Source of the DNA: a virus
Lineage: Duplodnaviria; Caudoviricetes
Length of the DNA stretch: 64,000 nucleotides
Direction: 5' to 3' (one strand)
IMG/VR virus record: IMGVR_UViG_3300033121_000954
Coordinates: 32,001 to 96,000 of that record
In this document: in pieces, positions 1 through 64,000 of the stretch
How positions within the stretch are numbered: the stretch's first letter is position 1
Layout of the letters: each line of letters opens with the position of its first letter
Program-made: the position numbers and the translations under genes
Notes under the pieces: model-generated
Databases searched by the model: none
What the model was told of the DNA's origin: nothing
Seen by the model: the letters and a program-made list of their open reading frames with translations, nothing else

Positions 1-89
1 CATCTCGGGGATGAATAATACGAGTTCTTAACTACTTCGGAGAGTTTAGTTACCTTCCCATGAACGTCGCCAACGAATGTTAGTTTCAT
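1..89 (-). CDS. Partial metallophosphoesterase (calcineurin-like), N-terminus only
   Basis: Manual translation from ATG at 89 gives MKLTFVGDVHGK..., the GDxHG motif I; the ORF runs off the window edge. Confidence 0.65.
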   Translation of the reverse strand, partial: MKLTFVGDVHGKVTKLSEVVKNSYYSSPR

Positions 90-352
90 AATTCAGATAT
101 AGATGTAATACTTGATAACGACCCAATTACCAAGTCCTTAAAAAAGGACATTTTTTGAGACTTGGTTAACGCATTTGGAGTGGCAATTCGTTTGGTATAA
201 CATAATTTGCCCTCCATCAAATATTGGAATGTAAATTTACTGGGGTCAAGTTTATATCCATACAACACCACCTCAACATCATTGTATTGAGGATAAAATT
301 TGACAAACACCTGCGGAGCAACATTGTAAGTTTCAACTTTTACCTTTTTCAT
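86..352 (-). CDS. Hypothetical protein
   Basis: 88 aa ORF, 4-nt overlap with the next gene. Confidence 0.6.
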   Translation of the reverse strand: MKKVKVETYNVAPQVFVKFYPQYNDVEVVLYGYKLDPSKFTFQYLMEGKLCYTKRIATPNALTKSQKMSFFKDLVIGSLSSITSISEL

Positions 353-364
353 AATTGTTCTTGT

Positions 365-577
365 TTATATTGAATAATATATGTCGTTAAATGTGCATTC
401 AGTATTCAATAGTGATTCAAGATAATTTTTAACATATTGATCATTGGTTGTTTGAATGATCTCCATATACACTACACGAGTGTGAGTCTGTATGTCATTG
501 TTGAATAATACACGCTGCCCGTACTTGTCAACAACTCTACTATTTGCTTTTTTAAGTTGTGCAGTGGTGAATTTCAT
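365..577 (-). CDS. Hypothetical early protein (start revised to ATG 577, MKFTTAQ)
   Basis: The ORF-track start (628) lies inside the promoter at 603-654. Confidence 0.6.
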   Translation of the reverse strand: MKFTTAQLKKANSRVVDKYGQRVLFNNDIQTHTRVVYMEIIQTTNDQYVKNYLESLLNTECTFNDIYYSI

Positions 578-602
578 AATCTCGTTGTTTTTAATTATGC
601 AA

Positions 603-654
603 CAAAGATACGAGCATGAGGAATACAATCCAAATCATTAACAATATATTAACA
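603..654 (-). promoter_or_regulatory. Bacteroidota-type promoter with upstream TGTTAA direct repeat
   Basis: Minus strand TGTTAATATATTGTTAATGA-TTTG-N20-TATCTTTG. Confidence 0.85.
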
Positions 655-664
655 TTGAGATTTT

Positions 665-937
665 TTATTTTTCAAAAATATAAATTTCGTATGATTCGTT
701 GTATCGTACATACGAATGGGTTGAAACTAACCGATAGCCGTTGGCATAGCGGTCATATACCATTTCGGTCATAGTTTTCCACTGCAACGTTTTTTGTTTT
801 TCGTTGTCCCAACCATAGATATACGGGTCTTTATTTACATGACGCTCAACCTGCGCTATATAAACCTGTTTATTCGGAGTTTGGAATGCTGTAAATACCA
901 ATCCCAAAAATGCGAGTAATAAAACTAAATTTTTCAT
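665..937 (-). CDS. Small secreted or membrane-anchored hypothetical protein
   Basis: N-terminal hydrophobic signal-like segment. Confidence 0.6.
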   Translation of the reverse strand: MKNLVLLLAFLGLVFTAFQTPNKQVYIAQVERHVNKDPYIYGWDNEKQKTLQWKTMTEMVYDRYANGYRLVSTHSYVRYNESYEIYIFEK

Positions 938-990
938 TGTCGTAAAAATAAATTTCCCGAACGAATGTCGGATGTGAATAATTTGAAAAT

Positions 991-1016
991 ATACCGATCC
1001 AATGTTGGATCGGTAT
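991..1016 (-). terminator. Stem-loop, probable intrinsic terminator
   Basis: Inverted repeat ATACCGATCCAA/TTGGATCGGTAT, followed by ATTTT on the minus strand. Confidence 0.6.
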
Positions 1017-1142
1017 TGTTGTGAAATTTTTAAATTTGCAAATGAGTATTTACATTGCGAAAATACAAACTTTGCATTAGGTATGGATGTTGTAAAATTG
1101 CGGCAAATAGCAGAGCCGAAATGGATAATGGTATATTTGGAT

Positions 1143-1349
1143 TCACTTGCTTCTGAGTACTTGTTTAAAAAAAATGTTTGAAACTACCATGTATATTGCA
1201 ATGTACAGTAAAATCACACCAACCCATCCTACCGAAAACATTTCGTTTATTTGTTTGCCGAAATACGGTTGCAATATTAAAACATTCAGATACACATCAA
1301 TTAGTATGGAAATTAGTAAAATACTAATGTCAATTAGTTGTCGTTTCAT
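1143..1349 (-). CDS. Small two-TM membrane protein
   Basis: Two hydrophobic segments. Confidence 0.55.
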   Translation of the reverse strand: MKRQLIDISILLISILIDVYLNVLILQPYFGKQINEMFSVGWVGVILLYIAIYMVVSNIFFKQVLRSK

Positions 1350-1486
1350 ACCAACCAGTTGAATATGATTATAATTAACATAATAGTCATCAAACAGCCA
1401 CCACCACGTTTTTGTTTTGGTGGAATATATCCATTTTTAGGATAGGTTTGAGTATGTCGCTTGATAGTGTATCTATATCGTCCCAT
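1346..1486 (-). CDS. Small membrane protein (46 aa, not in ORF track)
   Basis: Manual translation MGRYRYTIKRH...GGGCLMTIMLIIIIFNWLV; overlaps both neighbours by 1-4 nt. Confidence 0.5.
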   Translation of the reverse strand: MGRYRYTIKRHTQTYPKNGYIPPKQKRGGGCLMTIMLIIIIFNWLV

Positions 1487-1941
1487 TATTTATACAACAA
1501 ATTAAATGTTACATAATTTCCAAGTGAGTATCCCACAAAACTCGCGCCCACTCTCAATGCGTATTCCTTCCAAGATACTTTTTTGCCGATTGTGATAGAA
1601 CACCCAGCAGCAAATCCAAATACTTGAGTACTGGATGCCAGTAAATGCTTTGCATCTGTAAAATGCACCGGGACATTTGCGCCAAGTATTTTCTTGCGAC
1701 CCAAATCTGGATTACCGCCAACATACTTGTTCCGCCAACTAACTTCAGGATTCCAAAACTGCGGATTTGCTTTTGGAAAACGGGCGCTAAATTCGCCCCA
1801 GTGGTGCGACGTTTTTTCATGCAAGCCCCAAGCAGCCCCACTGCAAAAACTAAGCGTAGCGGGCAAAATAAGGGCATTGTAATTGATTTTTTGCCCAAGT
1901 AAAAAGGTTGGAAAAAGTAGAAAAATGATAAAAGGTTTCAT
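1486..1941 (-). CDS. Hypothetical membrane protein
   Basis: 151 aa, several hydrophobic segments, coupled to its neighbours. Confidence 0.65.
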   Translation of the reverse strand: MKPFIIFLLFPTFLLGQKINYNALILPATLSFCSGAAWGLHEKTSHHWGEFSARFPKANPQFWNPEVSWRNKYVGGNPDLGRKKILGANVPVHFTDAKHLLASSTQVFGFAAGCSITIGKKVSWKEYALRVGASFVGYSLGNYVTFNLLYK

Positions 1942-2225
1942 AACTGTTTTTGAATTTTATGAATGACTCGCACATCGCATTTCTTTTGTGATTTGCGTTT
2001 TTTATAGCGGAACCCCAAAATATCCGATGTGGATTGTTTGGCAGGTTTAAAATCGTATGTTTCAAACGAACATGAATATACAGCACCATTCCACCCTTCA
2101 TAAATACGCGAATGGGATTTGCTTTCCTCACGGAAATTCAAACAAAATTGCGTGAAGGGGTTGGTTGGACTTTTGAATTTATTCGCAGCCCACTTCGCAA
2201 CTGACTTAAAATAATGATATTTCAT
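1938..2225 (-). CDS. Hypothetical protein
   Basis: 95 aa ORF within the operon. Confidence 0.5.
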   Translation of the reverse strand: MKYHYFKSVAKWAANKFKSPTNPFTQFCLNFREESKSHSRIYEGWNGAVYSCSFETYDFKPAKQSTSDILGFRYKKRKSQKKCDVRVIHKIQKQL

Positions 2226-2350
2226 ATTTCAAATTTGTTGATTTAAAAAATGCAATCGCATCTTCAAATTGTCCACTGGTCATTGGGTAAACCGTGTGTG
2301 TATAATGCCACTTCGTTGGAGATTCCCAATAAATTGGCAAAAATATTCCG

Positions 2351-2839
2351 TCAGTATTGCAAACTTTTATAATCATCACCTTTAAGTTTTTTTAATACAT
2401 CCTTCAAAATTTCAGTTGAAACCTTACTGGTCGTATTGACGCTTTCAAACACAATTTCCAATATTTTCTCGGGTGCGAATCTTTTAATGGTTGGCCACAT
2501 ATCATGTAATGTACCCAACACCAACGCTTTATGTTCAACACTCATACCATCTGAAACTTCAGCAAATAAATCAATGACCTGACTTATCTTGGATATGGAT
2601 TGTTTGGCAACTATTGGTGTATATCCGATGATTGGATATAAGTATCGTTGTTCACACACGTCAACGACTAAGTGATAATTTGCATCCAACCAATCGTTTT
2701 GTTGGTCAAATGCGGAAACTGTGTATGGGTTGTTCAAAAAACTCAATTCCTTTTCCTCAAACTCTGGAGTTTCAAAGGTATGGTTAAAATGAACCACTCG
2801 CCCATGATCCAATGCTGATATTTTAACTTTGAATTTCAT
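2351..2839 (-). CDS. Hypothetical protein
   Basis: 162 aa ORF within the operon. Confidence 0.6.
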   Translation of the reverse strand: MKFKVKISALDHGRVVHFNHTFETPEFEEKELSFLNNPYTVSAFDQQNDWLDANYHLVVDVCEQRYLYPIIGYTPIVAKQSISKISQVIDLFAEVSDGMSVEHKALVLGTLHDMWPTIKRFAPEKILEIVFESVNTTSKVSTEILKDVLKKLKGDDYKSLQY

Positions 2840-3125
2840 AAAGTATTTGCGCGTATTGTTCCGGATTCAATCTATCCATGCTTCCAATATGCCATTCGAT
2901 TACTGAATCTGGGTGATTGGTAGGTGAAGATGATTCCTTCCAATCGTAAATTGTAAAAACTGTCCCATCCTGTAATTCAAATTGCCACTCACAAGTGACC
3001 TTTTCATCATCCCAATATTCTGGTTTCCCAAATACTTTAACCATCGCATTTAATGATGCGATGATAGTTTGGTTGTGAAATGAAGTTCCATTGGTTGATT
3101 GGCGGGTAGGTTTGATGTTTTTCAT
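2823..3125 (-). CDS. Hypothetical phage early protein
   Basis: 100 aa, directly downstream of the promoter at 3146-3198. Confidence 0.7.
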   Translation of the reverse strand: MKNIKPTRQSTNGTSFHNQTIIASLNAMVKVFGKPEYWDDEKVTCEWQFELQDGTVFTIYDWKESSSPTNHPDSVIEWHIGSMDRLNPEQYAQILYEIQS

Positions 3126-3145
3126 GTCGTTTAAATTTTATGCAA

Positions 3146-3198
3146 CAAAGATACGGATGTCAGGTATTAACTTCCAAATCATTAACAGTATATTAACA
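3146..3198 (-). promoter_or_regulatory. Bacteroidota-type promoter with TGTTAA direct repeat
   Basis: TGTTAATATACTGTTAATGA-TTTG-N21-TATCTTTG. Confidence 0.85.
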
Positions 3199-3240
3199 AA
3201 ATGCCCTAAGACTGACGGGAGCGGGGGTTGGAGGGATTGA

Positions 3241-5196
3241 TTAATCATTTATAAATGATAGCAGATATTCATATTTCTCGCCTGTGCCCTTATTGAAGTG
3301 GTCAGTATTTGATGAGATGAAATATTCAACACATTCACCTTTAAAAACATCTCGCATAGATTTTGGAATATTGACTACTAAATTCGGCAATGTTATCAGT
3401 TTGGTAATGAATGATGCTTTCCAGTCATCAAAGTTCAAATATTTGACTGGGTTTGAATAAATTTCAAGATCAAAATATGGAATACTGGTAAATGACAAAT
3501 CAACATTTTGAATTGAAGTAATATCAAAATCTTCAAGTTTACAATTGTGCAATTCAACGTCTGTAAAATTTTTAGATAATTCAAGTAATTCATTAAACGT
3601 TTCAATATTCGGTTCACATCCAATATATTTTCCAGTTGGATATTTTGCCTTGAAACCAAGAAGACGACCACCAAATCCACAACATGGATCAAAAACAACA
3701 GGCTTTACAGATTCACCTAAAAAGTGAGTATATATGGATGCTGCCAATAATGGCTTGAAGAATGATACTGCATGTCTTGTAACTGATAATCCTCTTACTA
3801 ACTGGTGCAAACTAAAATCAAATATCTCGCTTGAATTATTTAACCCGATTCTGTATTTAATCACTCTTTCCATTGTCTTATCATCTTCCCATGCTTCAAT
3901 TGGGGATTTTCGTCCTTTAAATGAAGATTTCCAATATGACTCAAAATTAGACTTCAAATATGAATTGCCAATTGAATAGCAATTCGCATTGAAATTATTA
4001 CCATTGTGAATTGCAGTCACATCATATTTACTAATTGTAGATATTACGTCGGAGATTGTTTCTTCTGTTGGGATTGTTGGGAATTTCGGTTGGAATATTC
4101 TAACAAATCTTAAAAAGATTTTCCAGTATTTATTTAGATTATCTGCGCCACGTTTGTCTATATATTTTTTCAGATATTCCTTCGTAACAAATTTAGTAAA
4201 AAAATCAAAGGTAAAATCTTGCTCATATGACAATTCCCATATATCTTCAAAGGTAATTGCCCGCTTTATTTTTTTTAACTTGGTGGTACTAATCCTGATT
4301 AATTCATATTCTCCAAACTGCTTTACAAGATTGGTCTTTTTAAAATCATTTTGGACTGAATTTAATTGAGTTATTGTCATATTACTCATGTTAGACATGT
4401 GGTAGGCGACACCATCTATTTCAATTAAATAATTGTGAAATTTTATATCAAATTCATGCCCATTGTATATGACCTTCTCGCCCCCTAAATCATTCATTGT
4501 TTTTACTTGAATCTTAGAATCTCCTAAATTATGCTCATTCCGCCAATTTCTATCAGTAAATTCGCATTCATAACCATATCTATCTAATTTAGTCTTTTTG
4601 CCTTTCTCAATATTTACATAATCTTCATCTCCAAAATTCTTTAACTTTGTAGCCTTTATTTGTGCAATTCCTTCAGGGGTTGATGTGAATGTTTTTGCAC
4701 CATATATTCTCAAATTAGTTTCCACCATTTTGGCAGTATTGCGGTATTTCTCATCACCATAATTTTCTAAAAATGTTTGCTTCGCCTTTTCTAAATTATT
4801 ATATCTGGGATCTCCGTGGTTGGCTAATTTGGTTTCAGCAATCTTGACGATGGATTCTGGAAGTTCCATTGGATTATCAACGCCGTAATTCCTTTGAAAT
4901 GTTCGCCTTCCACCTTCTGCAATTTTCTTTTTAGTTTCCTCAGTGTGTAATTTTCTTGGGAAGTGGTTCTTTGTATAATCACTAAAGAATGTTGGTTCGT
5001 AACTAAAAAATTGCATTACAGTACCGCATCCACATTTGCAAAGTGGATTTTGGTCATTAAAATAAAAATGAACTACATACGATTCGTATGAATATTCCGG
5101 ATGGTGCTTTTTAATGTGATTGATTAGTCTGTTTTGGGTAGAGTGTTCTACGCCGCAAATTTTGCAATTTAAATCCTTTTCCATTTTAAGTTTCAT
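3241..5196 (-). CDS. Homing-endonuclease-like protein (C2H2 finger, CxCGCG, KxxYG repeats, PD-(D/E)xK) fused to a DNA methyltransferase
   Basis: CKIC...HIKKHH, CKCGCG, FDIKF..IEIDG..YH; C-terminal FDPCCGFGGRL (SAM binding) and FTSIPYFDLEIY (SPPY-like). Confidence 0.75.
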   Translation of the reverse strand: MKLKMEKDLNCKICGVEHSTQNRLINHIKKHHPEYSYESYVVHFYFNDQNPLCKCGCGTVMQFFSYEPTFFSDYTKNHFPRKLHTEETKKKIAEGGRRTFQRNYGVDNPMELPESIVKIAETKLANHGDPRYNNLEKAKQTFLENYGDEKYRNTAKMVETNLRIYGAKTFTSTPEGIAQIKATKLKNFGDEDYVNIEKGKKTKLDRYGYECEFTDRNWRNEHNLGDSKIQVKTMNDLGGEKVIYNGHEFDIKFHNYLIEIDGVAYHMSNMSNMTITQLNSVQNDFKKTNLVKQFGEYELIRISTTKLKKIKRAITFEDIWELSYEQDFTFDFFTKFVTKEYLKKYIDKRGADNLNKYWKIFLRFVRIFQPKFPTIPTEETISDVISTISKYDVTAIHNGNNFNANCYSIGNSYLKSNFESYWKSSFKGRKSPIEAWEDDKTMERVIKYRIGLNNSSEIFDFSLHQLVRGLSVTRHAVSFFKPLLAASIYTHFLGESVKPVVFDPCCGFGGRLLGFKAKYPTGKYIGCEPNIETFNELLELSKNFTDVELHNCKLEDFDITSIQNVDLSFTSIPYFDLEIYSNPVKYLNFDDWKASFITKLITLPNLVVNIPKSMRDVFKGECVEYFISSNTDHFNKGTGEKYEYLLSFIND

Positions 5197-5202
5197 TATT
5201 TA

Positions 5203-5254
5203 CAAAGATAAATAAAATTTCGCGCATTTCCAAACAAATAACATTACATTAACA
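5203..5254 (-). promoter_or_regulatory. Bacteroidota-type promoter giving a near-leaderless transcript
   Basis: TGTTAATGTAATGTTAT..TTTG-N20-TATCTTTG, 6 nt from the ATG. Confidence 0.75.
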
Positions 5255-5289
5255 AAAAAGGTCTTATCCGATTTCTCAGATAAGACCTT
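5254..5289 (-). terminator. Intrinsic terminator after the major capsid gene
   Basis: Stem AAGGTCTTATC/GATAAGACCTT with a T-run on the minus strand. Confidence 0.8.
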
Positions 5290-5318
5290 ATAATTTATTC
5301 CGTCAAATTTAATACAAC

Positions 5319-6989
5319 TTACAGAGTATTAAGACCTTCTACATAGATTTTACCATAATATTCTGGGCGAAGCATACCTTTTGAGTACCTCGTGAGTACC
5401 CCCTTACGCGGAGTGAAGTTGTCGGGGTCTAATACCATCGGAGTCATCATGAGCGGGACATATGGTGCATAAAACGCACCCGTTTCCAACCAGTTACTAC
5501 CTCTAAAGCCCATCAAAATTACATTCTCTTTCATGTAAGGATTTTTCCATACTTGGAAGCGATTGTTAATTTGACCAATTTTCTGAGCGCCCATCGCGAA
5601 GGATGATTTATTACCGTCCGTATCGGCAGCATATCCGGGAATACTTTCCAAAATTGTTGCTACAAGCGGAGAACATACCAAGAAGTTTGCTCCACCACGA
5701 ACAGTTGCTTGGTGAATCCGGTTGCTCATTTTCTGAATCTTTGTACCAATCGTTTGGAACCAAGATTGTTGAGTGTATGCCGTCAAGTTTGCAGTTACTG
5801 GTGAAAATGCGCTTGAACCGTTAAATTCATAACCAATTCGCATTGACCAAGCATCAGTATGTTGTGCATCGTGTGTCAACATGTCCAAAATTTCCAAGTC
5901 AATTTCTTGTGCAATGTATTCGCCCAAAATACCAGTCAATTCAGCCTCTGCGTCAATATTCTGGTATGCGTTCAAATCTTGTGCAAATTCAGGTGTCCAT
6001 TTTGCTTTCAGTTTCCGAGTTTTTGCGACAATCGGGTCACTTCGCAGTTCAAGACTCAATTCTGGAATGTCCAGATTGGCATCAACATTTGAACCTGCCT
6101 GTGTCTTACCTGCTTCAAAATCACCACGAGTAATTGCAGTAGGCTGTTTATGATAGTTTACCACGATTCTATCAGCCGCTGCCAATGCAGAACCAGAAAT
6201 CAAAAATTGAATAGTTCCGGCGGATTTGTTATATTTCGTAAATTCTTGATAAACATCGTACACATATGAGTTTGTAGAATTTGAAAGTGTAAATCCGCGA
6301 ACCCCTACCGGGTCAAAACTTGAAATGGATGAGGTTGAAATCGTAACTTTATGAATAGATGAACCACCAACCAACAAGGATTGGCTAAATTCGCTATTAA
6401 AGTTGTAATCAACTGCACTTACAGAACCTGTAATAAACTGGGTTGAACTTACAGAACTATTAACACCCAATGCAGAACTGGAATAGTCGTTGATTGAATA
6501 ACCAAAACGACCCGGACCATACAGACCTTCTGTCGGAGTTGCCCAACCATAACTGGCAGCCGTCCCTTTATTGGAATCGCTTACACCAAATACACTATCG
6601 TTTTGTGAATCTTTACCAGCACCAGTGTTGAACCCGGGTTGACCAGTACCATATTTAATATCCAGCCAGAATACAAGACCCGAAGGCAGGTTCATCGGCT
6701 GAACACTAACAAATTCTTTTGCACTTACATCTGCAAAAATTCGGCGAATAAGGGGAAGCGCAATACCTGCCCATTCTTCGCTACCTGCCACAGTACCAGT
6801 TTGGTTTGCTTCGGTTACAAGTTGGCGGGCTTGGTTTTCAAGAAGTTGGGCCATATTGCCTTTTTCTGGACCTTGAAGACCTTCCAAAAGACCTGTACGT
6901 TCCCATTTTTTGGTCAACGCTTTTGCTGCATTACGCTGATTCATATATGCGTCTTTTGGCAAAAGGTTACCTAAATTGAAATTACTCAT
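5319..6989 (-). CDS. gp23: Major capsid protein, T4 gp23 family
   Basis: LLENQ, VSVQPMNLPSGLVF, AKTRKLKAKWTPEFAQDLNAY, EIDLEI, GAFYAPYVPL, FTPRKGVLTRY. Confidence 0.97.
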   Translation of the reverse strand: MSNFNLGNLLPKDAYMNQRNAAKALTKKWERTGLLEGLQGPEKGNMAQLLENQARQLVTEANQTGTVAGSEEWAGIALPLIRRIFADVSAKEFVSVQPMNLPSGLVFWLDIKYGTGQPGFNTGAGKDSQNDSVFGVSDSNKGTAASYGWATPTEGLYGPGRFGYSINDYSSSALGVNSSVSSTQFITGSVSAVDYNFNSEFSQSLLVGGSSIHKVTISTSSISSFDPVGVRGFTLSNSTNSYVYDVYQEFTKYNKSAGTIQFLISGSALAAADRIVVNYHKQPTAITRGDFEAGKTQAGSNVDANLDIPELSLELRSDPIVAKTRKLKAKWTPEFAQDLNAYQNIDAEAELTGILGEYIAQEIDLEILDMLTHDAQHTDAWSMRIGYEFNGSSAFSPVTANLTAYTQQSWFQTIGTKIQKMSNRIHQATVRGGANFLVCSPLVATILESIPGYAADTDGNKSSFAMGAQKIGQINNRFQVWKNPYMKENVILMGFRGSNWLETGAFYAPYVPLMMTPMVLDPDNFTPRKGVLTRYSKGMLRPEYYGKIYVEGLNTL

Positions 6990-7025
6990 TTATTCATTTT
7001 CTCCTGTGTTTTTTTGTTTTTTAAA

Positions 7026-7976
7026 TTACCACACAATCGGCTTGATACCAGCCAACTGTTGGAAACGGTTGATTGTCAACCCTTCATTGATATTTTGTTT
7101 TTCGCGATCTGTGCGAGTAGGATTTACTGCACGAACTGGGCGAGAAGATGCACCTTCGGTAATCTTCTTTTTTGCGATTGGCTTTTTATTGAACGATTCG
7201 GCGATAGTCGTATAGACCAATTTGACTTCTCGGACTGAATTACACCGATCAAAACTGTTAAGTACTCGTGTTTGTTGGGCTTCAGTGAGCGGATATTCGC
7301 GCACGGTACGAGTAATGAACATCAGTTTAGCATTGACTAAATTGACCTCGTTAATTGCCTTTTTCAATTCGGTGACTGCTTTGTATGCTTGGTTGTTTTC
7401 TCGGACAAGTTTTGCGTTTTCTTTCCGAAGCCGACGAACTTCTGTGTTCATTGTGCTGGAACTTGGCGAATCGGTGTATGCTCCACCATCATCGTTACAC
7501 TCTTCGTCCAGTTCTTCCATGTCTTCGCCGTCCAACTCATTCATAAGCAGTTCCATCAAATCATCGTCAGTCATGTCGTCGCCTTCATCCATCATTGGCT
7601 CTTCTTCAAAATCTTCGCCTTCCATTGTCATATCTTCTTCCGGAAATTCTTCTTCACCATCACCTTCAAGTTCACGAATCAACGCTTCAAGATTTAATTC
7701 ATCATCTTCTTCAGGTGCTTCATCTTCTTCAGGTGCTGGCTCGTCTTCCCCGTCACCAAAGCCAACGGCTGGTTCATCTTCTACTTCTGGCTCTTCGGTG
7801 TCAAATTCAATGTCGACTTCAAAGTCTTCATCTTCTTCTTGAAGTTTTGTAGAAATCATGCGTTGTAACGATGGTTGGAAGGTTTCTTCCAATGTAATTT
7901 TTGCGTTTGCCATTGCAGTCTTTTTCACTTCTTTTGCATGTGCAATTGCAGAGTTCAATAAATCTAATTTTGCCAT
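7026..7976 (-). CDS. Prohead core scaffold protein (gp22-like)
   Basis: Highly acidic middle, coiled coil, EVNLVNAKL motif, directly upstream of MCP. Confidence 0.8.
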   Translation of the reverse strand: MAKLDLLNSAIAHAKEVKKTAMANAKITLEETFQPSLQRMISTKLQEEDEDFEVDIEFDTEEPEVEDEPAVGFGDGEDEPAPEEDEAPEEDDELNLEALIRELEGDGEEEFPEEDMTMEGEDFEEEPMMDEGDDMTDDDLMELLMNELDGEDMEELDEECNDDGGAYTDSPSSSTMNTEVRRLRKENAKLVRENNQAYKAVTELKKAINEVNLVNAKLMFITRTVREYPLTEAQQTRVLNSFDRCNSVREVKLVYTTIAESFNKKPIAKKKITEGASSRPVRAVNPTRTDREKQNINEGLTINRFQQLAGIKPIVW

Positions 7977-8073
7977 TAATAAATTTCTCCTGGACTTGTA
8001 TAAATCTATTATAAAGATTTAATATAAAGTGGTTAGTTTCGGTATAGGATTGATTATTTGAAATCAATATTTA

Positions 8074-8083
8074 ATATAAATAT
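8074..8083 (-). promoter_or_regulatory. Candidate late promoter ATATTTATAT
   Basis: Intergenic, upstream of scaffold/MCP; an identical 10-mer occurs at 36958-36967. Confidence 0.4.
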
Positions 8084-8086
8084 TAT

Positions 8087-8449
8087 TCATTTTTTAAAAA
8101 CCTGTTTTATCGCCATTTCAATTTTTTTATCCGCCTCCTGTAAGATGCGAATGACTTCAAGCGATAAGTTAGTTTTAATTTCTTCTAATTTGGTTTTCAA
8201 TCCGTCGGTAATTTCTGGCGACGATTGATCTCTGGTTGTTGCCGTGGCCTCATACGCACGAATTAGTTTATCCAACTGTGGCGGGAGTGGTTTCAATTTC
8301 ATTATTTTTGCCTCACCGCCTCCATATAAACTAATCTTCAATTCAACTTGCCCTTCCTTTCCGGGCTTCAGTTCAATCCCATCATTAAATCCCCCATTTG
8401 CGTAGGTTAATTCATATTTTAGGGTTTCATCCTTTTGTGGTTGTGCCAT
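8087..8449 (-). CDS. Hypothetical protein
   Basis: 120 aa, AAGGA 8 nt upstream. Confidence 0.65.
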   Translation of the reverse strand: MAQPQKDETLKYELTYANGGFNDGIELKPGKEGQVELKISLYGGGEAKIMKLKPLPPQLDKLIRAYEATATTRDQSSPEITDGLKTKLEEIKTNLSLEVIRILQEADKKIEMAIKQVFKK

Positions 8450-8675
8450 CTTCCAAATCCTTTACAGATTGTATGTATTTTGCTTTCTCTCGTTGTAATC
8501 GTTTTGTTTTACTAACGGAGTCAAACCAACGTCGCTCATAACATTCAACCATCAAATTTGATTGTTTTGTTTGACGTTTTAGTGTACGAAGTGCAGCAAC
8601 TATGTCGCCATTTACTGCAATTGCGCCGGGTTTGCCGGGAATCATTGACTTGAATTTTTTTGAATCTGGGTGCAT
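8427..8675 (-). CDS. rpsU: Phage-encoded ribosomal protein bS21
   Basis: VNGDIVAALRTLKRQ..E..ERRWF..S..KR..REKAKYIQ fits the bS21 pattern, including the Bacteroidota-like C-terminal KAxYIQ; the location among head genes is typical of phage bS21. Confidence 0.8.
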   Translation of the reverse strand: MHPDSKKFKSMIPGKPGAIAVNGDIVAALRTLKRQTKQSNLMVECYERRWFDSVSKTKRLQREKAKYIQSVKDLEDGTTTKG

Positions 8676-8676
8676 T

Positions 8677-9030
8677 TTAAAATTTAAGATATTCTTCTTC
8701 TTTTAACGTTTTTAAAAAATATTTTGCAAATTCTTTGCGTTCTTCTGGATTTAGTGGTAGATCACCAAACTCTTTTTTATATGCTGGTCGGACATAGAGT
8801 GTAAAATAGTTGCCCAGTGATTTAATTGCGCCAGATTCCTGAAACGTACCTTTGTCAATAAATTTCTGGAGCGACGGAACAAACGTTTTATGCAATATAT
8901 TATATAGCCGTGAGTCATTTTCAGCATACAATATTGCCTCTTTCACGGCATCATGGTCAATAGCAGCCTCGCGGAGTATTTGTTCCACTAATGGACGCAA
9001 TAAAGTTTTAATTCTTTGTGTATTTTTCAT
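8677..9030 (-). CDS. Putative internal head protein (PLVEQILRE leader)
   Basis: Shared leader motif; GAGGT upstream. Confidence 0.6.
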   Translation of the reverse strand: MKNTQRIKTLLRPLVEQILREAAIDHDAVKEAILYAENDSRLYNILHKTFVPSLQKFIDKGTFQESGAIKSLGNYFTLYVRPAYKKEFGDLPLNPEERKEFAKYFLKTLKEEEYLKF

Positions 9031-9032
9031 TT

Positions 9033-9629
9033 TTATACCTCATAATATCTACTTAAACCAACTCCTATGTTTTCATAGCATGATTCAAGTCGTTGTTGTA
9101 AAATGTGCATTTCATTGCAAGTCTTTTCAAACATTTTATAATTTTCTCGGATTGTCTTAAAATCACGATTCATAGAAAGTGAATCAAAGTCAAATCCATT
9201 CTGTGTTTCGTTGATACTGAATCCTTCCGCAGATTCTATCAGCGAACCAACCGTCTTTGCAATTTCTTTCAATTTTTTAGAACGATATATTTCGTTTTTA
9301 AAACTTGAAAATTGCCGGAGTGATTCCAAAAAGGCATTTCGCTCTTCTTTAGAATATTTCAGTTCAGTTTCTATGAGATATTTTTTTAAATCATATTTTC
9401 GCATTTCAGTCAACCCTTTTGATTTAGCAAATGCTTTTGCACCATTTAAACTTGGATGTGATCCCCAGTCTTTAACTACATTGTTATCATTATCAATAAC
9501 ATATAAACTATATTTATCTTCATTTCCCGGATTTCTATGTGAACTTAAATCTCGCTTGGTCACAACAAATTCATTACCACCAGATGCTGGAGCACGGAAT
9601 AAAATTGATTTGTTAAGTATTTTTTTCAT
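9033..9629 (-). CDS. Hypothetical head-module protein
   Basis: ATG 9629 is coupled to the protease stop; internal LTE and LIE sites. Confidence 0.6.
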   Translation of the reverse strand: MKKILNKSILFRAPASGGNEFVVTKRDLSSHRNPGNEDKYSLYVIDNDNNVVKDWGSHPSLNGAKAFAKSKGLTEMRKYDLKKYLIETELKYSKEERNAFLESLRQFSSFKNEIYRSKKLKEIAKTVGSLIESAEGFSINETQNGFDFDSLSMNRDFKTIRENYKMFEKTCNEMHILQQRLESCYENIGVGLSRYYEV

Positions 9630-11353
9630 AGTTTTATGCAACAATTATTTGATAATTCACAAATTATATCTCGTATCAACGAATCAATTTTATTTGGTTG
9701 GGTTGTGGAAGATTTGTAATTTTCCCCAATTATCATATCCGCGTTGTGAGTGGATGGATCACTTACACAATCCGCCAAAGTTAGAAATTCAAAATCATCT
9801 TGTACTTCAACCAAATCATCTCCACCTTCCCGCAATGGAGTTACGCTGCCAAGTCCTCTACTTGATTGCCCAACTCGGTATCCCGCCAACAAAATTTCCT
9901 TTACGATATTACCGGATGGTGTATTAAGGATTTCAACATCACCACGAATTTCGTTTCCTTTCCAGTAAGCATCTTTTATTGCTTGGCAAACATTTTTCAA
10001 CGAAATTACATTTGCGTCATCCGAATTACCCGACCAAAATTGAGAATTCCCATCACGACAATAGATAATTCCATTGTCCACAGTTACACAATGTATTGTT
10101 CCGTTATAATTTACAGGTTCTACTTTTAAATATCTAAAATCAACATAAATTCCTTTAGATTGTTTAACCCATAGGCGATATAGAGGCTGTGTATTTTCTT
10201 TTTTTATAAGTCGTTCGCCAATTTTTCTATCGTTATTATGTTGAATTTTTATAACACCGGCATATCCAATTTTTAATAAAATTTCGTTTAAATCTTCTAT
10301 TAACTTTTTTGAAACAGTAAAAACCGACTTTCGGCGAGAGTAGCCAGTATGAACATCAGAGCCATCTCCTTTCATAAACCATTCAAACAACACTGATAGC
10401 AAACTACTTGATGCAGATTTTATATCTTCTGGAATAAATTTTGTATATTTGTTTCCAAGTGGCTTTAGATAATCGTATAATCGTTTATCAACAATAGAAA
10501 ATATTATATTATTTTTACGTTTTCGCTCTGTCCATTTTATTCCGGGCGACATATTTGACAACACCACGCGAAACTGTTCTGCACGAGCACCCTCATTTTG
10601 AGAAATTAGTATTTCGTAATTTCCGCGATTTTTTGTATTTCTAACACATCCTTCTGCTAAATAAAATCCTAAAAATGCAAAAAATGATTTGCTGTCAAGT
10701 ACTAAATTAGAATATTGGATTTTTCTATTTTCTGTTGTGCCTAAATAATCGGAGGTTCCGTCAATTTCCCACACATCGTGGTCTATTCCATTCCATGTGG
10801 ATGTTATTGGAATGTATCCATTTATAGATTTATTATTTTGACTGGCGGAGTATAATTCTTGAGCAGTGTATGTGACTAAATTTCCAGATGGTATTCTAAT
10901 ATGAAATTTATGATTTCCGGTGACAGTTGTATTAATATTTTTTCCATGTATATTAAACATACTGCCACTGTAATACTGATTCGTAATGGCGCTTGGATAT
11001 TGCCATTCCATATTTCCAGAAGATGGATTTAGTGTCGCAACCAAATCCGTTTCAATTGTGTCTTTTATATATTTCCAACCATTTTTAGTCAATATTTCCG
11101 TATTTTCCCAAAAACAAGTTGGATGGTCCAATTCTGAAAATGCTTTTTTTTCTCGTATTTTTTCAAAATATTCATTCAGTGCTTTATCAAGAATAGACCT
11201 GCTATAAATTCTTTTATTTCGGTTTGGAGTATCTGCGCGTTGCAACAAGACATTTCTAAGAATCAAACGACCGTCGTTACCATTCATTGATTCAATCAAT
11301 GTAGATTTCGGAACTTCAATATTTGAAATATGTTCTATAAGAAGTTGTTTCAT
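9626..11353 (-). CDS. gp21: Prohead protease (T4 gp21 family) containing an intein
   Basis: NRNKRIY, ELDHP, LNTPSG, SSRGLGS, DCVSDPS. Confidence 0.93.
   Translation of the reverse strand: MKQLLIEHISNIEVPKSTLIESMNGNDGRLILRNVLLQRADTPNRNKRIYSRSILDKALNEYFEKIREKKAFSELDHPTCFWENTEILTKNGWKYIKDTIETDLVATLNPSSGNMEWQYPSAITNQYYSGSMFNIHGKNINTTVTGNHKFHIRIPSGNLVTYTAQELYSASQNNKSINGYIPITSTWNGIDHDVWEIDGTSDYLGTTENRKIQYSNLVLDSKSFFAFLGFYLAEGCVRNTKNRGNYEILISQNEGARAEQFRVVLSNMSPGIKWTERKRKNNIIFSIVDKRLYDYLKPLGNKYTKFIPEDIKSASSSLLSVLFEWFMKGDGSDVHTGYSRRKSVFTVSKKLIEDLNEILLKIGYAGVIKIQHNNDRKIGERLIKKENTQPLYRLWVKQSKGIYVDFRYLKVEPVNYNGTIHCVTVDNGIIYCRDGNSQFWSGNSDDANVISLKNVCQAIKDAYWKGNEIRGDVEILNTPSGNIVKEILLAGYRVGQSSRGLGSVTPLREGGDDLVEVQDDFEFLTLADCVSDPSTHNADMIIGENYKSSTTQPNKIDSLIRDIICELSNNCCIKL
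10025..11116 (-). mobile_element. Intein (364 aa) with LAGLIDADG homing endonuclease
   Basis: Starts CFWENTEILTKNGWK; LGFYLAEG and FMKGDG motifs; ends YNGTIHCVTV...WSGN followed by Ser+1. Confidence 0.93.
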
Positions 11354-11583
11354 ATTTTTTTCAAATCCGTGTGAAATTGTTCTTCTAAATCATTCAATCT
11401 GCGTATATATGTATTAAGAAAATATTTCTGGTCAGAATTGATTCCTTTTATATTCCGCATCGTTTCCAGTTTACTAATTGCACCATAAAACAATTCAAAG
11501 AAGTTATCCATTTCATTATCGTAAACTGTGTTTTCGCTCAACATTACTTCCCGTATTATGGTTTTTAGTGACGAGGTATTCAT
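11350..11583 (-). CDS. Putative internal head protein
   Basis: LKTIIREVMLSE leader. Confidence 0.55.
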   Translation of the reverse strand: MNTSSLKTIIREVMLSENTVYDNEMDNFFELFYGAISKLETMRNIKGINSDQKYFLNTYIRRLNDLEEQFHTDLKKI

Positions 11584-12053
11584 ACGTTCATCTCCCTAAT
11601 TTTATTTGATAATCTTAGCAGTCGTTCATTGATTTTAGTAAAATTGCGTAAAGTTCCTTTCCAGAATACTGTTTGATCCGCACCACTCTCAACTTTTAAC
11701 CGACTTGCATGATTTATCATCTGTTCAACTTCACGAAGTTTCGCATTTATCTGGATGATATGTTCGTTTATTTTAGTTCTTTCGGTTTTACTATCATCTC
11801 GTTTAAAATCTTTATAGTTTATTTCCGAAACTCTTGTATAAATATCATCTATTTGTTTAAAAAACCTATCCGTTAAATTTATAGGCTCCGTATAAGCGCC
11901 ATCGTCTTCTGGTTCAACAACTTTTTTATTAAATGCGTATGGTGTCTGTGGTTGCCCTTCTCCACCATCCAAATTACTTGTGGTGTTGTCTTCATCAATG
12001 GGAGAGAACCGCTCATTTAACTGCTCAATGATTGCCTTGAGGGAACTATTCAT
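11580..12053 (-). CDS. Hypothetical head-module protein
   Basis: LKAIIEQLNE leader; NLDGGEG..TPYAF. Confidence 0.65.
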   Translation of the reverse strand: MNSSLKAIIEQLNERFSPIDEDNTTSNLDGGEGQPQTPYAFNKKVVEPEDDGAYTEPINLTDRFFKQIDDIYTRVSEINYKDFKRDDSKTERTKINEHIIQINAKLREVEQMINHASRLKVESGADQTVFWKGTLRNFTKINERLLRLSNKIREMNV

Positions 12054-12871
12054 TTTTGTATTTCCTCAATTAGTTCATAATATTTCAACATTCCACTCAA
12101 ATGTTCATCTTTAATGTGTTTTGCTGAAATGATGGTTTCGGTTAAATTTATTGCTTCTCTCAATTTAATTTTAGTCACATCATCATGCGTTTCATCTAAA
12201 TACGAGTTAATCTTGCTGACGATGTATTGAACCTCACTCATAATATACGATTTAAATTCCGTAGAATTATCATCTTCATTTATATATAAAGATAACAGTT
12301 TTTTCTGCCTCTGGTTCAATTGCTTATATCTATCGTTAAATTGCTCCACGATGTATCTAAACGTCAATCTACGCACATCCCCATCTTGTTCTCTCAATGC
12401 CCGCTCAATTTCAACATCTGTATTATCCACATCAACATTACCACTCAACTGTTCAGTTATGAATTTTTTACAATTCAAGTAATCAACTGGGTCGTTTACA
12501 TCTTCAAATAATTTATAAATTGAAGTTACCAGTTTGTAATTACTCAATCGCGATTCAAAAAATACCTTCAAGTCATAATGTTTTTTTAATGACTTTATCA
12601 GTTCGTATTTTTCGTGTTGCAATTTTTGCTCATTCAATCCTTTCCGACTCTGTATTGTCAATTCAATCAATTCCGCTGGATTGTGTTCTGACTTCATCAG
12701 CAATGCCTGATAGAGTTTAAGTTCTTTTAACAGTTCCGAGTCAGATTTGAAATATTTTTTGATGATCATCAACGCTGTTTGCTTAGGCGATGACCCAATT
12801 ACCTCGTGCATTACCGAACGAGATAATAATTCAAATAAAATACCAGTATTTTTAAATTTTTTATGCTTCAT
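12050..12871 (-). CDS. Conserved hypothetical protein downstream of portal
   Basis: KFKNTGILFELL N-terminus, 273 aa. Confidence 0.7.
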   Translation of the reverse strand: MKHKKFKNTGILFELLSRSVMHEVIGSSPKQTALMIIKKYFKSDSELLKELKLYQALLMKSEHNPAELIELTIQSRKGLNEQKLQHEKYELIKSLKKHYDLKVFFESRLSNYKLVTSIYKLFEDVNDPVDYLNCKKFITEQLSGNVDVDNTDVEIERALREQDGDVRRLTFRYIVEQFNDRYKQLNQRQKKLLSLYINEDDNSTEFKSYIMSEVQYIVSKINSYLDETHDDVTKIKLREAINLTETIISAKHIKDEHLSGMLKYYELIEEIQK

Positions 12872-14666
12872 TTATAACCTCGTCGTCAAATAGTTGATCT
12901 TCGCTTAATATATGTGCGGTTGGATTTCTTTTATTGAGCATTTTTAAAATTCGTTTGACTGATTCTGATTTAGCCATTTCCTTCCTTCCAGCCGGGTCAC
13001 TTCCAAAATCTTTATCTCTCGCAGTTTCAAACGAACTGGTGTGTTGATCGGGTCTTGCATTATTCACTCGTTCATCGGGTGTATAAAGTTTCTTTAAATC
13101 CTGTCCGTCCGTTGCTCTAAATTTGCTCGCTACTTGCATGGATGCAATGTCAAAAGGAGTACCCAATACCTTCCCAGTTTCTTGTGGATCATTGCCTTCA
13201 TCCTCAATTTGTTTTAACCGCAGCGCAAACTTTTTATCTTCAATAATTCGGTCAAGTTCTGCCTTCCAAACATCTTCAGTCAATCCAAATATATTTTCAT
13301 ATATATATTTGTTTGAAAATAAATTGTTTTCTTTGATACTTGCTACTAAATCCACTTTGGCAACCAGCACATCCGTCTTTTGTCGCTCAAATACTAAGGA
13401 TGGGTTGGTTAAAAATATCTCAAAATCAATTAGTTGTTCATCTTTAATGCCGTGAGTTTTTAGATGGATAATTGCAATTTTATACAGTTCAGAAACAAAT
13501 ATTTTTTGCAGTCGTTCAATAGTCCGTGCAAATCTCAAATCTAAACTGGCCAATCCAGATTTCGCGCTTCCTTCACCATCAGCACCGCCATATCCAAGAT
13601 ATTCTTTTGGAACTTTCAACCCAGCAAGTAATTTATTTTTCAGATATTCAACATCATCCAATTGTCCAGTGTTTTCAAGACCGGGCAATGTTTCAATCGT
13701 TGTTCCACTATCCCCACCTCTAACTGGCAAATAAATGTCTTCCATTTGCGACATCAGCGAAAATTTCACATTGTAATCGCCAGTGTTTGGATCAATATAT
13801 GGAGTTTTTTTAGTTTCTTGAATTATCTGCTCAACATGTGCATCAATTGCCGAGGGCGGCAAATTCCCAACATCAATTTTAAATAACCGACGTTCCGGAG
13901 AGCGCATGATTCTATGTAAAATCATCGCATCTTCCATCATCAGCAATGCTTTAAATGTCTTTCTACTGGAGTCAATGATAGATCGTCCGTATGGCAAAAA
14001 CATTTGATCGCCCATCAAACGAAAATGTGCTATTTCGTAGGCTTCAAAGTAGTTTTTACTTCTAAAATTATATTCTCCCTCATAACGAAATCTGGTTCTG
14101 GTTGGATCCTCCACAGTTCCTTCCTCTCTTATCATTAGACTTGGGTGGATTGGTACAACGTTCACAACCCCAAACTCCTCATCCAATTGCAAATACAAAA
14201 ACGCATCACCGTATTTACACATTGTCCTAATCCAACTCCACATATTAAATTCAATATTCAATATGTCGTAAAACAAATTATGTAGTAATTTTCTGATTTC
14301 ATCGTTTTCAGTTTTAATTACCAACAATTCGCCATCAATTGAAAGAGTCGTGGATTCCTCTGCATAAATATCTAAAACGCTGGAAATGATGTCGTTTGTG
14401 TCCATCATCTCATAATCCATATACATTGTACGACGTTGTGCTTCAATCTCTTCGTTTGTAAAACCACTACCATAACCAGTTACACCTGTGGTTGATCTAC
14501 CAGTCCGCCAACGTCCATTACCAGCAAGTGTGGATTGTGTTGTGCCCATTTGCTGCGATTTATTTACATCGTATGCTTTTAGACGACCGCCGGGCAATCG
14601 TTTTACAATAACATTTCGCGTAAATAATTTTGATAATATCTCTCTGTATGTACTCATAACAGCCAT
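12861..14666 (-). CDS. gp20: Portal protein, T4 gp20 family
   Basis: LPYGRS, MEDAMILHRIMRSPERRLFKIDVGN, EDIYLPVRGG, IETLPG, LKVPK. Confidence 0.95.
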   Translation of the reverse strand: MAVMSTYREILSKLFTRNVIVKRLPGGRLKAYDVNKSQQMGTTQSTLAGNGRWRTGRSTTGVTGYGSGFTNEEIEAQRRTMYMDYEMMDTNDIISSVLDIYAEESTTLSIDGELLVIKTENDEIRKLLHNLFYDILNIEFNMWSWIRTMCKYGDAFLYLQLDEEFGVVNVVPIHPSLMIREEGTVEDPTRTRFRYEGEYNFRSKNYFEAYEIAHFRLMGDQMFLPYGRSIIDSSRKTFKALLMMEDAMILHRIMRSPERRLFKIDVGNLPPSAIDAHVEQIIQETKKTPYIDPNTGDYNVKFSLMSQMEDIYLPVRGGDSGTTIETLPGLENTGQLDDVEYLKNKLLAGLKVPKEYLGYGGADGEGSAKSGLASLDLRFARTIERLQKIFVSELYKIAIIHLKTHGIKDEQLIDFEIFLTNPSLVFERQKTDVLVAKVDLVASIKENNLFSNKYIYENIFGLTEDVWKAELDRIIEDKKFALRLKQIEDEGNDPQETGKVLGTPFDIASMQVASKFRATDGQDLKKLYTPDERVNNARPDQHTSSFETARDKDFGSDPAGRKEMAKSESVKRILKMLNKRNPTAHILSEDQLFDDEVINEA

Positions 14667-16249
14667 TTTATACTTTCAGTCTGTGCTCTGACTGGCATTT
14701 CCCATTGTGGATTACTTGTCATTTTTGGACTATAAACTGAACGATGAATATTTTGGACAGATTTCTGTGTTAATTCCAACCCAACCTGATACATTCTAAG
14801 TGCAGTTTCACGAACAAATAATGCGATAGCAAAAGACATAATCAAATCATCATTGTATCCGCGAGCCGCTTGCGGTTTACCATTGATCCATTTAAACACA
14901 GTAACTTCGTTCATTAATCGTTTTGAATATACCCTTGGCAATTTCTGTCGCATATAAGTACCAAACATATCAAGCATGACTGGTCTGTTTTGTGGAGTAA
15001 TTGTAATTCCGGGTACTGTGTCTTCTTTATTTTTCAAATCGTAGTTTTTTCTGATGTGTATATCAGTGTCAAAATATGGATCATTTTTATACCCATAAAA
15101 CAAATTTTTATATCCACTATCAACTATAACTTGAATGGTTGACCAACCAATATTTTTATTGTCCAATACCAGTCTGGCATTGTTGTATTCAGTTGCGATG
15201 GAAATTAAGATATTTCCAAAAACATTTGTATCAACCTTTTCACGAAATTCGGCCACTTGCTCCATCGTTTCTAATTCAAAAACATGGAATGCCGAAAAGT
15301 CTTCACCATCCCCACGAGCAACATCCGCACTGACAATATAACTTTTGTTGTAGAGTGGGTATTTCCATATCCATAAATTGCCGCCAATTCCTCTACGCTC
15401 AACTGGGTCTTTTACCGAATTATCATTATAGTATTGGATAATTTCAGAATCAATATAAGTATGCCCAGAAGTTAAGAATTCAACATCACATTCCTGTGCA
15501 GCCTTCAGTTTTCCAAGTTGTTCATCCTGTAAATCACGCCAAGCCTGATCCCGTTCCGGATGTAAACTCCACGGTAATGATATTGGATTAAATCTACCAA
15601 GTCCGCCAGCCGCAGTTCCTTCAATTGCTTGCTGCCACAGTTGATGAAAGGTATTTCCACTTCCATTTGGCGAACTTAATAACACTGCTTTTCCGCCAGT
15701 AGCCAATGTCAGTTGGGCAGAAGTCCAAATTTCCTCCATACAATCAATGTGCGCCGCTTCATCAATTATCAATTTTGAAAGTGCTTCCGACCTACCAGCA
15801 TCCGGCGAACTTGAGACGGCTTTAATTGACGAGCCGTTGGCAAAAACTAAACTTAATTTATTATCATTTACAATCTTTCCTTTCAAGAAATTTGGAAGAA
15901 ATTCGTGCATCAATTGTACTTTTTCAACCAAATTTCGGGCAACGTCTTGTTTTGTCGCAATTACCAGTATTTTGTAATCACTATTGAACAACATACAATG
16001 AAGGGCATCCATCGCACAAAGCGTTGAAATGCCCATTTGTCGGCCCTTGCCGATTATATTGAACCGATGTTCTTTAAATGCCCTAAGTGTGTCTTCTTGA
16101 AATGGAAATAGATTGAATAAAATTTTACCCTTTATAGGATGCTGTATTTTGCAATACTTTTTGGCAAAATATACAGGGTCAACCGCACAACGTAGGAACT
16201 CCTGTTGTAACGCTTTTTTTATACTTTCTGTTTCTGGTTGTTTTGGAAT
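14654..16249 (-). CDS. gp17: Terminase large subunit (gp17 family), probable ATT start
   Basis: The frame is open 72 codons upstream of ATG 16036 and encodes DPVYF..YCKIQHP..PFQ..KGRQMGIST; also IIDEAAHI, SSPNG, ADVARG, DDLIMS. Confidence 0.93.
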   Translation of the reverse strand: MPKQPETESIKKALQQEFLRCAVDPVYFAKKYCKIQHPIKGKILFNLFPFQEDTLRAFKEHRFNIIGKGRQMGISTLCAMDALHCMLFNSDYKILVIATKQDVARNLVEKVQLMHEFLPNFLKGKIVNDNKLSLVFANGSSIKAVSSSPDAGRSEALSKLIIDEAAHIDCMEEIWTSAQLTLATGGKAVLLSSPNGSGNTFHQLWQQAIEGTAAGGLGRFNPISLPWSLHPERDQAWRDLQDEQLGKLKAAQECDVEFLTSGHTYIDSEIIQYYNDNSVKDPVERRGIGGNLWIWKYPLYNKSYIVSADVARGDGEDFSAFHVFELETMEQVAEFREKVDTNVFGNILISIATEYNNARLVLDNKNIGWSTIQVIVDSGYKNLFYGYKNDPYFDTDIHIRKNYDLKNKEDTVPGITITPQNRPVMLDMFGTYMRQKLPRVYSKRLMNEVTVFKWINGKPQAARGYNDDLIMSFAIALFVRETALRMYQVGLELTQKSVQNIHRSVYSPKMTSNPQWEMPVRAQTESIKWLL

Positions 16250-16252
16250 TAG

Positions 16253-16888
16253 TTATTTCTCCGTCGTAAATCGCTCAAGTGTTTTGTCTTTAAATTCTTG
16301 ATACGAGTTATCTATTTTTTGTAAATACGCATCCACATCATCAAATGTCCATTTCTCCACATCTCCAAATTCATTATCCACAAATCCCAAGTTTTTTAAT
16401 TCTCGCTTAATTACTTCCACTTCTTTGTCAGCATCTCTGAAAAATGCGTCTGCATTTGCTTTCATTTTGTTCAGCGCGTATTCATTAAATTCGCCCCTAA
16501 TTTTAAGTTTAGTTTCAAGCGAAATTAAACAGTCTTCACACATTCCAGTCATTCTCCGAAATTTCTCATCCAATCGTGTTGGAGATTTACAAGTACATGT
16601 TTCCTTTTGGCAATTTGGGAACGACCGCATGGATTCTCTCAATTCATCCAATGCGACTGATACACTCGGATGAAATCGGTATTTGGAACGAGTATGTTTA
16701 TTTTGTTGCCACCAACACACTGTTTCGCCAAGGGCATTTACTTCTTCCCATATTTCGCCCTCTTCTCGGGTTTTATTTTTTTCCGCTTGATATTCAGCAT
16801 CGCTAAATCCGAAAGTTTTTCTGGATTGGGTTCTGTGCTCGCCCTTGAGCATTTCATTAAGGGCTTTTACATTTTTTAGTTTAGACAT
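16253..16888 (-). CDS. Cys-containing hypothetical protein upstream of terminase
   Basis: 211 aa; CQKETCTC and CEDC. Confidence 0.7.
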   Translation of the reverse strand: MSKLKNVKALNEMLKGEHRTQSRKTFGFSDAEYQAEKNKTREEGEIWEEVNALGETVCWWQQNKHTRSKYRFHPSVSVALDELRESMRSFPNCQKETCTCKSPTRLDEKFRRMTGMCEDCLISLETKLKIRGEFNEYALNKMKANADAFFRDADKEVEVIKRELKNLGFVDNEFGDVEKWTFDDVDAYLQKIDNSYQEFKDKTLERFTTEK

Positions 16889-17123
16889 TATTATCTTGTT
16901 GTGTTACGAAATCTACAAATCGTTCATCTGGAATACCCAACAACGAAGCAAATTGTTTAATTGCTTTGAATTTATCAGTTGGTCGGTAAATATTCCGAAG
17001 CAAACTACCCATGTCTGGATTGTTTTTTATCTGTTGCATCAATAAAACTGAATTTGCAGATGCTTCTGGGGTGGGGGTTTCTAACTCCTCTTTTATCTGT
17101 TGGTACAATGGCATTAGTTTCAT
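16881..17123 (-). CDS. Putative internal head protein
   Basis: MKLMPLYQQIKE leader; GAGGA upstream. Confidence 0.55.
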   Translation of the reverse strand: MKLMPLYQQIKEELETPTPEASANSVLLMQQIKNNPDMGSLLRNIYRPTDKFKAIKQFASLLGIPDERFVDFVTQQDNNV

Positions 17124-17146
17124 ATAAATTTCCTCATATACTATAA

Positions 17147-19063
17147 TTATCGGGCGTAACGGAATAAACCCAAAATTTGATTTATTACTGAAAACGAACC
17201 TGTCAGTTTATACTGTTTTCCGTTTTTCCATGTGAAGACAATGCCCTCAACTGGATTCACTACTTGATTAAGTTTGTTGAATTTTTGCATATTTTTTAGA
17301 AATCTGGTTTTTACATCTTCCTCTGCGTATGCAATTTGGTCGTCAATTTTAGACAAATTGGAAATAATGTGGTTTGTCGGCCCACTTGAATTTGCCCGTA
17401 TCACACAATTTCCAAACTTGAAAATTAGGCATTGAAAATCCTCATCATTTCTCAACGATGTCACAGAATGCGCGACCGTTAAGTTGTGTTTAAGTATCAT
17501 TTTATACAACTCGTCCAACAACTTTTCACTACCTTCACACGGTTTTAATTTTATTGTTGGAGTTGGCAGCACATCATCACTATATTGGAAATTTGGACTG
17601 TATTTTTTAACGATATTGCCACTCTCATCATAATCAATCAGCCCATGCACATATATTTTTCGCGAATTTCCATAATTGATAACGTTTTGTGTGGACGGAT
17701 TGCATATTTCTGTATTTAAAAATGTTCTCCCTCCATTAAATTGGGAATGTAAATCTTGCTCGTTAATCCAGTTATTCACAACATCAAACGCATCTAAAAA
17801 TGATTTCAAAACAGCGTCTGGTTTTGTCTGCATCAAATCAATCAATTCTACCCGAGTCATGGGGGTTAATATGGTTGATTTATTTCTTGAAATTCTAACT
17901 TCTCCAGCAATACTCGTAAATTGTGCGTTTTGACCGTCTAATTTAAGCGTAGTTGGAATATCTCGGGGCGAGTTGCACACTACCTCTATCATCTCTGAAA
18001 GTGCGGCAAACGTCAAATTTTCGTCTTCAAACGGATGTATGATATGTCGTGTATATGGCTGTACGTTTTCTACTGCATAAAATTTTGTAACCGATTTGAA
18101 ATCGGGTTTCCGCATTATTGTTTTAGGAATTAAATCTAATTCTTTTTTATCACGATCAAATTTGATAATAAATGGCATGTTTATATCACTTTCCATATCC
18201 CGCAAAACGCCTTCTGAATTTGGAGACAAGTCAGCCAGTTTATCGCCATATTTCACACTAACTTTCCGAAATAAATTCCTCAGTTCGTCTGTTGAAATAG
18301 GTGTCCCATTTCTTGGATCATTTAGTCGCTGGAAGAAATGTGTGCCAGCATACAAATTTTGAAATTCAATATCAATACCAAATTCCTTAAACAGTCTATC
18401 CGCATACTGCTCAATTCGCATCAGTTGCGTTTTAGTGATTGTATTTCCCTCGTTTAAAGAATTTACAATTGACTCAGCAACATAATCAATTTCAGATTTA
18501 AATTTGTGTTTGAACATGGAATGTATTTGCGGATCATACCAACCCATCAATTCCGTAAATTCAGACTCAGTTGAATTTGGAAGTAATTTGCGCAACAACG
18601 TACCGTTAAGTTCCTCACCATTCACTTCAACTGATTTATGAGGAACAACAAGTACATAACCAGATTTTGAAAACGGTTCAAGTTCAAGTTGACCACTATA
18701 TGGCTTAAAATATGACGAACTACCATCCGATTTGATATACTGGATTCTACCAGTATCTTTTTCGCCATACACGAAAATAGCCGCCACTGTGTTTGGATTA
18801 AAATGGTCAGTCAGTTCAGTTGATTTATATGTGGATGATACACAACAAATTTGCGTTTTTGGTATTCCATATTTTAAAATTACGGACAGTTTTTCCTTGT
18901 AATTTAATGGATTCTTTTCAACATCGTGCGTTGAATTTGTTGTAGTTATGAATACATTATTTTTTCCAAATTTATCGCACAAAGAACGATATACTTGATA
19001 ATGATGACGACCAAACACTTGAAATCTACCAGTGTAAATTACTATTTTAGTATCTGCTTTCAT
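17147..19063 (-). CDS. Multidomain protein: cytidylyltransferase-like N-terminus and a KxDG ligase-like C-terminal domain
   Basis: YTGRFQVFGRHH, NPLNY.EK, YGEKD; HFFQRLNDPRN; HPFED..LKLDG..EGIVF..YKLTGSF. Confidence 0.65.
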   Translation of the reverse strand: MKADTKIVIYTGRFQVFGRHHYQVYRSLCDKFGKNNVFITTTNSTHDVEKNPLNYKEKLSVILKYGIPKTQICCVSSTYKSTELTDHFNPNTVAAIFVYGEKDTGRIQYIKSDGSSSYFKPYSGQLELEPFSKSGYVLVVPHKSVEVNGEELNGTLLRKLLPNSTESEFTELMGWYDPQIHSMFKHKFKSEIDYVAESIVNSLNEGNTITKTQLMRIEQYADRLFKEFGIDIEFQNLYAGTHFFQRLNDPRNGTPISTDELRNLFRKVSVKYGDKLADLSPNSEGVLRDMESDINMPFIIKFDRDKKELDLIPKTIMRKPDFKSVTKFYAVENVQPYTRHIIHPFEDENLTFAALSEMIEVVCNSPRDIPTTLKLDGQNAQFTSIAGEVRISRNKSTILTPMTRVELIDLMQTKPDAVLKSFLDAFDVVNNWINEQDLHSQFNGGRTFLNTEICNPSTQNVINYGNSRKIYVHGLIDYDESGNIVKKYSPNFQYSDDVLPTPTIKLKPCEGSEKLLDELYKMILKHNLTVAHSVTSLRNDEDFQCLIFKFGNCVIRANSSGPTNHIISNLSKIDDQIAYAEEDVKTRFLKNMQKFNKLNQVVNPVEGIVFTWKNGKQYKLTGSFSVINQILGLFRYAR

Positions 19064-21386
19064 ATATTATTGCTTCACAATGTGAAACTACATTTGCATC
19101 CCAATTGAAGGATGATGTAGATGTTATATTATAATTTACCCGCAAAAATTCATCTGCAATAGAAGCTTTCCCAATAGTTAACCAAGAATCTAAGTTTGTC
19201 TTTGAGGTTGGACCATTTCCAAATGTACCAATTGCGTTGACCGACGAACCGGACAATGAAACAGTGTTGAATATAAGAGGTCGGCCATTATTGTCAAATC
19301 TGCTGACTATTGCGCGACCCTGTTGTGTAAATGCCCAATTGTATGTATCAGTAGGTGTTGAATATGAACCAGTTTTTCCAAAAATGGTCGTTTGTACTGT
19401 ATATGCAATCGCGGCATTGAAAAAACTTCCAGTATAAATATCAAAATTTATCGCTCTAAATATAGGAAATCGTATAGTACCACCTCCACCACCACTCGTT
19501 CCGATATTATTAAATTGTATAGTTGAAGTTCTAATTTGATTAACTTTATAACCAAAATCGTCTCTCATTATGGATTCTGAGTGATAAAGAACTTCTGGTT
19601 TATTTCCTTGAAATACGACACCTTTTAATAAATTTTCCTTATTGGCAAGTTCCCCGACTGAATTTTTATATTGAACTTTGATGAACAATTCGGATTTTGT
19701 TTCCACGTCAGTCAATGGAATTTGAACTCTGGTTTGGTTACTGTTGAATCCGGGTTGGTGGATTGGATAGATGGACATGTCACTGATATTCCAACTACCA
19801 GTCGTTACCAAAACCAACGGCCTAAAAGTTCCCACGTCGTTCGTTTTAAACTCAAACGTATTTTCAGACAATGATCCATTCCTTGCCTCCACAGTACCAA
19901 TATATGTACCTATATTCGTATAATTAGTTTGTATAGTGTCCGTTTTTGGACGTTCTCCCAAAACTACAATTGGACTTGAACCAGTTATATATATATCAAG
20001 TTTTCCAGTTCCAGTATTTTTACTGCTAAATTCAAGTGTGTAAGATGTATTTGCACTGGAAGTTATACCATACTGGACACTCGGGACGATATAAAATTCG
20101 CCACTTCCAGACACCCGGACAGAATCGGATAAGTTGCCATTATCTATTTCAGCACGTCCACTACCACCCACATTCCAATATCGATGAAAATCATTAAAAT
20201 CATTGCCACGGATGGCTACATTTCTAAAGTTTCCAATAGGCTTTTCTATCAATCCACGCTCAGCATCAAACAACGTTGCGTTCGGATCAGTAAACAAGTT
20301 CGTTCTACTCAATTTAAACGAACCAATATTGCGAAATTCGCCAAACGAGTTTACTGGTTTGTATGAAACATCAATTGATGATAGCACCCCAAATTCTGGC
20401 TCCAACCCACTTATATCAAACGTAGCAAATGATTGTGTTGTAGCACTTTGACTGACTGATTGGTATTGATAAAACGAACAAGTAAAATTTGTTTGGTTGA
20501 AAAATCTATCAGCGGAAAATGTTCGGGTTATTGTTTTATAAAACGGCGGATAGACTTTGATAGAACTACTATTGATTACCTCAACGATGGATGCTGTATA
20601 AAATATCGGTTCGTTGTATGTAATATCGGCGGGGAGGTTTACATTTATATCGTTCAGTTCAATTTTTCCACCTTTCATACTTGAACTGAAGTAGAAATTT
20701 TTGGCGGTTAATATTGAAAAATTTGTATAGGACGGGATGATTACATCGTTATTCGTCGCACCATCCCCATTAACAGACGGATTGGTAGATATACTGGAAT
20801 CGGTTGCTCTCGTTTCAACATTGAATGTATCTGGAATAAATTGCATTGGAATGATGCCGCCAATCGTAGAAAATGAACCACTGGAAGTTCTGATTTCAGT
20901 TAAACGGCTGACTCCAGTTGAAATGGCGACTGGTTGTAATTTTTCTTTGAAAGTCACAACTGGCGTGTTTTTTAAAACTACTTTCTCAGTAACTTCGATC
21001 GTCGGATTTACACCAACTTCAAATGTTGCCAAATAGTTTGAAGTATTTACCAGTTCCGTATCAGAACCTTTTAAAGTCCCGGCAATGTAAATTTTCGCTA
21101 TTCCAATCGGAGTATCATTATAAATATAAACTACAATATTACGAGTATTATCATCGTTCACTACACCACTAATCTCATAATATATTGGCTTTCCAAGACT
21201 GTCAAGAATATCAATAAAAATATCAGAACCCTTTAAAAGCTTGTTGGGAGAAATATTTAGCGTAAATCTATTTTTACCCAAATTAAAAATAGTGGGGAAC
21301 TTAGCATCAATGATGGTGCTAAATCCCCGCTCAACTTTCAAAAAGTTCCAACCTTTTATTCCATATTCTGATTTAATTTTTTTCAT
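19047..21386 (-). CDS. Large hypothetical protein, probably structural
   Basis: 779 aa, S/T/G/N-rich beta-type composition. Confidence 0.6.
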   Translation of the reverse strand: MKKIKSEYGIKGWNFLKVERGFSTIIDAKFPTIFNLGKNRFTLNISPNKLLKGSDIFIDILDSLGKPIYYEISGVVNDDNTRNIVVYIYNDTPIGIAKIYIAGTLKGSDTELVNTSNYLATFEVGVNPTIEVTEKVVLKNTPVVTFKEKLQPVAISTGVSRLTEIRTSSGSFSTIGGIIPMQFIPDTFNVETRATDSSISTNPSVNGDGATNNDVIIPSYTNFSILTAKNFYFSSSMKGGKIELNDINVNLPADITYNEPIFYTASIVEVINSSSIKVYPPFYKTITRTFSADRFFNQTNFTCSFYQYQSVSQSATTQSFATFDISGLEPEFGVLSSIDVSYKPVNSFGEFRNIGSFKLSRTNLFTDPNATLFDAERGLIEKPIGNFRNVAIRGNDFNDFHRYWNVGGSGRAEIDNGNLSDSVRVSGSGEFYIVPSVQYGITSSANTSYTLEFSSKNTGTGKLDIYITGSSPIVVLGERPKTDTIQTNYTNIGTYIGTVEARNGSLSENTFEFKTNDVGTFRPLVLVTTGSWNISDMSIYPIHQPGFNSNQTRVQIPLTDVETKSELFIKVQYKNSVGELANKENLLKGVVFQGNKPEVLYHSESIMRDDFGYKVNQIRTSTIQFNNIGTSGGGGGTIRFPIFRAINFDIYTGSFFNAAIAYTVQTTIFGKTGSYSTPTDTYNWAFTQQGRAIVSRFDNNGRPLIFNTVSLSGSSVNAIGTFGNGPTSKTNLDSWLTIGKASIADEFLRVNYNITSTSSFNWDANVVSHCEAIIYESRY

Positions 21387-24300
21387 TAAACTACAATCCT
21401 TGAATATCCATTTATTTTTTCAATTTTGATTTGATTGTCCACCATATCTTTCATACTGTCCATGTGCGAAACACAGATTAAAAACTCATACTGCTTTTTC
21501 AAGTAAGTAAATAAATTCGCAATAGAAAGTAAATTTTCAGAATCCAACACACCAAACCCTTCATCAATTGCAAGAAAGTTGGCCTTCGGAAGTGTTGTAA
21601 TTTCGCTCAGGCTCGTCCTAAATGCTAAAGACAGTATAAACCTTTCCATACCACTTGAAAGTTCAACAGGCCACGAATTTGAGGCATTGTAAACGATATA
21701 TCCGTGGATGTATTTATCATCAGTTGCTTCAAGACGAACCGTGAAGTCAACCAAGTTGTTTAAAATTTGATTTACCTCACTTTCAATTACTGGAAGGACA
21801 GTTTCAAGTATTCGGTATGGTACTCCCTCCCTTGAAAGTGATTGCAAGTACAGATCATAAATTCTAAACCTATTCACATATTGCAAGTACTTATCAACTT
21901 TGTTATTACACTCCTCATGTTTCGTTTTCAGTGCGTCCAGTGTGGAATGTAGCGACCGATAATTATTTAATAGCGCAATTTCAGATTTATCAAGTGCATC
22001 TATCTCAGTACGAATTTTAGTTATTTCTAAAAGTATTTGAGTGTTTCGTTCTATGATCTCTGCATTCTTTAAATATTCCTCTCTTGAAATTTTATACCCA
22101 TCCAATGCGACATTGTTTGACTTTTGCTTGTATTCCAACGTTTTTTGTTGCTCTTTCAATAAATTCAAATCTGTAAATAGTTGCCGGCGCTTGTTGACCA
22201 AATCCCGTATTTTTTTCGCCTCGGCTAATTGTATTTTTACATCGGCATATTGTAACTCAGATGTTTCAATTTCAGATGATATTTTTGCAATTGAACGCTC
22301 AATATCTGATATTTTTGAAATTGAATTTTTTGCAGTTTTAACAAATTCATTATCAATACAGTATTGGCAGGATGGATCGTACTTATGATTGTGAAGTAAC
22401 GTTTCTTGATTCTTACATTCAATTAATTCCCGCATTAGTAATTTGAGTTTCGTTCCGCTTGCGTCAATTGTGGATTTCAATTTATTCAATTGCTCAATTA
22501 CAGTTTCAAAATTGTCCGGTTCGTTCTTTATTTTTTCTGCAATTTCAGATATTTCAGTATTGTATTTTTCAATTTGTTCGGCATTTGTTTCAAATTGCGA
22601 ATTGCACTGCTCAATTTGTTTTTGTGTAGATGCAATTTCCGAATCAATTTGATTCAGGTTTAATGTATTTGAGGTTGGCTGGTAAATTTTGTTCAATTCA
22701 ACCAGTTCGTCTGATTTTACCTTTATATCTCTTTTAACTGTTGTAATTTGACGTTCAATGTCATCTAATTGATATTGCTGGTCTTGAATCTGAGTGTTAT
22801 ACACTGAAAGTTTTGATTGAAGATTTTCACGCTCAAATTCTTTAATCAACACTTGACATTCTTTACTTTCCTCTTTTGCAATTTTATAGAGGTCATCATA
22901 CACAGTTATATCTAAAAATTTGTATAATAATTCCTTCCGATCACGTTGAGTCTTGTCAATAAAATTTTGATTATCATACTGTGTTGATAATGCAGTCAAC
23001 ACAAAATCATCGTATGTTCCGACATAATTTCTGATTTGATAATTTGTCCGGTCTCGGTCTTCGCCGTTCAAATTGACTATATCTCCAAACTCATTTATTG
23101 TCCAAAACGTCACATCTACCTTTACTGCACCATCTTTTTTCTTAGTTCCAACACGTTCAATAAAATAATCACGACCATTCAATTCAAACTGTATTTTGCA
23201 TTGAAAACTGTCTTTGGTATTATTCAGGATATGACTGGCTTTGCTTGCAACTGGGGTTTTGTCAAATAATGCAAATGTCAATATAGAGAGGAAACTACTC
23301 TTACCTGTGGCATTTTTGGCCCATATACCATAACTTTCGTTCAGTTTACTAAAATCAACAACATTGTCTTCTCCATAGGAAAACATATTTGAAAATTCCA
23401 ATTTGATTGGCTTCCAAATTACGTTTCGCTGCGAACTGTTGACTGGAAGTAATTTATTAGTTTCAGAATTTAATTTACATACTGCATCAATTTCATTCTT
23501 CGTCCCAAGTTCCATTGCGGTAAGAAATTCGGAAATGATTTTGTTTTGAAAATCAATATTTCGCGAATGACCTAACGTTTCATATTTTGTGCGGTTTTGA
23601 AGTTGTGTGCCATTCAATCTCTGCTTTATTAGTTCTACTATATTATACGATTTGCCAATTTCTCGTACAAACGCCTCAATTTCTTCTGGAGTAGAATTAT
23701 CGTGCTGAATGCGTACTCTAAGATTTTTTGGCAAATTATCCGGAATTATACATTTTCCCGATATTAAATTAAATGTCACAAATCCATAGTCATTTTGGAT
23801 TGGAACAAATGTTCCTTGATTGGTTTCTAAATCCCAAACAATCAATCCATGTTCATCCACAGACTCCCCATACGATTGGCCTATCAGACTGGAAGAGTAT
23901 GCAATTGTCCGTTCGCGATTTAAAAATTGACATAAATGCACGTCTCCACACATCCCAAGATCAAATCCATTAAAATGTTCAAGCGTTATTCCAGTCTCAA
24001 TTTCATGCCCAATATCAGTCATCGCTCCAGTAATGGTGCCATGATGTAATGCTATTTTATATTTTGCATTTATTTTGTTTGCCGATACCCAATTTTCAAT
24101 TGAATCAAAAATACCAAACACTGAAAATGAAATACCATTCAATTCATACACACCCGAATCTTTCCAAAAATATAAGTTCGGATGATTCAATGCTTCAACG
24201 ATTGGAGTTAGTGCATCAAGCCGTTGTAAATTTGAACAATTTCCATCGTGGTTTCCGGGAATTAAAATCGTGGGACATATATCAGCACACGTTCTTAGAA

Positions 24301-24493
24301 AGCGGGTTGTAACTGCGATCATTTCCGGAGACATATCAGTTTTGTTATGGACTATATCTCCACCAAGAAAAATTATGTCGTCTGGTTGTTTGGTTGATTG
24401 TATGTAATCGTAAACTCGCTGGAAAACTGCTTCGTATTCTTTATGTCTTTTATACAAACGAATATGGATGTCGCTCAAATGATAGATTTTCAA
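21386..24493 (-). CDS. Fused Mre11/SbcD nuclease and Rad50/SbcC ATPase (gp47+gp46)
   Basis: SDIH, GDIVH, GNHD, GDVH; Walker A NATGKSS; Zn hook CQYC; signature SSGME; Walker B LAIDEG. Confidence 0.92.
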   Translation of the reverse strand: MKIYHLSDIHIRLYKRHKEYEAVFQRVYDYIQSTKQPDDIIFLGGDIVHNKTDMSPEMIAVTTRFLRTCADICPTILIPGNHDGNCSNLQRLDALTPIVEALNHPNLYFWKDSGVYELNGISFSVFGIFDSIENWVSANKINAKYKIALHHGTITGAMTDIGHEIETGITLEHFNGFDLGMCGDVHLCQFLNRERTIAYSSSLIGQSYGESVDEHGLIVWDLETNQGTFVPIQNDYGFVTFNLISGKCIIPDNLPKNLRVRIQHDNSTPEEIEAFVREIGKSYNIVELIKQRLNGTQLQNRTKYETLGHSRNIDFQNKIISEFLTAMELGTKNEIDAVCKLNSETNKLLPVNSSQRNVIWKPIKLEFSNMFSYGEDNVVDFSKLNESYGIWAKNATGKSSFLSILTFALFDKTPVASKASHILNNTKDSFQCKIQFELNGRDYFIERVGTKKKDGAVKVDVTFWTINEFGDIVNLNGEDRDRTNYQIRNYVGTYDDFVLTALSTQYDNQNFIDKTQRDRKELLYKFLDITVYDDLYKIAKEESKECQVLIKEFERENLQSKLSVYNTQIQDQQYQLDDIERQITTVKRDIKVKSDELVELNKIYQPTSNTLNLNQIDSEIASTQKQIEQCNSQFETNAEQIEKYNTEISEIAEKIKNEPDNFETVIEQLNKLKSTIDASGTKLKLLMRELIECKNQETLLHNHKYDPSCQYCIDNEFVKTAKNSISKISDIERSIAKISSEIETSELQYADVKIQLAEAKKIRDLVNKRRQLFTDLNLLKEQQKTLEYKQKSNNVALDGYKISREEYLKNAEIIERNTQILLEITKIRTEIDALDKSEIALLNNYRSLHSTLDALKTKHEECNNKVDKYLQYVNRFRIYDLYLQSLSREGVPYRILETVLPVIESEVNQILNNLVDFTVRLEATDDKYIHGYIVYNASNSWPVELSSGMERFILSLAFRTSLSEITTLPKANFLAIDEGFGVLDSENLLSIANLFTYLKKQYEFLICVSHMDSMKDMVDNQIKIEKINGYSRIVV

Positions 24494-24511
24494 TGGTTTA
24501 TTTGGGTTTTA

Positions 24512-25423
24512 TTATTTTAACTTAGTTAAAATTTTAAATTTGAAAATATCCGTGTTGGTAATTATTTTAGCATCATGTATAAATTGCCAAACTTTGCTAT
24601 AACCGAGACTGTTGGGATCTTCATTTCGTGGCAATGTTACGCAACTAACCCCAATCCCATTATTTATGAAATATTCTGCTTGCATCATTGCGTCATTTAG
24701 TGCATCGCCGTCCAAACAAAATATGATGTGCGACGTTCCTTCTTGAAGAATTTTCTTTCGTAGTTTTTCCGTTAGTTTTTTGCCATTTAATGGCACTGCA
24801 TTTCTACGAACAACGATTGCATCAAGTTTACTTTCAACCAATATTATAGGTTCTTGCCAATTTATTAAATTTTCATCGGCAACGATATTTTTATCTGAAT
24901 TGTCAGGTTCTTTAAACTTAAATTGTTTATCCAAAAAAGTACGGCCAGCAAAATGAGTCAACGTACCAGTTTCTGAGAAGTATGGAAATACAACCATATC
25001 TGAATATTGACCTCGCTCACAATAACCAAGTCTGTGTTTTATGATGTCTTGTTCAGTGACACCCCGACCCAACAGATAATTTTTCGCTTTGCGATAAAAA
25101 AATGAACCAGTTTCTACATTTAGCGGTTTAAAATCCGTTGGTAAATGTAGTAAGACTGGTTCATTTTTTTGTGAGTATAATCGCTCATTCCAAAGTTCCT
25201 TTGCTTTGGAAATTATTGCTGAGTCTTGTCGTAATTTTTGGAACAACCCACCAACTTTACTACCTTTTGCCGGACACACCCAGCATTTCCATATACCAGT
25301 ACGAATACTGATACCCAATTTCTTTTTGTGATGGTTACAAAATGGACAGTGGAATTGGTAGTAATCCCTGTTCGCCTTGACGGAGGTGCCAAGCACTGAT
25401 TCCAAAAGTTGTAATTTTTCCAT
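24512..25423 (-). CDS. DNA primase (gp61/DnaG-like); probable start ATG 25423
   Basis: CPFC..CWVC zinc finger, YLLGRG, FAGR, TOPRIM VES.LDA and LDGDA, EDPN. Confidence 0.88.
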   Translation of the reverse strand: MEKLQLLESVLGTSVKANRDYYQFHCPFCNHHKKKLGISIRTGIWKCWVCPAKGSKVGGLFQKLRQDSAIISKAKELWNERLYSQKNEPVLLHLPTDFKPLNVETGSFFYRKAKNYLLGRGVTEQDIIKHRLGYCERGQYSDMVVFPYFSETGTLTHFAGRTFLDKQFKFKEPDNSDKNIVADENLINWQEPIILVESKLDAIVVRRNAVPLNGKKLTEKLRKKILQEGTSHIIFCLDGDALNDAMMQAEYFINNGIGVSCVTLPRNEDPNSLGYSKVWQFIHDAKIITNTDIFKFKILTKLK

Positions 25424-25429
25424 AAACCA

Positions 25430-25481
25430 CAAGTATAAGGCTTTTTATTGGTTTATGCAAATCATTAACATATCGTTTACA
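25430..25481 (-). promoter_or_regulatory. Bacteroidota-type promoter with TGTTAA repeat, driving primase and SbcCD
   Basis: TGTAAA-N5-TGTTAATGA-TTTG-N20-TATACTTG. Confidence 0.75.
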
Positions 25482-26289
25482 TTATTTTTTCAAATTGCGC
25501 AATTTGTGACTCATATTGTGGGTATTTTTGCACTCCGAAAAAACTAATTGCAAATATTTCGGCAAATGATTCAGTACCAAACGACATAGTATCAGTTTGT
25601 GAATATCGGGTTGTATAAAATTTACTGGCAACAAACCCTGACGGAGACCCATGTTTGTATTCATACCTATGACCCAGTTCATGTACGATTATGTACAGCA
25701 GAGACGCATACGCAACGGTGTCAATTTCACGGGCATAAGTTTCCTTAATCCAAATTTGATCTAATTGACTTTTGTAGGTGGCTTTGGCTCTCAGCGCATC
25801 AGCAGGTTTGAAATAAATTTCAAATTTTCCGGTTAACGCTTTTTTGTGAAATCCTGTAAATTTATCTAAAAACTCTGATATTTTTTTGGAAGTTAGTTTA
25901 AATCTGGATTCCGCCATAAGTGAATCATTTATAAACGTCAAATTTCCAATGGTAAGATTTTCAATCTTTGAATTTTTTGTTTTAAAAAATCCATCCACAA
26001 TACGATTTATATCCGATTCGTCCCAGTGACTGAATGTGTTTGCAATATTTTGCGAAATCATATTGTATTCCTGATATGCGTCTGATTGCTTTTTTAGAAA
26101 TTTTATAAATTCAAATTCCTTTGACAATCCATTAGGTGCCTTTCCCGATTTTGGAAATATACTTATCCATCTTACAAAATCGTTTATCTGGTCTGGTTTA
26201 AATTTCAGAAAAGATATACCCATCCGCTTCATATAATCCACATCAACGTTTTCTTGTATTATTTTATTGTAGATGGGTATTAATTTCAC
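25477..26289 (-). CDS. Zincin metallopeptidase-domain protein with internal-protein leader
   Basis: HELGH plus downstream ESFAE; MKLIPIYNKIIQE leader. Confidence 0.7.
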   Translation of the reverse strand: MKLIPIYNKIIQENVDVDYMKRMGISFLKFKPDQINDFVRWISIFPKSGKAPNGLSKEFEFIKFLKKQSDAYQEYNMISQNIANTFSHWDESDINRIVDGFFKTKNSKIENLTIGNLTFINDSLMAESRFKLTSKKISEFLDKFTGFHKKALTGKFEIYFKPADALRAKATYKSQLDQIWIKETYAREIDTVAYASLLYIIVHELGHRYEYKHGSPSGFVASKFYTTRYSQTDTMSFGTESFAEIFAISFFGVQKYPQYESQIAQFEKIM

Positions 26290-26714
26290 AGTTTATTTAC
26301 CTTTCCTTTAAAAAATTTAGTATTTGCGATATGACGATTGTATGAATTGCAGAACAATACATCATATTTTATTTGAAAATATGTTTCGTAAAAAGACACG
26401 TCTGTAAGTGTCGAGCAGAACATTAAAATTTCACGACTAAAATTTTCTTGACCACGTTGTTCTATATCACGCTTCAACTCATCACTACTTCCCCAGTAAT
26501 TTTTCCAATCCGTCTCTTTAATTTCACGTTTGAATTTTTTACGTTTATTTTCTGGAAGCAGTTTTTCCTTTTTTGTCAGTGTTTTTTTGCGATTAGAAAC
26601 TAACAGTTTCCGACCAATATAAATCTTATTGTCCAGTTTGTTGGTAATGCAGTAGATGTATCCCAGTGCATTGTCTGGCATTTCAAAGGATTGGTTATTT
26701 TGGTATGTCCACAT
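26286..26714 (-). CDS. GIY-YIG endonuclease (Seg/DenA-like)
   Basis: GYIYCITN..KIYIGRK, YWGSS, FSREIL, YN. Confidence 0.82.
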   Translation of the reverse strand: MWTYQNNQSFEMPDNALGYIYCITNKLDNKIYIGRKLLVSNRKKTLTKKEKLLPENKRKKFKREIKETDWKNYWGSSDELKRDIEQRGQENFSREILMFCSTLTDVSFYETYFQIKYDVLFCNSYNRHIANTKFFKGKVNKL

Positions 26715-26990
26715 TAATACTTTGCGTTTTTATAAAAAGAGGTGCCTTCAATTTTCCAACCGTTCCGTTTTAAATCAGCAGCAAATCTTCCCATATATTT
26801 GGATAGAGTGCGCTCATTGATGTTATCTAAAACATCCAAAAATAAACTAAATACATCCTCTACATTGTAATTACATTGTTTGGACACATCAGTTGTTAAA
26901 TTAAGGTTGACTTCCTCGCCCAAAACTTCCATTACTAAAGGTTTTAATTTAGTTTTGATTGTTTTTTTTTTGATTTTCTGTTAGTTTCAT
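26714..26990 (-). pseudogene. Leader-bearing small gene frameshifted at an A10 run
   Basis: A9 would give MKLTENQKKTIKTKLKPLVMEVLGEE in frame with ORF 26714-26932. Confidence 0.6.
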
Positions 26991-27016
26991 TTTTTAGATT
27001 TCCTTTGTTTTTAATT

Positions 27017-28744
27017 TTATGTATCAAACCGAATTATGAGGTTGATCGGGACATCCTCACGCATTTTTAAAGCCTGTCCAAGTTTCCCAATCACTAATAA
27101 TTCGCCACTATCATTATACAAACCAACCGTTGTCGCATATACGGGCATTCCACCATCCGCTACGCTACTTGTCATTTCATTTATAAGTAGGTCAGAATAT
27201 GGAGTTTGTCGGGTGGTCGGATTTTGACTTAGATTGAAATCTCCCGGTTTAATTCTGCATAATGTTTCGTATTGGTAAATTGTGTGAGTGTTTCTGTATT
27301 TTAATATAAAATCAAATGCCAATAAATCCGATCTTATGAAATTATTTGTCAGTACAATCTTTCCAGATTTATAAAAAATATTACCAACCTGATGCGACAC
27401 ATTTGAGTAAGTTACCAACCGACCAACTTCGCCAGTAGATAACGCGGTATTAAAAAATCTAACGTCGTCTAAATATAATCCATTCTTATCAAAGGCATTA
27501 TTTGATTCGTTGTAAATTGAACTTGTAAAATCACATGACCCAAACATCAAATCGTTATTGTTTGTAATCGTTTCGTTTATATCCGTTTCAGTATCTTCCA
27601 AATTTCCATTTACATACAGAGATAATTGAGTGCCACGTTTAGTGACTACAAAACTTTGAAACTCGTCTGTCTCTGTTATTTTATCAGATGTGACTAACGA
27701 TACCGCACTTATTCCGTTTGACCGAGTAAAGACTATTTTTCCAGCAGAATTTATACTAAATCGGTATGGATAAACTGGTGTTGGACTATAATCTACTGAA
27801 CTGCTGATATTACTCTTGTAAACTACGCCATCCACTGTTTTATTAAAATTTTCATTTTTTATTTTTGTAGCAATTTTTGATTTATCAATAAATACAGTCG
27901 CTGGCATTGGAATATTGCACTTAAACCAAAATGAAATTGTAAAATCCCCAACTAAGTTTAAATCGTTATTATGTTCTGTTCTTATGTATGCTACTTTGTC
28001 GGGTGGGAAATAAAACGGATTAGACCAAGTGAAATTGGATGTGGTGGTTGCCACTGATTCCAAATGATAAATATTTTTGTAAAATGTCCGTAGCGGGTAT
28101 GTCTTGGCCGCTACATTCAGATCATAATATGCAGTGTCACTTAGATTTCTAAATGTATTATCAGACAATAAATTCTTAAACTTTGATATTCTATTATGTA
28201 TGCTACTATGCCAATTTACAACTTGATGAACACTTGATGTTATGAAATTATTATTTATATCATAAAGTGGGGTTCCTGCTAAATATAAATTGCCATATCC
28301 ATCATCTGAGCATTTAAAATCATCTATACCGATTGAACATGTAAACTGAACACTTCCGGGCTTAATTCCTTCCCCAAAATCATGTTGAGGAATTTGAATA
28401 ATAGACGCGGAAATATTCAAATTCTTATATGTGTATCGCCGATTTGAATGTTCCATTGTTGCGACTGGGTCATTTGGAAATCGATAATACATCGCATCCA
28501 GTTGACTCCAAACAATGTGTTGATTTGAACCATCAAAACTGTTAGTTGGGTAGGTTCGGTCAGTTCCTAATTTTAATTTTTCATTTGTGTGGCGGGCTTC
28601 CAGTATTTTATACCCACTTGAAGTGATTGGTGTACTTCCGTTATACAAATCACTCCTCTGTATCACATATTGCTTGTGAACAGTGATTGGGGTGATTGTG
28701 TAGTCCTGTGGACGGACGGGGGAAAATACATGTGGAATGCTCAC
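27017..28744 (-). CDS. Tail or baseplate-associated protein with LamG-like domain
   Basis: FTISFW, LYVNG, LDDVRFFN.AL; C-terminal VGLYND.GELL shared with paralogs. Confidence 0.72.
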   Translation of the reverse strand: MSIPHVFSPVRPQDYTITPITVHKQYVIQRSDLYNGSTPITSSGYKILEARHTNEKLKLGTDRTYPTNSFDGSNQHIVWSQLDAMYYRFPNDPVATMEHSNRRYTYKNLNISASIIQIPQHDFGEGIKPGSVQFTCSIGIDDFKCSDDGYGNLYLAGTPLYDINNNFITSSVHQVVNWHSSIHNRISKFKNLLSDNTFRNLSDTAYYDLNVAAKTYPLRTFYKNIYHLESVATTTSNFTWSNPFYFPPDKVAYIRTEHNNDLNLVGDFTISFWFKCNIPMPATVFIDKSKIATKIKNENFNKTVDGVVYKSNISSSVDYSPTPVYPYRFSINSAGKIVFTRSNGISAVSLVTSDKITETDEFQSFVVTKRGTQLSLYVNGNLEDTETDINETITNNNDLMFGSCDFTSSIYNESNNAFDKNGLYLDDVRFFNTALSTGEVGRLVTYSNVSHQVGNIFYKSGKIVLTNNFIRSDLLAFDFILKYRNTHTIYQYETLCRIKPGDFNLSQNPTTRQTPYSDLLINEMTSSVADGGMPVYATTVGLYNDSGELLVIGKLGQALKMREDVPINLIIRFDT

Positions 28745-28745
28745 G

Positions 28746-29972
28746 TTATTGAATCTTTAATACTTTTTCTAATTTATTGAGATTATTATCTATTTTCTGA
28801 CCTTTGCCCTTTAAACTCCCAAGTGCAGATTGTATAGTTTTGACTAAAAAATTTCCAATTTTTTGAAATATATTTTCTTCGTTAATCGTTTGTTCAGTTC
28901 TTGGGGAGAACGAAAGTGACGGTTTTGCTTTTGATATTTTTTCATATATCTTCAATTCTTGCAATATTTTATATTGGACATCTTGATTGACTTGGGTCAT
29001 TGCAAAATCAAGTACTTTTTCGTATTCGTATGTTGCTTTAGTTGCCTGAAATCGTGCAATATTCATCAGCACAGTTTTAGTTCGTACAACTCTCTCACCA
29101 TCCTTTTTTAGTTCTTCTAAGAAGTCCCATAACTGCTCATCTACAATTTTTTTATATTTTTTTTCTAAATCAGCAAGCCCAAGTTTCTTTTTAAGTGCAT
29201 CAACCTGTGCAGTTGCATTCGACAACTGTTCTTGCAATTTTGCCAATTCGTCCAATGCCGCTTCAATTTTTGGGTCAGCGACATCCACTTCGTTCAAAAC
29301 TTCAACAATTATTTTTTTCAACGCCTTTACTGAATTTTCACTAAGTTTAAACTCATTACTTCGTTGTGTAACTGATTTTGGGAGATCAGTAAATTTGTTT
29401 GGTTTAGGTTCTCCTTTGTCGTTCACTAAGGTAAATCCTTTTGTGAGGACACTATGTAAAGCCAAATCTTCCGTTTCAAATCCAACATTTGTTATATTCT
29501 TTTCTGTCCCGTTTGGTTGCTGGATATAAATATAGTAACGACCATCCTCCTTTTTGATTTTGGCTGGTATCATGTCGTTACTGCCTTCAGTAATTCCCAA
29601 TTGTACTTTATATGAATTTGCAATACGCTTCATTTCTTTTGCGCGTTCTAAATATCGGTCGTCTTCTTTGGCGGCAGATGTATATATTTGCACTGCCCAT
29701 AACACCTTTTCCAATGCTTTCTTTGGTGTTAGTCCATAATATGAGCCACGATATATTTTATCAACTTTGTCTAAATCCGATTGAGATACACCTTCTTTTA
29801 TCATACTGTTTTCCTTTACATATAATTTAGGAATTCTAATTTTTAATATACCACGACCGTTTATGGTGGGTAGTCCAAAATCGTCAACGCCAATTTCTTT
29901 GACAGTTATTTTTTTATTTTTAAATCTACCTGCAAGTATCGTATCACCTATTTCAAGTGGAATTTGTATCAT
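28746..29972 (-). CDS. Modular putative internal head protein
   Basis: GDTIL.GRFKNK N-terminal module; repeated IKE, ITE, LSE, LNE, INE junctions. Confidence 0.55.
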   Translation of the reverse strand: MIQIPLEIGDTILAGRFKNKKITVKEIGVDDFGLPTINGRGILKIRIPKLYVKENSMIKEGVSQSDLDKVDKIYRGSYYGLTPKKALEKVLWAVQIYTSAAKEDDRYLERAKEMKRIANSYKVQLGITEGSNDMIPAKIKKEDGRYYIYIQQPNGTEKNITNVGFETEDLALHSVLTKGFTLVNDKGEPKPNKFTDLPKSVTQRSNEFKLSENSVKALKKIIVEVLNEVDVADPKIEAALDELAKLQEQLSNATAQVDALKKKLGLADLEKKYKKIVDEQLWDFLEELKKDGERVVRTKTVLMNIARFQATKATYEYEKVLDFAMTQVNQDVQYKILQELKIYEKISKAKPSLSFSPRTEQTINEENIFQKIGNFLVKTIQSALGSLKGKGQKIDNNLNKLEKVLKIQ

Positions 29973-30235
29973 ACTGAAGATTGCTTAGTAGATGGATTAG
30001 TTTCAGCAAAACTAACAATATCATCTATTAATTTTTTGATATCTACTTTTTGAACATCAATTACATCACCATGATTATTACGTTCGAAACCAATTTTTTG
30101 GCCACCAATCATAATAATTCCATGACCGGTCGCTTGGCAATCTATGGTAAATGGGCCATATTTAAATCTATAACTTTCACCAGTTTTATGAATTGGTGCT
30201 TCAAAAATTTGTTCAAATAATGGTTTCAATTTCAT
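29969..30235 (-). CDS. Putative internal head protein (start revised)
   Basis: AAGGA-N6-ATG at 30235; MKLKPLFEQIFE. Confidence 0.55.
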   Translation of the reverse strand: MKLKPLFEQIFEAPIHKTGESYRFKYGPFTIDCQATGHGIIMIGGQKIGFERNNHGDVIDVQKVDIKKLIDDIVSFAETNPSTKQSSV

Positions 30236-30251
30236 ATATATTCCTTTTAAT

Positions 30252-31859
30252 TTACTCATATTTCAAAGATATTTCAAATAAGCCCTCTTCAGTGAAGTTC
30301 TTTGTGATTGGGCGACTTATTTTAGAAACTGCCAGCAATTCTTTGTTTTCGTTATATAATCCAATTGATGAAATATAAACTTGCGGTTTATTTACAAAAT
30401 CATCTATAATCATCGCCTCGCTGCCAGTTACAAAGGTTGGATTGTTTGAAAAATTGTATTCTTGGTTTTTGATCCTGATGAAATATTGCTCAACATATTC
30501 ATATTTGACTTGACGGGACTGAAAACCCAAATAATCTCCACTTTCATCAGTTCTCAAAGCCGCTCCACTCATTGCAGTAAATAACTTCATCGCATTATCT
30601 CCAGCCACATCACTTCCAGTTGTTGTTAAAAAACTCGCACTCATATCCAACATATCCGCGTCCAAAAGCACAACGCCAAGTTGTGGATAAGTAATACCAT
30701 AAACATGAGGATTAGACTTGTTGTAAATACCTGTCTCTAACGTACCAGAAACGACGTAGAACGCTTTTCCTGCCGAGGTTGACATATTTGTAAGCGACCC
30801 CGAGATCGTTCGGTAGAACGAAGAATACGCAGCCGTAGATAAGTCAGTTTCAAGATTCAAAGTACTGTCATCAATCAATCTCAAAGTGGTAGGATTGCCA
30901 AGTTTAACATTTGATCCGGTATGAGCATTTCTATTCCCGAATTGAGAACCACTTAGATGGGCAATGTTGATTTCCAAATTACCTTCATCCATTTTATCGC
31001 CCATCCTATCACGCGCAACATTGATGGCATAAAAATGGTACATTTCTTTATGACCAAGTTTAAATCTTTGCTGACCATTATCTAAACATAATCCACGATA
31101 CTGACCATAAACTGCATTAGTTGGAGTATAAAAATCATTTCCGCCCAAATCCCTACTACCACTACCACCATCATGTCCATACGCAATTGAAAAGTGAGGT
31201 TCAGCCGCACAACTATCACATTTTGATTGAAATATAGTACGACGAAATGAACTTGAAGTTTCAGTTGAACAGGTATGAAATGTTATCATATTACCCAGCG
31301 CATCTCCATTACCATCAAGCCAAATTCCACGAGTAAATTTATTGATTTGTTTTGGAAGTCGGTCATCGTCGGTTATTCTGGTAAACACTCTCCCCATCCC
31401 CAAACTTACTGGTGGTGGTATTGAAGGTGTTACTGGAGGGATTGGAACAACTGGTGCAGGTTGTGATGGATTTATCGGCGGGGGTGGTTCAGGTGCTGGT
31501 GGAACAGAGGGTGGTTGGACTGGTATGGGTTGAGTAAATCGTAAAATTAAATCATCATACGAATTATCCTGAATATAATCTTCAGAATTTAGATAAAATA
31601 CATATTGACCATTTTCAACAGTAGTATTTGTCTTGATGATTGTTGAATTGATCCACGGGGGATTCATCTCATAATCACTTGCTGCCTGTATATTTACCTG
31701 CCAGTTATTACCAGTTACGAAGACTGGTGGATCCCCAACATTACCCATATAGGTACCATTTCCAGTGGTTGCACCAGTTACTATGAACCTTTGTGGCAAC
31801 GCACTTGGATTATGTGTTGTGACGGTTATCGTCCAATTACCTTGGATTGTTGTGGGCAT
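30252..31859 (-). CDS. Tail or structural protein, paralog of 32189-33721, with a distinct N-terminal domain and Pro-rich linker
   Basis: Shared YGQY, EGNLEIN, NAMKLFTAMSGAAL, KNQEYNFSNNPTFVTGSE. Confidence 0.75.
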   Translation of the reverse strand: MPTTIQGNWTITVTTHNPSALPQRFIVTGATTGNGTYMGNVGDPPVFVTGNNWQVNIQAASDYEMNPPWINSTIIKTNTTVENGQYVFYLNSEDYIQDNSYDDLILRFTQPIPVQPPSVPPAPEPPPPINPSQPAPVVPIPPVTPSIPPPVSLGMGRVFTRITDDDRLPKQINKFTRGIWLDGNGDALGNMITFHTCSTETSSSFRRTIFQSKCDSCAAEPHFSIAYGHDGGSGSRDLGGNDFYTPTNAVYGQYRGLCLDNGQQRFKLGHKEMYHFYAINVARDRMGDKMDEGNLEINIAHLSGSQFGNRNAHTGSNVKLGNPTTLRLIDDSTLNLETDLSTAAYSSFYRTISGSLTNMSTSAGKAFYVVSGTLETGIYNKSNPHVYGITYPQLGVVLLDADMLDMSASFLTTTGSDVAGDNAMKLFTAMSGAALRTDESGDYLGFQSRQVKYEYVEQYFIRIKNQEYNFSNNPTFVTGSEAMIIDDFVNKPQVYISSIGLYNENKELLAVSKISRPITKNFTEEGLFEISLKYE

Positions 31860-31865
31860 ATATTT

Positions 31866-32144
31866 TTATATGTTTCGGTTTAAAGCATCAATACAATCTT
31901 GTAAATCAGTACATTGACGTATTCCAATGCCCATTTCTAAATTGTACGGGTATTTAGAATCGTAATAAGCGCCACCATGTCTAATCTTAGTACCAATCAC
32001 TTTAGCAACTATTTTACGACCATTCTTGATTATCGCGATACCATCTTCAAATTTTAAATCTGATACAGTATATTGCTCTTTCAAGATTTGTTCAACTAAT
32101 GGCGTCAATAATTTCTTAATTCTATCTTTTGTGCTTGGTTTCAT
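31866..32144 (-). CDS. Putative internal head protein
   Basis: MKPSTKDRIKKLLTPLVEQILKE leader. Confidence 0.6.
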   Translation of the reverse strand: MKPSTKDRIKKLLTPLVEQILKEQYTVSDLKFEDGIAIIKNGRKIVAKVIGTKIRHGGAYYDSKYPYNLEMGIGIRQCTDLQDCIDALNRNI

Positions 32145-32188
32145 TGTATAAATTCCTCAGTTGGTTGGTTCGTTTTGGTATTTTTCCA

Positions 32189-33721
32189 TTAAATAAAATT
32201 AAATGCGGTTAAAATAGCAGCAAAAACGAACTCCAGTTTCAGTTTGATTAATGCTTCACGGGAAAAACTTTTCTGCAATGGGCGACTGAGTTTACCAACC
32301 GCCAACAATTCCTTTGCATCGTTATACAATCCAATCCCAGTGATATAGACCTTCGGATCACCGATAAAAGTTGGTTCTGCCAAGTCGCCTTCACTACCAG
32401 TTACAAAGGTTGGATTATTTGAGAAATTATATTCCTGATTTTTTACACGGACAAAATAATGAGTTGATTTAACTTTTTCCGCGCTACGTCCTTGAAATCC
32501 TAAACGATCTCCGCTCGTGTCGGTATAAAGTGCAGCACCACTCATTGCAGTAAATAACTTCATTGCATTATTGCCCGGAATTTCACTACCAGTCACGGTC
32601 AAAAATGAACAACTCATATCAAGTTTATTTCCATCAAGCACAATAATACCCAATCTACGATATAATAATCCGTATTTATGAGGACTTGACGAGTTATATA
32701 TTCCATCCTCAAGTGTTCCTGAAACAATATTATATACTTCGCCAGCCGTTGTGATGGTCGCCGAATTTACACGGCTGTCATCTATTAACCGCGTTACTGC
32801 TTGGGTTGGATAAACTTTGACATTTGATCCAGTCCATGCGTTTTGCACTCCACCGCCAGTTAACCATTGTGAACCACTCAATCGCTGAAGATTGATTTCA
32901 AGATTTCCTTCGTCCAAATATTCGCGCATCCTTGCACGAGCGACGTTGATAGCGTAAATTGAATCAGTAGCAGTTCCATCAATTATGAATCGGTCTTGAT
33001 CCGGTTCTAAACACAATTGCTTATATTGTCCGTAAATTGCACGACTTGGAGTATCATTTATTTGACCGCCTTCATCGCCACTTCCAGAACCTTGTTTGTG
33101 GCCCCAAGCAACTGCAAATTGGCCAGTCGCTCCACAGTCACCACTTTGGCTTTGATAAACTTCGTAGTAATATCTTTGCTGAGTAGCAGTTTGAGCAGAA
33201 CTTGTAAAAAATGTAATCAAATTACCAACATTTCCACTCCACAACGCACGAGTGATTATTTCTTGTTGGTTTGGAACAATATCTCCACTTTCAAACCTCG
33301 TAAAAATACGGCCACTACCCAAATTACTTGGAGGTAATGGTGCGGTTGGTTGGTATGGAACTTGGGGTGGACTAATTGGATTATTGAACGATGGTCCGCC
33401 AGTAAGCGGTCCACCTGTTTTTGGAACATCCGTGTTTGAATTATCCAAACTGTTGCCAAAATATTTCACATCATGGACTTTGTTATTTTGGTCCACGACG
33501 AAAAAATTTCCACCATTATCCTGAAATCCACTAACTGTTACACCCGGCATGACCGTTTTTGTAACTGGAGTTGTATTTGAGAGTGTGGATGGATTGTTGC
33601 TAACTGGGGTGACTTGATAGCCACTTTCAGTTAGTTTTCCTAACTGGCTGGAATCTAACTTTTGCGTCACGTCACCACCGGAGGATGGGATGTCCGTGGT
33701 ACCTTTTTTAATAAATGCCAT
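32189..33721 (-). CDS. Tail or structural protein
   Basis: Paralog of 30252-31859; C-terminal IGLYNDAKELLAVGK. Confidence 0.75.
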   Translation of the reverse strand: MAFIKKGTTDIPSSGGDVTQKLDSSQLGKLTESGYQVTPVSNNPSTLSNTTPVTKTVMPGVTVSGFQDNGGNFFVVDQNNKVHDVKYFGNSLDNSNTDVPKTGGPLTGGPSFNNPISPPQVPYQPTAPLPPSNLGSGRIFTRFESGDIVPNQQEIITRALWSGNVGNLITFFTSSAQTATQQRYYYEVYQSQSGDCGATGQFAVAWGHKQGSGSGDEGGQINDTPSRAIYGQYKQLCLEPDQDRFIIDGTATDSIYAINVARARMREYLDEGNLEINLQRLSGSQWLTGGGVQNAWTGSNVKVYPTQAVTRLIDDSRVNSATITTAGEVYNIVSGTLEDGIYNSSSPHKYGLLYRRLGIIVLDGNKLDMSCSFLTVTGSEIPGNNAMKLFTAMSGAALYTDTSGDRLGFQGRSAEKVKSTHYFVRVKNQEYNFSNNPTFVTGSEGDLAEPTFIGDPKVYITGIGLYNDAKELLAVGKLSRPLQKSFSREALIKLKLEFVFAAILTAFNFI

Positions 33722-33728
33722 TTTGCTT

Positions 33729-34004
33729 TTATCTCTTTTTATTTATAACATTTTTTACGTTTCGGGCAATGGTGGAAATTTCCATTATCATGTCCTGTCG
33801 CATTAAATCTTCGCTCAGAAATCTAATTTCTCTGTTGACAATCTCGTCCAATTTATTTTGAATTTCCAATAGTTTATTGATTAAACCCTGTTGTGGATGT
33901 TCTGGTTCTTCTATTACCGATACGGCTTTAAAATGATCTATGTTGTCGGATGATGGAACGTAATTGATTAGTTGTATGAATCGTTGTTTTCTGGATAGTT
34001 TCAT
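33729..34004 (-). CDS. Hypothetical protein
   Basis: 91 aa, coupled to the upstream gene. Confidence 0.5.
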   Translation of the reverse strand: MKLSRKQRFIQLINYVPSSDNIDHFKAVSVIEEPEHPQQGLINKLLEIQNKLDEIVNREIRFLSEDLMRQDMIMEISTIARNVKNVINKKR

Positions 34005-34576
34005 TTATTTTTGTATTTATTTATAATGCCGACTTGAATTCTATTACCCGGCTTACCAGATAATGCAGAAGCAAAGTCTCCAGCAGACAATATTTTTTGA
34101 CCAATGTCCATCATCAGTTGAAGTGTATCTAAATTGTTAGATTCGCAAAAATTTTTAACCGCCTCGGCACGAGTGCCAGTTAATTTGGCTATTGTGTCAT
34201 ATTTATGCTGAATACTACCAGAATTGAATTTAGTCTTCGCTTCGTCTAACGACGTAATGTCATGGGTAATATCCATCTTTTTTAACACCTTACCATTCTT
34301 ATTCACCAATCTAAGTTCTATACTCTGTGCAGTTTTTAGATAATCCTTGACGGATTTAGATATTGAAATAATTTTGTTTTTCTGCAAATCAAAGGCGTTG
34401 TCAACACCTCTACCATATAGATTTCCGCGAATTACATTCGTACCATCACTTCCCAACATTTGTTTTCCATCTACCCATGTTTCTATAAATCCAGTAACAG
34501 CAGATTCTTCTTTCAAAATTTGTTCAACAAGTGGCTTTAATAAGTTTTTGATTCTAATTTTTGTGCTTGGTTTCAT
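34001..34576 (-). CDS. Putative internal head protein
   Basis: MKPSTKIRIKNLLKPLVEQILKEE leader; AAGGA upstream. Confidence 0.6.
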   Translation of the reverse strand: MKPSTKIRIKNLLKPLVEQILKEESAVTGFIETWVDGKQMLGSDGTNVIRGNLYGRGVDNAFDLQKNKIISISKSVKDYLKTAQSIELRLVNKNGKVLKKMDITHDITSLDEAKTKFNSGSIQHKYDTIAKLTGTRAEAVKNFCESNNLDTLQLMMDIGQKILSAGDFASALSGKPGNRIQVGIINKYKNK

Positions 34577-34586
34577 CTATAATTCC

Positions 34587-35288
34587 TTATGGTAAACTAA
34601 TTGGCGCATTACCAGTTAATGGTGCGTTTGGTGTAGTATTTAATGTAACTTTCTTGACTGTAATATTTACAACAACACGTCCACCAGTTTCATTACCAAC
34701 GATAGTAAGTGTGGTTGAACGTGCAGCGAGTTGAAGCATATTGGCAGTAATCACGACTGATTTTCCAGTCAATACAACTGCACTTCCCAATTCATTTTCA
34801 GACATATTACCAGCAGTCACATTACCAGTTCCGGCAAATTGTTGACCCGGCGCAGCCTGTTCTACATACATAGTACATACGTCGGAATCTGCAAGTATGA
34901 ACGAATATCCAAACGTTGTATTACCCTCTGTGTAATTTACAGTTTGTGGAGTAATTGTGACGGATTGTCCTGGATTGAGAGTGAAAGTGGTTTGTGGTAC
35001 TGAAACGACTGGAATTCTGATTGTTTTTCTTGGTAATGTGACCAGTTTGTATTTCATCATTACTGTTTCGTCGGGGACGGCTTCAGTGATCGGCATTGAT
35101 GTAATAACGATGTCCGCATATTGACTCCCGAGTGGATGATCCGTATTAAATAAACTGTAATCTATTTCATCATCACTTAATGCGAAGTGGCTGATATTGA
35201 ACTCATTACGTCCACGGGACAATAATTCTCTGCCCTTTTTCGTAAGAATACTATCACATATTATTGAATTATTTGAAATGTAACTCAT
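34587..35288 (-). CDS. Tail or baseplate structural protein
   Basis: ILTKKGRELL..ISHFALSDDEIDY motif resembling tail-collar N-termini. Confidence 0.65.
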   Translation of the reverse strand: MSYISNNSIICDSILTKKGRELLSRGRNEFNISHFALSDDEIDYSLFNTDHPLGSQYADIVITSMPITEAVPDETVMMKYKLVTLPRKTIRIPVVSVPQTTFTLNPGQSVTITPQTVNYTEGNTTFGYSFILADSDVCTMYVEQAAPGQQFAGTGNVTAGNMSENELGSAVVLTGKSVVITANMLQLAARSTTLTIVGNETGGRVVVNITVKKVTLNTTPNAPLTGNAPISLP

Positions 35289-35319
35289 TGTTTATCAAAC
35301 CTTTATATTTTTAAAACTT

Positions 35320-36336
35320 TTAGTAAATTGCTTTATCAAATGGTATTCTTAATATTTGACAATCTAAGCATTTTCTAATTTGAATTTCTCTGATTCTGTC
35401 ATAGTCTTTAGTTCGTTTATTTCTATGGTGCGATTCGTCAAATTCAACCCAAATATTCAGGTTTGGGCAGTACGCATCGGCAAAATAAAATCTACTATAT
35501 TCTTCATCATATAATCTAAATTCTCCTGACGGTGATCTTGCGTGAACAAATTCAGTATTATATCTAATGTTTAAAATATCTACAATATATGGAATCGTAT
35601 CTGGGTTAAATCTTGGTCTAAATGATGTAGATGCCCCTAATGCAAATACCACTCTGGCTTGTCCTCGTCTAATTTTCTCTGATATATCTTGACGTTCTTC
35701 ATCATTCATATTTGCCCAGCGGGCTTTATGTGCAATTGATAAATTTCTGCTTCTGGTTGCCATTCCTTCTGGAGTCATTTTTCTATTCTTGGCGGACTCA
35801 GATTGCTTCATTTTGGTTTCTTCACTAACCTCCCGTCCATTCATTTCTTTTATTCGGCATTCTTGGCAAGTTGGTGGTTCATCTTTTCTTATATTACTCA
35901 TTGCTCGTTTGTATGAACCATAATTTGTATAATGATACACATTTCCACATTTATTTTTACATTCAATTTTCCAATCATCTGGATTATGACTCAGCCCAAG
36001 ATTTCTACTCTTTTCCATTCCTCGTTCATGTGAAGACGAACCAATTAGTTCATTTCTATTTATGTATTCTTTGCTGTTTTTGTCTATTGTATTCCAATAA
36101 ATTTTTGCTGAGCATGATGGCCTGTAGCATATTCCGACTGCATACGCGTAAATCTTCACTTTTTCGCCACAGCCGCATTCACACAATGGTATTTCATTAT
36201 TTAGCAGTTCTTGAATCGTGTATTCTACACTACTTAAATTGTGGTCTTTTTTTATGTGATTTCCTAAATTTTTAGAATTTTTAAATTCTAAATCACATAT
36301 TTTGCATTTAAAATCGGCTAATAAATATTTTGGCAT
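35320..36336 (-). CDS. Free-standing homing endonuclease (C2H2, CxCGCG, NUMOD3, PD-(D/E)xK)
   Basis: CKIC..HIKKDH, CECGCG, SEETKMKQSE, ADAYC..VEFDESHH. Confidence 0.75.
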   Translation of the reverse strand: MPKYLLADFKCKICDLEFKNSKNLGNHIKKDHNLSSVEYTIQELLNNEIPLCECGCGEKVKIYAYAVGICYRPSCSAKIYWNTIDKNSKEYINRNELIGSSSHERGMEKSRNLGLSHNPDDWKIECKNKCGNVYHYTNYGSYKRAMSNIRKDEPPTCQECRIKEMNGREVSEETKMKQSESAKNRKMTPEGMATRSRNLSIAHKARWANMNDEERQDISEKIRRGQARVVFALGASTSFRPRFNPDTIPYIVDILNIRYNTEFVHARSPSGEFRLYDEEYSRFYFADAYCPNLNIWVEFDESHHRNKRTKDYDRIREIQIRKCLDCQILRIPFDKAIY

Positions 36337-36466
36337 TATTATTCTAATTTGGTTTTTGTCTCCTACAATTTAACAAATTCTTATTGAAATTCATTAGTAT
36401 TCAAAATATCCAACAATTCTTCAAGTTCATAATCGTCCAATTTTTCATTAGAAGTTTGTTTCATTG

Positions 36467-36946
36467 TCATTTTTTTACAGTTGCCCAATCATGTAAAGAA
36501 TTTAAAAATTCAATATAATCGGAATGAGTATAATTGTCGCCAATTTCAGAAACCCACCCATCTTGTCGGGTTCCAGTATTTGCTGATGCGTTACTTAAAA
36601 CTACCTCTCCGTAATTATCCTCTACATCTATTTTTAATTTTACATTTTTATCCATTACAATTTCATATTCACGCGGATAATCAGAATTACTATTCAATGT
36701 TGCTGGAAAATTTATATCATCTACATCAATCCACGCTGATATTATAAATAATTCATTCCCAGTCTTGTTCAACGATGTCATCCAATTGTCCATTGAATTA
36801 GCGACCGATGGTTCGGCAGTGAAATGAACTCCTAAATTATTCATATCCAAATCAGAAACGTCATTAAGTTTTATTCCACGATACACTTTTATTTTACTGA
36901 ATGGAAATTTCATTATCTCATTTAAAAGTAATTTAAGTTTTATCAT
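36467..36946 (-). CDS. Putative ADP-ribosyltransferase-fold protein (R-S-E type) with leader
   Basis: VYRG, GVHFT, REYEI (ExE); MIKLKLLLNE. Confidence 0.55.
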   Translation of the reverse strand: MIKLKLLLNEIMKFPFSKIKVYRGIKLNDVSDLDMNNLGVHFTAEPSVANSMDNWMTSLNKTGNELFIISAWIDVDDINFPATLNSNSDYPREYEIVMDKNVKLKIDVEDNYGEVVLSNASANTGTRQDGWVSEIGDNYTHSDYIEFLNSLHDWATVKK

Positions 36947-36957
36947 AATAAATTTAC

Positions 36958-36967
36958 ATATAAATAT
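36958..36967 (-). promoter_or_regulatory. Candidate late promoter ATATTTATAT
   Basis: Intergenic, identical to 8074-8083. Confidence 0.4.
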
Positions 36968-36987
36968 CTATCCGGCATAATTTTAAT

Positions 36988-39900
36988 TTATTCCACCCGG
37001 ATTCCACCACCCAACGGCGAATCGTTCACACTTAATTTATTTGGATCACTTTCCCATATCGTTACAACAGGTCCACCGTCGGCGGTTTGGTTTGAATTCA
37101 CATTAAATGCCGGTCCTTCCAGTTTACTGCCCATAAATCTACTGCTGCATTCATAATTTTGATAACTTCCACATTCAAGCGACTTTGAATAATACATTCC
37201 ATAACTTTTTGAAACTGCCGTGTACCATTGCTTTTCATATTTTGTCGCGAATTGTCCACTTGCACTATAATGAAAAATTACTTTTTTGTAACAGCAATTT
37301 AAACGAGTACCATCAATATAACTTTGTGTAGGACTTTGTGAGCCAGAATATCGGGTTGGTATCGTGTCAACATCCATAGTTAATTGCTTACTGGACGTGT
37401 TAAAATGACTTAGGCTGCTACCAGTTGCAAAAACAGTGTAAGGGACGGAACCTGTAATATAATTGTACCTTGACGCAATTTTGGGGCTGTACGAGGCACT
37501 GGACTCAATTTGTTGTACTTCGGCATCGGTGGTTGGTTGAATACCCGCCACATCCATATCATATTGAGGATTTTCAATTTGTGGTCTCCGAAATGCTTGA
37601 ACTTTTGATCGTTCAAGGACGGTTGGTTCAATTAAAATACCAGCAACTAAATCGGCACGGCCGGGTACAAGTTGTTTTATCTGTTCAAAAAATGTATAAT
37701 CATAAGCAGATAATATCTCAATCAAATCGTTGATATTATTTGCTTGTTGATATTTTTTAAAGTAATGATATGCAAACTGTTTTAGTTCACCATACTCGCT
37801 TTCATATACATATTCCGGGTCTCCGATGTAATCATCCAATTCCGCAAATCCAGTATGATTGTAAATATCCCGATCAACATGTTCAGTGGGCGAAAATACA
37901 ACCGCAAGCCTGTTTGAATCAAACGATGCCTTATCAAATGCCCCAACAGTACTACGATTTGTTGGAGATAAATCGCGTAATAATGCAGTATCTTCCAATC
38001 GTATTTTATCACTTCGCAAAACATTGCCACCAAGTGTCGGAGGGGTGACATAATATGTCTCAACACTGGATTTGTATTGTTCTGATTGTGAACCAGTAAA
38101 ACCGACAAACGATGCGGTTGTGTCTAAACTTGCGCGGCGATTTGGCTGACTACTACTAACTAATTGATATACACTATGATCCCATCTTTGCTGATCTAAT
38201 CCAAGCGGAAAATATCTGAAAAGTGTATTGAAGGAACTGGTTGGATCATTTCCATGATATGCTGCTGGATTTAAAACGTGTTGGTCAAACGATGATGTAT
38301 TGATTACTTCATACCATTCCTTGTAGCCCTGCATTTGTCCGACAAACCGATTTGCCGAAATTGGACTTGGTATTGTTGAACTTCCAGTCGTACCGCCCAA
38401 AATTACATAATGCGTTCCGCCAGCATCGTATGACGAAAAATTACCCCACGAATTTCGCATTCGTGAGCCGGAGAATGCAATACTTCCAGTGTGTGTTATT
38501 CTACCATATAAAGAATCTGATTGACGTTTAACATTTATATAAATCCATTCTAATGTATTATTTGTTAATGTTATTGGGCTTAAAGTTTTAATTTGCACCG
38601 TCCAAAAATCATTATCAAAAAGTGGAAGTGGTTCAGATTGTTTTTTAACCTGAATATCGGTACCAAACGCATTAACAGTATGACCACTGTATCTTAAATA
38701 CCCATACGCATAACTTCCACTATATTTTGGGGTGGATTGAGATGCTGTAATGTGTACTAATTCAAGTAAATTTACCCCACTTGTTACATTGTTCTCAATT
38801 CCCCACAATGACATTGAGACAGAACTGGAATAATTTGTCCTAAACCGAAATTCTATTGTGTCTGGAACGCGAGTTGAACCTGAATAATATGATCCAGAAC
38901 TTGCTGGAATACGTCGTCTTGGTAATTTAACATACTGACTACCACTGAAATTTAAAGCATATTGGAACCTGTCTTCTATCAAGGATGGTAACCCATTGGA
39001 CGGACTTGTACCGCCATATTCCCTGATTGAAAGTAATGTTTGTGGTATTCCATAAATTGACATCAATGCTTTTAATGACCTCGGAGTACCTTTAGTTTTA
39101 AGCAAAAATGGTAAATTATTTACAATCCGTTTCCAAATCTGGTGCGTCTGCATTTCCTCGCGTTGAGAAAATAGCGTACCTGTTTGGGCAAATGAACCAG
39201 TCCTGTCCGTACCCAGTTTATATTTTGCAAGATTGGATAACTGCCGCGTATTTTGCAATTGCCAACCATACGATTTTGCCAGCGGATATAATAATTCAGA
39301 CGGAGTTCCACGTTCTGGATGTTCATCCCGTTCGTGAATTTGCGTATGTGCCTTGACATACGAATAAATCGTATCAAAATGCTGACCCAACATGTCCACA
39401 AACAATACCAAATTACTATTGCCAGGTTCCATGTAAATATGTTCTGGAATGCTCCAATACAACCTATTTACATTGTCTTTATCATATTCGCTTGCAGAAT
39501 ATAATAACGTATTATACCAGTTCTGAACAATTGAACTGGAAATGGTATAGTTTGCCCACTTCCCACTGACCAACCGTTTCGGGTGTGGAGTGAGTGAGCC
39601 CGTGAAATCATGTGTAAAAATTGAACTGGTCGGATGATAATACAACCATCGTTCCCACGGATCAAAATTTGTCGTAATCTGATCCATCCTTCGCGTATTC
39701 AAGTCAATTGAACTTGAAATGAATGGAGTATTACTTGCCGTTGAACTTAGCAGAATTGCGACCGAACTACTGTACTCTTCAAGTTTTGATACTTTGTAGT
39801 GGTAGTTTTTTGCTCGCTCAACTGCACTTGAATAAAAAATAAAGTTATCAAAACTTGTATAGTCAATGTTTAAATTGATAGTTCCACTACCACTCAGGGC

Positions 39901-40689
39901 TTTATCAATTATTTTTTGACTGGTAAGTGCATCACTATCAAGCAGTTCGTCCCAATTTTTAAACGAAGTTGGACTACTTGAATATAGACTGACATCAATA
40001 TCAAAATTAGGGCCACGGAGGACATTTACTGCACCACTACCAACTTTTGTAGTCAGTATGACCGTATCAACGTATGGATCAATTACTTCATACTGGAACC
40101 AAGCCTTGCTGCGATTTGTTATATCGTCGTAAATGGGCTGATACAATTTTACATAAAATGTATCATTTTCAAACCTGATATTTACGATTTTTTGTAACTG
40201 ATTGAATCCAAAATTTACAACAAGATTATTTAAAATTTGCTGTTGACGAAACTTTGCAATTTGCTGTTGAAATTGATCGTATCCGTTGCTAATTATTTTG
40301 AATTGTATTTCTGTCCTGTCTGGTGAAATTTCCTGCACCAGCACAGATTCATCGTTCAAATTGCCCCAAACATTTTGTAAAACATTCAGGACGACTACAT
40401 AACTACCACGATTTATATTTGCTGCTTTGAATACACCACCAATATCAGTTAATAGACTGTTGGTTGTTTTTTCGTGACGTGTATAACCAGCATTATGATT
40501 TCCACTTACATAATCTCCATAAAACGAATAAATGTGGAGTTCTGTAACTTGGTTTTTTATTATATTTGGATCTGATGGAATTAAGATTTGATCGTTTAGA
40601 ACTGACAAATCCTCCAGTCGGTACAATTGTCCAACTGAAGGTTCGTTTAGATTTAAAATTTGTTCTTTGTTAAAATAACGATCTAACAG
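36988..40689 (-). CDS. Large baseplate or tail structural protein (wedge-like), probable CTG start
   Basis: LLKTKGT..YGIP motif; frame is open upstream of TTG 40626 to CTG 40689, with GAGGA 7 nt before it. Confidence 0.7.
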   Translation of the reverse strand: MLDRYFNKEQILNLNEPSVGQLYRLEDLSVLNDQILIPSDPNIIKNQVTELHIYSFYGDYVSGNHNAGYTRHEKTTNSLLTDIGGVFKAANINRGSYVVVLNVLQNVWGNLNDESVLVQEISPDRTEIQFKIISNGYDQFQQQIAKFRQQQILNNLVVNFGFNQLQKIVNIRFENDTFYVKLYQPIYDDITNRSKAWFQYEVIDPYVDTVILTTKVGSGAVNVLRGPNFDIDVSLYSSSPTSFKNWDELLDSDALTSQKIIDKALSGSGTINLNIDYTSFDNFIFYSSAVERAKNYHYKVSKLEEYSSSVAILLSSTASNTPFISSSIDLNTRRMDQITTNFDPWERWLYYHPTSSIFTHDFTGSLTPHPKRLVSGKWANYTISSSIVQNWYNTLLYSASEYDKDNVNRLYWSIPEHIYMEPGNSNLVLFVDMLGQHFDTIYSYVKAHTQIHERDEHPERGTPSELLYPLAKSYGWQLQNTRQLSNLAKYKLGTDRTGSFAQTGTLFSQREEMQTHQIWKRIVNNLPFLLKTKGTPRSLKALMSIYGIPQTLLSIREYGGTSPSNGLPSLIEDRFQYALNFSGSQYVKLPRRRIPASSGSYYSGSTRVPDTIEFRFRTNYSSSVSMSLWGIENNVTSGVNLLELVHITASQSTPKYSGSYAYGYLRYSGHTVNAFGTDIQVKKQSEPLPLFDNDFWTVQIKTLSPITLTNNTLEWIYINVKRQSDSLYGRITHTGSIAFSGSRMRNSWGNFSSYDAGGTHYVILGGTTGSSTIPSPISANRFVGQMQGYKEWYEVINTSSFDQHVLNPAAYHGNDPTSSFNTLFRYFPLGLDQQRWDHSVYQLVSSSQPNRRASLDTTASFVGFTGSQSEQYKSSVETYYVTPPTLGGNVLRSDKIRLEDTALLRDLSPTNRSTVGAFDKASFDSNRLAVVFSPTEHVDRDIYNHTGFAELDDYIGDPEYVYESEYGELKQFAYHYFKKYQQANNINDLIEILSAYDYTFFEQIKQLVPGRADLVAGILIEPTVLERSKVQAFRRPQIENPQYDMDVAGIQPTTDAEVQQIESSASYSPKIASRYNYITGSVPYTVFATGSSLSHFNTSSKQLTMDVDTIPTRYSGSQSPTQSYIDGTRLNCCYKKVIFHYSASGQFATKYEKQWYTAVSKSYGMYYSKSLECGSYQNYECSSRFMGSKLEGPAFNVNSNQTADGGPVVTIWESDPNKLSVNDSPLGGGIRVE

Positions 40690-40700
40690 ATCATATTCCT

Positions 40701-40934
40701 CTATTTATTCAAATACCAATGCGAAAGTTCTAAATCTTTCCATTGTTTATAATCATAATTACTCAATACAATCAGTGTAGTATTAGTGTTTTCCACATTC
40801 ACTACTTGAGCAAATCGCATTAAATCAGCAATGGCCTTTTTATATTCAGCAAATGCGTATGCTTCAATCAATTGTTCAGTTGCATCTGGAAATTCAGCAT
40901 GCCGTTGAATAATATTTTTCGGCGTAATATTCAT
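40701..40934 (-). CDS. Hypothetical protein
   Basis: 77 aa ORF. Confidence 0.5.
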   Translation of the reverse strand: MNITPKNIIQRHAEFPDATEQLIEAYAFAEYKKAIADLMRFAQVVNVENTNTTLIVLSNYDYKQWKDLELSHWYLNK

Positions 40935-40936
40935 GT

Positions 40937-41197
40937 TCAGTTATAAGTTTTGCCGTCAGGTGATTGTCCGCCTTTTAGCCAACTTTTAACATCAGCATAC
41001 CAAGGCATAGTTCTAAACTCATTTATATGCTTGTTCGCACCAAATTTTCCAACCCATTTAAGATTATTAACCATTTCAAAGTGTGTTGAATCGTCACCCT
41101 TTGTTAGATACCAAGTGCCATTCTCGTCGGTAATATTGATAGTCATGGACGTATCATTTTCCATAAGAATTTCTTTAATTATTTGTTTTAAGTTCAT
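40937..41197 (-). CDS. Putative internal head protein
   Basis: MNLKQIIKEILME leader; AGGAG upstream. Confidence 0.55.
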   Translation of the reverse strand: MNLKQIIKEILMENDTSMTINITDENGTWYLTKGDDSTHFEMVNNLKWVGKFGANKHINEFRTMPWYADVKSWLKGGQSPDGKTYN

Positions 41198-41208
41198 TTT
41201 TTCTCCTA

Positions 41209-41260
41209 CAAAGGTAATGGTTAAAATTTAATTGTCAAGATCATTAACAATTTGTTATGA
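41209..41260 (-). promoter_or_regulatory. Bacteroidota-type promoter with TGTTAA element
   Basis: TGTTAATGAT-CTTG-N19-TACCTTTG. Confidence 0.7.
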
Positions 41261-41734
41261 TATTATTTTTATCTGATTTTTATTAAAAACGACATAATTG
41301 TTTGCAACGATATTACCAGCAAAAATATCTCCATACGAATCTTTAATGTCGTGCATTATAATTCCATCCAAATCATCGTCAACAAATCCGTTATACCAAT
41401 CATAGTAACCCAATTCCTCACGCATTTCATCGTCAATACCGTATTTTTTTATATCATCCGATATACCCTTAATCAACTTTGCAAATTGAGACGGGACATA
41501 GTGCTTTCCCATGAAAGTAATTGTTGATCCTCCATCAAAATCTACTTTAAGTGGATTGTCTAAATCTAACTTGGCCTTTATAATTATATTGCCATACGAC
41601 TTAGCGACTTTAATATCGTCAGAAAAAAATATAGGCTCGGAATCATTAAACGAACTAAATTTGGTATTAGTACCATGATAAACTATCAAACTGTCTTGTA
41701 TCTCGTTTAATAGTGGGGCTAATTTCATATTCAT
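41255..41734 (-). CDS. Putative ART-fold protein (polyvalent-protein type) with leader
   Basis: VYHGT..F..F, IFFS...A.SY, NPL, DGII, YVVF...QIK; MKLAPLLNE. Confidence 0.6.
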   Translation of the reverse strand: MNMKLAPLLNEIQDSLIVYHGTNTKFSSFNDSEPIFFSDDIKVAKSYGNIIIKAKLDLDNPLKVDFDGGSTITFMGKHYVPSQFAKLIKGISDDIKKYGIDDEMREELGYYDWYNGFVDDDLDGIIMHDIKDSYGDIFAGNIVANNYVVFNKNQIKIIS

Positions 41735-41748
41735 ATATAATTCCTATA

Positions 41749-42597
41749 TTATATTTTCTTACTTGCTTCGGCTTGAGCCTTGGCTGCGTCTGCCTGTGCT
41801 TTAGCCGCTTCTGCTGCTGCTTGCGCTGCTTGCGCGTTTGCGATTGCGGCTTGACTTGCAGCCTTATCCGCTTCGCTTTGCGCTTTGGCGGCTTCTGCTT
41901 GCGCTTTGGCCTTTTCTTCGGCGGCTTTTACTGCTGCAATTTGAGCACTGGCTTCTGCCTTGGCACTTTCCGCCAACGCTGCACCAGTTTTAACATTTCC
42001 TTCCATCGTTTTTAACGCTTCTGAGTTGGTCACGTCTTTGAAGTCTTCTGTCCAGTTTGCTTCTTTATCAGGTATCTCTTCACTTGCAAGTTCAATCTGG
42101 TTACATTCTTTGTCTGACACTACACGAACGGAAAGCAATGTCTGATTTCGCTCAGCAAGCATAACTTCTAATGTTTTGTAATTTGGTATTTTCTTTTTCT
42201 TTCCGTCCAAATAAATATAATAAGTGTAATTTTCCTTATTTGTTGGGGTACTGTTTTCAGAAACACACCTGAAAATTTGACCTTCTGCCAATGTAAATTT
42301 GTCTGGTGGAATTATAGATGGAGGTACAAAATAAGAAAATCCAGTATCAATATATTGTGCAAAATTGTCATCAAATATTTGGGTTTTCCTCGGAACAAAA
42401 TTCAAATATAATTTTTGCTTTTCCGTTGGAATTATGTATGTTCCAGCACCATTCCGGGTGGACAACGTATAGTTTTGTTTATCTATATTATCTTGTGTAA
42501 TAAATTCGTAAGTTTCACCTTCTTTTGGAATGGTAATTAATTTCGCATTGCTGGATAGCAAATCGTTATACACAATATTTGAAAGTGTTATTTCCAT
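41749..42597 (-). CDS. Hypothetical protein with Ala/Lys/Gln-rich helical C-terminus
   Basis: 282 aa; AKAQAEAAKAQ-type repeats. Confidence 0.6.
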   Translation of the reverse strand: MEITLSNIVYNDLLSSNAKLITIPKEGETYEFITQDNIDKQNYTLSTRNGAGTYIIPTEKQKLYLNFVPRKTQIFDDNFAQYIDTGFSYFVPPSIIPPDKFTLAEGQIFRCVSENSTPTNKENYTYYIYLDGKKKKIPNYKTLEVMLAERNQTLLSVRVVSDKECNQIELASEEIPDKEANWTEDFKDVTNSEALKTMEGNVKTGAALAESAKAEASAQIAAVKAAEEKAKAQAEAAKAQSEADKAASQAAIANAQAAQAAAEAAKAQADAAKAQAEASKKI

Positions 42598-42598
42598 T

Positions 42599-42961
42599 TT
42601 ATTTAATCAAGTGTTCCACTTTTTTCCACACAGCGATTGCGGCTTTTTGATTTAATCCAATCCTGATGACTTTTATCGGTGTGGTCGGTTGTGTAATTTT
42701 GTAAGCAAGTTGACGGTGATGTCCATCAACTATATAATTATCAATTGAAATAACAATTGGCGGCATTGGTTTACCTTGCCGGATTTCCTTTGCAATGCGG
42801 ATGACTTTTTCTTTATCAACTTGATGCTGAGAGTGGTACAATTCAGATGGAAGTACATTAACAACCTTCACCCCAATGTTGTTTCGTTTTAGAACATTTA
42901 TCGCATCAGTTAGTTCATTACCAGCAATTTGTGGCATGACGTATCGGTTTACTTTGGTCAT
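42599..42961 (-). CDS. ParB/sulfiredoxin-like N-terminal domain protein
   Basis: PPIVIS.DNYIVDGHHR..A. Confidence 0.75.
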   Translation of the reverse strand: MTKVNRYVMPQIAGNELTDAINVLKRNNIGVKVVNVLPSELYHSQHQVDKEKVIRIAKEIRQGKPMPPIVISIDNYIVDGHHRQLAYKITQPTTPIKVIRIGLNQKAAIAVWKKVEHLIK

Positions 42962-43332
42962 TTTGGCTCTCTATACATCAATTCTGATATTGTAAAATCT
43001 TTATTTCTTCCCTTATTTAATACAAATCCAAACCGTTTATAAAATTCAATGAGTCTGGATTGGCTGGTTGTGCCATGTCGTTTGTCAATCAGTCCGGGTG
43101 TCAATACGATTCTCTTTTTTAATCTATCGGCGTATTCACACAATTCATTCAACACTTTAGTCCCAACCCCATTTCCTTGATTTTCCTTGCCGACAATTAT
43201 CGTATCTAATTTTATATAATCTTTATGTTCATATACATGAAACGCCTTTAGACCATATTTTGTCTCTATCGCATTTGCCCAAGATTCTATACTTTCGGAT
43301 AAGATTTCTTTTATTAAATTTCGTATTGTCAT
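42958..43332 (-). CDS. GNAT acetyltransferase with leader (start revised to ATG 43332)
   Basis: QGNGVG acetyl-CoA motif, LIEFYKRFGF; MTIRNLIKEILSE. Confidence 0.78.
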   Translation of the reverse strand: MTIRNLIKEILSESIESWANAIETKYGLKAFHVYEHKDYIKLDTIIVGKENQGNGVGTKVLNELCEYADRLKKRIVLTPGLIDKRHGTTSQSRLIEFYKRFGFVLNKGRNKDFTISELMYREPK

Positions 43333-43333
43333 A

Positions 43334-44464
43334 TCAATTCCTGCGGATTCTAAAAATATGATTGTCATCAGTCACTCTGACAGTATCCCCACCATCAAAC
43401 TCGGATTTTATTACAATTTTATAATATCGTTCTGGCAAAAATGACCCACAATCAAGTTTTATATAATTACCCGAACTATCACAATTTACTTTCGTTCCAA
43501 CAGTGTTGAAGGGGACAATTACTTCGTCCGTCGCAACATCCTGAATTTGAAAATATGAACCTGTTGGAAGTCGTTTTGAATTCAAATAATTAGAACTTGT
43601 TGCATACGTTTGAATTGGAAAACGCTCCCTGATATGTAACCGAACTTTTGGTTTTTCTGCATTTGTGTAAGTTTCTCGTAAATTCTTTGTATCCAACACA
43701 AAATCATCACTTCCAATCTCATTAAATGAACCAGTCCCGCTTAGATTTGTATCATTCCAATACACCTCAAGACGAGGCAAAAATATAGTATGAGATTCGT
43801 TTGAAAAGAATTGCAAAGATTGAAATACTGTTGTATCAAATTCGTTTGCATCAGAAAGTTTTACAACAAACCCCTGATTTACAATTGATCCCGCCAGCCA
43901 AGCATTTACCACATTGGTTACGTCCATTCGCATATCTGGAGATTCATTTTCAAATGTTTGACTTGCAGAATAATTTGTAAACCAATTGCCACCGCCATAC
44001 ACAGTATCGTAACTTCCAGTAGAATTTGCATTGTAACTGGATGTTGTCCACTGCGTACCAGTTACTTTATCGCTACGATATTTCCAAGAAACTCCGTTGG
44101 ATATTTCGGGCAAATTGCTGTAATGCCCTGTGCCATTTGTCCAACTGCCAGAAATTGGGTAAGCCCATAATGTATAACGGATTGGTAAATCTGTGGCAGT
44201 CGTTGCCTTCAATGTCAGGAAATATTGTGCAGTATTGCTATCAATCTTACCCGATACAATTGAACTTGAAATATCACTTAAATCAAATTTGATAAATATA
44301 CGAGAATTTAATGTATTGGAATAATACACTGTATCATCACCCACAATGGATGGATTACCAACTGTCGCTTTAGTTATTTCCAATATTTCATCCGCGCTCG
44401 CATTCTTATTTGGAAATTGAGAGTACAAGACGGTATCGGCGGTTGGATAAATTATTTTATACAT
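43334..44464 (-). CDS. Structural protein (DNRLRE/CBM96-like)
   Basis: SRIFIKFD, MDVTNVV.AW, NQGF, FFS.E, PRLEVYW. Confidence 0.6.
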   Translation of the reverse strand: MYKIIYPTADTVLYSQFPNKNASADEILEITKATVGNPSIVGDDTVYYSNTLNSRIFIKFDLSDISSSIVSGKIDSNTAQYFLTLKATTATDLPIRYTLWAYPISGSWTNGTGHYSNLPEISNGVSWKYRSDKVTGTQWTTSSYNANSTGSYDTVYGGGNWFTNYSASQTFENESPDMRMDVTNVVNAWLAGSIVNQGFVVKLSDANEFDTTVFQSLQFFSNESHTIFLPRLEVYWNDTNLSGTGSFNEIGSDDFVLDTKNLRETYTNAEKPKVRLHIRERFPIQTYATSSNYLNSKRLPTGSYFQIQDVATDEVIVPFNTVGTKVNCDSSGNYIKLDCGSFLPERYYKIVIKSEFDGGDTVRVTDDNHIFRIRRN

Positions 44465-44474
44465 TTATAATTCC

Positions 44475-46340
44475 TTAAATTTCAACACATCTCACTCGTA
44501 TATCCCGTTTTAAAAACTGAACGGTGAAAATACTTGGATCAATTGGAGGGTAAATTACACGGTCGCGAGTCGCAACATCAATATCATATTGATTGCCACT
44601 ATATCCTTGATTCACATCAATCAAATTAGTAAATTTTATATTACGAATTGACTGAACACCATCCACCAAATCAAGTTTTGAAACTATATTTGAAATTATA
44701 ATCGGAGCATTGATATTCATGTTCATCGGATCAAATATTTCAATCAATTTTTCCAACACCCGCAAAGATACCTCATTACTGTTTTCAGATGGACGAGCGA
44801 TGATTTCACAATCCACTCCAATGTTTATTATGAACGGGTCTTTTATCTGGATTGCGTCGGTCATCAGTCGGTATTGTGACAAATATTTCTTCAAATTTTG
44901 CTTTATTGCTTCATTACACGTTACCAATTGCCCCGATCCATTCAGAGACAATACATACAAATTAAGTGAATAAATGTTTGGTATTCTGTCTGACCTCCAA
45001 CCACCCAATTGACTATCCTGTTCAATGTATGCTTTAGCAACTGCTCCATATTTTGCGGGCATTGTAAAGCATCGTATAATATAGTCCTCTTTTGTAACTG
45101 CTCTATTCTGTGTTGCAAAATTTGCAATTGCTTCTTCACGAATTATATTAAGAGGCTTTCTATTCTGTCCACCAAACGCTCCGTTTGGATTATTTATGGA
45201 TAGACTGTCTTTAATGGTTTGCAAAACTGTCGGGTCTGTGGAATCAACCGGATCAACAATATCACTTTCAAGAATTCGGGTGATTGTATTTGCATTCACA
45301 TTGTCCGAAATTCCGCTTGTAGTCGCATATCTAACAGTGAGTAAGGTATCTGATGGTGCAGTACCATAAGTCTTGGTGTAGAGGAAATTAAGGGGGTCTA
45401 ATGACACGTCCGAAATCCTTTCAAAATAGTTCAATCCAAGACCGACATTGAAAGGATTGGGTACAATTTCCTCATCTGCTTCGGCACTCATACCTGCACC
45501 GAACTGAATTTCAAATGTGTTGTCCGATCTCAATCTCGTTACAAACCTATGTTCAGTTTGTTTGTATGTCAATAAATATGGAACTGAACTTCTATGCTGA
45601 CTAAGGACAGGATCGTTGTATGGTAAATTGCGGTATGGTATTGCTACCAAATCTTGTGCTAAATAAGGAACCTCGTACCAAATATTTGTATCCGAATCTA
45701 CAATATCAATAATTTCAGTCACGTTAGTTTCCGGAATTACAATCTTATCATATATCTTTGGTTCACCAAATTGAAAAGTAGCAGTCTTCATCTGCCCACT
45801 GACTGCTTTCACTCGTTTTTTCAGCAAATAATATTCAATTGCGCCATCGTTTGTGACGGAATATGTTGTGATAGTAGTTGGGTCTAAACTTGAACTGAAT
45901 CTAAAATCAACAGAGTCTTTAGTATAAAAGAAAACTGCATCGGTATCCGTTGTGGAGACGCGCATATTATCTTTGATAAATAACGCATATCTAAAATCGG
46001 GCTTAGTGTTAACTCCTTCTCCTATACTCGGAATTAACTGAAAAACATCCAAATCCACAGATGCGGGTACGACTGTTTTTGCAGAATAGCCCATTGCACG
46101 AGAGAGATTGTAAATATTTTTACGTTCCTCCGCCAGTGTTAATAAACTTTCCTGAAGGTTGATGTCACTTGAAAAATTGAGGACATCCGTTACATACGCA
46201 ATACTTTCCAGCGTAGCAATTAGTGGATTTGCTTCATTGAAATCTGAATTTGCGTTTGGAAAATACTGCTTGAAATAGTTAATCAGTGCAGTTCTATTCT
46301 CAGCAAAATCTTTATAAAGAAATTTTACATTGCGTTTCAT
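44475..46340 (-). CDS. Baseplate wedge subunit (T4 gp6-like)
   Basis: DFNE, MGY, IQFG.G, GG, QNRAVTKEDY. Confidence 0.85.
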   Translation of the reverse strand: MKRNVKFLYKDFAENRTALINYFKQYFPNANSDFNEANPLIATLESIAYVTDVLNFSSDINLQESLLTLAEERKNIYNLSRAMGYSAKTVVPASVDLDVFQLIPSIGEGVNTKPDFRYALFIKDNMRVSTTDTDAVFFYTKDSVDFRFSSSLDPTTITTYSVTNDGAIEYYLLKKRVKAVSGQMKTATFQFGEPKIYDKIVIPETNVTEIIDIVDSDTNIWYEVPYLAQDLVAIPYRNLPYNDPVLSQHRSSVPYLLTYKQTEHRFVTRLRSDNTFEIQFGAGMSAEADEEIVPNPFNVGLGLNYFERISDVSLDPLNFLYTKTYGTAPSDTLLTVRYATTSGISDNVNANTITRILESDIVDPVDSTDPTVLQTIKDSLSINNPNGAFGGQNRKPLNIIREEAIANFATQNRAVTKEDYIIRCFTMPAKYGAVAKAYIEQDSQLGGWRSDRIPNIYSLNLYVLSLNGSGQLVTCNEAIKQNLKKYLSQYRLMTDAIQIKDPFIINIGVDCEIIARPSENSNEVSLRVLEKLIEIFDPMNMNINAPIIISNIVSKLDLVDGVQSIRNIKFTNLIDVNQGYSGNQYDIDVATRDRVIYPPIDPSIFTVQFLKRDIRVRCVEI

Positions 46341-46349
46341 TTATCGTTC

Positions 46350-46823
46350 CTATTGCACGATTGTTGAAATCGCGCCCCCTTCTTGAAATATCGTTATTGT
46401 CTTATTTGCATTGCTATTCTCAACGCTAAACGTAATTATGATTTGTATTGCATTTTCCGGGTCTCCATTAACAGATACATCGGATGTTGGGCGACCTTTA
46501 ACTACAATACTATGGTTTTTAATATATGGAAGCCAATACGCCGACTGTCGTTCTATTTCAAATTCTATTTCAGTTCTAATTGATTCGGTATTTTGTTCAA
46601 ATAAATAGTCTTGTAGTCCAACTCCAAAATTTATCTGCATGTACCGCTCACCTTTTCGGGTCAATAACAGATTTATATAATTTGTTACTGCCTGATCTTC
46701 AGTAGTCCTACTCATATTAAAAAACCCACCAACCGTTTTTGTTTGTAAACCGTTGGTAGGGAGTTTAATTCCTATGAAGCCATAATCTTCTCGCTCGTCT
46801 TCTGGATAATATTTAATTGGCAT
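46350..46823 (-). CDS. gp25: Baseplate protein, gp25 family
   Basis: NLLLTRKGER...FGVGL..YLFE, WLPY. Confidence 0.85.
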   Translation of the reverse strand: MPIKYYPEDEREDYGFIGIKLPTNGLQTKTVGGFFNMSRTTEDQAVTNYINLLLTRKGERYMQINFGVGLQDYLFEQNTESIRTEIEFEIERQSAYWLPYIKNHSIVVKGRPTSDVSVNGDPENAIQIIITFSVENSNANKTITIFQEGGAISTIVQ

Positions 46824-47002
46824 TATGTGTCCTTAATCATTTTTTTGATAGTATCAATATACCAAATACAAAATCCAGCAACTCCAAAATAAAATACATC
46901 AGTTATTTCAAAATAAATGAGTGATTTTCCTATTTGGAGTGCCATGAATCCAGTAAGTACCGCAGTTATAAACCATGAATAAAATATTGATAGTTTACTC
47001 AT
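46823..47002 (-). CDS. Small two-TM protein (59 aa, not in ORF track)
   Basis: Manual translation MSKLSIFYSWFITAVLTGF...; coupled to both neighbours. Confidence 0.5.
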   Translation of the reverse strand: MSKLSIFYSWFITAVLTGFMALQIGKSLIYFEITDVFYFGVAGFCIWYIDTIKKMIKDT

Positions 47003-48006
47003 TTTCTATCTCGTAATTCTTTTGTTTTATCAATAACGTATCTCTTGATGGATTCTCCATCAGATAATTCTTTTACTTTTTTTAGTATATCTTCAATGGT
47101 TTGTGCAGTTTCAATGGTCTCGGGAAGTGCTAAATATGGCATCCCAGGAACACCTCGGTGATTTTGGTATAAATTTACAGCCCAATAAGGAGTTTTCATA
47201 AATGTTCCTCGCGTAAACACCAACGAAATGTTGTCCATTAATTTTATTCGGGCATCTTCCCCATTCCAACTAAGTCCTAACTTGTTGGCTAAATAAGTGG
47301 TCATATCCTGCTTTTTGAAGACCTTGCTCACCGAAGTTGTTTTGAATTTTTCCAATTTAACTTTTGGAAAGGCGATTTCTGGCTTTGTAAAAATATCGTG
47401 GTTTTGGGTTCTGGTATAATTGGTTTGGGACAATTTGAGTTTTTTACTGTTGAAGAACCCATACGCAACCACGACAAGCGGGTAACTTATATTACCACTC
47501 CCGCTTCCAAGTGAAGTTGTTTGCGTTACATTGCTCAGCAAACATGAGAACTCAATTAAAAATAATATCCCACGATCACCATTTGAAAATTCTGCCGCCA
47601 GCGAAATATACTCCGCATAGTCCGACGCAGATTTTGGAGATGTGCGGACGATTCTGGATGTAAATGGCTCGTTGTAAACAGATTTAAAATACGATTCAAA
47701 CGCACTTAAATTAAGTTTGGATTTTAGTTGCTCCAATACTTCAAATGCGAGTTTTATATTTTTCTCGGCAGTCTGTGCTCTGTTAGCAGATGATGTCGTT
47801 GCCAATGTTTGTTTTTCTAAAAATTCCTTTGCCGCAATTACGTCTCGCATCGCTTCATCACTTCCTCCACGATCTGGATGAGACTTGATTGACGCTTTGC
47901 GAAATGCCGTTTTTATGTTCTCTGGAGTCAGTTCATTCTTAGATAATCCGAGCACTGCCAACGCACGATCAAACGTAATTTCCAATAAAAGTTGTTTTAA
48001 TTTCAT
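46999..48006 (-). CDS. J-domain (DnaJ-like) protein with leader
   Basis: VLGL..IKTAFRK...SHPDRGG; MKLKQLLLE. Confidence 0.8.
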   Translation of the reverse strand: MKLKQLLLEITFDRALAVLGLSKNELTPENIKTAFRKASIKSHPDRGGSDEAMRDVIAAKEFLEKQTLATTSSANRAQTAEKNIKLAFEVLEQLKSKLNLSAFESYFKSVYNEPFTSRIVRTSPKSASDYAEYISLAAEFSNGDRGILFLIEFSCLLSNVTQTTSLGSGSGNISYPLVVVAYGFFNSKKLKLSQTNYTRTQNHDIFTKPEIAFPKVKLEKFKTTSVSKVFKKQDMTTYLANKLGLSWNGEDARIKLMDNISLVFTRGTFMKTPYWAVNLYQNHRGVPGMPYLALPETIETAQTIEDILKKVKELSDGESIKRYVIDKTKELRDRK

Positions 48007-48008
48007 AT

Positions 48009-48521
48009 TTAACCTACCTTATTTAACCAACTCATATCTTCGTCATCACCAGATGAATGCCCCATGTCTGAATCATCAGCAATCATAGCAAAGATTTTTG
48101 ATTTTACTGCCGAATTTGGTTGAGATTTGAACATTCCACTATAATCGCGATTCATCGCTTCCATCACACCTTTAACGCCCGGATTTGAAATGTTGGGACG
48201 GCTGCCGTCCAACCCAGAAGTTACAACAATAGGAGTTTGTTCATCTATATATCCAAGTCGCGAAGCAATATCTTGTTGTTCCGATATTGGCTCACATTCA
48301 GACAGAATTGAGTTTAACATCGGGTCGTTTGAATATTTAATTCCCCGTTTGGGCTGTTCAAAAACCAAATTTTTGCGAAAGTTCTTTTGAACTTCCACTA
48401 AATTGTTTGGTTTTGCTTGTGGTGTTTTCATTTCGTTCAATAACTGAGCCTTCAACTGTTTGAACTCTTCCCTAACAGCCTTTTGAATGATCTCAGTTAA
48501 CATTTTTTGGAGTTTTGTCAT
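48009..48521 (-). CDS. Hypothetical protein (start revised to ATG 48521)
   Basis: AGGAG upstream; DPMLNSIL.E and AMNRDYS motifs. Confidence 0.6.
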   Translation of the reverse strand: MTKLQKMLTEIIQKAVREEFKQLKAQLLNEMKTPQAKPNNLVEVQKNFRKNLVFEQPKRGIKYSNDPMLNSILSECEPISEQQDIASRLGYIDEQTPIVVTSGLDGSRPNISNPGVKGVMEAMNRDYSGMFKSQPNSAVKSKIFAMIADDSDMGHSSGDDEDMSWLNKVG

Positions 48522-48659
48522 TCTACGTTCTCTCCTATAAATTTTGCGATACCAACATGCAATTTTCTTGCCATTGAGTGAATTCATATTGGTCAGCGAC
48601 ATGCTGCCAGTCTGTATCTTTGGAACACCTTTCCAAGTATTCTTGATATATAATATTCA

Positions 48660-48887
48660 TCATATTTTAATTCGTTGTAAGAATAGTTCTTTCGTTTCTT
48701 CGTATTCAACCTCATTCCAGATTTCAAACATGGACCAATAATTACCAGACCTGAGAAGGTTGACCGTATTTAATTCAGTACGAACAAACTTTTTGATTTG
48801 TTCTAAATCAATTTGATCGTAAAATATATCAAACATCTGTTTGAACATGTGCGACCCTTCAAAAAATGAAATCCGAATACGTTTCAT
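48660..48887 (-). CDS. Hypothetical early protein
   Basis: Directly downstream of the promoter at 48908-48959. Confidence 0.6.
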   Translation of the reverse strand: MKRIRISFFEGSHMFKQMFDIFYDQIDLEQIKKFVRTELNTVNLLRSGNYWSMFEIWNEVEYEETKELFLQRIKI

Positions 48888-48907
48888 GTGTTGTAAATTT
48901 TATACAA

Positions 48908-48959
48908 CAAAGGTAATCACATTTTAAATACCGTACAAATCATTAACACATCGTTAAAT
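48908..48959 (-). promoter_or_regulatory. Bacteroidota-type promoter with TGTTAA repeat
   Basis: TTTAA-N5-TGTTAATGA-TTTG-N20-TACCTTTG. Confidence 0.8.
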
Positions 48960-49688
48960 ACTAAAAGTTCTAACTACTTCAATTGCGGTTTTTGGAATCG
49001 TATTTAGTGTAAAGTATCCATGCCCTTTACTATTGGGATCCTTATAAATTTGAAAATAATTTGGGATTAATCGTGTACTTATTTTCAAAATGGTAAATTG
49101 TCCATCTCTACTTTTTTTCCATGCGTTTGGATTGTTTCTTATCATCAACTCCACTTCATCATCACTTCTGCCCAAATAAACTCTTGGTGGGTGATTGGAT
49201 GTTACAGAGTGCGATTTAGGTATCAACCCCAAAGTCATAATTTTCAGGGCACGTTCTCGTGAAGTAATGTGATATAAAAATTGCGGTATTTTCTCAACTC
49301 TAATATCATACTTGGCTTCAAATTTTATCATTACAGTATCAAATTCTGGATATCGCTCATTGAAATAAACTTCCTCGTATTTACCTTTGTCCTTAATCTG
49401 GTTGTTTACCATGTAATAAACGTAAGATGGAATCCACCCCAAATTATTTGCAAGTGCAATTATTTCATCGGGTGTACGTCTATTATCCGAATCAATCAAA
49501 ACGTGAAATACATTTTTATCTTTATATTGGTCACATTCAACTTTATGATTTTTTAAAATTGATATAGTTTTGTCAAGAGGCCATGTCTTCAACAAGCCTT
49601 CGTTTAACAAATTTTCCTCTATAAATACATCATATTCGTCGTCATCGTCTATCATATTGATAGTATCAATTATACTGCGAATTTTCAT
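48954..49688 (-). CDS. Protein with C-terminal KptA/ART-like NAD-binding fold
   Basis: LYHIT....I...GL.P, RVYL, IP..AI. Confidence 0.55.
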   Translation of the reverse strand: MKIRSIIDTINMIDDDDEYDVFIEENLLNEGLLKTWPLDKTISILKNHKVECDQYKDKNVFHVLIDSDNRRTPDEIIALANNLGWIPSYVYYMVNNQIKDKGKYEEVYFNERYPEFDTVMIKFEAKYDIRVEKIPQFLYHITSRERALKIMTLGLIPKSHSVTSNHPPRVYLGRSDDEVELMIRNNPNAWKKSRDGQFTILKISTRLIPNYFQIYKDPNSKGHGYFTLNTIPKTAIEVVRTFSI

Positions 49689-49689
49689 A

Positions 49690-50760
49690 TTAAGGTTGTT
49701 TAAATTTTGTAAAGTCGGCACTTTGCAATTGAATGTATTGTGCTACGGACGTTGCAGGCCCCGTTGGGCCAGCCGGAGTAGAGTACATGCTGGAGCCTTG
49801 GGAAAGTTTTACATCCTCCCCCAGCCATTTCTTCAAAAAATCCATCAAATCATCCAAGTTAACCTTATACTTTTCAGTCTGCATAACGATTTTCTTTCCG
49901 GTTATAATGGTTTGCGTGTTTCCGATTAAAAATAAAATATCCTTTTTGGCATTCACTACCACCCTATCACTGTCCAATACAATCTGCGACTTCCCTTGAA
50001 AATTTCCAAGTTTTTTAACCTCCAAGTTTTTATCAAACCCACCCTTCAATTTAGAAAGTGTTTGATTTACAGTCATATATATACTGGACTCATCCTTTGA
50101 AATATCTTCAACTGTGTATTTATTTGTAGATGTCTTGAAAATATTTAAACTTGATACTGAATTGCCTGATCCGCCTTCTGGTTTTTTTACGCGGAGGATC
50201 ATCAGCGGGTCTGCGTTTTTAGTTCCCTTCCATGTTGGCTTTTCGCTGTAAATGGATTGGTCTCCACCTTGAATTGTTGTACCCATTCGTATAGAGGTGC
50301 CAGTCCGAGATTGAATTATGGTATCTCCCTCAAAAGGTTGTATCGGAAAAACGCGGGTTGGATTATCTGGAAATGTATAATTTTTTTCTTTGTCGGCATT
50401 TCGTAATCCACTACCACCACTTCCAACATTATTTCCACGAGCCCAAATTTTAGGGAATTTGTGACTGACTAAATCATCGGTTGAATTGATCGGACTCAAA
50501 TATAAAAACCCAATACCTTTAATCCCCGATGAAGACCAATCATTTGTAGGTCCACCAATTACCATAACCATCTCGCCAATATGAGGAATCCTGCAATTCC
50601 ATTCGCATGGGCGACAATATACATTCCGAACCTGCCCTAAATTTGACTGATGTGATCCAATTCTAACTTGAATACTTCCAAGTGGTAACGGATCCCCGTC
50701 GTCATCTTTTTGGTTTGGCTTAAATGCCATTTTATTTTCAACAACTTCCGCTATAAACAT
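49690..50760 (-). CDS. Baseplate hub or spike protein (gp5-like)
   Basis: N-terminal OB-like P..GE.V, FEGD.IIQ.R.G.SIR, SDRVVVNAK, C-terminal TPAGPTGP. Confidence 0.65.
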   Translation of the reverse strand: MFIAEVVENKMAFKPNQKDDDGDPLPLGSIQVRIGSHQSNLGQVRNVYCRPCEWNCRIPHIGEMVMVIGGPTNDWSSSGIKGIGFLYLSPINSTDDLVSHKFPKIWARGNNVGSGGSGLRNADKEKNYTFPDNPTRVFPIQPFEGDTIIQSRTGTSIRMGTTIQGGDQSIYSEKPTWKGTKNADPLMILRVKKPEGGSGNSVSSLNIFKTSTNKYTVEDISKDESSIYMTVNQTLSKLKGGFDKNLEVKKLGNFQGKSQIVLDSDRVVVNAKKDILFLIGNTQTIITGKKIVMQTEKYKVNLDDLMDFLKKWLGEDVKLSQGSSMYSTPAGPTGPATSVAQYIQLQSADFTKFKQP

Positions 50761-50762
50761 GA

Positions 50763-51143
50763 CTAAAAATCGCTTGCTTGACCCGGTTGCATTTGTTCTC
50801 TAATTCCCCGTAACAATTCTTGCTTTTGATCATCACTCAATCCTTCAGTAAGTCCTGCATCATCATTGAATTTGCCGGGTTTCTTTTGCTGCATTCGTTG
50901 CACGATCATAGCAAGTTTCAACAAATGTTCATCATTTTGTATTGCAGTCTGCTGTAACTGAATGAGTAATGGCATTACTGTCACAACATCTTGGACGGTT
51001 GTCAATACACGCCCAACCTGTTCCGCTGTCGCCATTATATTTGCGGCTTTGGTTTCGTTGTTTTTGTATATTTTTTTAAACAGCCGTTCAAGTGTAATTA
51101 TTTCTTGATTGTCGTCTGTAAATAATACAATATCTTTGTTCAT
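50763..51143 (-). CDS. Hypothetical helical protein
   Basis: 126 aa; GAGGA upstream. Confidence 0.6.
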   Translation of the reverse strand: MNKDIVLFTDDNQEIITLERLFKKIYKNNETKAANIMATAEQVGRVLTTVQDVVTVMPLLIQLQQTAIQNDEHLLKLAMIVQRMQQKKPGKFNDDAGLTEGLSDDQKQELLRGIREQMQPGQASDF

Positions 51144-51866
51144 TTAGTTTTTCCTCGGTGGATATTTATGCCAATTCAACGTCCCATTTTCCAGATAATC
51201 TTTATACATCATTTTCTGGATGGGCTTTAGTGCATTCACTACATCAGTAATCGTTTGCGTTTTTACGTTCACTTGCTCGCGGATTAAAATGTAGAGAGCC
51301 TTTTTGTTATAAATATCAATCACATCGCATTTTGCAAATAAATCAAAAATGGCGTTCAAAATTTGTTTATCTTTATTCCCAAACGGAGTTAATCTGTCTC
51401 CCCGATCAAAATAAAAATGGTCTAAATTTGAGTTTCCCCAAACAGACCATTTTTGACAAAAATCTCGCAAATCTTCTCTATAATCTTGCAATGTGATTTC
51501 GTTCATTATGTCACGTTGGGTATCCACCTCATCCAATTGTGCCTTTTCAGTTGTCTCATCATTAACTCGTTTCATATTTGCAAATACCCAGTGGATTGCT
51601 ACACGGTTGAAATAGGAAAACGCCTTGTATCCTTTGGATGGATCAAATTTTGACAATCGGTCGTGCAAATGAACAACGCAATCGTGCTTTATATTTGAAT
51701 ATTCTTCATCTCCGTAATTGTAAAATTTTCGGTTGTGAATGACATTTTCGGCAAGTTTATTTAATGCCGGATAGATTAAAGTATTGAACAATTGGGTTTT
51801 TTTGATTGCATCGTCGCAATTGATATATTCTACAATTGCAGTTTCTTGTGGTTTTCCGAAGTACAT
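51144..51866 (-). CDS. Late sigma factor (gp55-like, sigma70 region 2)
   Basis: KLAENVIH.., KFDPSKG.KAFSYF. Confidence 0.75.
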   Translation of the reverse strand: MYFGKPQETAIVEYINCDDAIKKTQLFNTLIYPALNKLAENVIHNRKFYNYGDEEYSNIKHDCVVHLHDRLSKFDPSKGYKAFSYFNRVAIHWVFANMKRVNDETTEKAQLDEVDTQRDIMNEITLQDYREDLRDFCQKWSVWGNSNLDHFYFDRGDRLTPFGNKDKQILNAIFDLFAKCDVIDIYNKKALYILIREQVNVKTQTITDVVNALKPIQKMMYKDYLENGTLNWHKYPPRKN

Positions 51867-51912
51867 AGAGTGGATTAAAAATAAAATTAAATGGTTTGTT
51901 GGAAGATATTAC

Positions 51913-52251
51913 TCACGTTCCATATTTTTGTTTTAATTGTTCAAATTGTTCTTGTTCATCTTGAATTTTCATTTGCTCAATTTTAATTTTGACATCTTCA
52001 ATCGCTTTTATTATCACCCGAAATGCAAATCCAACCTCGTCATCACTGCTAAATGAGCCACGAGTGTCTATATCTTTCAATTCGGAATGACATTTTATGA
52101 ACATTGTCAAAAAATATTGATAGTAATTTTCAAATTCGTCTTCAACCTTCGTCGCTTCAAGCAAATACTGCTCAAGTTGTTGGACTTGATTGTAAAGATT
52201 GTAGATGAAGAATCCAGTGATTGCCAGACAAATTAAAAGTAAAATTATCAT
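51913..52251 (-). CDS. Membrane-anchored hypothetical protein
   Basis: N-terminal TM; D.RGSF.SDDEVG. Confidence 0.6.
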   Translation of the reverse strand: MIILLLICLAITGFFIYNLYNQVQQLEQYLLEATKVEDEFENYYQYFLTMFIKCHSELKDIDTRGSFSSDDEVGFAFRVIIKAIEDVKIKIEQMKIQDEQEQFEQLKQKYGT

Positions 52252-52445
52252 TCGTGATTCGGTAATTTAATTCCAGTTATTGAGCCTTTATGCACATTTT
52301 TAGTCATATGCAATTGTGGATGGGAAGGAATGTTTGTAACTGCCTCTTTTGCTGCAACTTCCAAACATTTATGTGCATAGTATTCTGCGTATTCCTTCAT
52401 TGCATCCAACACATTATTATTTTTTTTGAGTATTTCTTCCATCAT
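52248..52445 (-). CDS. Hypothetical protein
   Basis: 65 aa, coupled to its neighbours. Confidence 0.5.
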   Translation of the reverse strand: MMEEILKKNNNVLDAMKEYAEYYAHKCLEVAAKEAVTNIPSHPQLHMTKNVHKGSITGIKLPNHE

Positions 52446-53203
52446 TTCTTAAAAATTGCATCAAATGCTTGGTTGTGATCGGCATTTGTTGCATCAATAA
52501 TTGTAGGTTTTTTAATTTCGGGTTGACTAATTTTTTCATTGTAGAACTGAAAACTTGCATTCGCAGTTGCCCAACGTTCAAACTCAAATCTTGCAGCCAT
52601 AAAATCCGCGTTGTGTAGAATTTGATTTATGTTTGTTCTGGATTTTGAATCCAACGATTTGCTAAAATAATATGCTTCGTTTGCTCGGTCGTAAACCCCA
52701 TCATGGGTTCTAATTGCCAATTGTTCCTGCCAACTGCATCTAATCCCATAATGTTGTAACAAAAACAGACTGGTATCTGGAACAAGTGTAAATGGTTGGG
52801 ATGAATCGTGACTATACATTTTCCCCTGATTTTCACGATGCCATTTTGATGTGTTGGCTGGATATGGCGTAAATCCCGGAAGTCCCACCTTTCCCAAATC
52901 ATGGTGAGTTGCAGCAAATAATAGTTCTTCCAATGTAAAATTATCAACCTTCAGTCCAGCATCTTTCCAGTGCATATATTCGCGTTTTGAAAATTTAATC
53001 ACTCTCAAAACATGATCAACATACCCACCAGCAAATGCGTTGTGGTAATGATCAACTGAACTTGCGGGCATAGTCACAAGTTTTTCTTCCAAATCATCAT
53101 ACATTGAATTTAATTCCGATTGACGGGATGGAAATGCAGTATTGACGAATTTCCGAAATGTTGCCCAGTTTTGAGCAATTTGTTCTGCTGTTAATTCTAT
53201 CAT
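52442..53203 (-). CDS. HD-domain phosphohydrolase (YhaM-like)
   Basis: PAS..HYHNA..GGYVDH, HHDLGK, HDG, LH.AD. Confidence 0.85.
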   Translation of the reverse strand: MIELTAEQIAQNWATFRKFVNTAFPSRQSELNSMYDDLEEKLVTMPASSVDHYHNAFAGGYVDHVLRVIKFSKREYMHWKDAGLKVDNFTLEELLFAATHHDLGKVGLPGFTPYPANTSKWHRENQGKMYSHDSSQPFTLVPDTSLFLLQHYGIRCSWQEQLAIRTHDGVYDRANEAYYFSKSLDSKSRTNINQILHNADFMAARFEFERWATANASFQFYNEKISQPEIKKPTIIDATNADHNQAFDAIFKK

Positions 53204-53222
53204 TGTTTTGTGTTTTTAAGTA

Positions 53223-53483
53223 TCACCATCCTTCTTCAATTTTTAAATACGTCGATTGCATTTTACCAATTTCTCCAAAATCACCAGATTCAAGAATTTC
53301 TACAATAATTTTAGAATCAACCTTTGCATATTGTAAGATTTTTCTAACATGATGTAAAATAATTTCTGGAGATACTTCGTGGTAATTGGGGTCATATTTA
53401 TGGACACATTCAGAAAGTAATAGATCAATTTCTGAAGAAACTGAATTTACAATTTTTTGCCTTTCAGTTAGTACCTTTTTCAT
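53223..53483 (-). CDS. Hypothetical protein
   Basis: 86 aa ORF. Confidence 0.55.
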   Translation of the reverse strand: MKKVLTERQKIVNSVSSEIDLLLSECVHKYDPNYHEVSPEIILHHVRKILQYAKVDSKIIVEILESGDFGEIGKMQSTYLKIEEGW

Positions 53484-53486
53484 ATT

Positions 53487-54008
53487 TTAAAGTTGTTCAA
53501 GTTTAATTCCAAAACTGGACATATCTGTTATATCAAGCAAAGTGCCTTCCTCAAGTTTGTGATAAGTGGAAATGAACAATTGCATAAATTTCTGCATAAT
53601 ATCTTTGTTGTTCATCATTTGTTGCAATCCATCATGTAACTTCGCTTTTGAATAAATCAATTTCAAATTAGAAGCAACTTTTATAACTGGAAAACTAAAA
53701 AGCAATTTGATAAAATCAAAATGAACATATCCACGAACTGCTATACTAAGTGGATTTTCAAGTGTCTGTAAATAGTCAATAAACAGATTTACATCTTGAC
53801 ATTTAAGTTCACGACCACATACAAAGTAAATGGTCAATTCCTGTTCAATTGAACGTGATTCGAGTTCGTATCTGACTGAATTTATCATTTCCAACAACGT
53901 GTTTGGTTTAGAAAGATCAACGTCAATCAGGATTGGTCTTGTGGTGTTATTGAGTGGTTCGTTGGGAATGGTTGGACGTTCTCCGTATAAATTAAATTCT
54001 GGGTTCAT
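53487..54008 (-). CDS. Hypothetical protein (possible degenerate ClpP-like fold)
   Basis: 173 aa; only a weak pattern similarity to ClpP. Confidence 0.5.
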   Translation of the reverse strand: MNPEFNLYGERPTIPNEPLNNTTRPILIDVDLSKPNTLLEMINSVRYELESRSIEQELTIYFVCGRELKCQDVNLFIDYLQTLENPLSIAVRGYVHFDFIKLLFSFPVIKVASNLKLIYSKAKLHDGLQQMMNNKDIMQKFMQLFISTYHKLEEGTLLDITDMSSFGIKLEQL

Positions 54009-54072
54009 ATTTCATTTCGTTTGTACCACTCGTTAATTTCTTGGTGGGACATTATTTTGATTTGTGACGGGC

Positions 54073-55173
54073 TTAGACTTTTTTTTTGTTCTTCAACGAC
54101 TGCTCTAAATGAGTGGCTATGTCGCTGGTTAAATTAGTATCTACAATCTTTCTTGCTCTTGGCTTACGAGGCTTTTTTTGCGTCTCTAAGGCGACTTCTA
54201 CTGTGGATGGTGTACTTGCTTCACTCACTTCAGTTAAATCGCTTACAAGTGAAATTTCAGCGTCTGGTGGGGTTTCTACAACGGGCGTTCGTCTTGTATA
54301 TTTTCGTTTGGGTTTCACTACTGGTAAAACCGTGTCTGGAACTGGAACTTCTATGGGTGCAAGCGGTTCAACTGGAGTTTCAGTTTTTTGTTCAATTGAA
54401 AACAGCCATAACAAAATCAGTGCAATTGCAAGTGGATCAAATACGACCATCAACAAAATCAAAAACCAGTTTACAATTTGATCCATTGGTTTACCTGTTA
54501 GATTGGAAAGGTATTTCAGTGGACCAAGTTCACTTACATTTTCTTTACTTTCCATTTCTATAATTGCAATATCATAAGTGGAAATTGAATCGTTCAAATT
54601 TTCAATTTTTGAAAACAATTGATCACTTTGATTTGTGGAAAGATTCAGTTGGTCATTTACAGATTTTTTACTGGTTGTTTGTATTTGAGTTAAAACTTGT
54701 CCAGTCCTCTTATCAATCGTCTGATACTGGTTATCAGTGGAGATTGAAGTCCTTAAATCTGAAATTGATTTTACAACTTGTTCTCGTTCAGTTTTTAATT
54801 CCAACATCTGAGTTTGGAATCTATCACGTTTAACTTTTAGCAAGTTAAGTTTGGATTGGACTATTTTATCCTTGTCCGCAGTTTGTTGATAAGCATCTGA
54901 TAGAAATCCGTAAATTCCACTGGAAGTTATCATAACTAAAATCAAAACAGCAAAAATTAGATAATTTCTTAAAATTGCATTCAATGTTCCCCAATACTGG
55001 TGGAGTGATCCGGCAATGATTAGTTTAGATAATTCCAAACTACCAGCCATTACGATTACTGCAATTGAAGCACCACTAAACAATTTAGAAAGACCATAGA
55101 CTGAATAAAATCCAGCACTTGCAGAAACTAAAATTCCAGCAATTAAAATAAGATTAGAGAATTTTTTCAGCAT
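54073..55173 (-). CDS. Membrane protein with coiled coil
   Basis: Three N-terminal TMs, ITSSGIYGFLS, coiled coil, ELGPL.Y..VFDPLA TM. Confidence 0.75.
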   Translation of the reverse strand: MLKKFSNLILIAGILVSASAGFYSVYGLSKLFSGASIAVIVMAGSLELSKLIIAGSLHQYWGTLNAILRNYLIFAVLILVMITSSGIYGFLSDAYQQTADKDKIVQSKLNLLKVKRDRFQTQMLELKTEREQVVKSISDLRTSISTDNQYQTIDKRTGQVLTQIQTTSKKSVNDQLNLSTNQSDQLFSKIENLNDSISTYDIAIIEMESKENVSELGPLKYLSNLTGKPMDQIVNWFLILLMVVFDPLAIALILLWLFSIEQKTETPVEPLAPIEVPVPDTVLPVVKPKRKYTRRTPVVETPPDAEISLVSDLTEVSEASTPSTVEVALETQKKPRKPRARKIVDTNLTSDIATHLEQSLKNKKKV

Positions 55174-55308
55174 ATTTGGGTAATATTATTACAACGTTGG
55201 TGCCAGTTGCACTGACACGCAATTGCTAATCGCAATTCGCAGTATTTTTTTTTATTAAAGCCGCTTCGCTTGTTTTTTTAAAATTTATTAATATTGATTA
55301 ATAGAATG

Positions 55309-55361
55309 CAAAGTTACGAAAAATTTTTGATAAAGTCAATAGCATTAACAAAACTTTAACA
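55309..55361 (-). promoter_or_regulatory. Bacteroidota-type promoter with TGTTAA repeat
   Basis: TGTTAA-N5-TGTTAATGCT-ATTG-N20-TAACTTTG. Confidence 0.75.
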
Positions 55362-55372
55362 CTCTATTACGA

Positions 55373-55412
55373 AAATATCCACCAAAACACTGAAGTCTGG
55401 TGGATATTTTTT
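55373..55412. terminator. Stem-loop terminator, possibly bidirectional
   Basis: AAAATATCCACCA/TGGTGGATATTTT. Confidence 0.7.
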
Positions 55413-55824
55413 TAAAAAAACTAAAATCTTGCGATTATTCCAAAGTTTTGGTCAACAAAAAATTTACATTCCCCGCGATCTTGATTTAAAAATTTGAGTT
55501 GTTCACCTTTCCAATTATATGGGTCTGCGTATATTCCTGCAAACGCATTTCTATTCAAATGATTTATATCCAAAACCAAATGGGAGATTGTATAAAGTTT
55601 TCCATTTCCCTTATGTCTGTATATATTCATTTTACCAATGTTTAACGTTTTGTTTATCAACCCAAACAAAATATGCTGGGCTGGATGGGAAATATATTCT
55701 GACTTGAATAATGCCAGATTTAATGCGAGTTTCTGGCTGCAAGTATCCATCGCACCAACTTCTAACAGGTCTGCGAGGATTGAGAAAATGTACTGGTGTG
55801 TCTTTGAAAATACAATCCATGTAA

Positions 55825-56286
55825 TTACGACACAATAACTTTAGAAAATGTGTTTATTTTCAATCCTGCGTCGGCGTACAATTTGTACTTTTGATCATAC
55901 AATTTTTTAATTTGTATATTTGTGTCGTTTATTTTCTTAAAAATTATTTCCAACTCTTTAAATTCCGGAGTTGTCTCGATGCTTTTTGGATAAAGTTTTT
56001 TTCGGTTGTAATGAGACGTATCTGTATTGTCATTAAAAAATAATCTATTACCTACCCTGCTCGTTACTTTCAGTGGTAGAAGTATCGATTCCTGAATATC
56101 GTAATATTCGTTTCCATCAACCACCCTTCCGTCATAGTTATCAATTGCAGATTCAACAGACTGCAATTTAAATGATCCGAAGGTTTTGTTCTTATAATCA
56201 TTAGTATTTGCAATGACATCGCAGTAAAATTCACCATTCTGCGAAACAAATATTTTTACTCCATTGTATTCTTTTACTAAACTCAT
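55825..56286 (-). CDS. Hypothetical protein
   Basis: 153 aa ORF. Confidence 0.6.
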   Translation of the reverse strand: MSLVKEYNGVKIFVSQNGEFYCDVIANTNDYKNKTFGSFKLQSVESAIDNYDGRVVDGNEYYDIQESILLPLKVTSRVGNRLFFNDNTDTSHYNRKKLYPKSIETTPEFKELEIIFKKINDTNIQIKKLYDQKYKLYADAGLKINTFSKVIVS

Positions 56287-56302
56287 TTTTTATTTGTTTA
56301 AA

Positions 56303-56638
56303 TTATGAACGTTTATGTTTTATATTTCCGAACATTGTGGACACCGATCCACCTACTGTTTCGCAATCCACATCTCCAGACATTGTGGAAATTGATCCAG
56401 TCACATTTCCGCATTCAACATCACCCGATAATGTTTTTATCTGCCCGACGGTTCCGTTTACTTTAATTTTTGAACAAGAATCCGCGCAGATGCTGTCCAC
56501 ATTCCCAGTGACTTCAATATTGAAAGTCTTTTGATCTGGTAATTGTGAAGTAATATCAGCACCATCAATAATTACGCGGTTGTTTGAAATGGTCACACTG
56601 CGACCGTTAAACGTTTGATTTCCAATGATTATTGCCAT
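56303..56638 (-). CDS. Hypothetical beta-repeat protein
   Basis: Repeats of T.SGDV.C..V.G. Confidence 0.7.
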   Translation of the reverse strand: MAIIIGNQTFNGRSVTISNNRVIIDGADITSQLPDQKTFNIEVTGNVDSICADSCSKIKVNGTVGQIKTLSGDVECGNVTGSISTMSGDVDCETVGGSVSTMFGNIKHKRS

Positions 56639-56648
56639 GTTTTTAAGT

Positions 56649-56807
56649 TTAATTTATAAGTCGCTTTCTCTGATAGTATATCAAAATGGTTAAGCACGAG
56701 ATCAATATCAGAGAGTTTCTAAACGGATTGTCGTACTCCTGCTTAATCAATGCGTTGCCAACCAAAAAGGTCAGCAGCGTGATGTAGATGCCTGTTAAGT
56801 GTTTCAT
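56649..56807 (-). CDS. Small membrane protein (52 aa, not in ORF track)
   Basis: Manual translation MKHLTGIYITLLTFLVG... Confidence 0.5.
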   Translation of the reverse strand: MKHLTGIYITLLTFLVGNALIKQEYDNPFRNSLILISCLTILIYYQRKRLIN

Positions 56808-56809
56808 AT

Positions 56810-57187
56810 TTACCATCGCCTGCGACTGGTGACATAATATTTTTTGTCGGGTGTCTGTGTGGGAGTAGCCAGCCTACGGATATGGTAAAACTCAAACCCG
56901 ATTTTATTTAATTCTTCGGTAGTCAGAATCTGTCCTTCTGGCAATCTTCCCATAATTTTTAAGGCGATTGCTTCATCGCCTTCCGCCATTGTTGCTGGAA
57001 TGCGGTTTACTTCCACCCCCACCGCAAATAGTGAGTTAAATGCGTCTGCTGTGGCTTGATGCCCAATCGCTGATGTAAAATTGTTTGAAAACCGTCGCAA
57101 AATTTGCCGAACTTCGGCCTCTGTTACTTTGCGATTGGTAAAAGTGCCCTCGTTGGGCATAATTGTGGTGTTGAATAGGTATAGCAT
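56810..57187 (-). CDS. acrIII-1: Anti-CRISPR ring nuclease AcrIII-1 (DUF1874 / STIV B116 family)
   Basis: LYLFN, SAIGH.ATA, NR, GD, RLPEG.IL..EEL: all family motifs, including the catalytic His. Confidence 0.9.
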   Translation of the reverse strand: MLYLFNTTIMPNEGTFTNRKVTEAEVRQILRRFSNNFTSAIGHQATADAFNSLFAVGVEVNRIPATMAEGDEAIALKIMGRLPEGQILTTEELNKIGFEFYHIRRLATPTQTPDKKYYVTSRRRW

Positions 57188-57201
57188 GTTACTCTTGTGT
57201 T

Positions 57202-57636
57202 TTAAAATGCTGGTTGATATGTATCGCTATCACTCTCCCACGAAAAATCGCGAACGTTGTCAAAGCCGTCAGACAACCATTGGATGACATCCTGTATTGT
57301 CTTTTCATTATCTCCGGTCCATTGACTGTGTTGGTGGAGACCATCTGTATCCACAAAACAGAATGTGGTTGTTGGGTATTCCTTTTTGCCACGAATTGTG
57401 ACACAAATTTCCCAATCAGAACTCAGAAACCTATTTAATGCGTCAAAATAGGTTTCACTGTCATCACGCTCCTGTTCCACGTATTCCGAAAAATCCCATC
57501 CGCTATCGTATGCGGCTGTGATGGGGATTGTGATATGGAAGTCTAAATCGGTCACTTCTGGGTTGAAATATTTTTGAAAATGACTATCCGCATATTGTAC
57601 CCCAACTTTGAGGGGGTAGGTTTGCGTATAACTCAT
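57202..57636 (-). CDS. Acidic hypothetical protein
   Basis: 144 aa, first gene of the acrIII-1 operon. Confidence 0.6.
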   Translation of the reverse strand: MSYTQTYPLKVGVQYADSHFQKYFNPEVTDLDFHITIPITAAYDSGWDFSEYVEQERDDSETYFDALNRFLSSDWEICVTIRGKKEYPTTTFCFVDTDGLHQHSQWTGDNEKTIQDVIQWLSDGFDNVRDFSWESDSDTYQPAF

Positions 57637-57730
57637 TGATTGTTAGTTGATTAAAAAATTATGAGCAATTTTGTTTGGGTTTTGTAGGTTTGTCCACCTT
57701 TAATTATGAAGGTTACTAATTTTCAATATT

Positions 57731-57994
57731 ATGGTCACATTCACTGATAAGATTATCTACCTACCCACCAATGGCTCAGAATCAGCAGAAAATCAATATC
57801 GTAACGATAAGGCTTCTACTCGGATAGGAGGTCTTAGAAAAAAGTACGAGGTAATAGTTCCGCAAGAACTCCAAACCAGATTCATATTAGACGGTAGGGT
57901 AAGGAAAGATTCTTCAATAGAAGAATTGGTTATTACCCCGATGGAGAATGTAAGCGACGAACTTTGGGCTAAACTTCAATTTATTTTACCTTAA
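57731..57994 (+). CDS. Hypothetical protein
   Basis: 87 aa, first plausible plus-strand gene. Confidence 0.45.
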   Translation: MVTFTDKIIYLPTNGSESAENQYRNDKASTRIGGLRKKYEVIVPQELQTRFILDGRVRKDSSIEELVITPMENVSDELWAKLQFILP

Positions 57995-58175
57995 TCTTTT
58001 CTTCATTTTTCAAGAAATATTCTCTAACTCTAAGTGACCCTAAAGGTTTTGTGGAAGGTTCAATCTCCCACATTAAATCATTGTGGAATTCTTTGTCTTC
58101 ATCAGTCATTTCAGATACTAATTCGGGTCCAAGCCAATCTAAGAATCTTACTGTAAATTTTTTAGGCTTTTCCAT
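57981..58175 (-). CDS. Hypothetical protein
   Basis: 64 aa ORF. Confidence 0.45.
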   Translation of the reverse strand: MEKPKKFTVRFLDWLGPELVSEMTDEDKEFHNDLMWEIEPSTKPLGSLRVREYFLKNEEKIKVK

Positions 58176-58221
58176 TTCTTTCCTTTTTTCCCATAACTAT
58201 CCTCCCCACCCAAATTTACTC

Positions 58222-58959
58222 TTACCCCTTAATTGTAGATAAATACTCCTGCACAACCTTCTTGATCTTTGGGTAATTTGCACTTTTTGTATTTGCACCT
58301 TCATTAAGGTAAAGTTTTCTGTTAACTTCAAGCATGATGCTTTCAACCTTTTGATTCTTTTGGTAATGCTCCATCGGTACTAACGAACCCGAATATGGAT
58401 AGTCCACGCCCAATGAGTAACCCTGATCTTTAAAGAATTGGACGGAGATAAATACCAGATTCTCCGGCGTATGGAACTTGTCAGTCCCTATATTAAAATC
58501 AGGTCTTACAGGATTTTGGTCTAAATCTCGCATAAATGGTACATCGGAGTAAGAATGGCAATCTACAATCAACGCTTTGTCAGATTGCATCAGGGACTCG
58601 TTGACCGCTTTACTGAGTCTTTGATGATGTGGCCAGTAATATTGAGCAAGACACTGTGAACGCATCTCATCTGTCACCCTTCGCATATCTTCCCCTGTAT
58701 CAGTTTTAGTGTATAGCACACCCATTCCTAATTTTGCCATAACTTCTTGTTCATCGTCGCTGAAACGCTCAACATCACAAAATATCCTTGAAAATTCCGC
58801 ACGGATGGTAACATCATTGGAGGATTTAAATAAGTCGTCTGTGTGCCAATCCGTCAACTTCAAAATTTCCTGTTCTAACCTTTCCCCGCCAAAACAGTAT
58901 CCCTCATAACTGGGGATAAGAGTTGATGAGTGCGGTATGTGCAGGATCAGTTGTTTCAT
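58222..58959 (-). CDS. N-formylglutamate amidohydrolase family protein
   Basis: HIPHSS, TDW.TD, SR..CDVER, DCHS, RPD..IG, PYSG, MLEVNR. Confidence 0.88.
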   Translation of the reverse strand: MKQLILHIPHSSTLIPSYEGYCFGGERLEQEILKLTDWHTDDLFKSSNDVTIRAEFSRIFCDVERFSDDEQEVMAKLGMGVLYTKTDTGEDMRRVTDEMRSQCLAQYYWPHHQRLSKAVNESLMQSDKALIVDCHSYSDVPFMRDLDQNPVRPDFNIGTDKFHTPENLVFISVQFFKDQGYSLGVDYPYSGSLVPMEHYQKNQKVESIMLEVNRKLYLNEGANTKSANYPKIKKVVQEYLSTIKG

Positions 58960-58981
58960 TAGATTGCTTATTGATGTATTT

Positions 58982-61900
58982 TCAATGTTGACCTTCCACA
59001 ATTTTGATTTCTTCGGGTGTCAGTTCGTATAGTTGGTAAACAAGTTGGTCAATTTGTTGATTAGTTTGTTTTATTTCGGTTTGGAGGCCATTTGCAATTC
59101 GCTTTTGCTCGTTGAAGTATTGCATCCACTCTGCCTCTTCGGAAAGCCTCAACTGAATTTTAATTTTCTTCAACTCTAATAGAAAATCCTTGAACTTCAA
59201 CTCATACCAGTTTTGCAGATTTTTACTGAGTTTCTCAATAGCAAATTTTGATTGTAATAAATTCAAAAAGTGATATTGAACTTTTTGGAGTGCAGTAATT
59301 GAAAACATAATTTCTTCGGCCTTTTCTATAAATGGCTTTTGTTCATTCACCGAAACCAACGGAATGGGAAATGGTTCAAGATATTTTGTTTTATATCTGA
59401 AGTAACCACCCCTGAGTATGGTTCCTGTACATTTTAAGAAGAACCACATTACCTCTGAATTCAAAACAGTCAGTAGATAACGTTCATCTCCATGAACATT
59501 TGCCTTTTTTATTAGCGTATAGACCTGAGTATTATGAAAATAACCATTTTCATCTATCGTCATATTCGTACCGAAGGAAGTCTCAGGAGTAACAATTTTT
59601 TTGCTTTTAAACAATGATATTTCCCGTGACCGATGAAGGCTGTACCAATATTTTGGATTGGTTTTATACCGCACCTTCTTTTCGATCAATTCCTCTTTAT
59701 AAGGCAAAAAATAACTGTATGTTAAAGGAAATTGTTGTTTAAAAACCTCTTCTTCATAAGGTAGCGTTTTACCGTCTTTTTCATAATGAGGATATATCAC
59801 AAAATCACTTGACCCCAATGGTCCGTACTTCTTCACATCCTCTCCTTTTAGTAGGGGCTTCATTAAAGATGCTTCCAGCATAACTTCTTCACCCGTTTTT
59901 TCTGAAAACCCGATAAACTTATTACCATCTAATCTCCCTTTCAGATAGAAAATATCATCACCAACAGAAACCACTCCTTGACTGATCCATTCAAATATAT
60001 CCTTTACGGTATATTTTTGCTTCTTGATCTTGTCCATTACACCCAACACATCAACGCTATGTAAATTCCATTTCGCATTCGTTAATAGAGCAGCATCCAT
60101 CTCACGGAACTCAAACAGGCTAAAAAGGTCTTGAGGCTTCATTCCTCTGAATAAAACCTTTTGATTATTCATAGATAGTGTAATGATACATGTATATGTT
60201 GAAGCATCGGCAAACACCATTTCTGAACCAAAATGAATTACAGATTCAACAGATTTATTCTCTGATAGGTATGCTCTTATTCCTTCCCCGAAATCACTGA
60301 CCATGAACTTGTGAGGTAAAATAAACCCTACTTTTCCGAAACCAGAAATCAACTTAAAAGAACGTTCCATAAAAAGAACATAGATGTCAAACCTACCTGT
60401 GGCGCTTTGAAATACATTTTCATAATATTTGGATTCTATTTCAAAATTCGCCCTCAATCCTTGTACTCTAAGATATGGAGGATTACCAATAACCACATCA
60501 AACCCACCTTTTGCAAAAACCTCTGGAAATTCATTTTCCCAGTCAAATGCTTTGTCTCCTGCTACTGTTTTATCGGCAATGAGCGAGTTGCCACATTTGA
60601 TATTGTTGTTTAGAGAGGTGAGTTTTCTCCCTTTTTGCGCAGTCCTAAGCCAAAGTGAAAGTTTAGCGATTTCTATGGATTCCTCATTTATATCTACTCC
60701 AAAAAGGTTGTTTTCAAGGATTGAATTTTCAACGTTCTGGAATACGAATCCATCACCAAATAACTTCGCTTGCAATTCATCAACGTATCTATGCTCTAAT
60801 ACTAAAAACTCAAGTGCTTGGTTTAAAAATGCGCCGCTACCGCAAGCGGGGTCACAGATTGTAACCTCTAACAACCAATTCCGATACTGTTCTAATTTGT
60901 TTTGCAGGACTTTAACCTTCGCCTTGTTTTGTTTACCTGTTCTTTCCTGTTCATACTCTTCTTCGTTTATTCCTAACTCTAATTTCTTATTCTTGCAAAG
61001 GCTTCCAACAGTGTTATCAACTATGTACTTGGTAATATATTTGGGCGTGTAAAAAACACCATCCTTTTTTCGTTTTGTCTTGTCTTTATCAACTACCTGC
61101 CCTTCTAACTCAGCCTGTATTTCTTCAATCTCGCTCAAAGAATGTTCAAATATATGGCCAAGTATATTAACGCTAACTTCGCTTTCAAAGTCATAATTAC
61201 TAATATTTAAAGTATGTTTATAGAGTAGGGTGTCATCTATCTTAATATTATCCAGAATTTCATCTGGCAAAAACAAACCTCCATTATAAGCAAAAATATC
61301 ATGCTTTTTCCCTTTGAAGCCTGTATTCAGGTAACCAAAATATTTAATAAATCGGCTATAAAGAGGTTGATACTCGTCATATTGATCTCTTAAATCTGTC
61401 CATTGATTGACAATTTCCCTAATTGAATTTGGCGGCAACAACAACCTGTCTTCTGCAAAAAAGACAAATAAGAACCTGTCAAGAAGTTTTTGGGTTTTAT
61501 TGAATAAAGTCAGTTTGTCATACTGAGGATTGTTCTTTACTATATCTGTGAAAATATCATTCCTAAATGCTGAATAATCCTTGTATAGTTTATTGGTAAC
61601 AGTTTCTTCTACGGCAAGAGATTCTTCCTTAATTTGCTTTGGGATGCCTTGAAATACACAGTTTTTTGACAAGCATAACCAAAGGAGGTTAAATTCGTCT
61701 TGGGTCAACTGAAACAGGTTGAAATCTTCAAAATCAACAGAATTGTCAATGTAAAACCTCAATTTTTCAAAATTGGAAGTTATTATATAAACAGCATCAG
61801 GTTGGTTGTTCTTGTACCCAAATGCCTGTGTCTCAATCTTGCTCAAATTGGTTGTATCTGTTCCTTTCAACTCAATTACGGCAATGATTTTACCGTCTTT

Positions 61901-62176
61901 GATTATTGCGCCATCAGCACTTTTTGCGTCTTTGATGTTTTTTTGTTCCCGTATTAGATTGTAGTTTTCAAGTGGATGATTTGTGTAGCCAAGCACCTTG
62001 ACAAACAAATCAATAAGAAATTCTCCTTGGTGTTGTTCTTCTTTTGACCTCCTTATGTTTTCCTGAATAGCCGAATTGTGGAAATGGCTTTTAAACCTTT
62101 CCCATGCCTCATTGACTTGTTTTTCGTCAATTCCTTTTAGATATTTTTTTAAGACAGATTTTTGGAACAAACCCAT
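58982..62176 (-). CDS. Type IIG restriction-modification enzyme (nuclease + N6A MTase + TRD)
   Basis: ADG..VIELK, GVFYTP, DPACGSGAF, IGNPPY, TaqI-C-like C-terminus. Confidence 0.9.
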   Translation of the reverse strand: MGLFQKSVLKKYLKGIDEKQVNEAWERFKSHFHNSAIQENIRRSKEEQHQGEFLIDLFVKVLGYTNHPLENYNLIREQKNIKDAKSADGAIIKDGKIIAVIELKGTDTTNLSKIETQAFGYKNNQPDAVYIITSNFEKLRFYIDNSVDFEDFNLFQLTQDEFNLLWLCLSKNCVFQGIPKQIKEESLAVEETVTNKLYKDYSAFRNDIFTDIVKNNPQYDKLTLFNKTQKLLDRFLFVFFAEDRLLLPPNSIREIVNQWTDLRDQYDEYQPLYSRFIKYFGYLNTGFKGKKHDIFAYNGGLFLPDEILDNIKIDDTLLYKHTLNISNYDFESEVSVNILGHIFEHSLSEIEEIQAELEGQVVDKDKTKRKKDGVFYTPKYITKYIVDNTVGSLCKNKKLELGINEEEYEQERTGKQNKAKVKVLQNKLEQYRNWLLEVTICDPACGSGAFLNQALEFLVLEHRYVDELQAKLFGDGFVFQNVENSILENNLFGVDINEESIEIAKLSLWLRTAQKGRKLTSLNNNIKCGNSLIADKTVAGDKAFDWENEFPEVFAKGGFDVVIGNPPYLRVQGLRANFEIESKYYENVFQSATGRFDIYVLFMERSFKLISGFGKVGFILPHKFMVSDFGEGIRAYLSENKSVESVIHFGSEMVFADASTYTCIITLSMNNQKVLFRGMKPQDLFSLFEFREMDAALLTNAKWNLHSVDVLGVMDKIKKQKYTVKDIFEWISQGVVSVGDDIFYLKGRLDGNKFIGFSEKTGEEVMLEASLMKPLLKGEDVKKYGPLGSSDFVIYPHYEKDGKTLPYEEEVFKQQFPLTYSYFLPYKEELIEKKVRYKTNPKYWYSLHRSREISLFKSKKIVTPETSFGTNMTIDENGYFHNTQVYTLIKKANVHGDERYLLTVLNSEVMWFFLKCTGTILRGGYFRYKTKYLEPFPIPLVSVNEQKPFIEKAEEIMFSITALQKVQYHFLNLLQSKFAIEKLSKNLQNWYELKFKDFLLELKKIKIQLRLSEEAEWMQYFNEQKRIANGLQTEIKQTNQQIDQLVYQLYELTPEEIKIVEGQH

Positions 62177-62239
62177 AGGATATTGGATGTCTTTAAGTGT
62201 CAATAGTCGTAATATAGGTGAATGCACCGTTAACAAACA

Positions 62240-62286
62240 TGTTAATAATTAACAATTTGTAAATTCTTGTAAATAAATTACTTTTG
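62240..62286 (+). promoter_or_regulatory. Bacteroidota-type promoter upstream of the transposase
   Basis: TGTTAAT..TTTG-N19-TACTTTTG. Confidence 0.7.
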
Positions 62287-62312
62287 TATCATAATTAAAC
62301 AGCAAAACAATT

Positions 62313-63304
62313 ATGAACATCCTGCAATTCATTCAAACTTTCCCAAACGAAGAAACCTGTTTAGAGCATTTCGCCAAATTGCGTTTAGACAAAGGTGTTG
62401 AGTGTAAAAAATGTGGCTGCCAAACCAAACACTACTGGCTACAAGATCAAAAGCGGTTCAAGTGCGGCAAATGTAAAACGAAAACTTCTTACAAAGCAGG
62501 CACGTTGATGGAAAACAGCAAGTTGACTATTCAACAATGGTTTATGATGCTGCACCTGATGACTTCTACCAAAAAAACCTTTTCCGCTCTTGAAATGCAG
62601 CGTCAATTGGGTGTTGGTCGGTATGAACCTGTTTGGTATGCGATGCACAAAATCCGGTTAACGATGGGCAAGCGTGATGAAAAATACAAACTGATGGGCG
62701 AAATTGAAATTGACGACGCTTTCTTTACAACGGTTGACGATGCACCAAAAGTAGAAGATGAACCCCTGAAACGCGGTCGTGGTTCGCAAAAGAAAAGTCA
62801 GGTTGACTATACCGGTGATGGTAATGGTTGAGAGCAAAGTTGCTACCTACCACAGAAGAAATAGTGGCTAAATATGGCAAGGTGACGAAGCACAACAAAG
62901 GTCGCAAGATGGGATTTGTTAAAATGGTTGTTATGGATGATTTAAGCAGCCAAGGAATTAACTACGAGGTCAAAAAGTCGGTTGACGAAATTGCGAAGGT
63001 TCTTACGGATGGTTGGAAAGGTTACGCCAAGTTGCCGAATGTTATTGCTGAACACAAACAAGAAACCATCCCTGCGGAACAAGCCCACAAAAAACTGCCT
63101 TGGGTTCATTGCAACATCGGAAACTCCAAACGTATCCATGAAGGTTTCCATCATTCCATCGGTCGCCCATACTTGCAAAACTACCTGAACGAATTTTGCC
63201 ACAAACTCAACCGCCGCAACTTTGAATCGGATATGTTTGACCGGATTATGACAGCAGGTGTTGAAGATGTTTGGTACAAAAACAAAGCACATTGTTACCG
63301 CTAA
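62313..63304 (+). pseudogene. IS1595-family transposase, frameshifted
   Basis: CKKC..CGKC ribbon, SALEMQRQLG, EIDD, RGRGS, TDG, LPWVH..I.N.KR, YLNEF...NRR; the frame breaks near 62800-62840. Confidence 0.88.
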
Positions 63305-63327
63305 AAAATTTCAAAGAACTTTACTTT

Positions 63328-63355
63328 AGCCTTCCCAATTTGGGATGGCTTTTTT
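63328..63355 (+). terminator. Intrinsic terminator after the transposase
   Basis: AGCC.TCCCA/TGGGA.GGCT followed by TTTTT. Confidence 0.7.
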
Positions 63356-63387
63356 GTACATTTGCTTTCCACTTCAAAATCTTACTT

Positions 63388-63816
63388 ATGTCAGACACCC
63401 TAATTTCGTTTCTGGAAGGCTTTGAACCCGTCAATGAGGTTCAGACCTTGCTGCGCAACATCGTTCTGTTACAAGTCAAATTAGATAGCGAACAAGATGT
63501 GTTCGTTCAGAAAACAAAGGATGTGCAAACTGAATTTCTTAACCTTTCAAAAGAGAAATATGCCTTGTTGGTTGAGGTCGTAAATGATGGCAGTTTAGAG
63601 CAATTCAATTCACATATTCAAAGGATTAGGGATGAAATCAAACAGTTCACCAGCGAACATGAGATGAACTCTATAACAGGGCAAAAGGTTAACTCGTTGA
63701 ACGGTCAGTTAGAAGCAGCCAAGTCTTTCAAATCTGCAAAGGAAAAATACGGTACACTGAAACCTTTAGATGAATTGATGAAGGATGAAAGTGGGCTGTT
63801 GGAAATATTTTCTTAA
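63388..63816 (+). CDS. Hypothetical coiled-coil protein (start revised to ATG 63388)
   Basis: The upstream part of the ORF overlaps the terminator. Confidence 0.55.
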   Translation: MSDTLISFLEGFEPVNEVQTLLRNIVLLQVKLDSEQDVFVQKTKDVQTEFLNLSKEKYALLVEVVNDGSLEQFNSHIQRIRDEIKQFTSEHEMNSITGQKVNSLNGQLEAAKSFKSAKEKYGTLKPLDELMKDESGLLEIFS

Positions 63817-63834
63817 CCTCTAATTTTTAATGAT

Positions 63835-64000
63835 ATGATTTCACTTGACCGAAGTAATTTTAAACTCATTGAAGAAGATGGGTACCTTAATACCACTAAG
63901 CTTAATCTAAAGGTTGAAACAGCACTTAAAAAAGCAACTACAAAACTTTCAGAAATAGACTTCCATGATTTTGATGTGATGGTCAAATTAAGTGGACAAC
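63835..64000 (+). CDS. Partial hypothetical protein
   Basis: Open frame from ATG 63835 to the window end. Confidence 0.4.
   Translation, partial: MISLDRSNFKLIEEDGYLNTTKLNLKVETALKKATTKLSEIDFHDFDVMVKLSGQ

Follow-up and report, generated by a model that had tools for sequence, protein, structure and literature searches.

Ribosomes of the Bacteroidota sequester the anti-Shine-Dalgarno (anti-SD) sequence, and its release through changes in bS21 has been described (PMC7797042, PMC9976891, PMC13000457). In the autoregulation of Flavobacterium johnsoniae rpsU (PMC7797042, PMC9976891, PMC13000457, PMC13000453), as in the reading proposed below, the status of bS21 controls access to the anti-SD, and the SD acts as a regulatory element in a cell that is otherwise SD-blind. 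bS21 is also the ribosomal protein that phages carry most often, although what has been published on its purpose consists of proposals that phage mRNA is favoured, with the mark that would distinguish such mRNA left unspecified. In the freshwater Bacteroidetes myoviruses of Chen 2022 (PMC9723584) the bS21 gene lies beside the terminase, portal, protease and capsid genes, the host belongs to the Bacteroidota, an aromatic residue is kept at the position of Tyr54 and a late takeover of the ribosome was proposed; phage SD use was not analysed there, and the phage protein was concluded to block the anti-SD as that of the host does.

The phage considered here, of which a stretch of 64,000 nucleotides (the window) was analysed, is T4-like and shares the aromatic residue, the probable Bacteroidota host and a bS21 gene in the terminase-portal-protease-capsid region, and a late ribosome takeover is proposed for it as well. 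However, whereas bS21 is on the opposite strand in the myoviruses of Chen 2022, it lies here inside the head operon, on the same strand as the structural genes, as it does in all the homologs detected. A search of the literature, in which subscription journals are thinly covered, turned up no description of late genes led by SDs in phages with bS21.

SD motifs and non-AUG starts on virion genes

An SD motif was defined as AGGA, GGAG, GAGG or AGGT situated 5-11 nt 5' of the start codon; the genes and sites given below are on the minus strand. The gene for the major capsid protein (Gp23 family, 5319-6989) is preceded by AGGAG at 7001-7005, a motif found ahead of the capsid gene in 53/58 loci with bS21 vs 9/49 without, and that for an acidic scaffold-like protein (7026-7976) by AGGAG at 7987-7991. 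Between 8087 and 51143 further SD-led head, tail and baseplate starts, among them baseplate wedge genes identified by PHROG, are found at 8449, 9030, 11583, 12053, 12871, 17123, 21386, 26289, 26990, 30235, 32144, 34576, 35288, 41197, 41734, 44464, 46340, 46823, 48006, 48521 and 51143. The sequence-only reading had named 24 SD-led starts, all 24 of which carry the motif, but it overlooked that at 21386; the motif is absent, as it had stated, from all 11 listed early-type leaders plus the bS21 leader (8675). An A10 run interrupts ORF 26990, which becomes continuous with 26932 only if the frame is shifted by 1 nt. The caveat raised for 41197, that it has both an SD and a host-type promoter, is correct but minor: the ATG follows the end of the -7 box by 11 nt, so that the transcript would begin within the SD.

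With gene calls made blind to the SD, i.e., with starts picked without inspecting the SD zone, the motif precedes 21/50 genes of 5319-51866 vs 2/26 in the rest of the window (Fisher p=0.0017), and with curated starts 25/50 (p=0.0003). The enrichment on which the earlier proposal depended is therefore present. That the pattern reflects chance, biased picking of starts or overlap with upstream stop codons would have some appeal, as four 4-mers over a 10-nt zone are permissive, some starts had been picked by their SD and TAA, TAG or TGA lies inside many of the sites; it is, however, ruled out by the controls. Besides the SD-blind calls, shuffled leaders gave a mean of 4.2 motif genes against the 21 observed (p<=0.0005), internal in-frame ATGs carried the motif in only 19/244 cases, the tail tube/sheath module, which lies beyond the window, repeated the result out of sample (12/21 genes SD-led; shuffled mean 1.7), the motif shows a sharp peak 6-11 nt from the start and SDs are depleted in relatives lacking bS21. 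Enrichment is unaffected by intergenic distance, and the equal rate behind long gaps likewise rules out translational coupling or stop-codon overlap as its source. The SD-led virion genes are thus confirmed as an observation. Approximately half of the genes in the virion region are SD-led, the portal, prohead protease and several tail genes having no SD, and the region 5319-51866 also includes replication genes (primase, SbcCD); over the whole phage genome the SD-led share is 25%.

The sites are complementary to the 16S 3' tail ACCUCCUUUU, as read from a Lewinellaceae metagenome-assembled genome (MAG), and the enriched 4-mers are substrings of AAGGAGG together with the G-U wobble variants AGGG and GGGA, while TGGA is not enriched; the wobble variants and the independence of distance fit what base-pairing predicts. 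Computed pairing is weak (median -6.1 kcal/mol), no phage site being as strong as -13 kcal/mol. A GGA-rich motif could instead be bound by a protein, either the extension of bS21 or another RNA-binding product of the phage (an activator, nuclease or repressor). AGGA-only and GGAG-only sites both sit at 7 nt, a register shift below that predicted by strict pairing, and enrichment is just twofold for AGGT and absent for GGTG; moreover, the N-terminal extension of the phage bS21 is basic and RNA binding by such extensions has been proposed earlier (PMC7162821). We nevertheless consider a protein reader distinctly unlikely given the wobble variants, the position of AGGT-only sites nearer the start than AGGA-only sites (p=0.009) and a spacing that matches that of the host rpsU SD.

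Two of the listed starts are non-AUG, and homologs back both. The terminase large subunit (14654-16249; PHROG terminase) begins at ATT, as judged from the N-termini of homologs, with GGAG at 16259-16262, 9 nt ahead, and a non-AUG start with an SD recurs at this gene in loci L001, L005, L007 and probably L003. A 1233-aa baseplate-region protein (36988-40689), the ortholog of gp162 of the Flavobacterium phage immuto, begins at CTG with GAGGA at 40697-40701, 7 nt ahead; 7/7 relatives begin at CTG or ATT after an SD. As this pairing is kept among close relatives on two core genes, despite differing upstream reading frames, the SD sites are probably functional.

Host lineage and promoters

The host is probably a member of the Bacteroidia, most likely of the Saprospiraceae, because the phage carries a mobile island common to MAGs of this family as well as TAnnTTTG promoters. 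The island (57577-64000), which is of the IS1595 type and comprises a terminal repeat, an amidohydrolase, a restriction-modification enzyme and a frameshifted transposase, shares 85% amino-acid identity and a 28-nt identical terminal repeat with Saprospiraceae/Lewinellaceae; it is a clue to the host and lies outside the proposed mechanism. Only one terminal repeat is present in the phage genome and the junction, when sought in other assemblies, was not found, so a chimeric join is possible; at a distance of 60 kb there is another gene related to this element. A CRISPR search of window positions 1-20000 against 301 genomes of the family gave 14 short matches, of which the 12 inspected included none within an array, and hence no spacer for that part of the window. 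Promoters of the Bacteroidia type (TTG-N20-TAnnTTTG) stand at 603-633, 3146-3177 and 48908-48938, before the SD-less genes 577, 3125 and 48887, respectively.

A host that uses SDs genome-wide had been named as an outcome that would overturn the proposal, yet genomes of the likely host lineage are SD-less except for rpsU, with motifs on 4-9% of genes, which equals background, and the 76 ORFs around ribosomal protein operons yielding 2 motif calls. Were the host instead a normal SD user, e.g., one of the Ignavibacteria or Rhodothermia, strongly expressed late genes would simply have SDs and bS21 would be a passenger. The host of the window phage has not been isolated, the share of SD genes in Ignavibacteria (~32%; PMC10783764) is near the 25% of the phage genome, and a cultured relative, Mel-JY01 (PP395634), was deposited with Microcystis as its host, an assignment at odds with the TAnnTTTG promoters that Mel-JY01 carries. 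We regard an SD-using host as very unlikely: the island ties the phage to an SD-less lineage, 13 of the genes behind its 14 host-type promoters are SD-less, and in the related Rhodothermus phage RM378 the pattern is reversed, with SDs on 7/15 replication genes and 0/7 virion genes and one TAnnTTTG-type promoter.

Co-occurrence of SDs and bS21 among related phages

Across related head loci, 484/943 genes (51%) are SD-led where bS21 is present vs 83/781 (11%) where it is absent, although p-values from such pooling count related phages as independent and so exaggerate the significance. With classes of ortholog taken from the annotation of immuto, the difference lies in virion genes (62/105 SD-led in genomes with bS21, 7/120 without) as opposed to replication genes (5/44 and 4/94). 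A split by TAnnTTTG alone was not significant; when a -33 TTG was required and the contrast drawn with TATTTAT, a criterion chosen after the first result was known, it became so, with SDs on 55/93 genes after the TATTTAT motif vs 5/43 host-promoter genes in genomes with bS21. In genomes lacking bS21 they occur on 4/113 genes after the motif. In the window a candidate late promoter, ATATTTAT, lies at 8076-8083, 5' of the scaffold and capsid genes; this position, and the enrichment of the motif, with a strand bias, in the leaders of both groups of phages, suggest a late-promoter function.

The clade that is sister to the window's own (L022) has neither trait (SD 1/20). On the capsid tree the bS21 state changes only 4 times, with 2 independent pairs on supported branches; the association thus comprises only 2-4 independent phylogenetic contrasts, too few for a tree test to reach significance. 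There are also exceptions. A complete 297-kb phage without bS21 has AGGA ahead of its capsid and protease genes (8% SD overall), clades without bS21 retain AAGGA near the scaffold start, L247/G475 has bS21 yet only 12% SD, and in Mel-JY01 SDs precede 4/9 replication genes as well as bS21 itself.

The phage bS21 and a proposed mechanism

The phage bS21 (82 aa; 8427-8675) scores 27.2 bits against PF01165, above the cut-off of 27, as do nine close homologs, and its best sequence match in the PDB is the bS21 of F. johnsoniae. A word-index protein search returned only the protein itself, tblastn against cultured phages gave one weak match, and Foldseek found no significant match with a predicted model (pLDDT 74, pTM 0.35; helices 25-39, 41-47 and 54-79). 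A branch separates the phage copies from 33 copies of the order Chitinophagales, and the phage copies share an N-terminal extension of 8-30 residues; that of the window protein, in place of a host-like N-terminus and first helix, is of 15 aa and basic. Residues 12-39 have a net charge of +3 vs a host median of +8, while a higher C-terminal basicity was discarded, the net +4 equalling the host median. Tyr67-Ile68 align with Tyr54-Ile55 of F. johnsoniae, the contacts with the 16S tail being kept; these equivalents, which Chen 2022 took as a sign of host-like blocking, count against the mechanism proposed here. Loss of Tyr54 was rejected as the route of release, since Tyr67 is kept and SD use is 49% with Tyr54 vs 53% without; the window genome shows that such loss cannot be the general mechanism. 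The A-rich bS21 leader is SD-less, as in 37/40 homologs, a mirror image of host rpsU, which has AAGGAG. The place of the phage gene in the operon suggests late co-expression with the capsid genes.

We propose, with a probability of roughly 0.55, that the phage bS21 replaces that of the host and frees the 16S tail, whereupon short SDs boost the virion genes. The host 30S subunit would conceal the anti-SD, and early and replication genes would rely on host-style A-rich leaders; bS21, transcribed alongside the head genes and SD-less in its leader, would be made by unmodified ribosomes, displace host bS21 and stay bound, leaving the 16S tail accessible at its 3' end. Short sites of the AAGGAG family, placed 6-8 nt before the start and pairing at ~-6 kcal/mol, would then strengthen initiation, with the gain going to abundant virion proteins and weak ATT or CTG starts being tolerated on low-copy ones. 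As no site reaches -13 kcal/mol and the 13-bp rpsU helix excludes bS21 (PMC13000457), short sites fit a ribosome that holds bS21. In the window's clade the unlocking part may be the basic N-terminal extension or an altered first helix. That the extension, and not loss of Tyr54, makes a Bacteroidia ribosome that is blind to SDs read them, giving a specialised ribosome of viral making with a private late code, which includes the non-AUG starts of the terminase and a baseplate gene that ribosomes in the host state would read poorly, is a tentative and rather doubtful refinement. Timing, ribosome incorporation, release of the anti-SD and the role of the extension are inferred. Against the mechanism, translation in F. 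johnsoniae hardly responded to a weak AGGA site even when bS21 was truncated or depleted (PMC9976891). The bS21-linked switch of the sequence-only reading agrees with the SD-enriched virion genes, the SD-less Bacteroidia host, the SD-less bS21 gene in a late operon and the co-occurrence of the two traits; the word "switch", however, is too strong, because half of the late genes have no SD and yet need to be translated, and the effect would rather be a bias on top of host-style initiation.

The anti-SD might also be freed by other means: host bS21 or bS18 could be lost during infection, the phage could supply a protease or a modifying enzyme, or the natural bS21-free subpopulation could be used, with phage bS21 doing a companion job in SD-less late translation or in damping host rpsU autoregulation. 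SD use does not depend on Tyr54, which is kept, phages lacking bS21 still have AGGA ahead of capsid or scaffold genes, wild-type F. johnsoniae has a sizeable bS21-free population (PMC13000457) and bS21 helps SD-less initiation (PMC9976891, PMC13000457). However, bS21-free ribosomes answer only to strong SDs (PMC9976891) and the phage sites are weak, and broad SD use without bS21 is almost never seen; we therefore consider this explanation unlikely.

Replacement of host bS21 by the phage protein names both a mark (short SD sites, which host mRNAs avoid) and a target (the sequestered anti-SD), and offers a testable, if unproven, reason for phage-borne bS21. SDs combined with ATT or CTG starts make sensitive reporters. 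If true, the proposal would clearly exemplify ribosomes specialised by a virus, and it might serve as a tool for orthogonal translation in Bacteroidota.

Compared with the described systems, the window phage differs from F. johnsoniae rpsU, a single host gene whose extended SD (< -13 kcal/mol) is read by ribosomes lacking bS21, in having dozens of short SDs and a bS21 gene that is itself SD-less, with no extended SD. The Flavobacterium phage vB_FspM_immuto_2-6A (Immutovirus) has the same T4-like architecture, a capsid protein 51% identical and a TATTTAT leader motif; unlike the window phage it lacks bS21, carries SDs on 3% of its genes and 2/38 virion genes, and starts its terminase at ATG. 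Mel-JY01, with a capsid protein 56% identical, RpsU annotated in the head module and SD-led virion genes, differs in having SDs on 41% of its genes, the replication and bS21 genes mentioned above among them, and a bS21 without Tyr54, and provides a cultured relative of the window phage.

Shine-Dalgarno motifs and the starts they precede

Every Shine-Dalgarno (SD) motif listed in the sequence-only reading was found at its position and, as that reading claimed, the listed early leaders and the leader of the phage bS21 gene carry none. To avoid circularity, gene calling combined a codon model with start scoring blind to positions -5 and upstream, and motifs were scored 4-13 nt from the start. A motif precedes 21/50 genes within window 5319-51866 as opposed to 2/26 elsewhere in the window (p=0.0017); both of the latter belong to a mobile island, where one of them is a spurious start within a broken transposase. 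The late-gene enrichment that had been proposed was confirmed against shuffled leaders (21 observed, 4.2 in shuffles). The internal-ATG control gave 19/244. The tail module, which the sequence-only reading did not cover, is SD-led at 12/21 genes (1.7 in shuffles) and the remainder of the genome at 10/96 (4.7). Motif positions peak 6-11 nt from the start.

Among 692 genes of bS21-bearing loci the top enriched leader 4-mers are AGGA, GGAG, AAGG, GAGA, GAGG, AGGG and GGGA, with no enrichment of TGGA or GGTG, and this set is the complement of the distal 16S tail CUCCUU, G-U wobble allowed; that the motif is instead read by a protein seems improbable. Enrichment is equal for overlapping genes and for gaps >60 nt, and a stop-codon effect as its source is therefore ruled out. 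Pairing at these sites is weak, with a window median of -6.1 kcal/mol, and none at -13 kcal/mol occurs in the pooled set.

Function is best indicated by the pairing of SDs with poor start codons. Terminase, whose conserved N-terminus has no usable ATG nearby, starts at ATT behind GGAG; the starts in related phage loci are ATA (L001), CTG (L005), ATT (L007) and probably ATC or ATT (L003), each SD-preceded, and the upstream gene encodes different residues across the SD site among relatives. A 1233-aa baseplate-region gene starts at CTG, and in 7/7 relatives its homolog has an SD-preceded CTG or ATT start. As terminase starts at ATG in bS21-less relatives and in more distant bS21 phages, the non-AUG trait is confined to the window's clade. 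In many bacteria infC starts at AUU, so a non-AUG start alone is no proof of SD dependence. Further possible ATT starts, each preceded by an SD-like motif and located upstream of an ATG that has no SD, are at window 36348 (-) and, in whole-contig (G000) coordinates, 21927 and 27190 (-).

Many unrelated SD-led proteins have in common an N-terminal leader resembling K-L-K-P-L-L-x-E, which may serve in capsid targeting (window 9030, 17123, 26289, 30235, 32144, 34576, 41197, 41734, 48006 and 48521; G000 14858, 15696 and 19820); matches to the pattern are SD-led in 10/13 cases, and at 36946 and 49721 the leader occurs but no SD precedes it. The gene directly upstream of bS21 (window 8677-9030) varies among strains with identical bS21 (L182-L187 compared), being 117 aa, 89 aa or broken; the cassette varies, its SD does not.

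Genome setting and likely host

The viral contig (127,036 nt, 36% GC), of which the window takes up bases 32001-96000, is without terminal repeats. Baseplate genes and a head module of T4-like type (capsid of the Gp23 family, prohead protease, portal, terminase) lie in the window, and the tail tube and sheath genes outside it. Capsid identity to the closest cultured relatives is 56% for Mel-JY01, 51% for Flavobacterium phage immuto and 35% for Rhodothermus phage RM378. The protease (window 9626-11353, -) is interrupted by an intein that contains a LAGLIDADG endonuclease, an insert absent from most relatives, although L055 seemingly has one. At window 26714-26990 (-) the frame shifts after codon 9 in an A10 run, through assembly error, slippage or pseudogene formation; the joined N-terminus resembles the gene at G000 14592-14858. 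Also seen were a fragmented phoH and a PP2C phosphatase adjoining a kinase (G000 22301-24656 and 24754-27154, -), and an RNA repair set of two RNA ligases, a polyA-polymerase-family enzyme and RlaP (G000 5578-6540 and 109688-113854).

TTG-N-TAnnTTTG promoters lead 14 genes in the genome. Although Microcystis is the deposited host of Mel-JY01 (L058, PP395634), that phage has a core of the Bacteroidota-phage kind and about 24 TAnnTTTG leaders, and its host label may be wrong. A clue to Saprospiraceae as host group comes from an IS1595-type mobile island (window 57577-64000, on to about G000 96134, one terminal repeat) containing an N-formylglutamate amidohydrolase, an Eco57I-type restriction-modification enzyme and a frameshifted transposase (62313-62831, 62828-63304). 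The nearest copies of the transposase, at 85% identity, are in Lewinellaceae and Saprospiraceae MAGs, which have a 28-nt identical terminal repeat and passenger genes in common with the island. No CRISPR spacer against window 1-20000 was found in 301 family genomes. The 16S tail is canonical in the Lewinellaceae MAG; in 240 kb from three Lewinellaceae/Saprospiraceae genomes the frequency of SD motifs (4-9%) is that of the background, and r-protein operons are essentially SD-free. There rpsU alone bears an SD (AAGGAG, -8 to -10 kcal/mol), so that the autoregulated gene in this family relies on a short site like those of the phage. A host that itself uses SDs is a very unlikely explanation, weakened by RM378, whose layout in Rhodothermus is reversed (SD on 7/15 replication vs 0/7 virion genes).

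Association with phage bS21 and gene class

Over 107 capsid loci, 484/943 genes are SD-led with bS21 and 83/781 without; for the capsid gene alone the counts are 53/58 and 9/49, respectively. A whole-record search found bS21 absent from immuto and several 137-297 kb contigs, the other records being mostly fragments. In the capsid tree, bS21 and the SD-led pattern are both missing from the clade that is sister to the window's own, and from two other lineages among bS21 phages. The bS21 state changes only four times and the independent-pairs test is powerless; no independent pair on this tree runs in the opposite direction. Exceptions exist: a complete 297-kb phage without bS21 has AGGA before its capsid and protease genes, L247 has few SDs and bS21 in a different position, and the SDs of Mel-JY01 extend onto replication genes. 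Release of the anti-SD by a route other than bS21 is, in our estimation, rather unlikely. In bS21-less phages AAGGA also occurs 0-6 nt before the scaffold (L029-L054) or capsid (L277-L308) start, closer than typical SD spacing. Two bS21 matches fall within one genome in G094 and G425 (Chitinophagales order), reflecting a paralog or binning contamination.

With ortholog classes taken solely from the immuto GenBank annotation, SDs precede 62/105 virion and 5/44 replication or metabolism genes in bS21-bearing genomes, 7/120 and 4/94 in bS21-less genomes, and 9/17 and 0/6 in the studied genome itself. In bS21-bearing genomes SDs follow the candidate late motif TATTTAT in 55/93 cases and full host promoters in 5/43; we infer the label "late" from gene function and motif. 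The candidate late promoter ATATTTAT, on the sense strand of leaders (window 8076, 36960; G000 5182, 14572, 24671), matches the T4 late promoter in reverse complement and is enriched in leaders of bS21-bearing and bS21-less relatives alike.

No SD precedes the phage bS21 gene in 37/40 homologs, while half of its neighbours are SD-led, as would be expected if bS21 must be made before the anti-SD is freed; this is the mirror image of the SD-bearing host rpsU. In marine relatives (L235, L239, L246, L257, L267, L274, L289, L299, L306) the 60 nt before the gene contain a hairpin (ACACCTATC...GATAGGTGT) and then a T run, just after TATTTATA, which may be terminator-like or regulatory.

A candidate role for phage bS21

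The ORF at window 8427-8675 is bS21 (PF01165), its best solved relative being that of F. johnsoniae. In Bacteroidia the 16S tail is held by bS21, bS18 and bS6, with Tyr54 stacked on A1534 (PMC7797042); bS21 loss or truncation frees the tail, yet only strong SDs benefit and AGGA is virtually inert (PMC9976891), and a 13-bp rpsU helix excludes bS21 (PMC13000457). The window's bS21 retains Tyr54 and Ile55. Among 62 phage copies position 54 is Tyr or Phe in 35 and another residue in 27, and SD use is equal with and without them (244/494 vs 226/426), so loss of the tyrosine is rejected as a general cause. All 40 representative copies are extended at the N-terminus by 8-30 residues, in which an IPG-like motif is usually present, and are less basic in the region of the first helix. 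We give somewhat better than even odds (roughly 0.55) to a mechanism in which phage bS21 would bind in place of host bS21 and disturb the tail pocket from its N-terminal side. The ribosome would then be in an E. coli-like state, its 16S tail free although bS21 is bound, and in that state short sites would count.

The SD pattern is real and conserved and, as far as we found, unpublished: our literature search returned no late-gene SD contrast in bS21 phages. A causal role of bS21 in it is a plausible candidate and directly testable. Watson et al. (2020) compared phage S21 with consensus binding sites genome-wide and saw no clear link, and McNutt et al. (2023) speculated on bS21 exchange. Chen et al. 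(2022) described a late-expressed phage bS21, phage SD use being outside their analysis, and read its conserved tyrosine as host-like blocking. The studied genome adds to this a kept tyrosine, non-AUG starts that are conserved, and a clue to a Saprospiraceae host.

Follow-up and report, generated by a model that had tools for sequence, protein, structure and literature searches.

General Features of the Locus

The window analysed here is a 64,000-nucleotide stretch (positions 32,001 to 96,000 of IMG/VR record IMGVR_UViG_3300033121_000954) and forms part of a 127-kb source record that is 69% complete. Judged from its sequence, the phage is an uncultured, distant relative of T4 whose host is probably a member of the Bacteroidota; a megablast search with 24 kb against GenBank phages returned no match. 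All features described below lie on the minus strand, and their positions are those of the window unless given as genome positions.

The head module keeps the T4 gene order: portal, two small ORFs with the N-terminal tag described below, S77 protease, a scaffold-like gene, and a gp23-type capsid gene. The gp20-type portal protein (12861..14666) is the first gene of the head operon and matches Portal_T4 at 232 bits. The gp21-family prohead protease (9626..11353; Peptidase_S77, PF03420, 71.6 bits against a cut-off of 27) has conserved catalytic His and Ser residues, and its own N-terminus ends in L-I-E, like that of T4 gp21. Just past the catalytic His, the protease is interrupted by a 364-amino-acid LAGLIDADG intein (nt 10025-11116), with the features of class 1 inteins (C80, terminal N443, the +1 nucleophile S444, and the existence of intein-free alleles), an endonuclease domain (LAGLIDADG_3, 31.9 bits), and a penultimate Gly instead of His. 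The insert is missing from the relatives L006, L014, and immuto. In the gp23-type major capsid protein (5319..6989), the T4 maturation site L-T-E/A (the slash marks the point of cleavage) aligns with V-T-E60/A (Glu codon at 6810-6812), where cleavage is predicted from the alignment. The form [LV]-x-E/A occurs at this site in the phage studied here and in three relatives, with L-R-E and V-S-E among the aligned sequences.

Tagged ORFs in the Head Operon

Three ORFs of the head operon begin with a leader that resembles the capsid-targeting sequence (CTS) of T4 and includes a hydrophobic-x-Glu (h-x-E) site. ORF A (8677..9030, 117 amino acids), flanked by the protease and scaffold-like genes, has a 21-residue leader consisting of a basic stretch followed by PLVEQILRE, and its Pfam and PHROG searches gave no match. 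ORF B (11350..11583, 77 amino acids), whose stop codon overlaps the protease start, occupies the position of T4 gp67 and has no similarity to gp67. ORF C (11580..12053, 157 amino acids), at the position of T4 gp68, is a head-operon protein conserved across 24 related loci, with an h-h-E within the leader retained in the orthologues. The order is that of T4 gp67, gp68, and gp22, with B and C between portal and protease and A after the protease, and these ORFs bear N-terminal h-x-E helices as T4 gp68 and gp22 do. They differ from the three T4 proteins in having no sequence similarity to them. By analogy of position only, A, B, and C are more likely to be components of the prohead core than effectors.

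Tagged ORFs outside the Head Operon

Thirteen further tagged ORFs are scattered through the window. ORF L (41255..41734, 159 amino acids, 11-residue leader) is an ART-PolyVal ADP-ribosyltransferase (PF18760, 42.9 bits against a gathering cut-off of 31.2), a domain present in 44/44 of its full-length homologues. ORF M (42958..43332, 124 amino acids, 13-residue leader) is a GNAT acetyltransferase (Acetyltransf_7, 31.0 bits against 27; Acetyltransf_1, 27.7 against 20.7), and ORF N (46999..48006, 335 amino acids, 9-residue leader) carries from residue 17 a J-domain with its HPD motif (DnaJ, PF00226, 29.1 bits against 27.8). ORF P (48954..49688, 244 amino acids) gave no Pfam match; Foldseek points to a Tpt1/KptA-like fold of the ART superfamily (KptA/Tpt1 structures, E = 2.6e-6, probability 1.0), and H140 and R169, candidate members of the catalytic Arg-His-Arg-Arg tetrad of Tpt1/KptA, are invariant. 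Its bipartite leader of about 30 residues ends in an L-N-E/G site; N29-E30-G31 is invariant among 8 homologues, the folded body begins at about residue 34, and the leader, described initially as a looser case, is supported by this homologue family.

ORF E (25477..26289, 270 amino acids, GTG start) is likely a gluzincin metallopeptidase. Its HELGH motif and the downstream E240/E244 are invariant in 28 homologues, and the top Foldseek matches of its predicted model (pLDDT 90) are all gluzincins, at a weak level (E = 0.015, TM 0.36). Pfam gave no match above cut-off, the M10 family appearing only at E = 0.086. ORF J (36467..36946, 159 amino acids), with a 10-residue leader spaced as in the T4 IPIII tag, is possibly an ADP-ribosyltransferase of the R-S-E type (ADPrib_exo_Tox, 16.7 bits, under cut-off). 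The list of bodies in the first-pass annotation (a zincin, a GNAT, a J-domain, and three ART-like folds) stands for the GNAT, the J-domain, ART-PolyVal, and, at the level of fold, the Tpt1/KptA-like protein, with the zincin likely and a further ART only possible.

The remaining bodies are small proteins: ORF D (16881..17123, 80 amino acids), which has a leader-bearing orthologue in a relative (G001); ORF G (29969..30235, 88 amino acids, 12-residue leader); ORFs H (31866..32144, 92 amino acids) and I (34001..34576, 191 amino acids, body of no assigned function), both with long leaders of 23 residues; and ORF K (40937..41197, 86 amino acids), directly downstream of a host-type promoter. In ORF F (26714..26990), the leader frame is broken by a frameshift at an A10 run (26962-26971), across which the ATG frame and the frame of leader plus body lie one base apart; a paralogue at genome positions 14592-14858 is the uninterrupted form. 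ORF O (48009..48521, 170 amino acids) is the weakest member, with a loose leader whose membership is supported solely by three successive h-x-E sites. A 408-amino-acid protein (28746..29972) contains an internal leader-like helix ending in L-N-E (residues 218-228), kept as L-T-E in the orthologue of the related contig L082, and this may be an internal processing site.

That the bodies are mutually unrelated, as first proposed, holds for most of them, which have no BLASTP similarity to one another; the exceptions are H and I (39% over 82 amino acids, leader included) and a weak match between M and P. PHROGs gave no match for 19/20 proteins, and PDB sequence searches with four cargo proteins gave nothing usable. 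In the ESM Atlas, one protein produced a weak hint of a zincin and another produced no lead. No BLASTP match below E = 0.03 was found to T4 IPI-III, Alt, gp67, gp68, or gp22, so the system would be an analogue of T4's by mechanism rather than a set of orthologues.

The tagged genes had also been described as slotted between conserved structural genes, and this is true in part. ORF D lies in another neighbourhood, with an NMNAT-like gene and a terminase, as do E and F, next to a primase and a GIY-YIG gene. Most tagged genes sit among tail and baseplate genes and not among head genes, which counts against a capsid-targeting role.

Reality and Conservation of the Leader

The shared N-terminus had been reported for about 16 ORFs, and all 16 leaders proved to be present at the starts assigned to them; four more tagged ORFs are found elsewhere in the 127-kb record, beyond the window, for a total of about 20. 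An internal start is required for G, M, O, and P, and in the first three an AGGA/GGAG-type ribosome-binding site is found 6-10 nt upstream of it; no such site precedes the internal start of P. The leaders fall into two length classes, one of 9-15 amino acids and one of 21-25 amino acids with a basic N-terminal stretch.

A profile trained on the 16 leaders and run against six-frame ORFs of the 127-kb record gave 15 matches of at least 8 bits, compared with 0.2 in shuffled sequence; 15/15 were on the coding strand, each directly after a start codon. Two of the matches were outside the training set, namely ORF F and an internal-Met leader at genome position 18546. When whole subgroups were left out in cross-validation, the leaders of A, H, I, G, K, and J still scored above all N-termini of non-members, as did two copies outside the window; L and N were borderline, and E, D, M, C, and B were recognised solely inside their own subgroups. 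An EM motif finder returned the leader as the top 11-mer in this genome only, and it overfitted in other genomes. The profile does not transfer to relatives (2 matches in 925 kb), whose tags are worded differently, and a pattern derived from T4 was therefore used in its place. The idea of genome-specific tag dialects was rejected on a comparison of within- and between-genome similarity (p = 0.46).

In T4 IPIII, targeting is governed by residues 4 and 7 and processing by residues 8 and 10 (PMC9026906). When 20 leaders are anchored at the closing Glu (occupancy 1.0 at position 0), hydrophobic residues have frequencies of 0.95 at position -6, 0.75 at -3, and 0.90 at -2. T4 genetics assigns -6 and -3 to targeting and -2 and 0 to processing. 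The same hydrophobic pattern is obeyed by the T4 tags of IPII/III, Alt, and gp22 (taken from NC_000866), and in T4 itself the pattern picks out IPII, IPIII, gp68, gp24, and Alt. Of the 119 N-termini in the virion half, 20 carry the pattern, an enrichment over the 5.0% seen among internal windows (p = 1.2e-5); in the early-type region the figure is 5/87, with no enrichment (p = 0.44). Equal frequency in early genes, one of the outcomes that the first-pass annotation had named as refuting its proposal, is thus not seen for the early-type region, and the other sequence-level checks suggested there likewise favoured the proposal. The background of the pattern is 5-9% per ORF, so that a few members could be chance.

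No T4-type late promoter (TATAAATA) was found upstream of the tagged genes; host-type promoters mark the early region. ORF K also lies behind a host-type promoter, as probably do O and N. Late co-expression of the tagged genes with the head genes is accordingly putative only, and this weighs against the capsid-targeting reading.

Tags and Cargo in Related Phages

Among homologues of the ART-PolyVal protein, h-x-E precedes the conserved body in 44/44, P3 being Leu or Ile in 41 of them, and the closing h-x-E is always kept while the leaders vary in length from 5 to 33 amino acids. Homologues of the putative ORF E zincin are tagged in 13/21 close and 0/17 distant cases. Leaders of this kind also occur in a cultured relative, Flavobacterium phage immuto 3-5A. 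The cargo itself turns over between relatives. The swapping of cargo behind the leader, which the first-pass annotation had suggested looking for, is seen in the collinear contig L082, where different tagged cargo occupies the same slots: 8/9 of its tagged ORFs lack a counterpart in the present phage, and its ART is in another slot. Two slots are adjoined by GIY-YIG homing-type genes.

Proposed Mechanism and Alternatives

We propose, with a probability of roughly 0.6 and by analogy with T4, that the leaders are capsid-targeting propeptides like those of T4 and are cleaved off by the prohead protease, with some of the cargo being core components and the rest injected enzymes. The leader would form a short N-terminal amphipathic helix that binds the scaffolding core as the prohead assembles, and the attached protein would thereby be enclosed in the shell. 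The gp21-family protease would then cut after the closing hydrophobic-x-Glu, as predicted for the capsid protein. The tagged ORFs of the head operon would probably supply core components, and the other tagged proteins would probably be carried in the head, and so be present in virions, entering the host with the DNA like T4 Alt and the internal proteins. This carried set would comprise up to three ART-fold enzymes, the GNAT, the J-protein, the likely zincin, and some ten small proteins to which no function is assigned. The intein-split protease must splice to become active, a further point counted against this reading.

In the best-surviving alternative, which we consider unlikely, the helix directs the protein to, or helps to assemble it at, a destination other than the head core, such as the inner membrane, the tail or baseplate, or a shared chaperone (for example, the phage J-protein), and its Glu is no cleavage site. 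The siting of most tagged genes among baseplate and fibre genes would suit such a role, as would the host-type promoters ahead of three tagged ORFs, and amphipathic helices are generic binding elements. Against it, the closing h-x-E is constant in the 44/44 ART homologues whatever the length of the leader, the hydrophobic register is that of the T4 tag, the N-terminus of the protease and the tags of T4 core proteins obey the same rule, and the tag also begins ORFs within the head operon.

Less probable still is that the shared N-termini are leftovers of gene insertion, 5' ends and ribosome-binding sites having been copied with the cassettes and the peptide being functionless. Fixed slots with cargo turnover, the two slots next to GIY-YIG homing-type genes, and the close paralogy of some leaders would all be compatible with copying. 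The codon differences between leaders, however, are mostly synonymous (11 synonymous versus 2 non-synonymous in one set, 22 versus 4 in a second), from which it is clear that selection works on the leader peptide; upstream of the leader ATGs, nothing is conserved except the ribosome-binding site; and h-x-E is kept by leaders of varied length and wording across many metagenomic relatives. That the tag is instead a recognition sequence for a modifying enzyme, such as a radical-SAM partner, is very improbable, since the tag follows the rule of the protease and a search of the 127-kb record (69% complete), in which the positive controls were detected, found no radical-SAM domain.

Relation to Known Systems

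The capsid-targeting reading has its closest precedent in T4, in which a CTS on IPI, IPII, IPIII, and Alt is removed by gp21 (Mullaney and Black 1996, reviewed in PMC9026906 and PMC3012670), and reviews already note that the diverse internal proteins share only this sequence (PMC3012670, PMC9026906), so that, as a principle, the idea has been described before. The two systems are alike in a short N-terminal tag that closes in (L/I)-x-E and is hydrophobic at -6, -3, and -2, in the gp21-family protease, in the maturation site of the gp23-type capsid protein, and in unrelated cargo that is borne on one tag and varies among related phages. T4 Alt is a packaged ART whose gene adjoins baseplate genes (PMC5512222), and the ART genes described here likewise adjoin baseplate genes. 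The system differs from that of T4 in having about 20 tagged ORFs, known here from sequence alone, instead of roughly 5-8; in its two leader length classes; in the scattering of its genes through virion-module slots; and in a richer set of predicted enzymes (up to three ART folds, GNAT, J-domain, and a likely zincin), with cargo that has no T4 homology.

In the giant phages phiKZ and SPN3US, a protease related to gp21, with cleavage after Glu, processes many of the proteins inside the head (PMC5694885). Their propeptides are mostly 80-130 amino acids long, dissimilar, and of the form small-residue-x-E, whereas the tags described here are short, resemble one another, and follow the T4 type. Polyvalent proteins, the multi-domain injected proteins found in phages and conjugative elements (Iyer et al. 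2017, PMC5512222), have ART-PolyVal as a signature domain, can also contain zincin peptidases, and share the predicted purpose of delivering enzymes with the DNA; unlike their fused chains, each domain here is a separate small tagged protein. The putative zincin of ORF E matched no polyvalent-protein Pfam model, and the earlier description of a polyvalent protein split into cassettes is best kept as an analogy based on ART-PolyVal only.

Significance

The principle is established in T4 and has already been suggested for T4 relatives; the gain is one of scale and reach and not of concept. We suggest tentatively, at somewhat less than even odds, that uncultured T4-like phages of a large clade, whose hosts are probably Bacteroidota, label all the proteins they inject with a tag recognisable in the sequence. 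Each genome would encode about 20 such proteins in fixed virion-module slots with fast turnover, delivering as separate tagged proteins the kinds of enzyme (ART, zincin, acetyltransferase) found fused in the polyvalent proteins of other phages. If the tags act as in T4, the proteins of an uncultured phage that enter the host with the DNA could be predicted from its sequence, and the tag might provide a packaging handle for the engineering of Bacteroidota phages, as the T4 tag does for T4. The injected set would act ahead of any phage gene expression and counter-defence and host-takeover functions should therefore be well represented in it. Most of the cargo is of no known family, so the tag would yield a short, ranked list of candidates worth testing. 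If the clade-wide reading is true, the tag would by itself provide a catalogue, across thousands of uncultured phages, of the proteins that act early in host takeover and counter-defence.

Identity of the Phage and Its Head Module

The 127-kb IMG/VR record that holds the window (its bases 32001-96000) was judged 69% complete, and nearly all genes of the window lie on the minus strand. The major capsid protein is of the gp23 type (556 amino acids; window 5319-6989), with 56% identity to that of Microcystis phage Mel-JY01, 51% to that of Flavobacterium phage immuto, and 31% to that of T4. The head genes, taken in order of descending coordinate, run as in T4: a gp20-type portal (12861-14666; Portal_T4, 232 bits), a 273-aa open reading frame (ORF), two small ORFs (11580-12053 and 11350-11583), a Peptidase_S77 prohead protease (9626-11353), three small ORFs, a 316-aa scaffold-like protein, and finally the capsid protein. 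Capsid identity and gene order therefore place this phage within the T4 superfamily, as a distant member.

Promoters of the host type (TTTGG ... TATCTTTG), a Flavobacterium phage among the relatives, and a Por_Secre_tail gene on a related contig point to a Bacteroidota host. At the -33 box, a TGTTAATGAT element occurs in several of the host-type promoters (TTTGG ... TA..TTTG), located at window 3153, 41230, 48915, and 82194 (minus strand); one of them directly precedes ORF 41197, among the tagged ORFs described below, and another precedes the 48887-46999 genes. Ribosome-binding sites of the AGGA/GGAG type, of which little use is known in Bacteroidota hosts, are found 6-10 nt upstream of late-gene starts throughout the window and precede most of the tagged ORFs.

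Three other genes deserve mention. When ATG, GTG, or TTG is required as the start, the large terminase ORF lacks its first ~66 residues; these are encoded in frame upstream (window 16036-16253), just past the point where the preceding 211-aa ORF stops, but a canonical start codon is missing there. Translation would either begin at a rare start codon or be coupled to the upstream ORF. Window 21386-24493 encodes a single 1035-aa protein, a Metallophos nuclease domain combined with an SMC/AAA_23 ATPase, in which the T4 gp47 and gp46 pair is fused into one chain; its orthologue in the related phage locus L082 is of similar length (1048 aa). The early-type region contains a 1084-aa Eco57I/MmeI-like fused restriction-modification enzyme (window 58982-62236) made up of a methylase, a helicase spacer, and a TaqI-like specificity domain.

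A Family of N-Terminal Leaders

The first-pass annotation described 16 ORFs, named here by their window starts, in which a capsid-targeting-like N-terminus ending in (L/I)xE (hydrophobic-x-Glu, or h-x-E) precedes unrelated bodies. All 16 leaders were found at their proposed starts, four of them requiring an internal start codon (with an AGGA/GGAG-type ribosome-binding site at three of the four), and the bodies indeed share no similarity outside the leader, apart from two that are probably paralogues and a single weak match. In ORF 26990 the leader is one base out of frame with the start codon, the site responsible being a run of ten A residues (window 26962-26971) that could be a homopolymer assembly error, a mark of a pseudogene, or a point of slippage; an uninterrupted paralogue outside the window (genome 14592-14858) gives the expected reading. 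This paralogue and three further tagged ORFs elsewhere in the record (genome 15424-15696, 18307-18546, and 19596-19820) bring the set to 20.

A six-frame search with a profile built from 16 leaders gave 15 matches scoring 8 bits or more, compared with 0.2 in shuffled sequence; all 15 lie on the coding strand right after a start codon, and two were absent from the training set. When whole subgroups were left out, about 11 leaders formed a firm core, another five were recovered only when their own subgroup was represented, and the fit of two is loose.

Correspondence with T4 Capsid-Targeting Sequences

Anchored on the closing Glu, the 20 leaders have hydrophobic occupancies of 0.95 at -6, 0.75 at -3, and 0.90 at -2, and positions -7 and -10 are also often hydrophobic; these positions are one face of an amphipathic helix. 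In both AlphaFold models the leader is predicted as a helix that precedes the folded body. The account of Mullaney and Black 1996 given in PMC9026906 assigns targeting of T4 IPIII to residues 4 and 7 (-6 and -3) and processing to residues 8 and 10 (-2 and 0). The tags of T4 IPII, IPIII, Alt, and gp22 (taken from NC_000866) share the register of the leaders, and the N-terminus of the protease is a seven-residue version ending L-I-E, like that of T4 gp21. The same T4 genome contains ORF 61.1 (18966-19130; 54 aa), whose ten-residue N-terminus is very near the IPII/IPIII capsid-targeting sequence and ends I-K-E.

A pattern derived from T4 alone (h..hh.E, with the Glu no later than residue 26) was then tested on this phage. 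In the virion-side half of the record it occurs at 20 of 119 N-termini, compared with 5.0% of internal windows (p=1.2e-5), whereas in the early-type region (window 50 kb onward, with small genes behind host-type promoters) it occurs at the internal rate (5/87), with no enrichment. An equally common motif in early genes had been named at the outset as grounds for refuting head packaging of the tagged proteins; since the early region is at the internal rate, this test does not refute it. Applied to T4, the pattern recovers IPII, IPIII, gp68, gp24, and Alt, over a background of 8/91 early-region ORFs. In 56 related head-gene loci, which are not independent, it is present at 14.4% of N-termini versus 6.3% of internal windows (p=3e-16).

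We put at roughly 0.6 the probability that the leaders act by the T4 mechanism, in which they would target proteins to the head core and then be removed by the protease. Some other targeting role for the helix is unlikely, and the conserved closing Glu argues against it.

Selection on the Leader and Spread of Tagged Families

Codon differences within leader subgroups are mostly synonymous (11 versus 2, and 22 versus 4), and upstream of the ATG nothing is conserved apart from the ribosome-binding site, which places the signal in the peptide rather than in the DNA. The same synonymous changes count against the leaders being a by-product of cassette insertion, which we consider somewhat less probable still. 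That the leader is a recognition tag for a modifying enzyme is very improbable, as a radical-SAM gene is absent from the 127-kb record, itself 69% complete.

In all 44 full-length ART-PolyVal (ADP-ribosyltransferase, ART) homologues, the conserved body is preceded by 5-33 additional N-terminal residues that include h-x-E, P3 being Leu or Ile in 41. Homologues of the zincin carry a tag in 13 of 21 close cases and in none of 17 distant ones, some of the latter on contigs of several hundred kb. In the family of 48954-49688, N-E-G is invariant at the end of a 30-aa leader. Among cultured relatives, Flavobacterium phage immuto 3-5A (MW353176) also shows N-termini resembling the leaders, at positions 4241, 5318, 6245, and 16412.

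Cargo and Its Turnover between Relatives

The bodies originally named were a zincin, a GNAT, a J-domain protein, and three ART-like folds. The ART-PolyVal (42.9 bits), the GNAT, and the J-domain (HPD present) were confirmed, and the model of 48954-49688 has a Tpt1/KptA-like fold of the ART superfamily (Foldseek E=2.6e-6). The zincin (25477-26289) is likely a gluzincin peptidase, with HELGH and a downstream Glu invariant; its model has a pLDDT of 90, and the top fold matches are all gluzincins, but weak. The third ART (36467-36946) is only a possible R-S-E type enzyme, its Pfam score falling below the cut-off. The other dozen tagged proteins (6-19 kDa without the leader) gave no matches.

Comparison with relatives revealed the cargo swapping behind a constant type of leader that the first-pass annotation had proposed looking for. 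Window 21-35 kb is collinear with L082 (from an 82-kb contig): nine backbone genes have identities of 38-71%, and for a tenth the similarity is confined to the N-terminal 73 residues. Eight of the nine L082 tagged ORFs have no homologue in this record, and the ninth, an ART, occupies a different slot. Two further relatives, with capsid proteins 84% and 66% identical to that of this phage, have only 2 of the 20 tagged proteins in common with it. In L082 the slot between the fibre gene and the primase (8597-10959) contains a homing-type GIY-YIG gene together with four tagged ORFs; the corresponding slot here contains the zincin, a GIY-YIG gene, and the frameshifted ORF 26990. This arrangement is a hint that homing endonucleases help to move cargo cassettes.

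Prohead Protease and Predicted Capsid Cleavage Site

In the capsid-protein alignment, each residue of the T4 gp23 maturation site, L-T-E|A, shares a column with its counterpart in V-T-E|A of this phage; three relatives have V-T-E, L-R-E, and V-S-E at that place. The protease retains the catalytic His and Ser. Directly following the His, it is interrupted by an intein of 364 aa with a LAGLIDADG domain (nt 10025-11116; ELDHP|T-C...N|S), in which the penultimate residue is Gly instead of His. Splicing must occur for the protease to be active. Intein-free alleles are present in two related loci (L006 and L014) and in phage immuto.

A 408-aa protein (window 28746-29972) has a leader-like helix in mid-protein (residues 218-228) ending L-N-E; the L082 orthologue keeps the site as L-T-E, followed by V-x-V-x-D-P. 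Two modules may be joined here by an internal protease site.

A Proposed Model for Head Loading

By the T4 mechanism, the tag would bind the assembling core, the shell would close over the core together with the tagged protein, and the prohead protease would take the tag off. The tagged ORFs of the head operon are, from their position, probably core parts; they show no similarity to T4 gp67 or gp68. The other tagged proteins probably ride in the head and are ejected, by analogy with T4 Alt, an ART whose gene lies beside baseplate genes (PMC5512222). Against a T4-type mechanism stand the rate at which the pattern occurs as background, the interruption of the protease by an intein, the lack of a recognizable late promoter in a search upstream of the tagged genes, and the presence of host-type promoters before 41197 and before the 48887-46999 group.

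The principle of a shared capsid tag is already in print, the tag having been proposed as a general route for loading proteins in T4-like phages (PMC9026906). To this the present phage adds a distant lineage with about 20 tagged genes per genome, a richer set of enzymes than in T4, two length classes of leader, and turnover of the cargo slot by slot.
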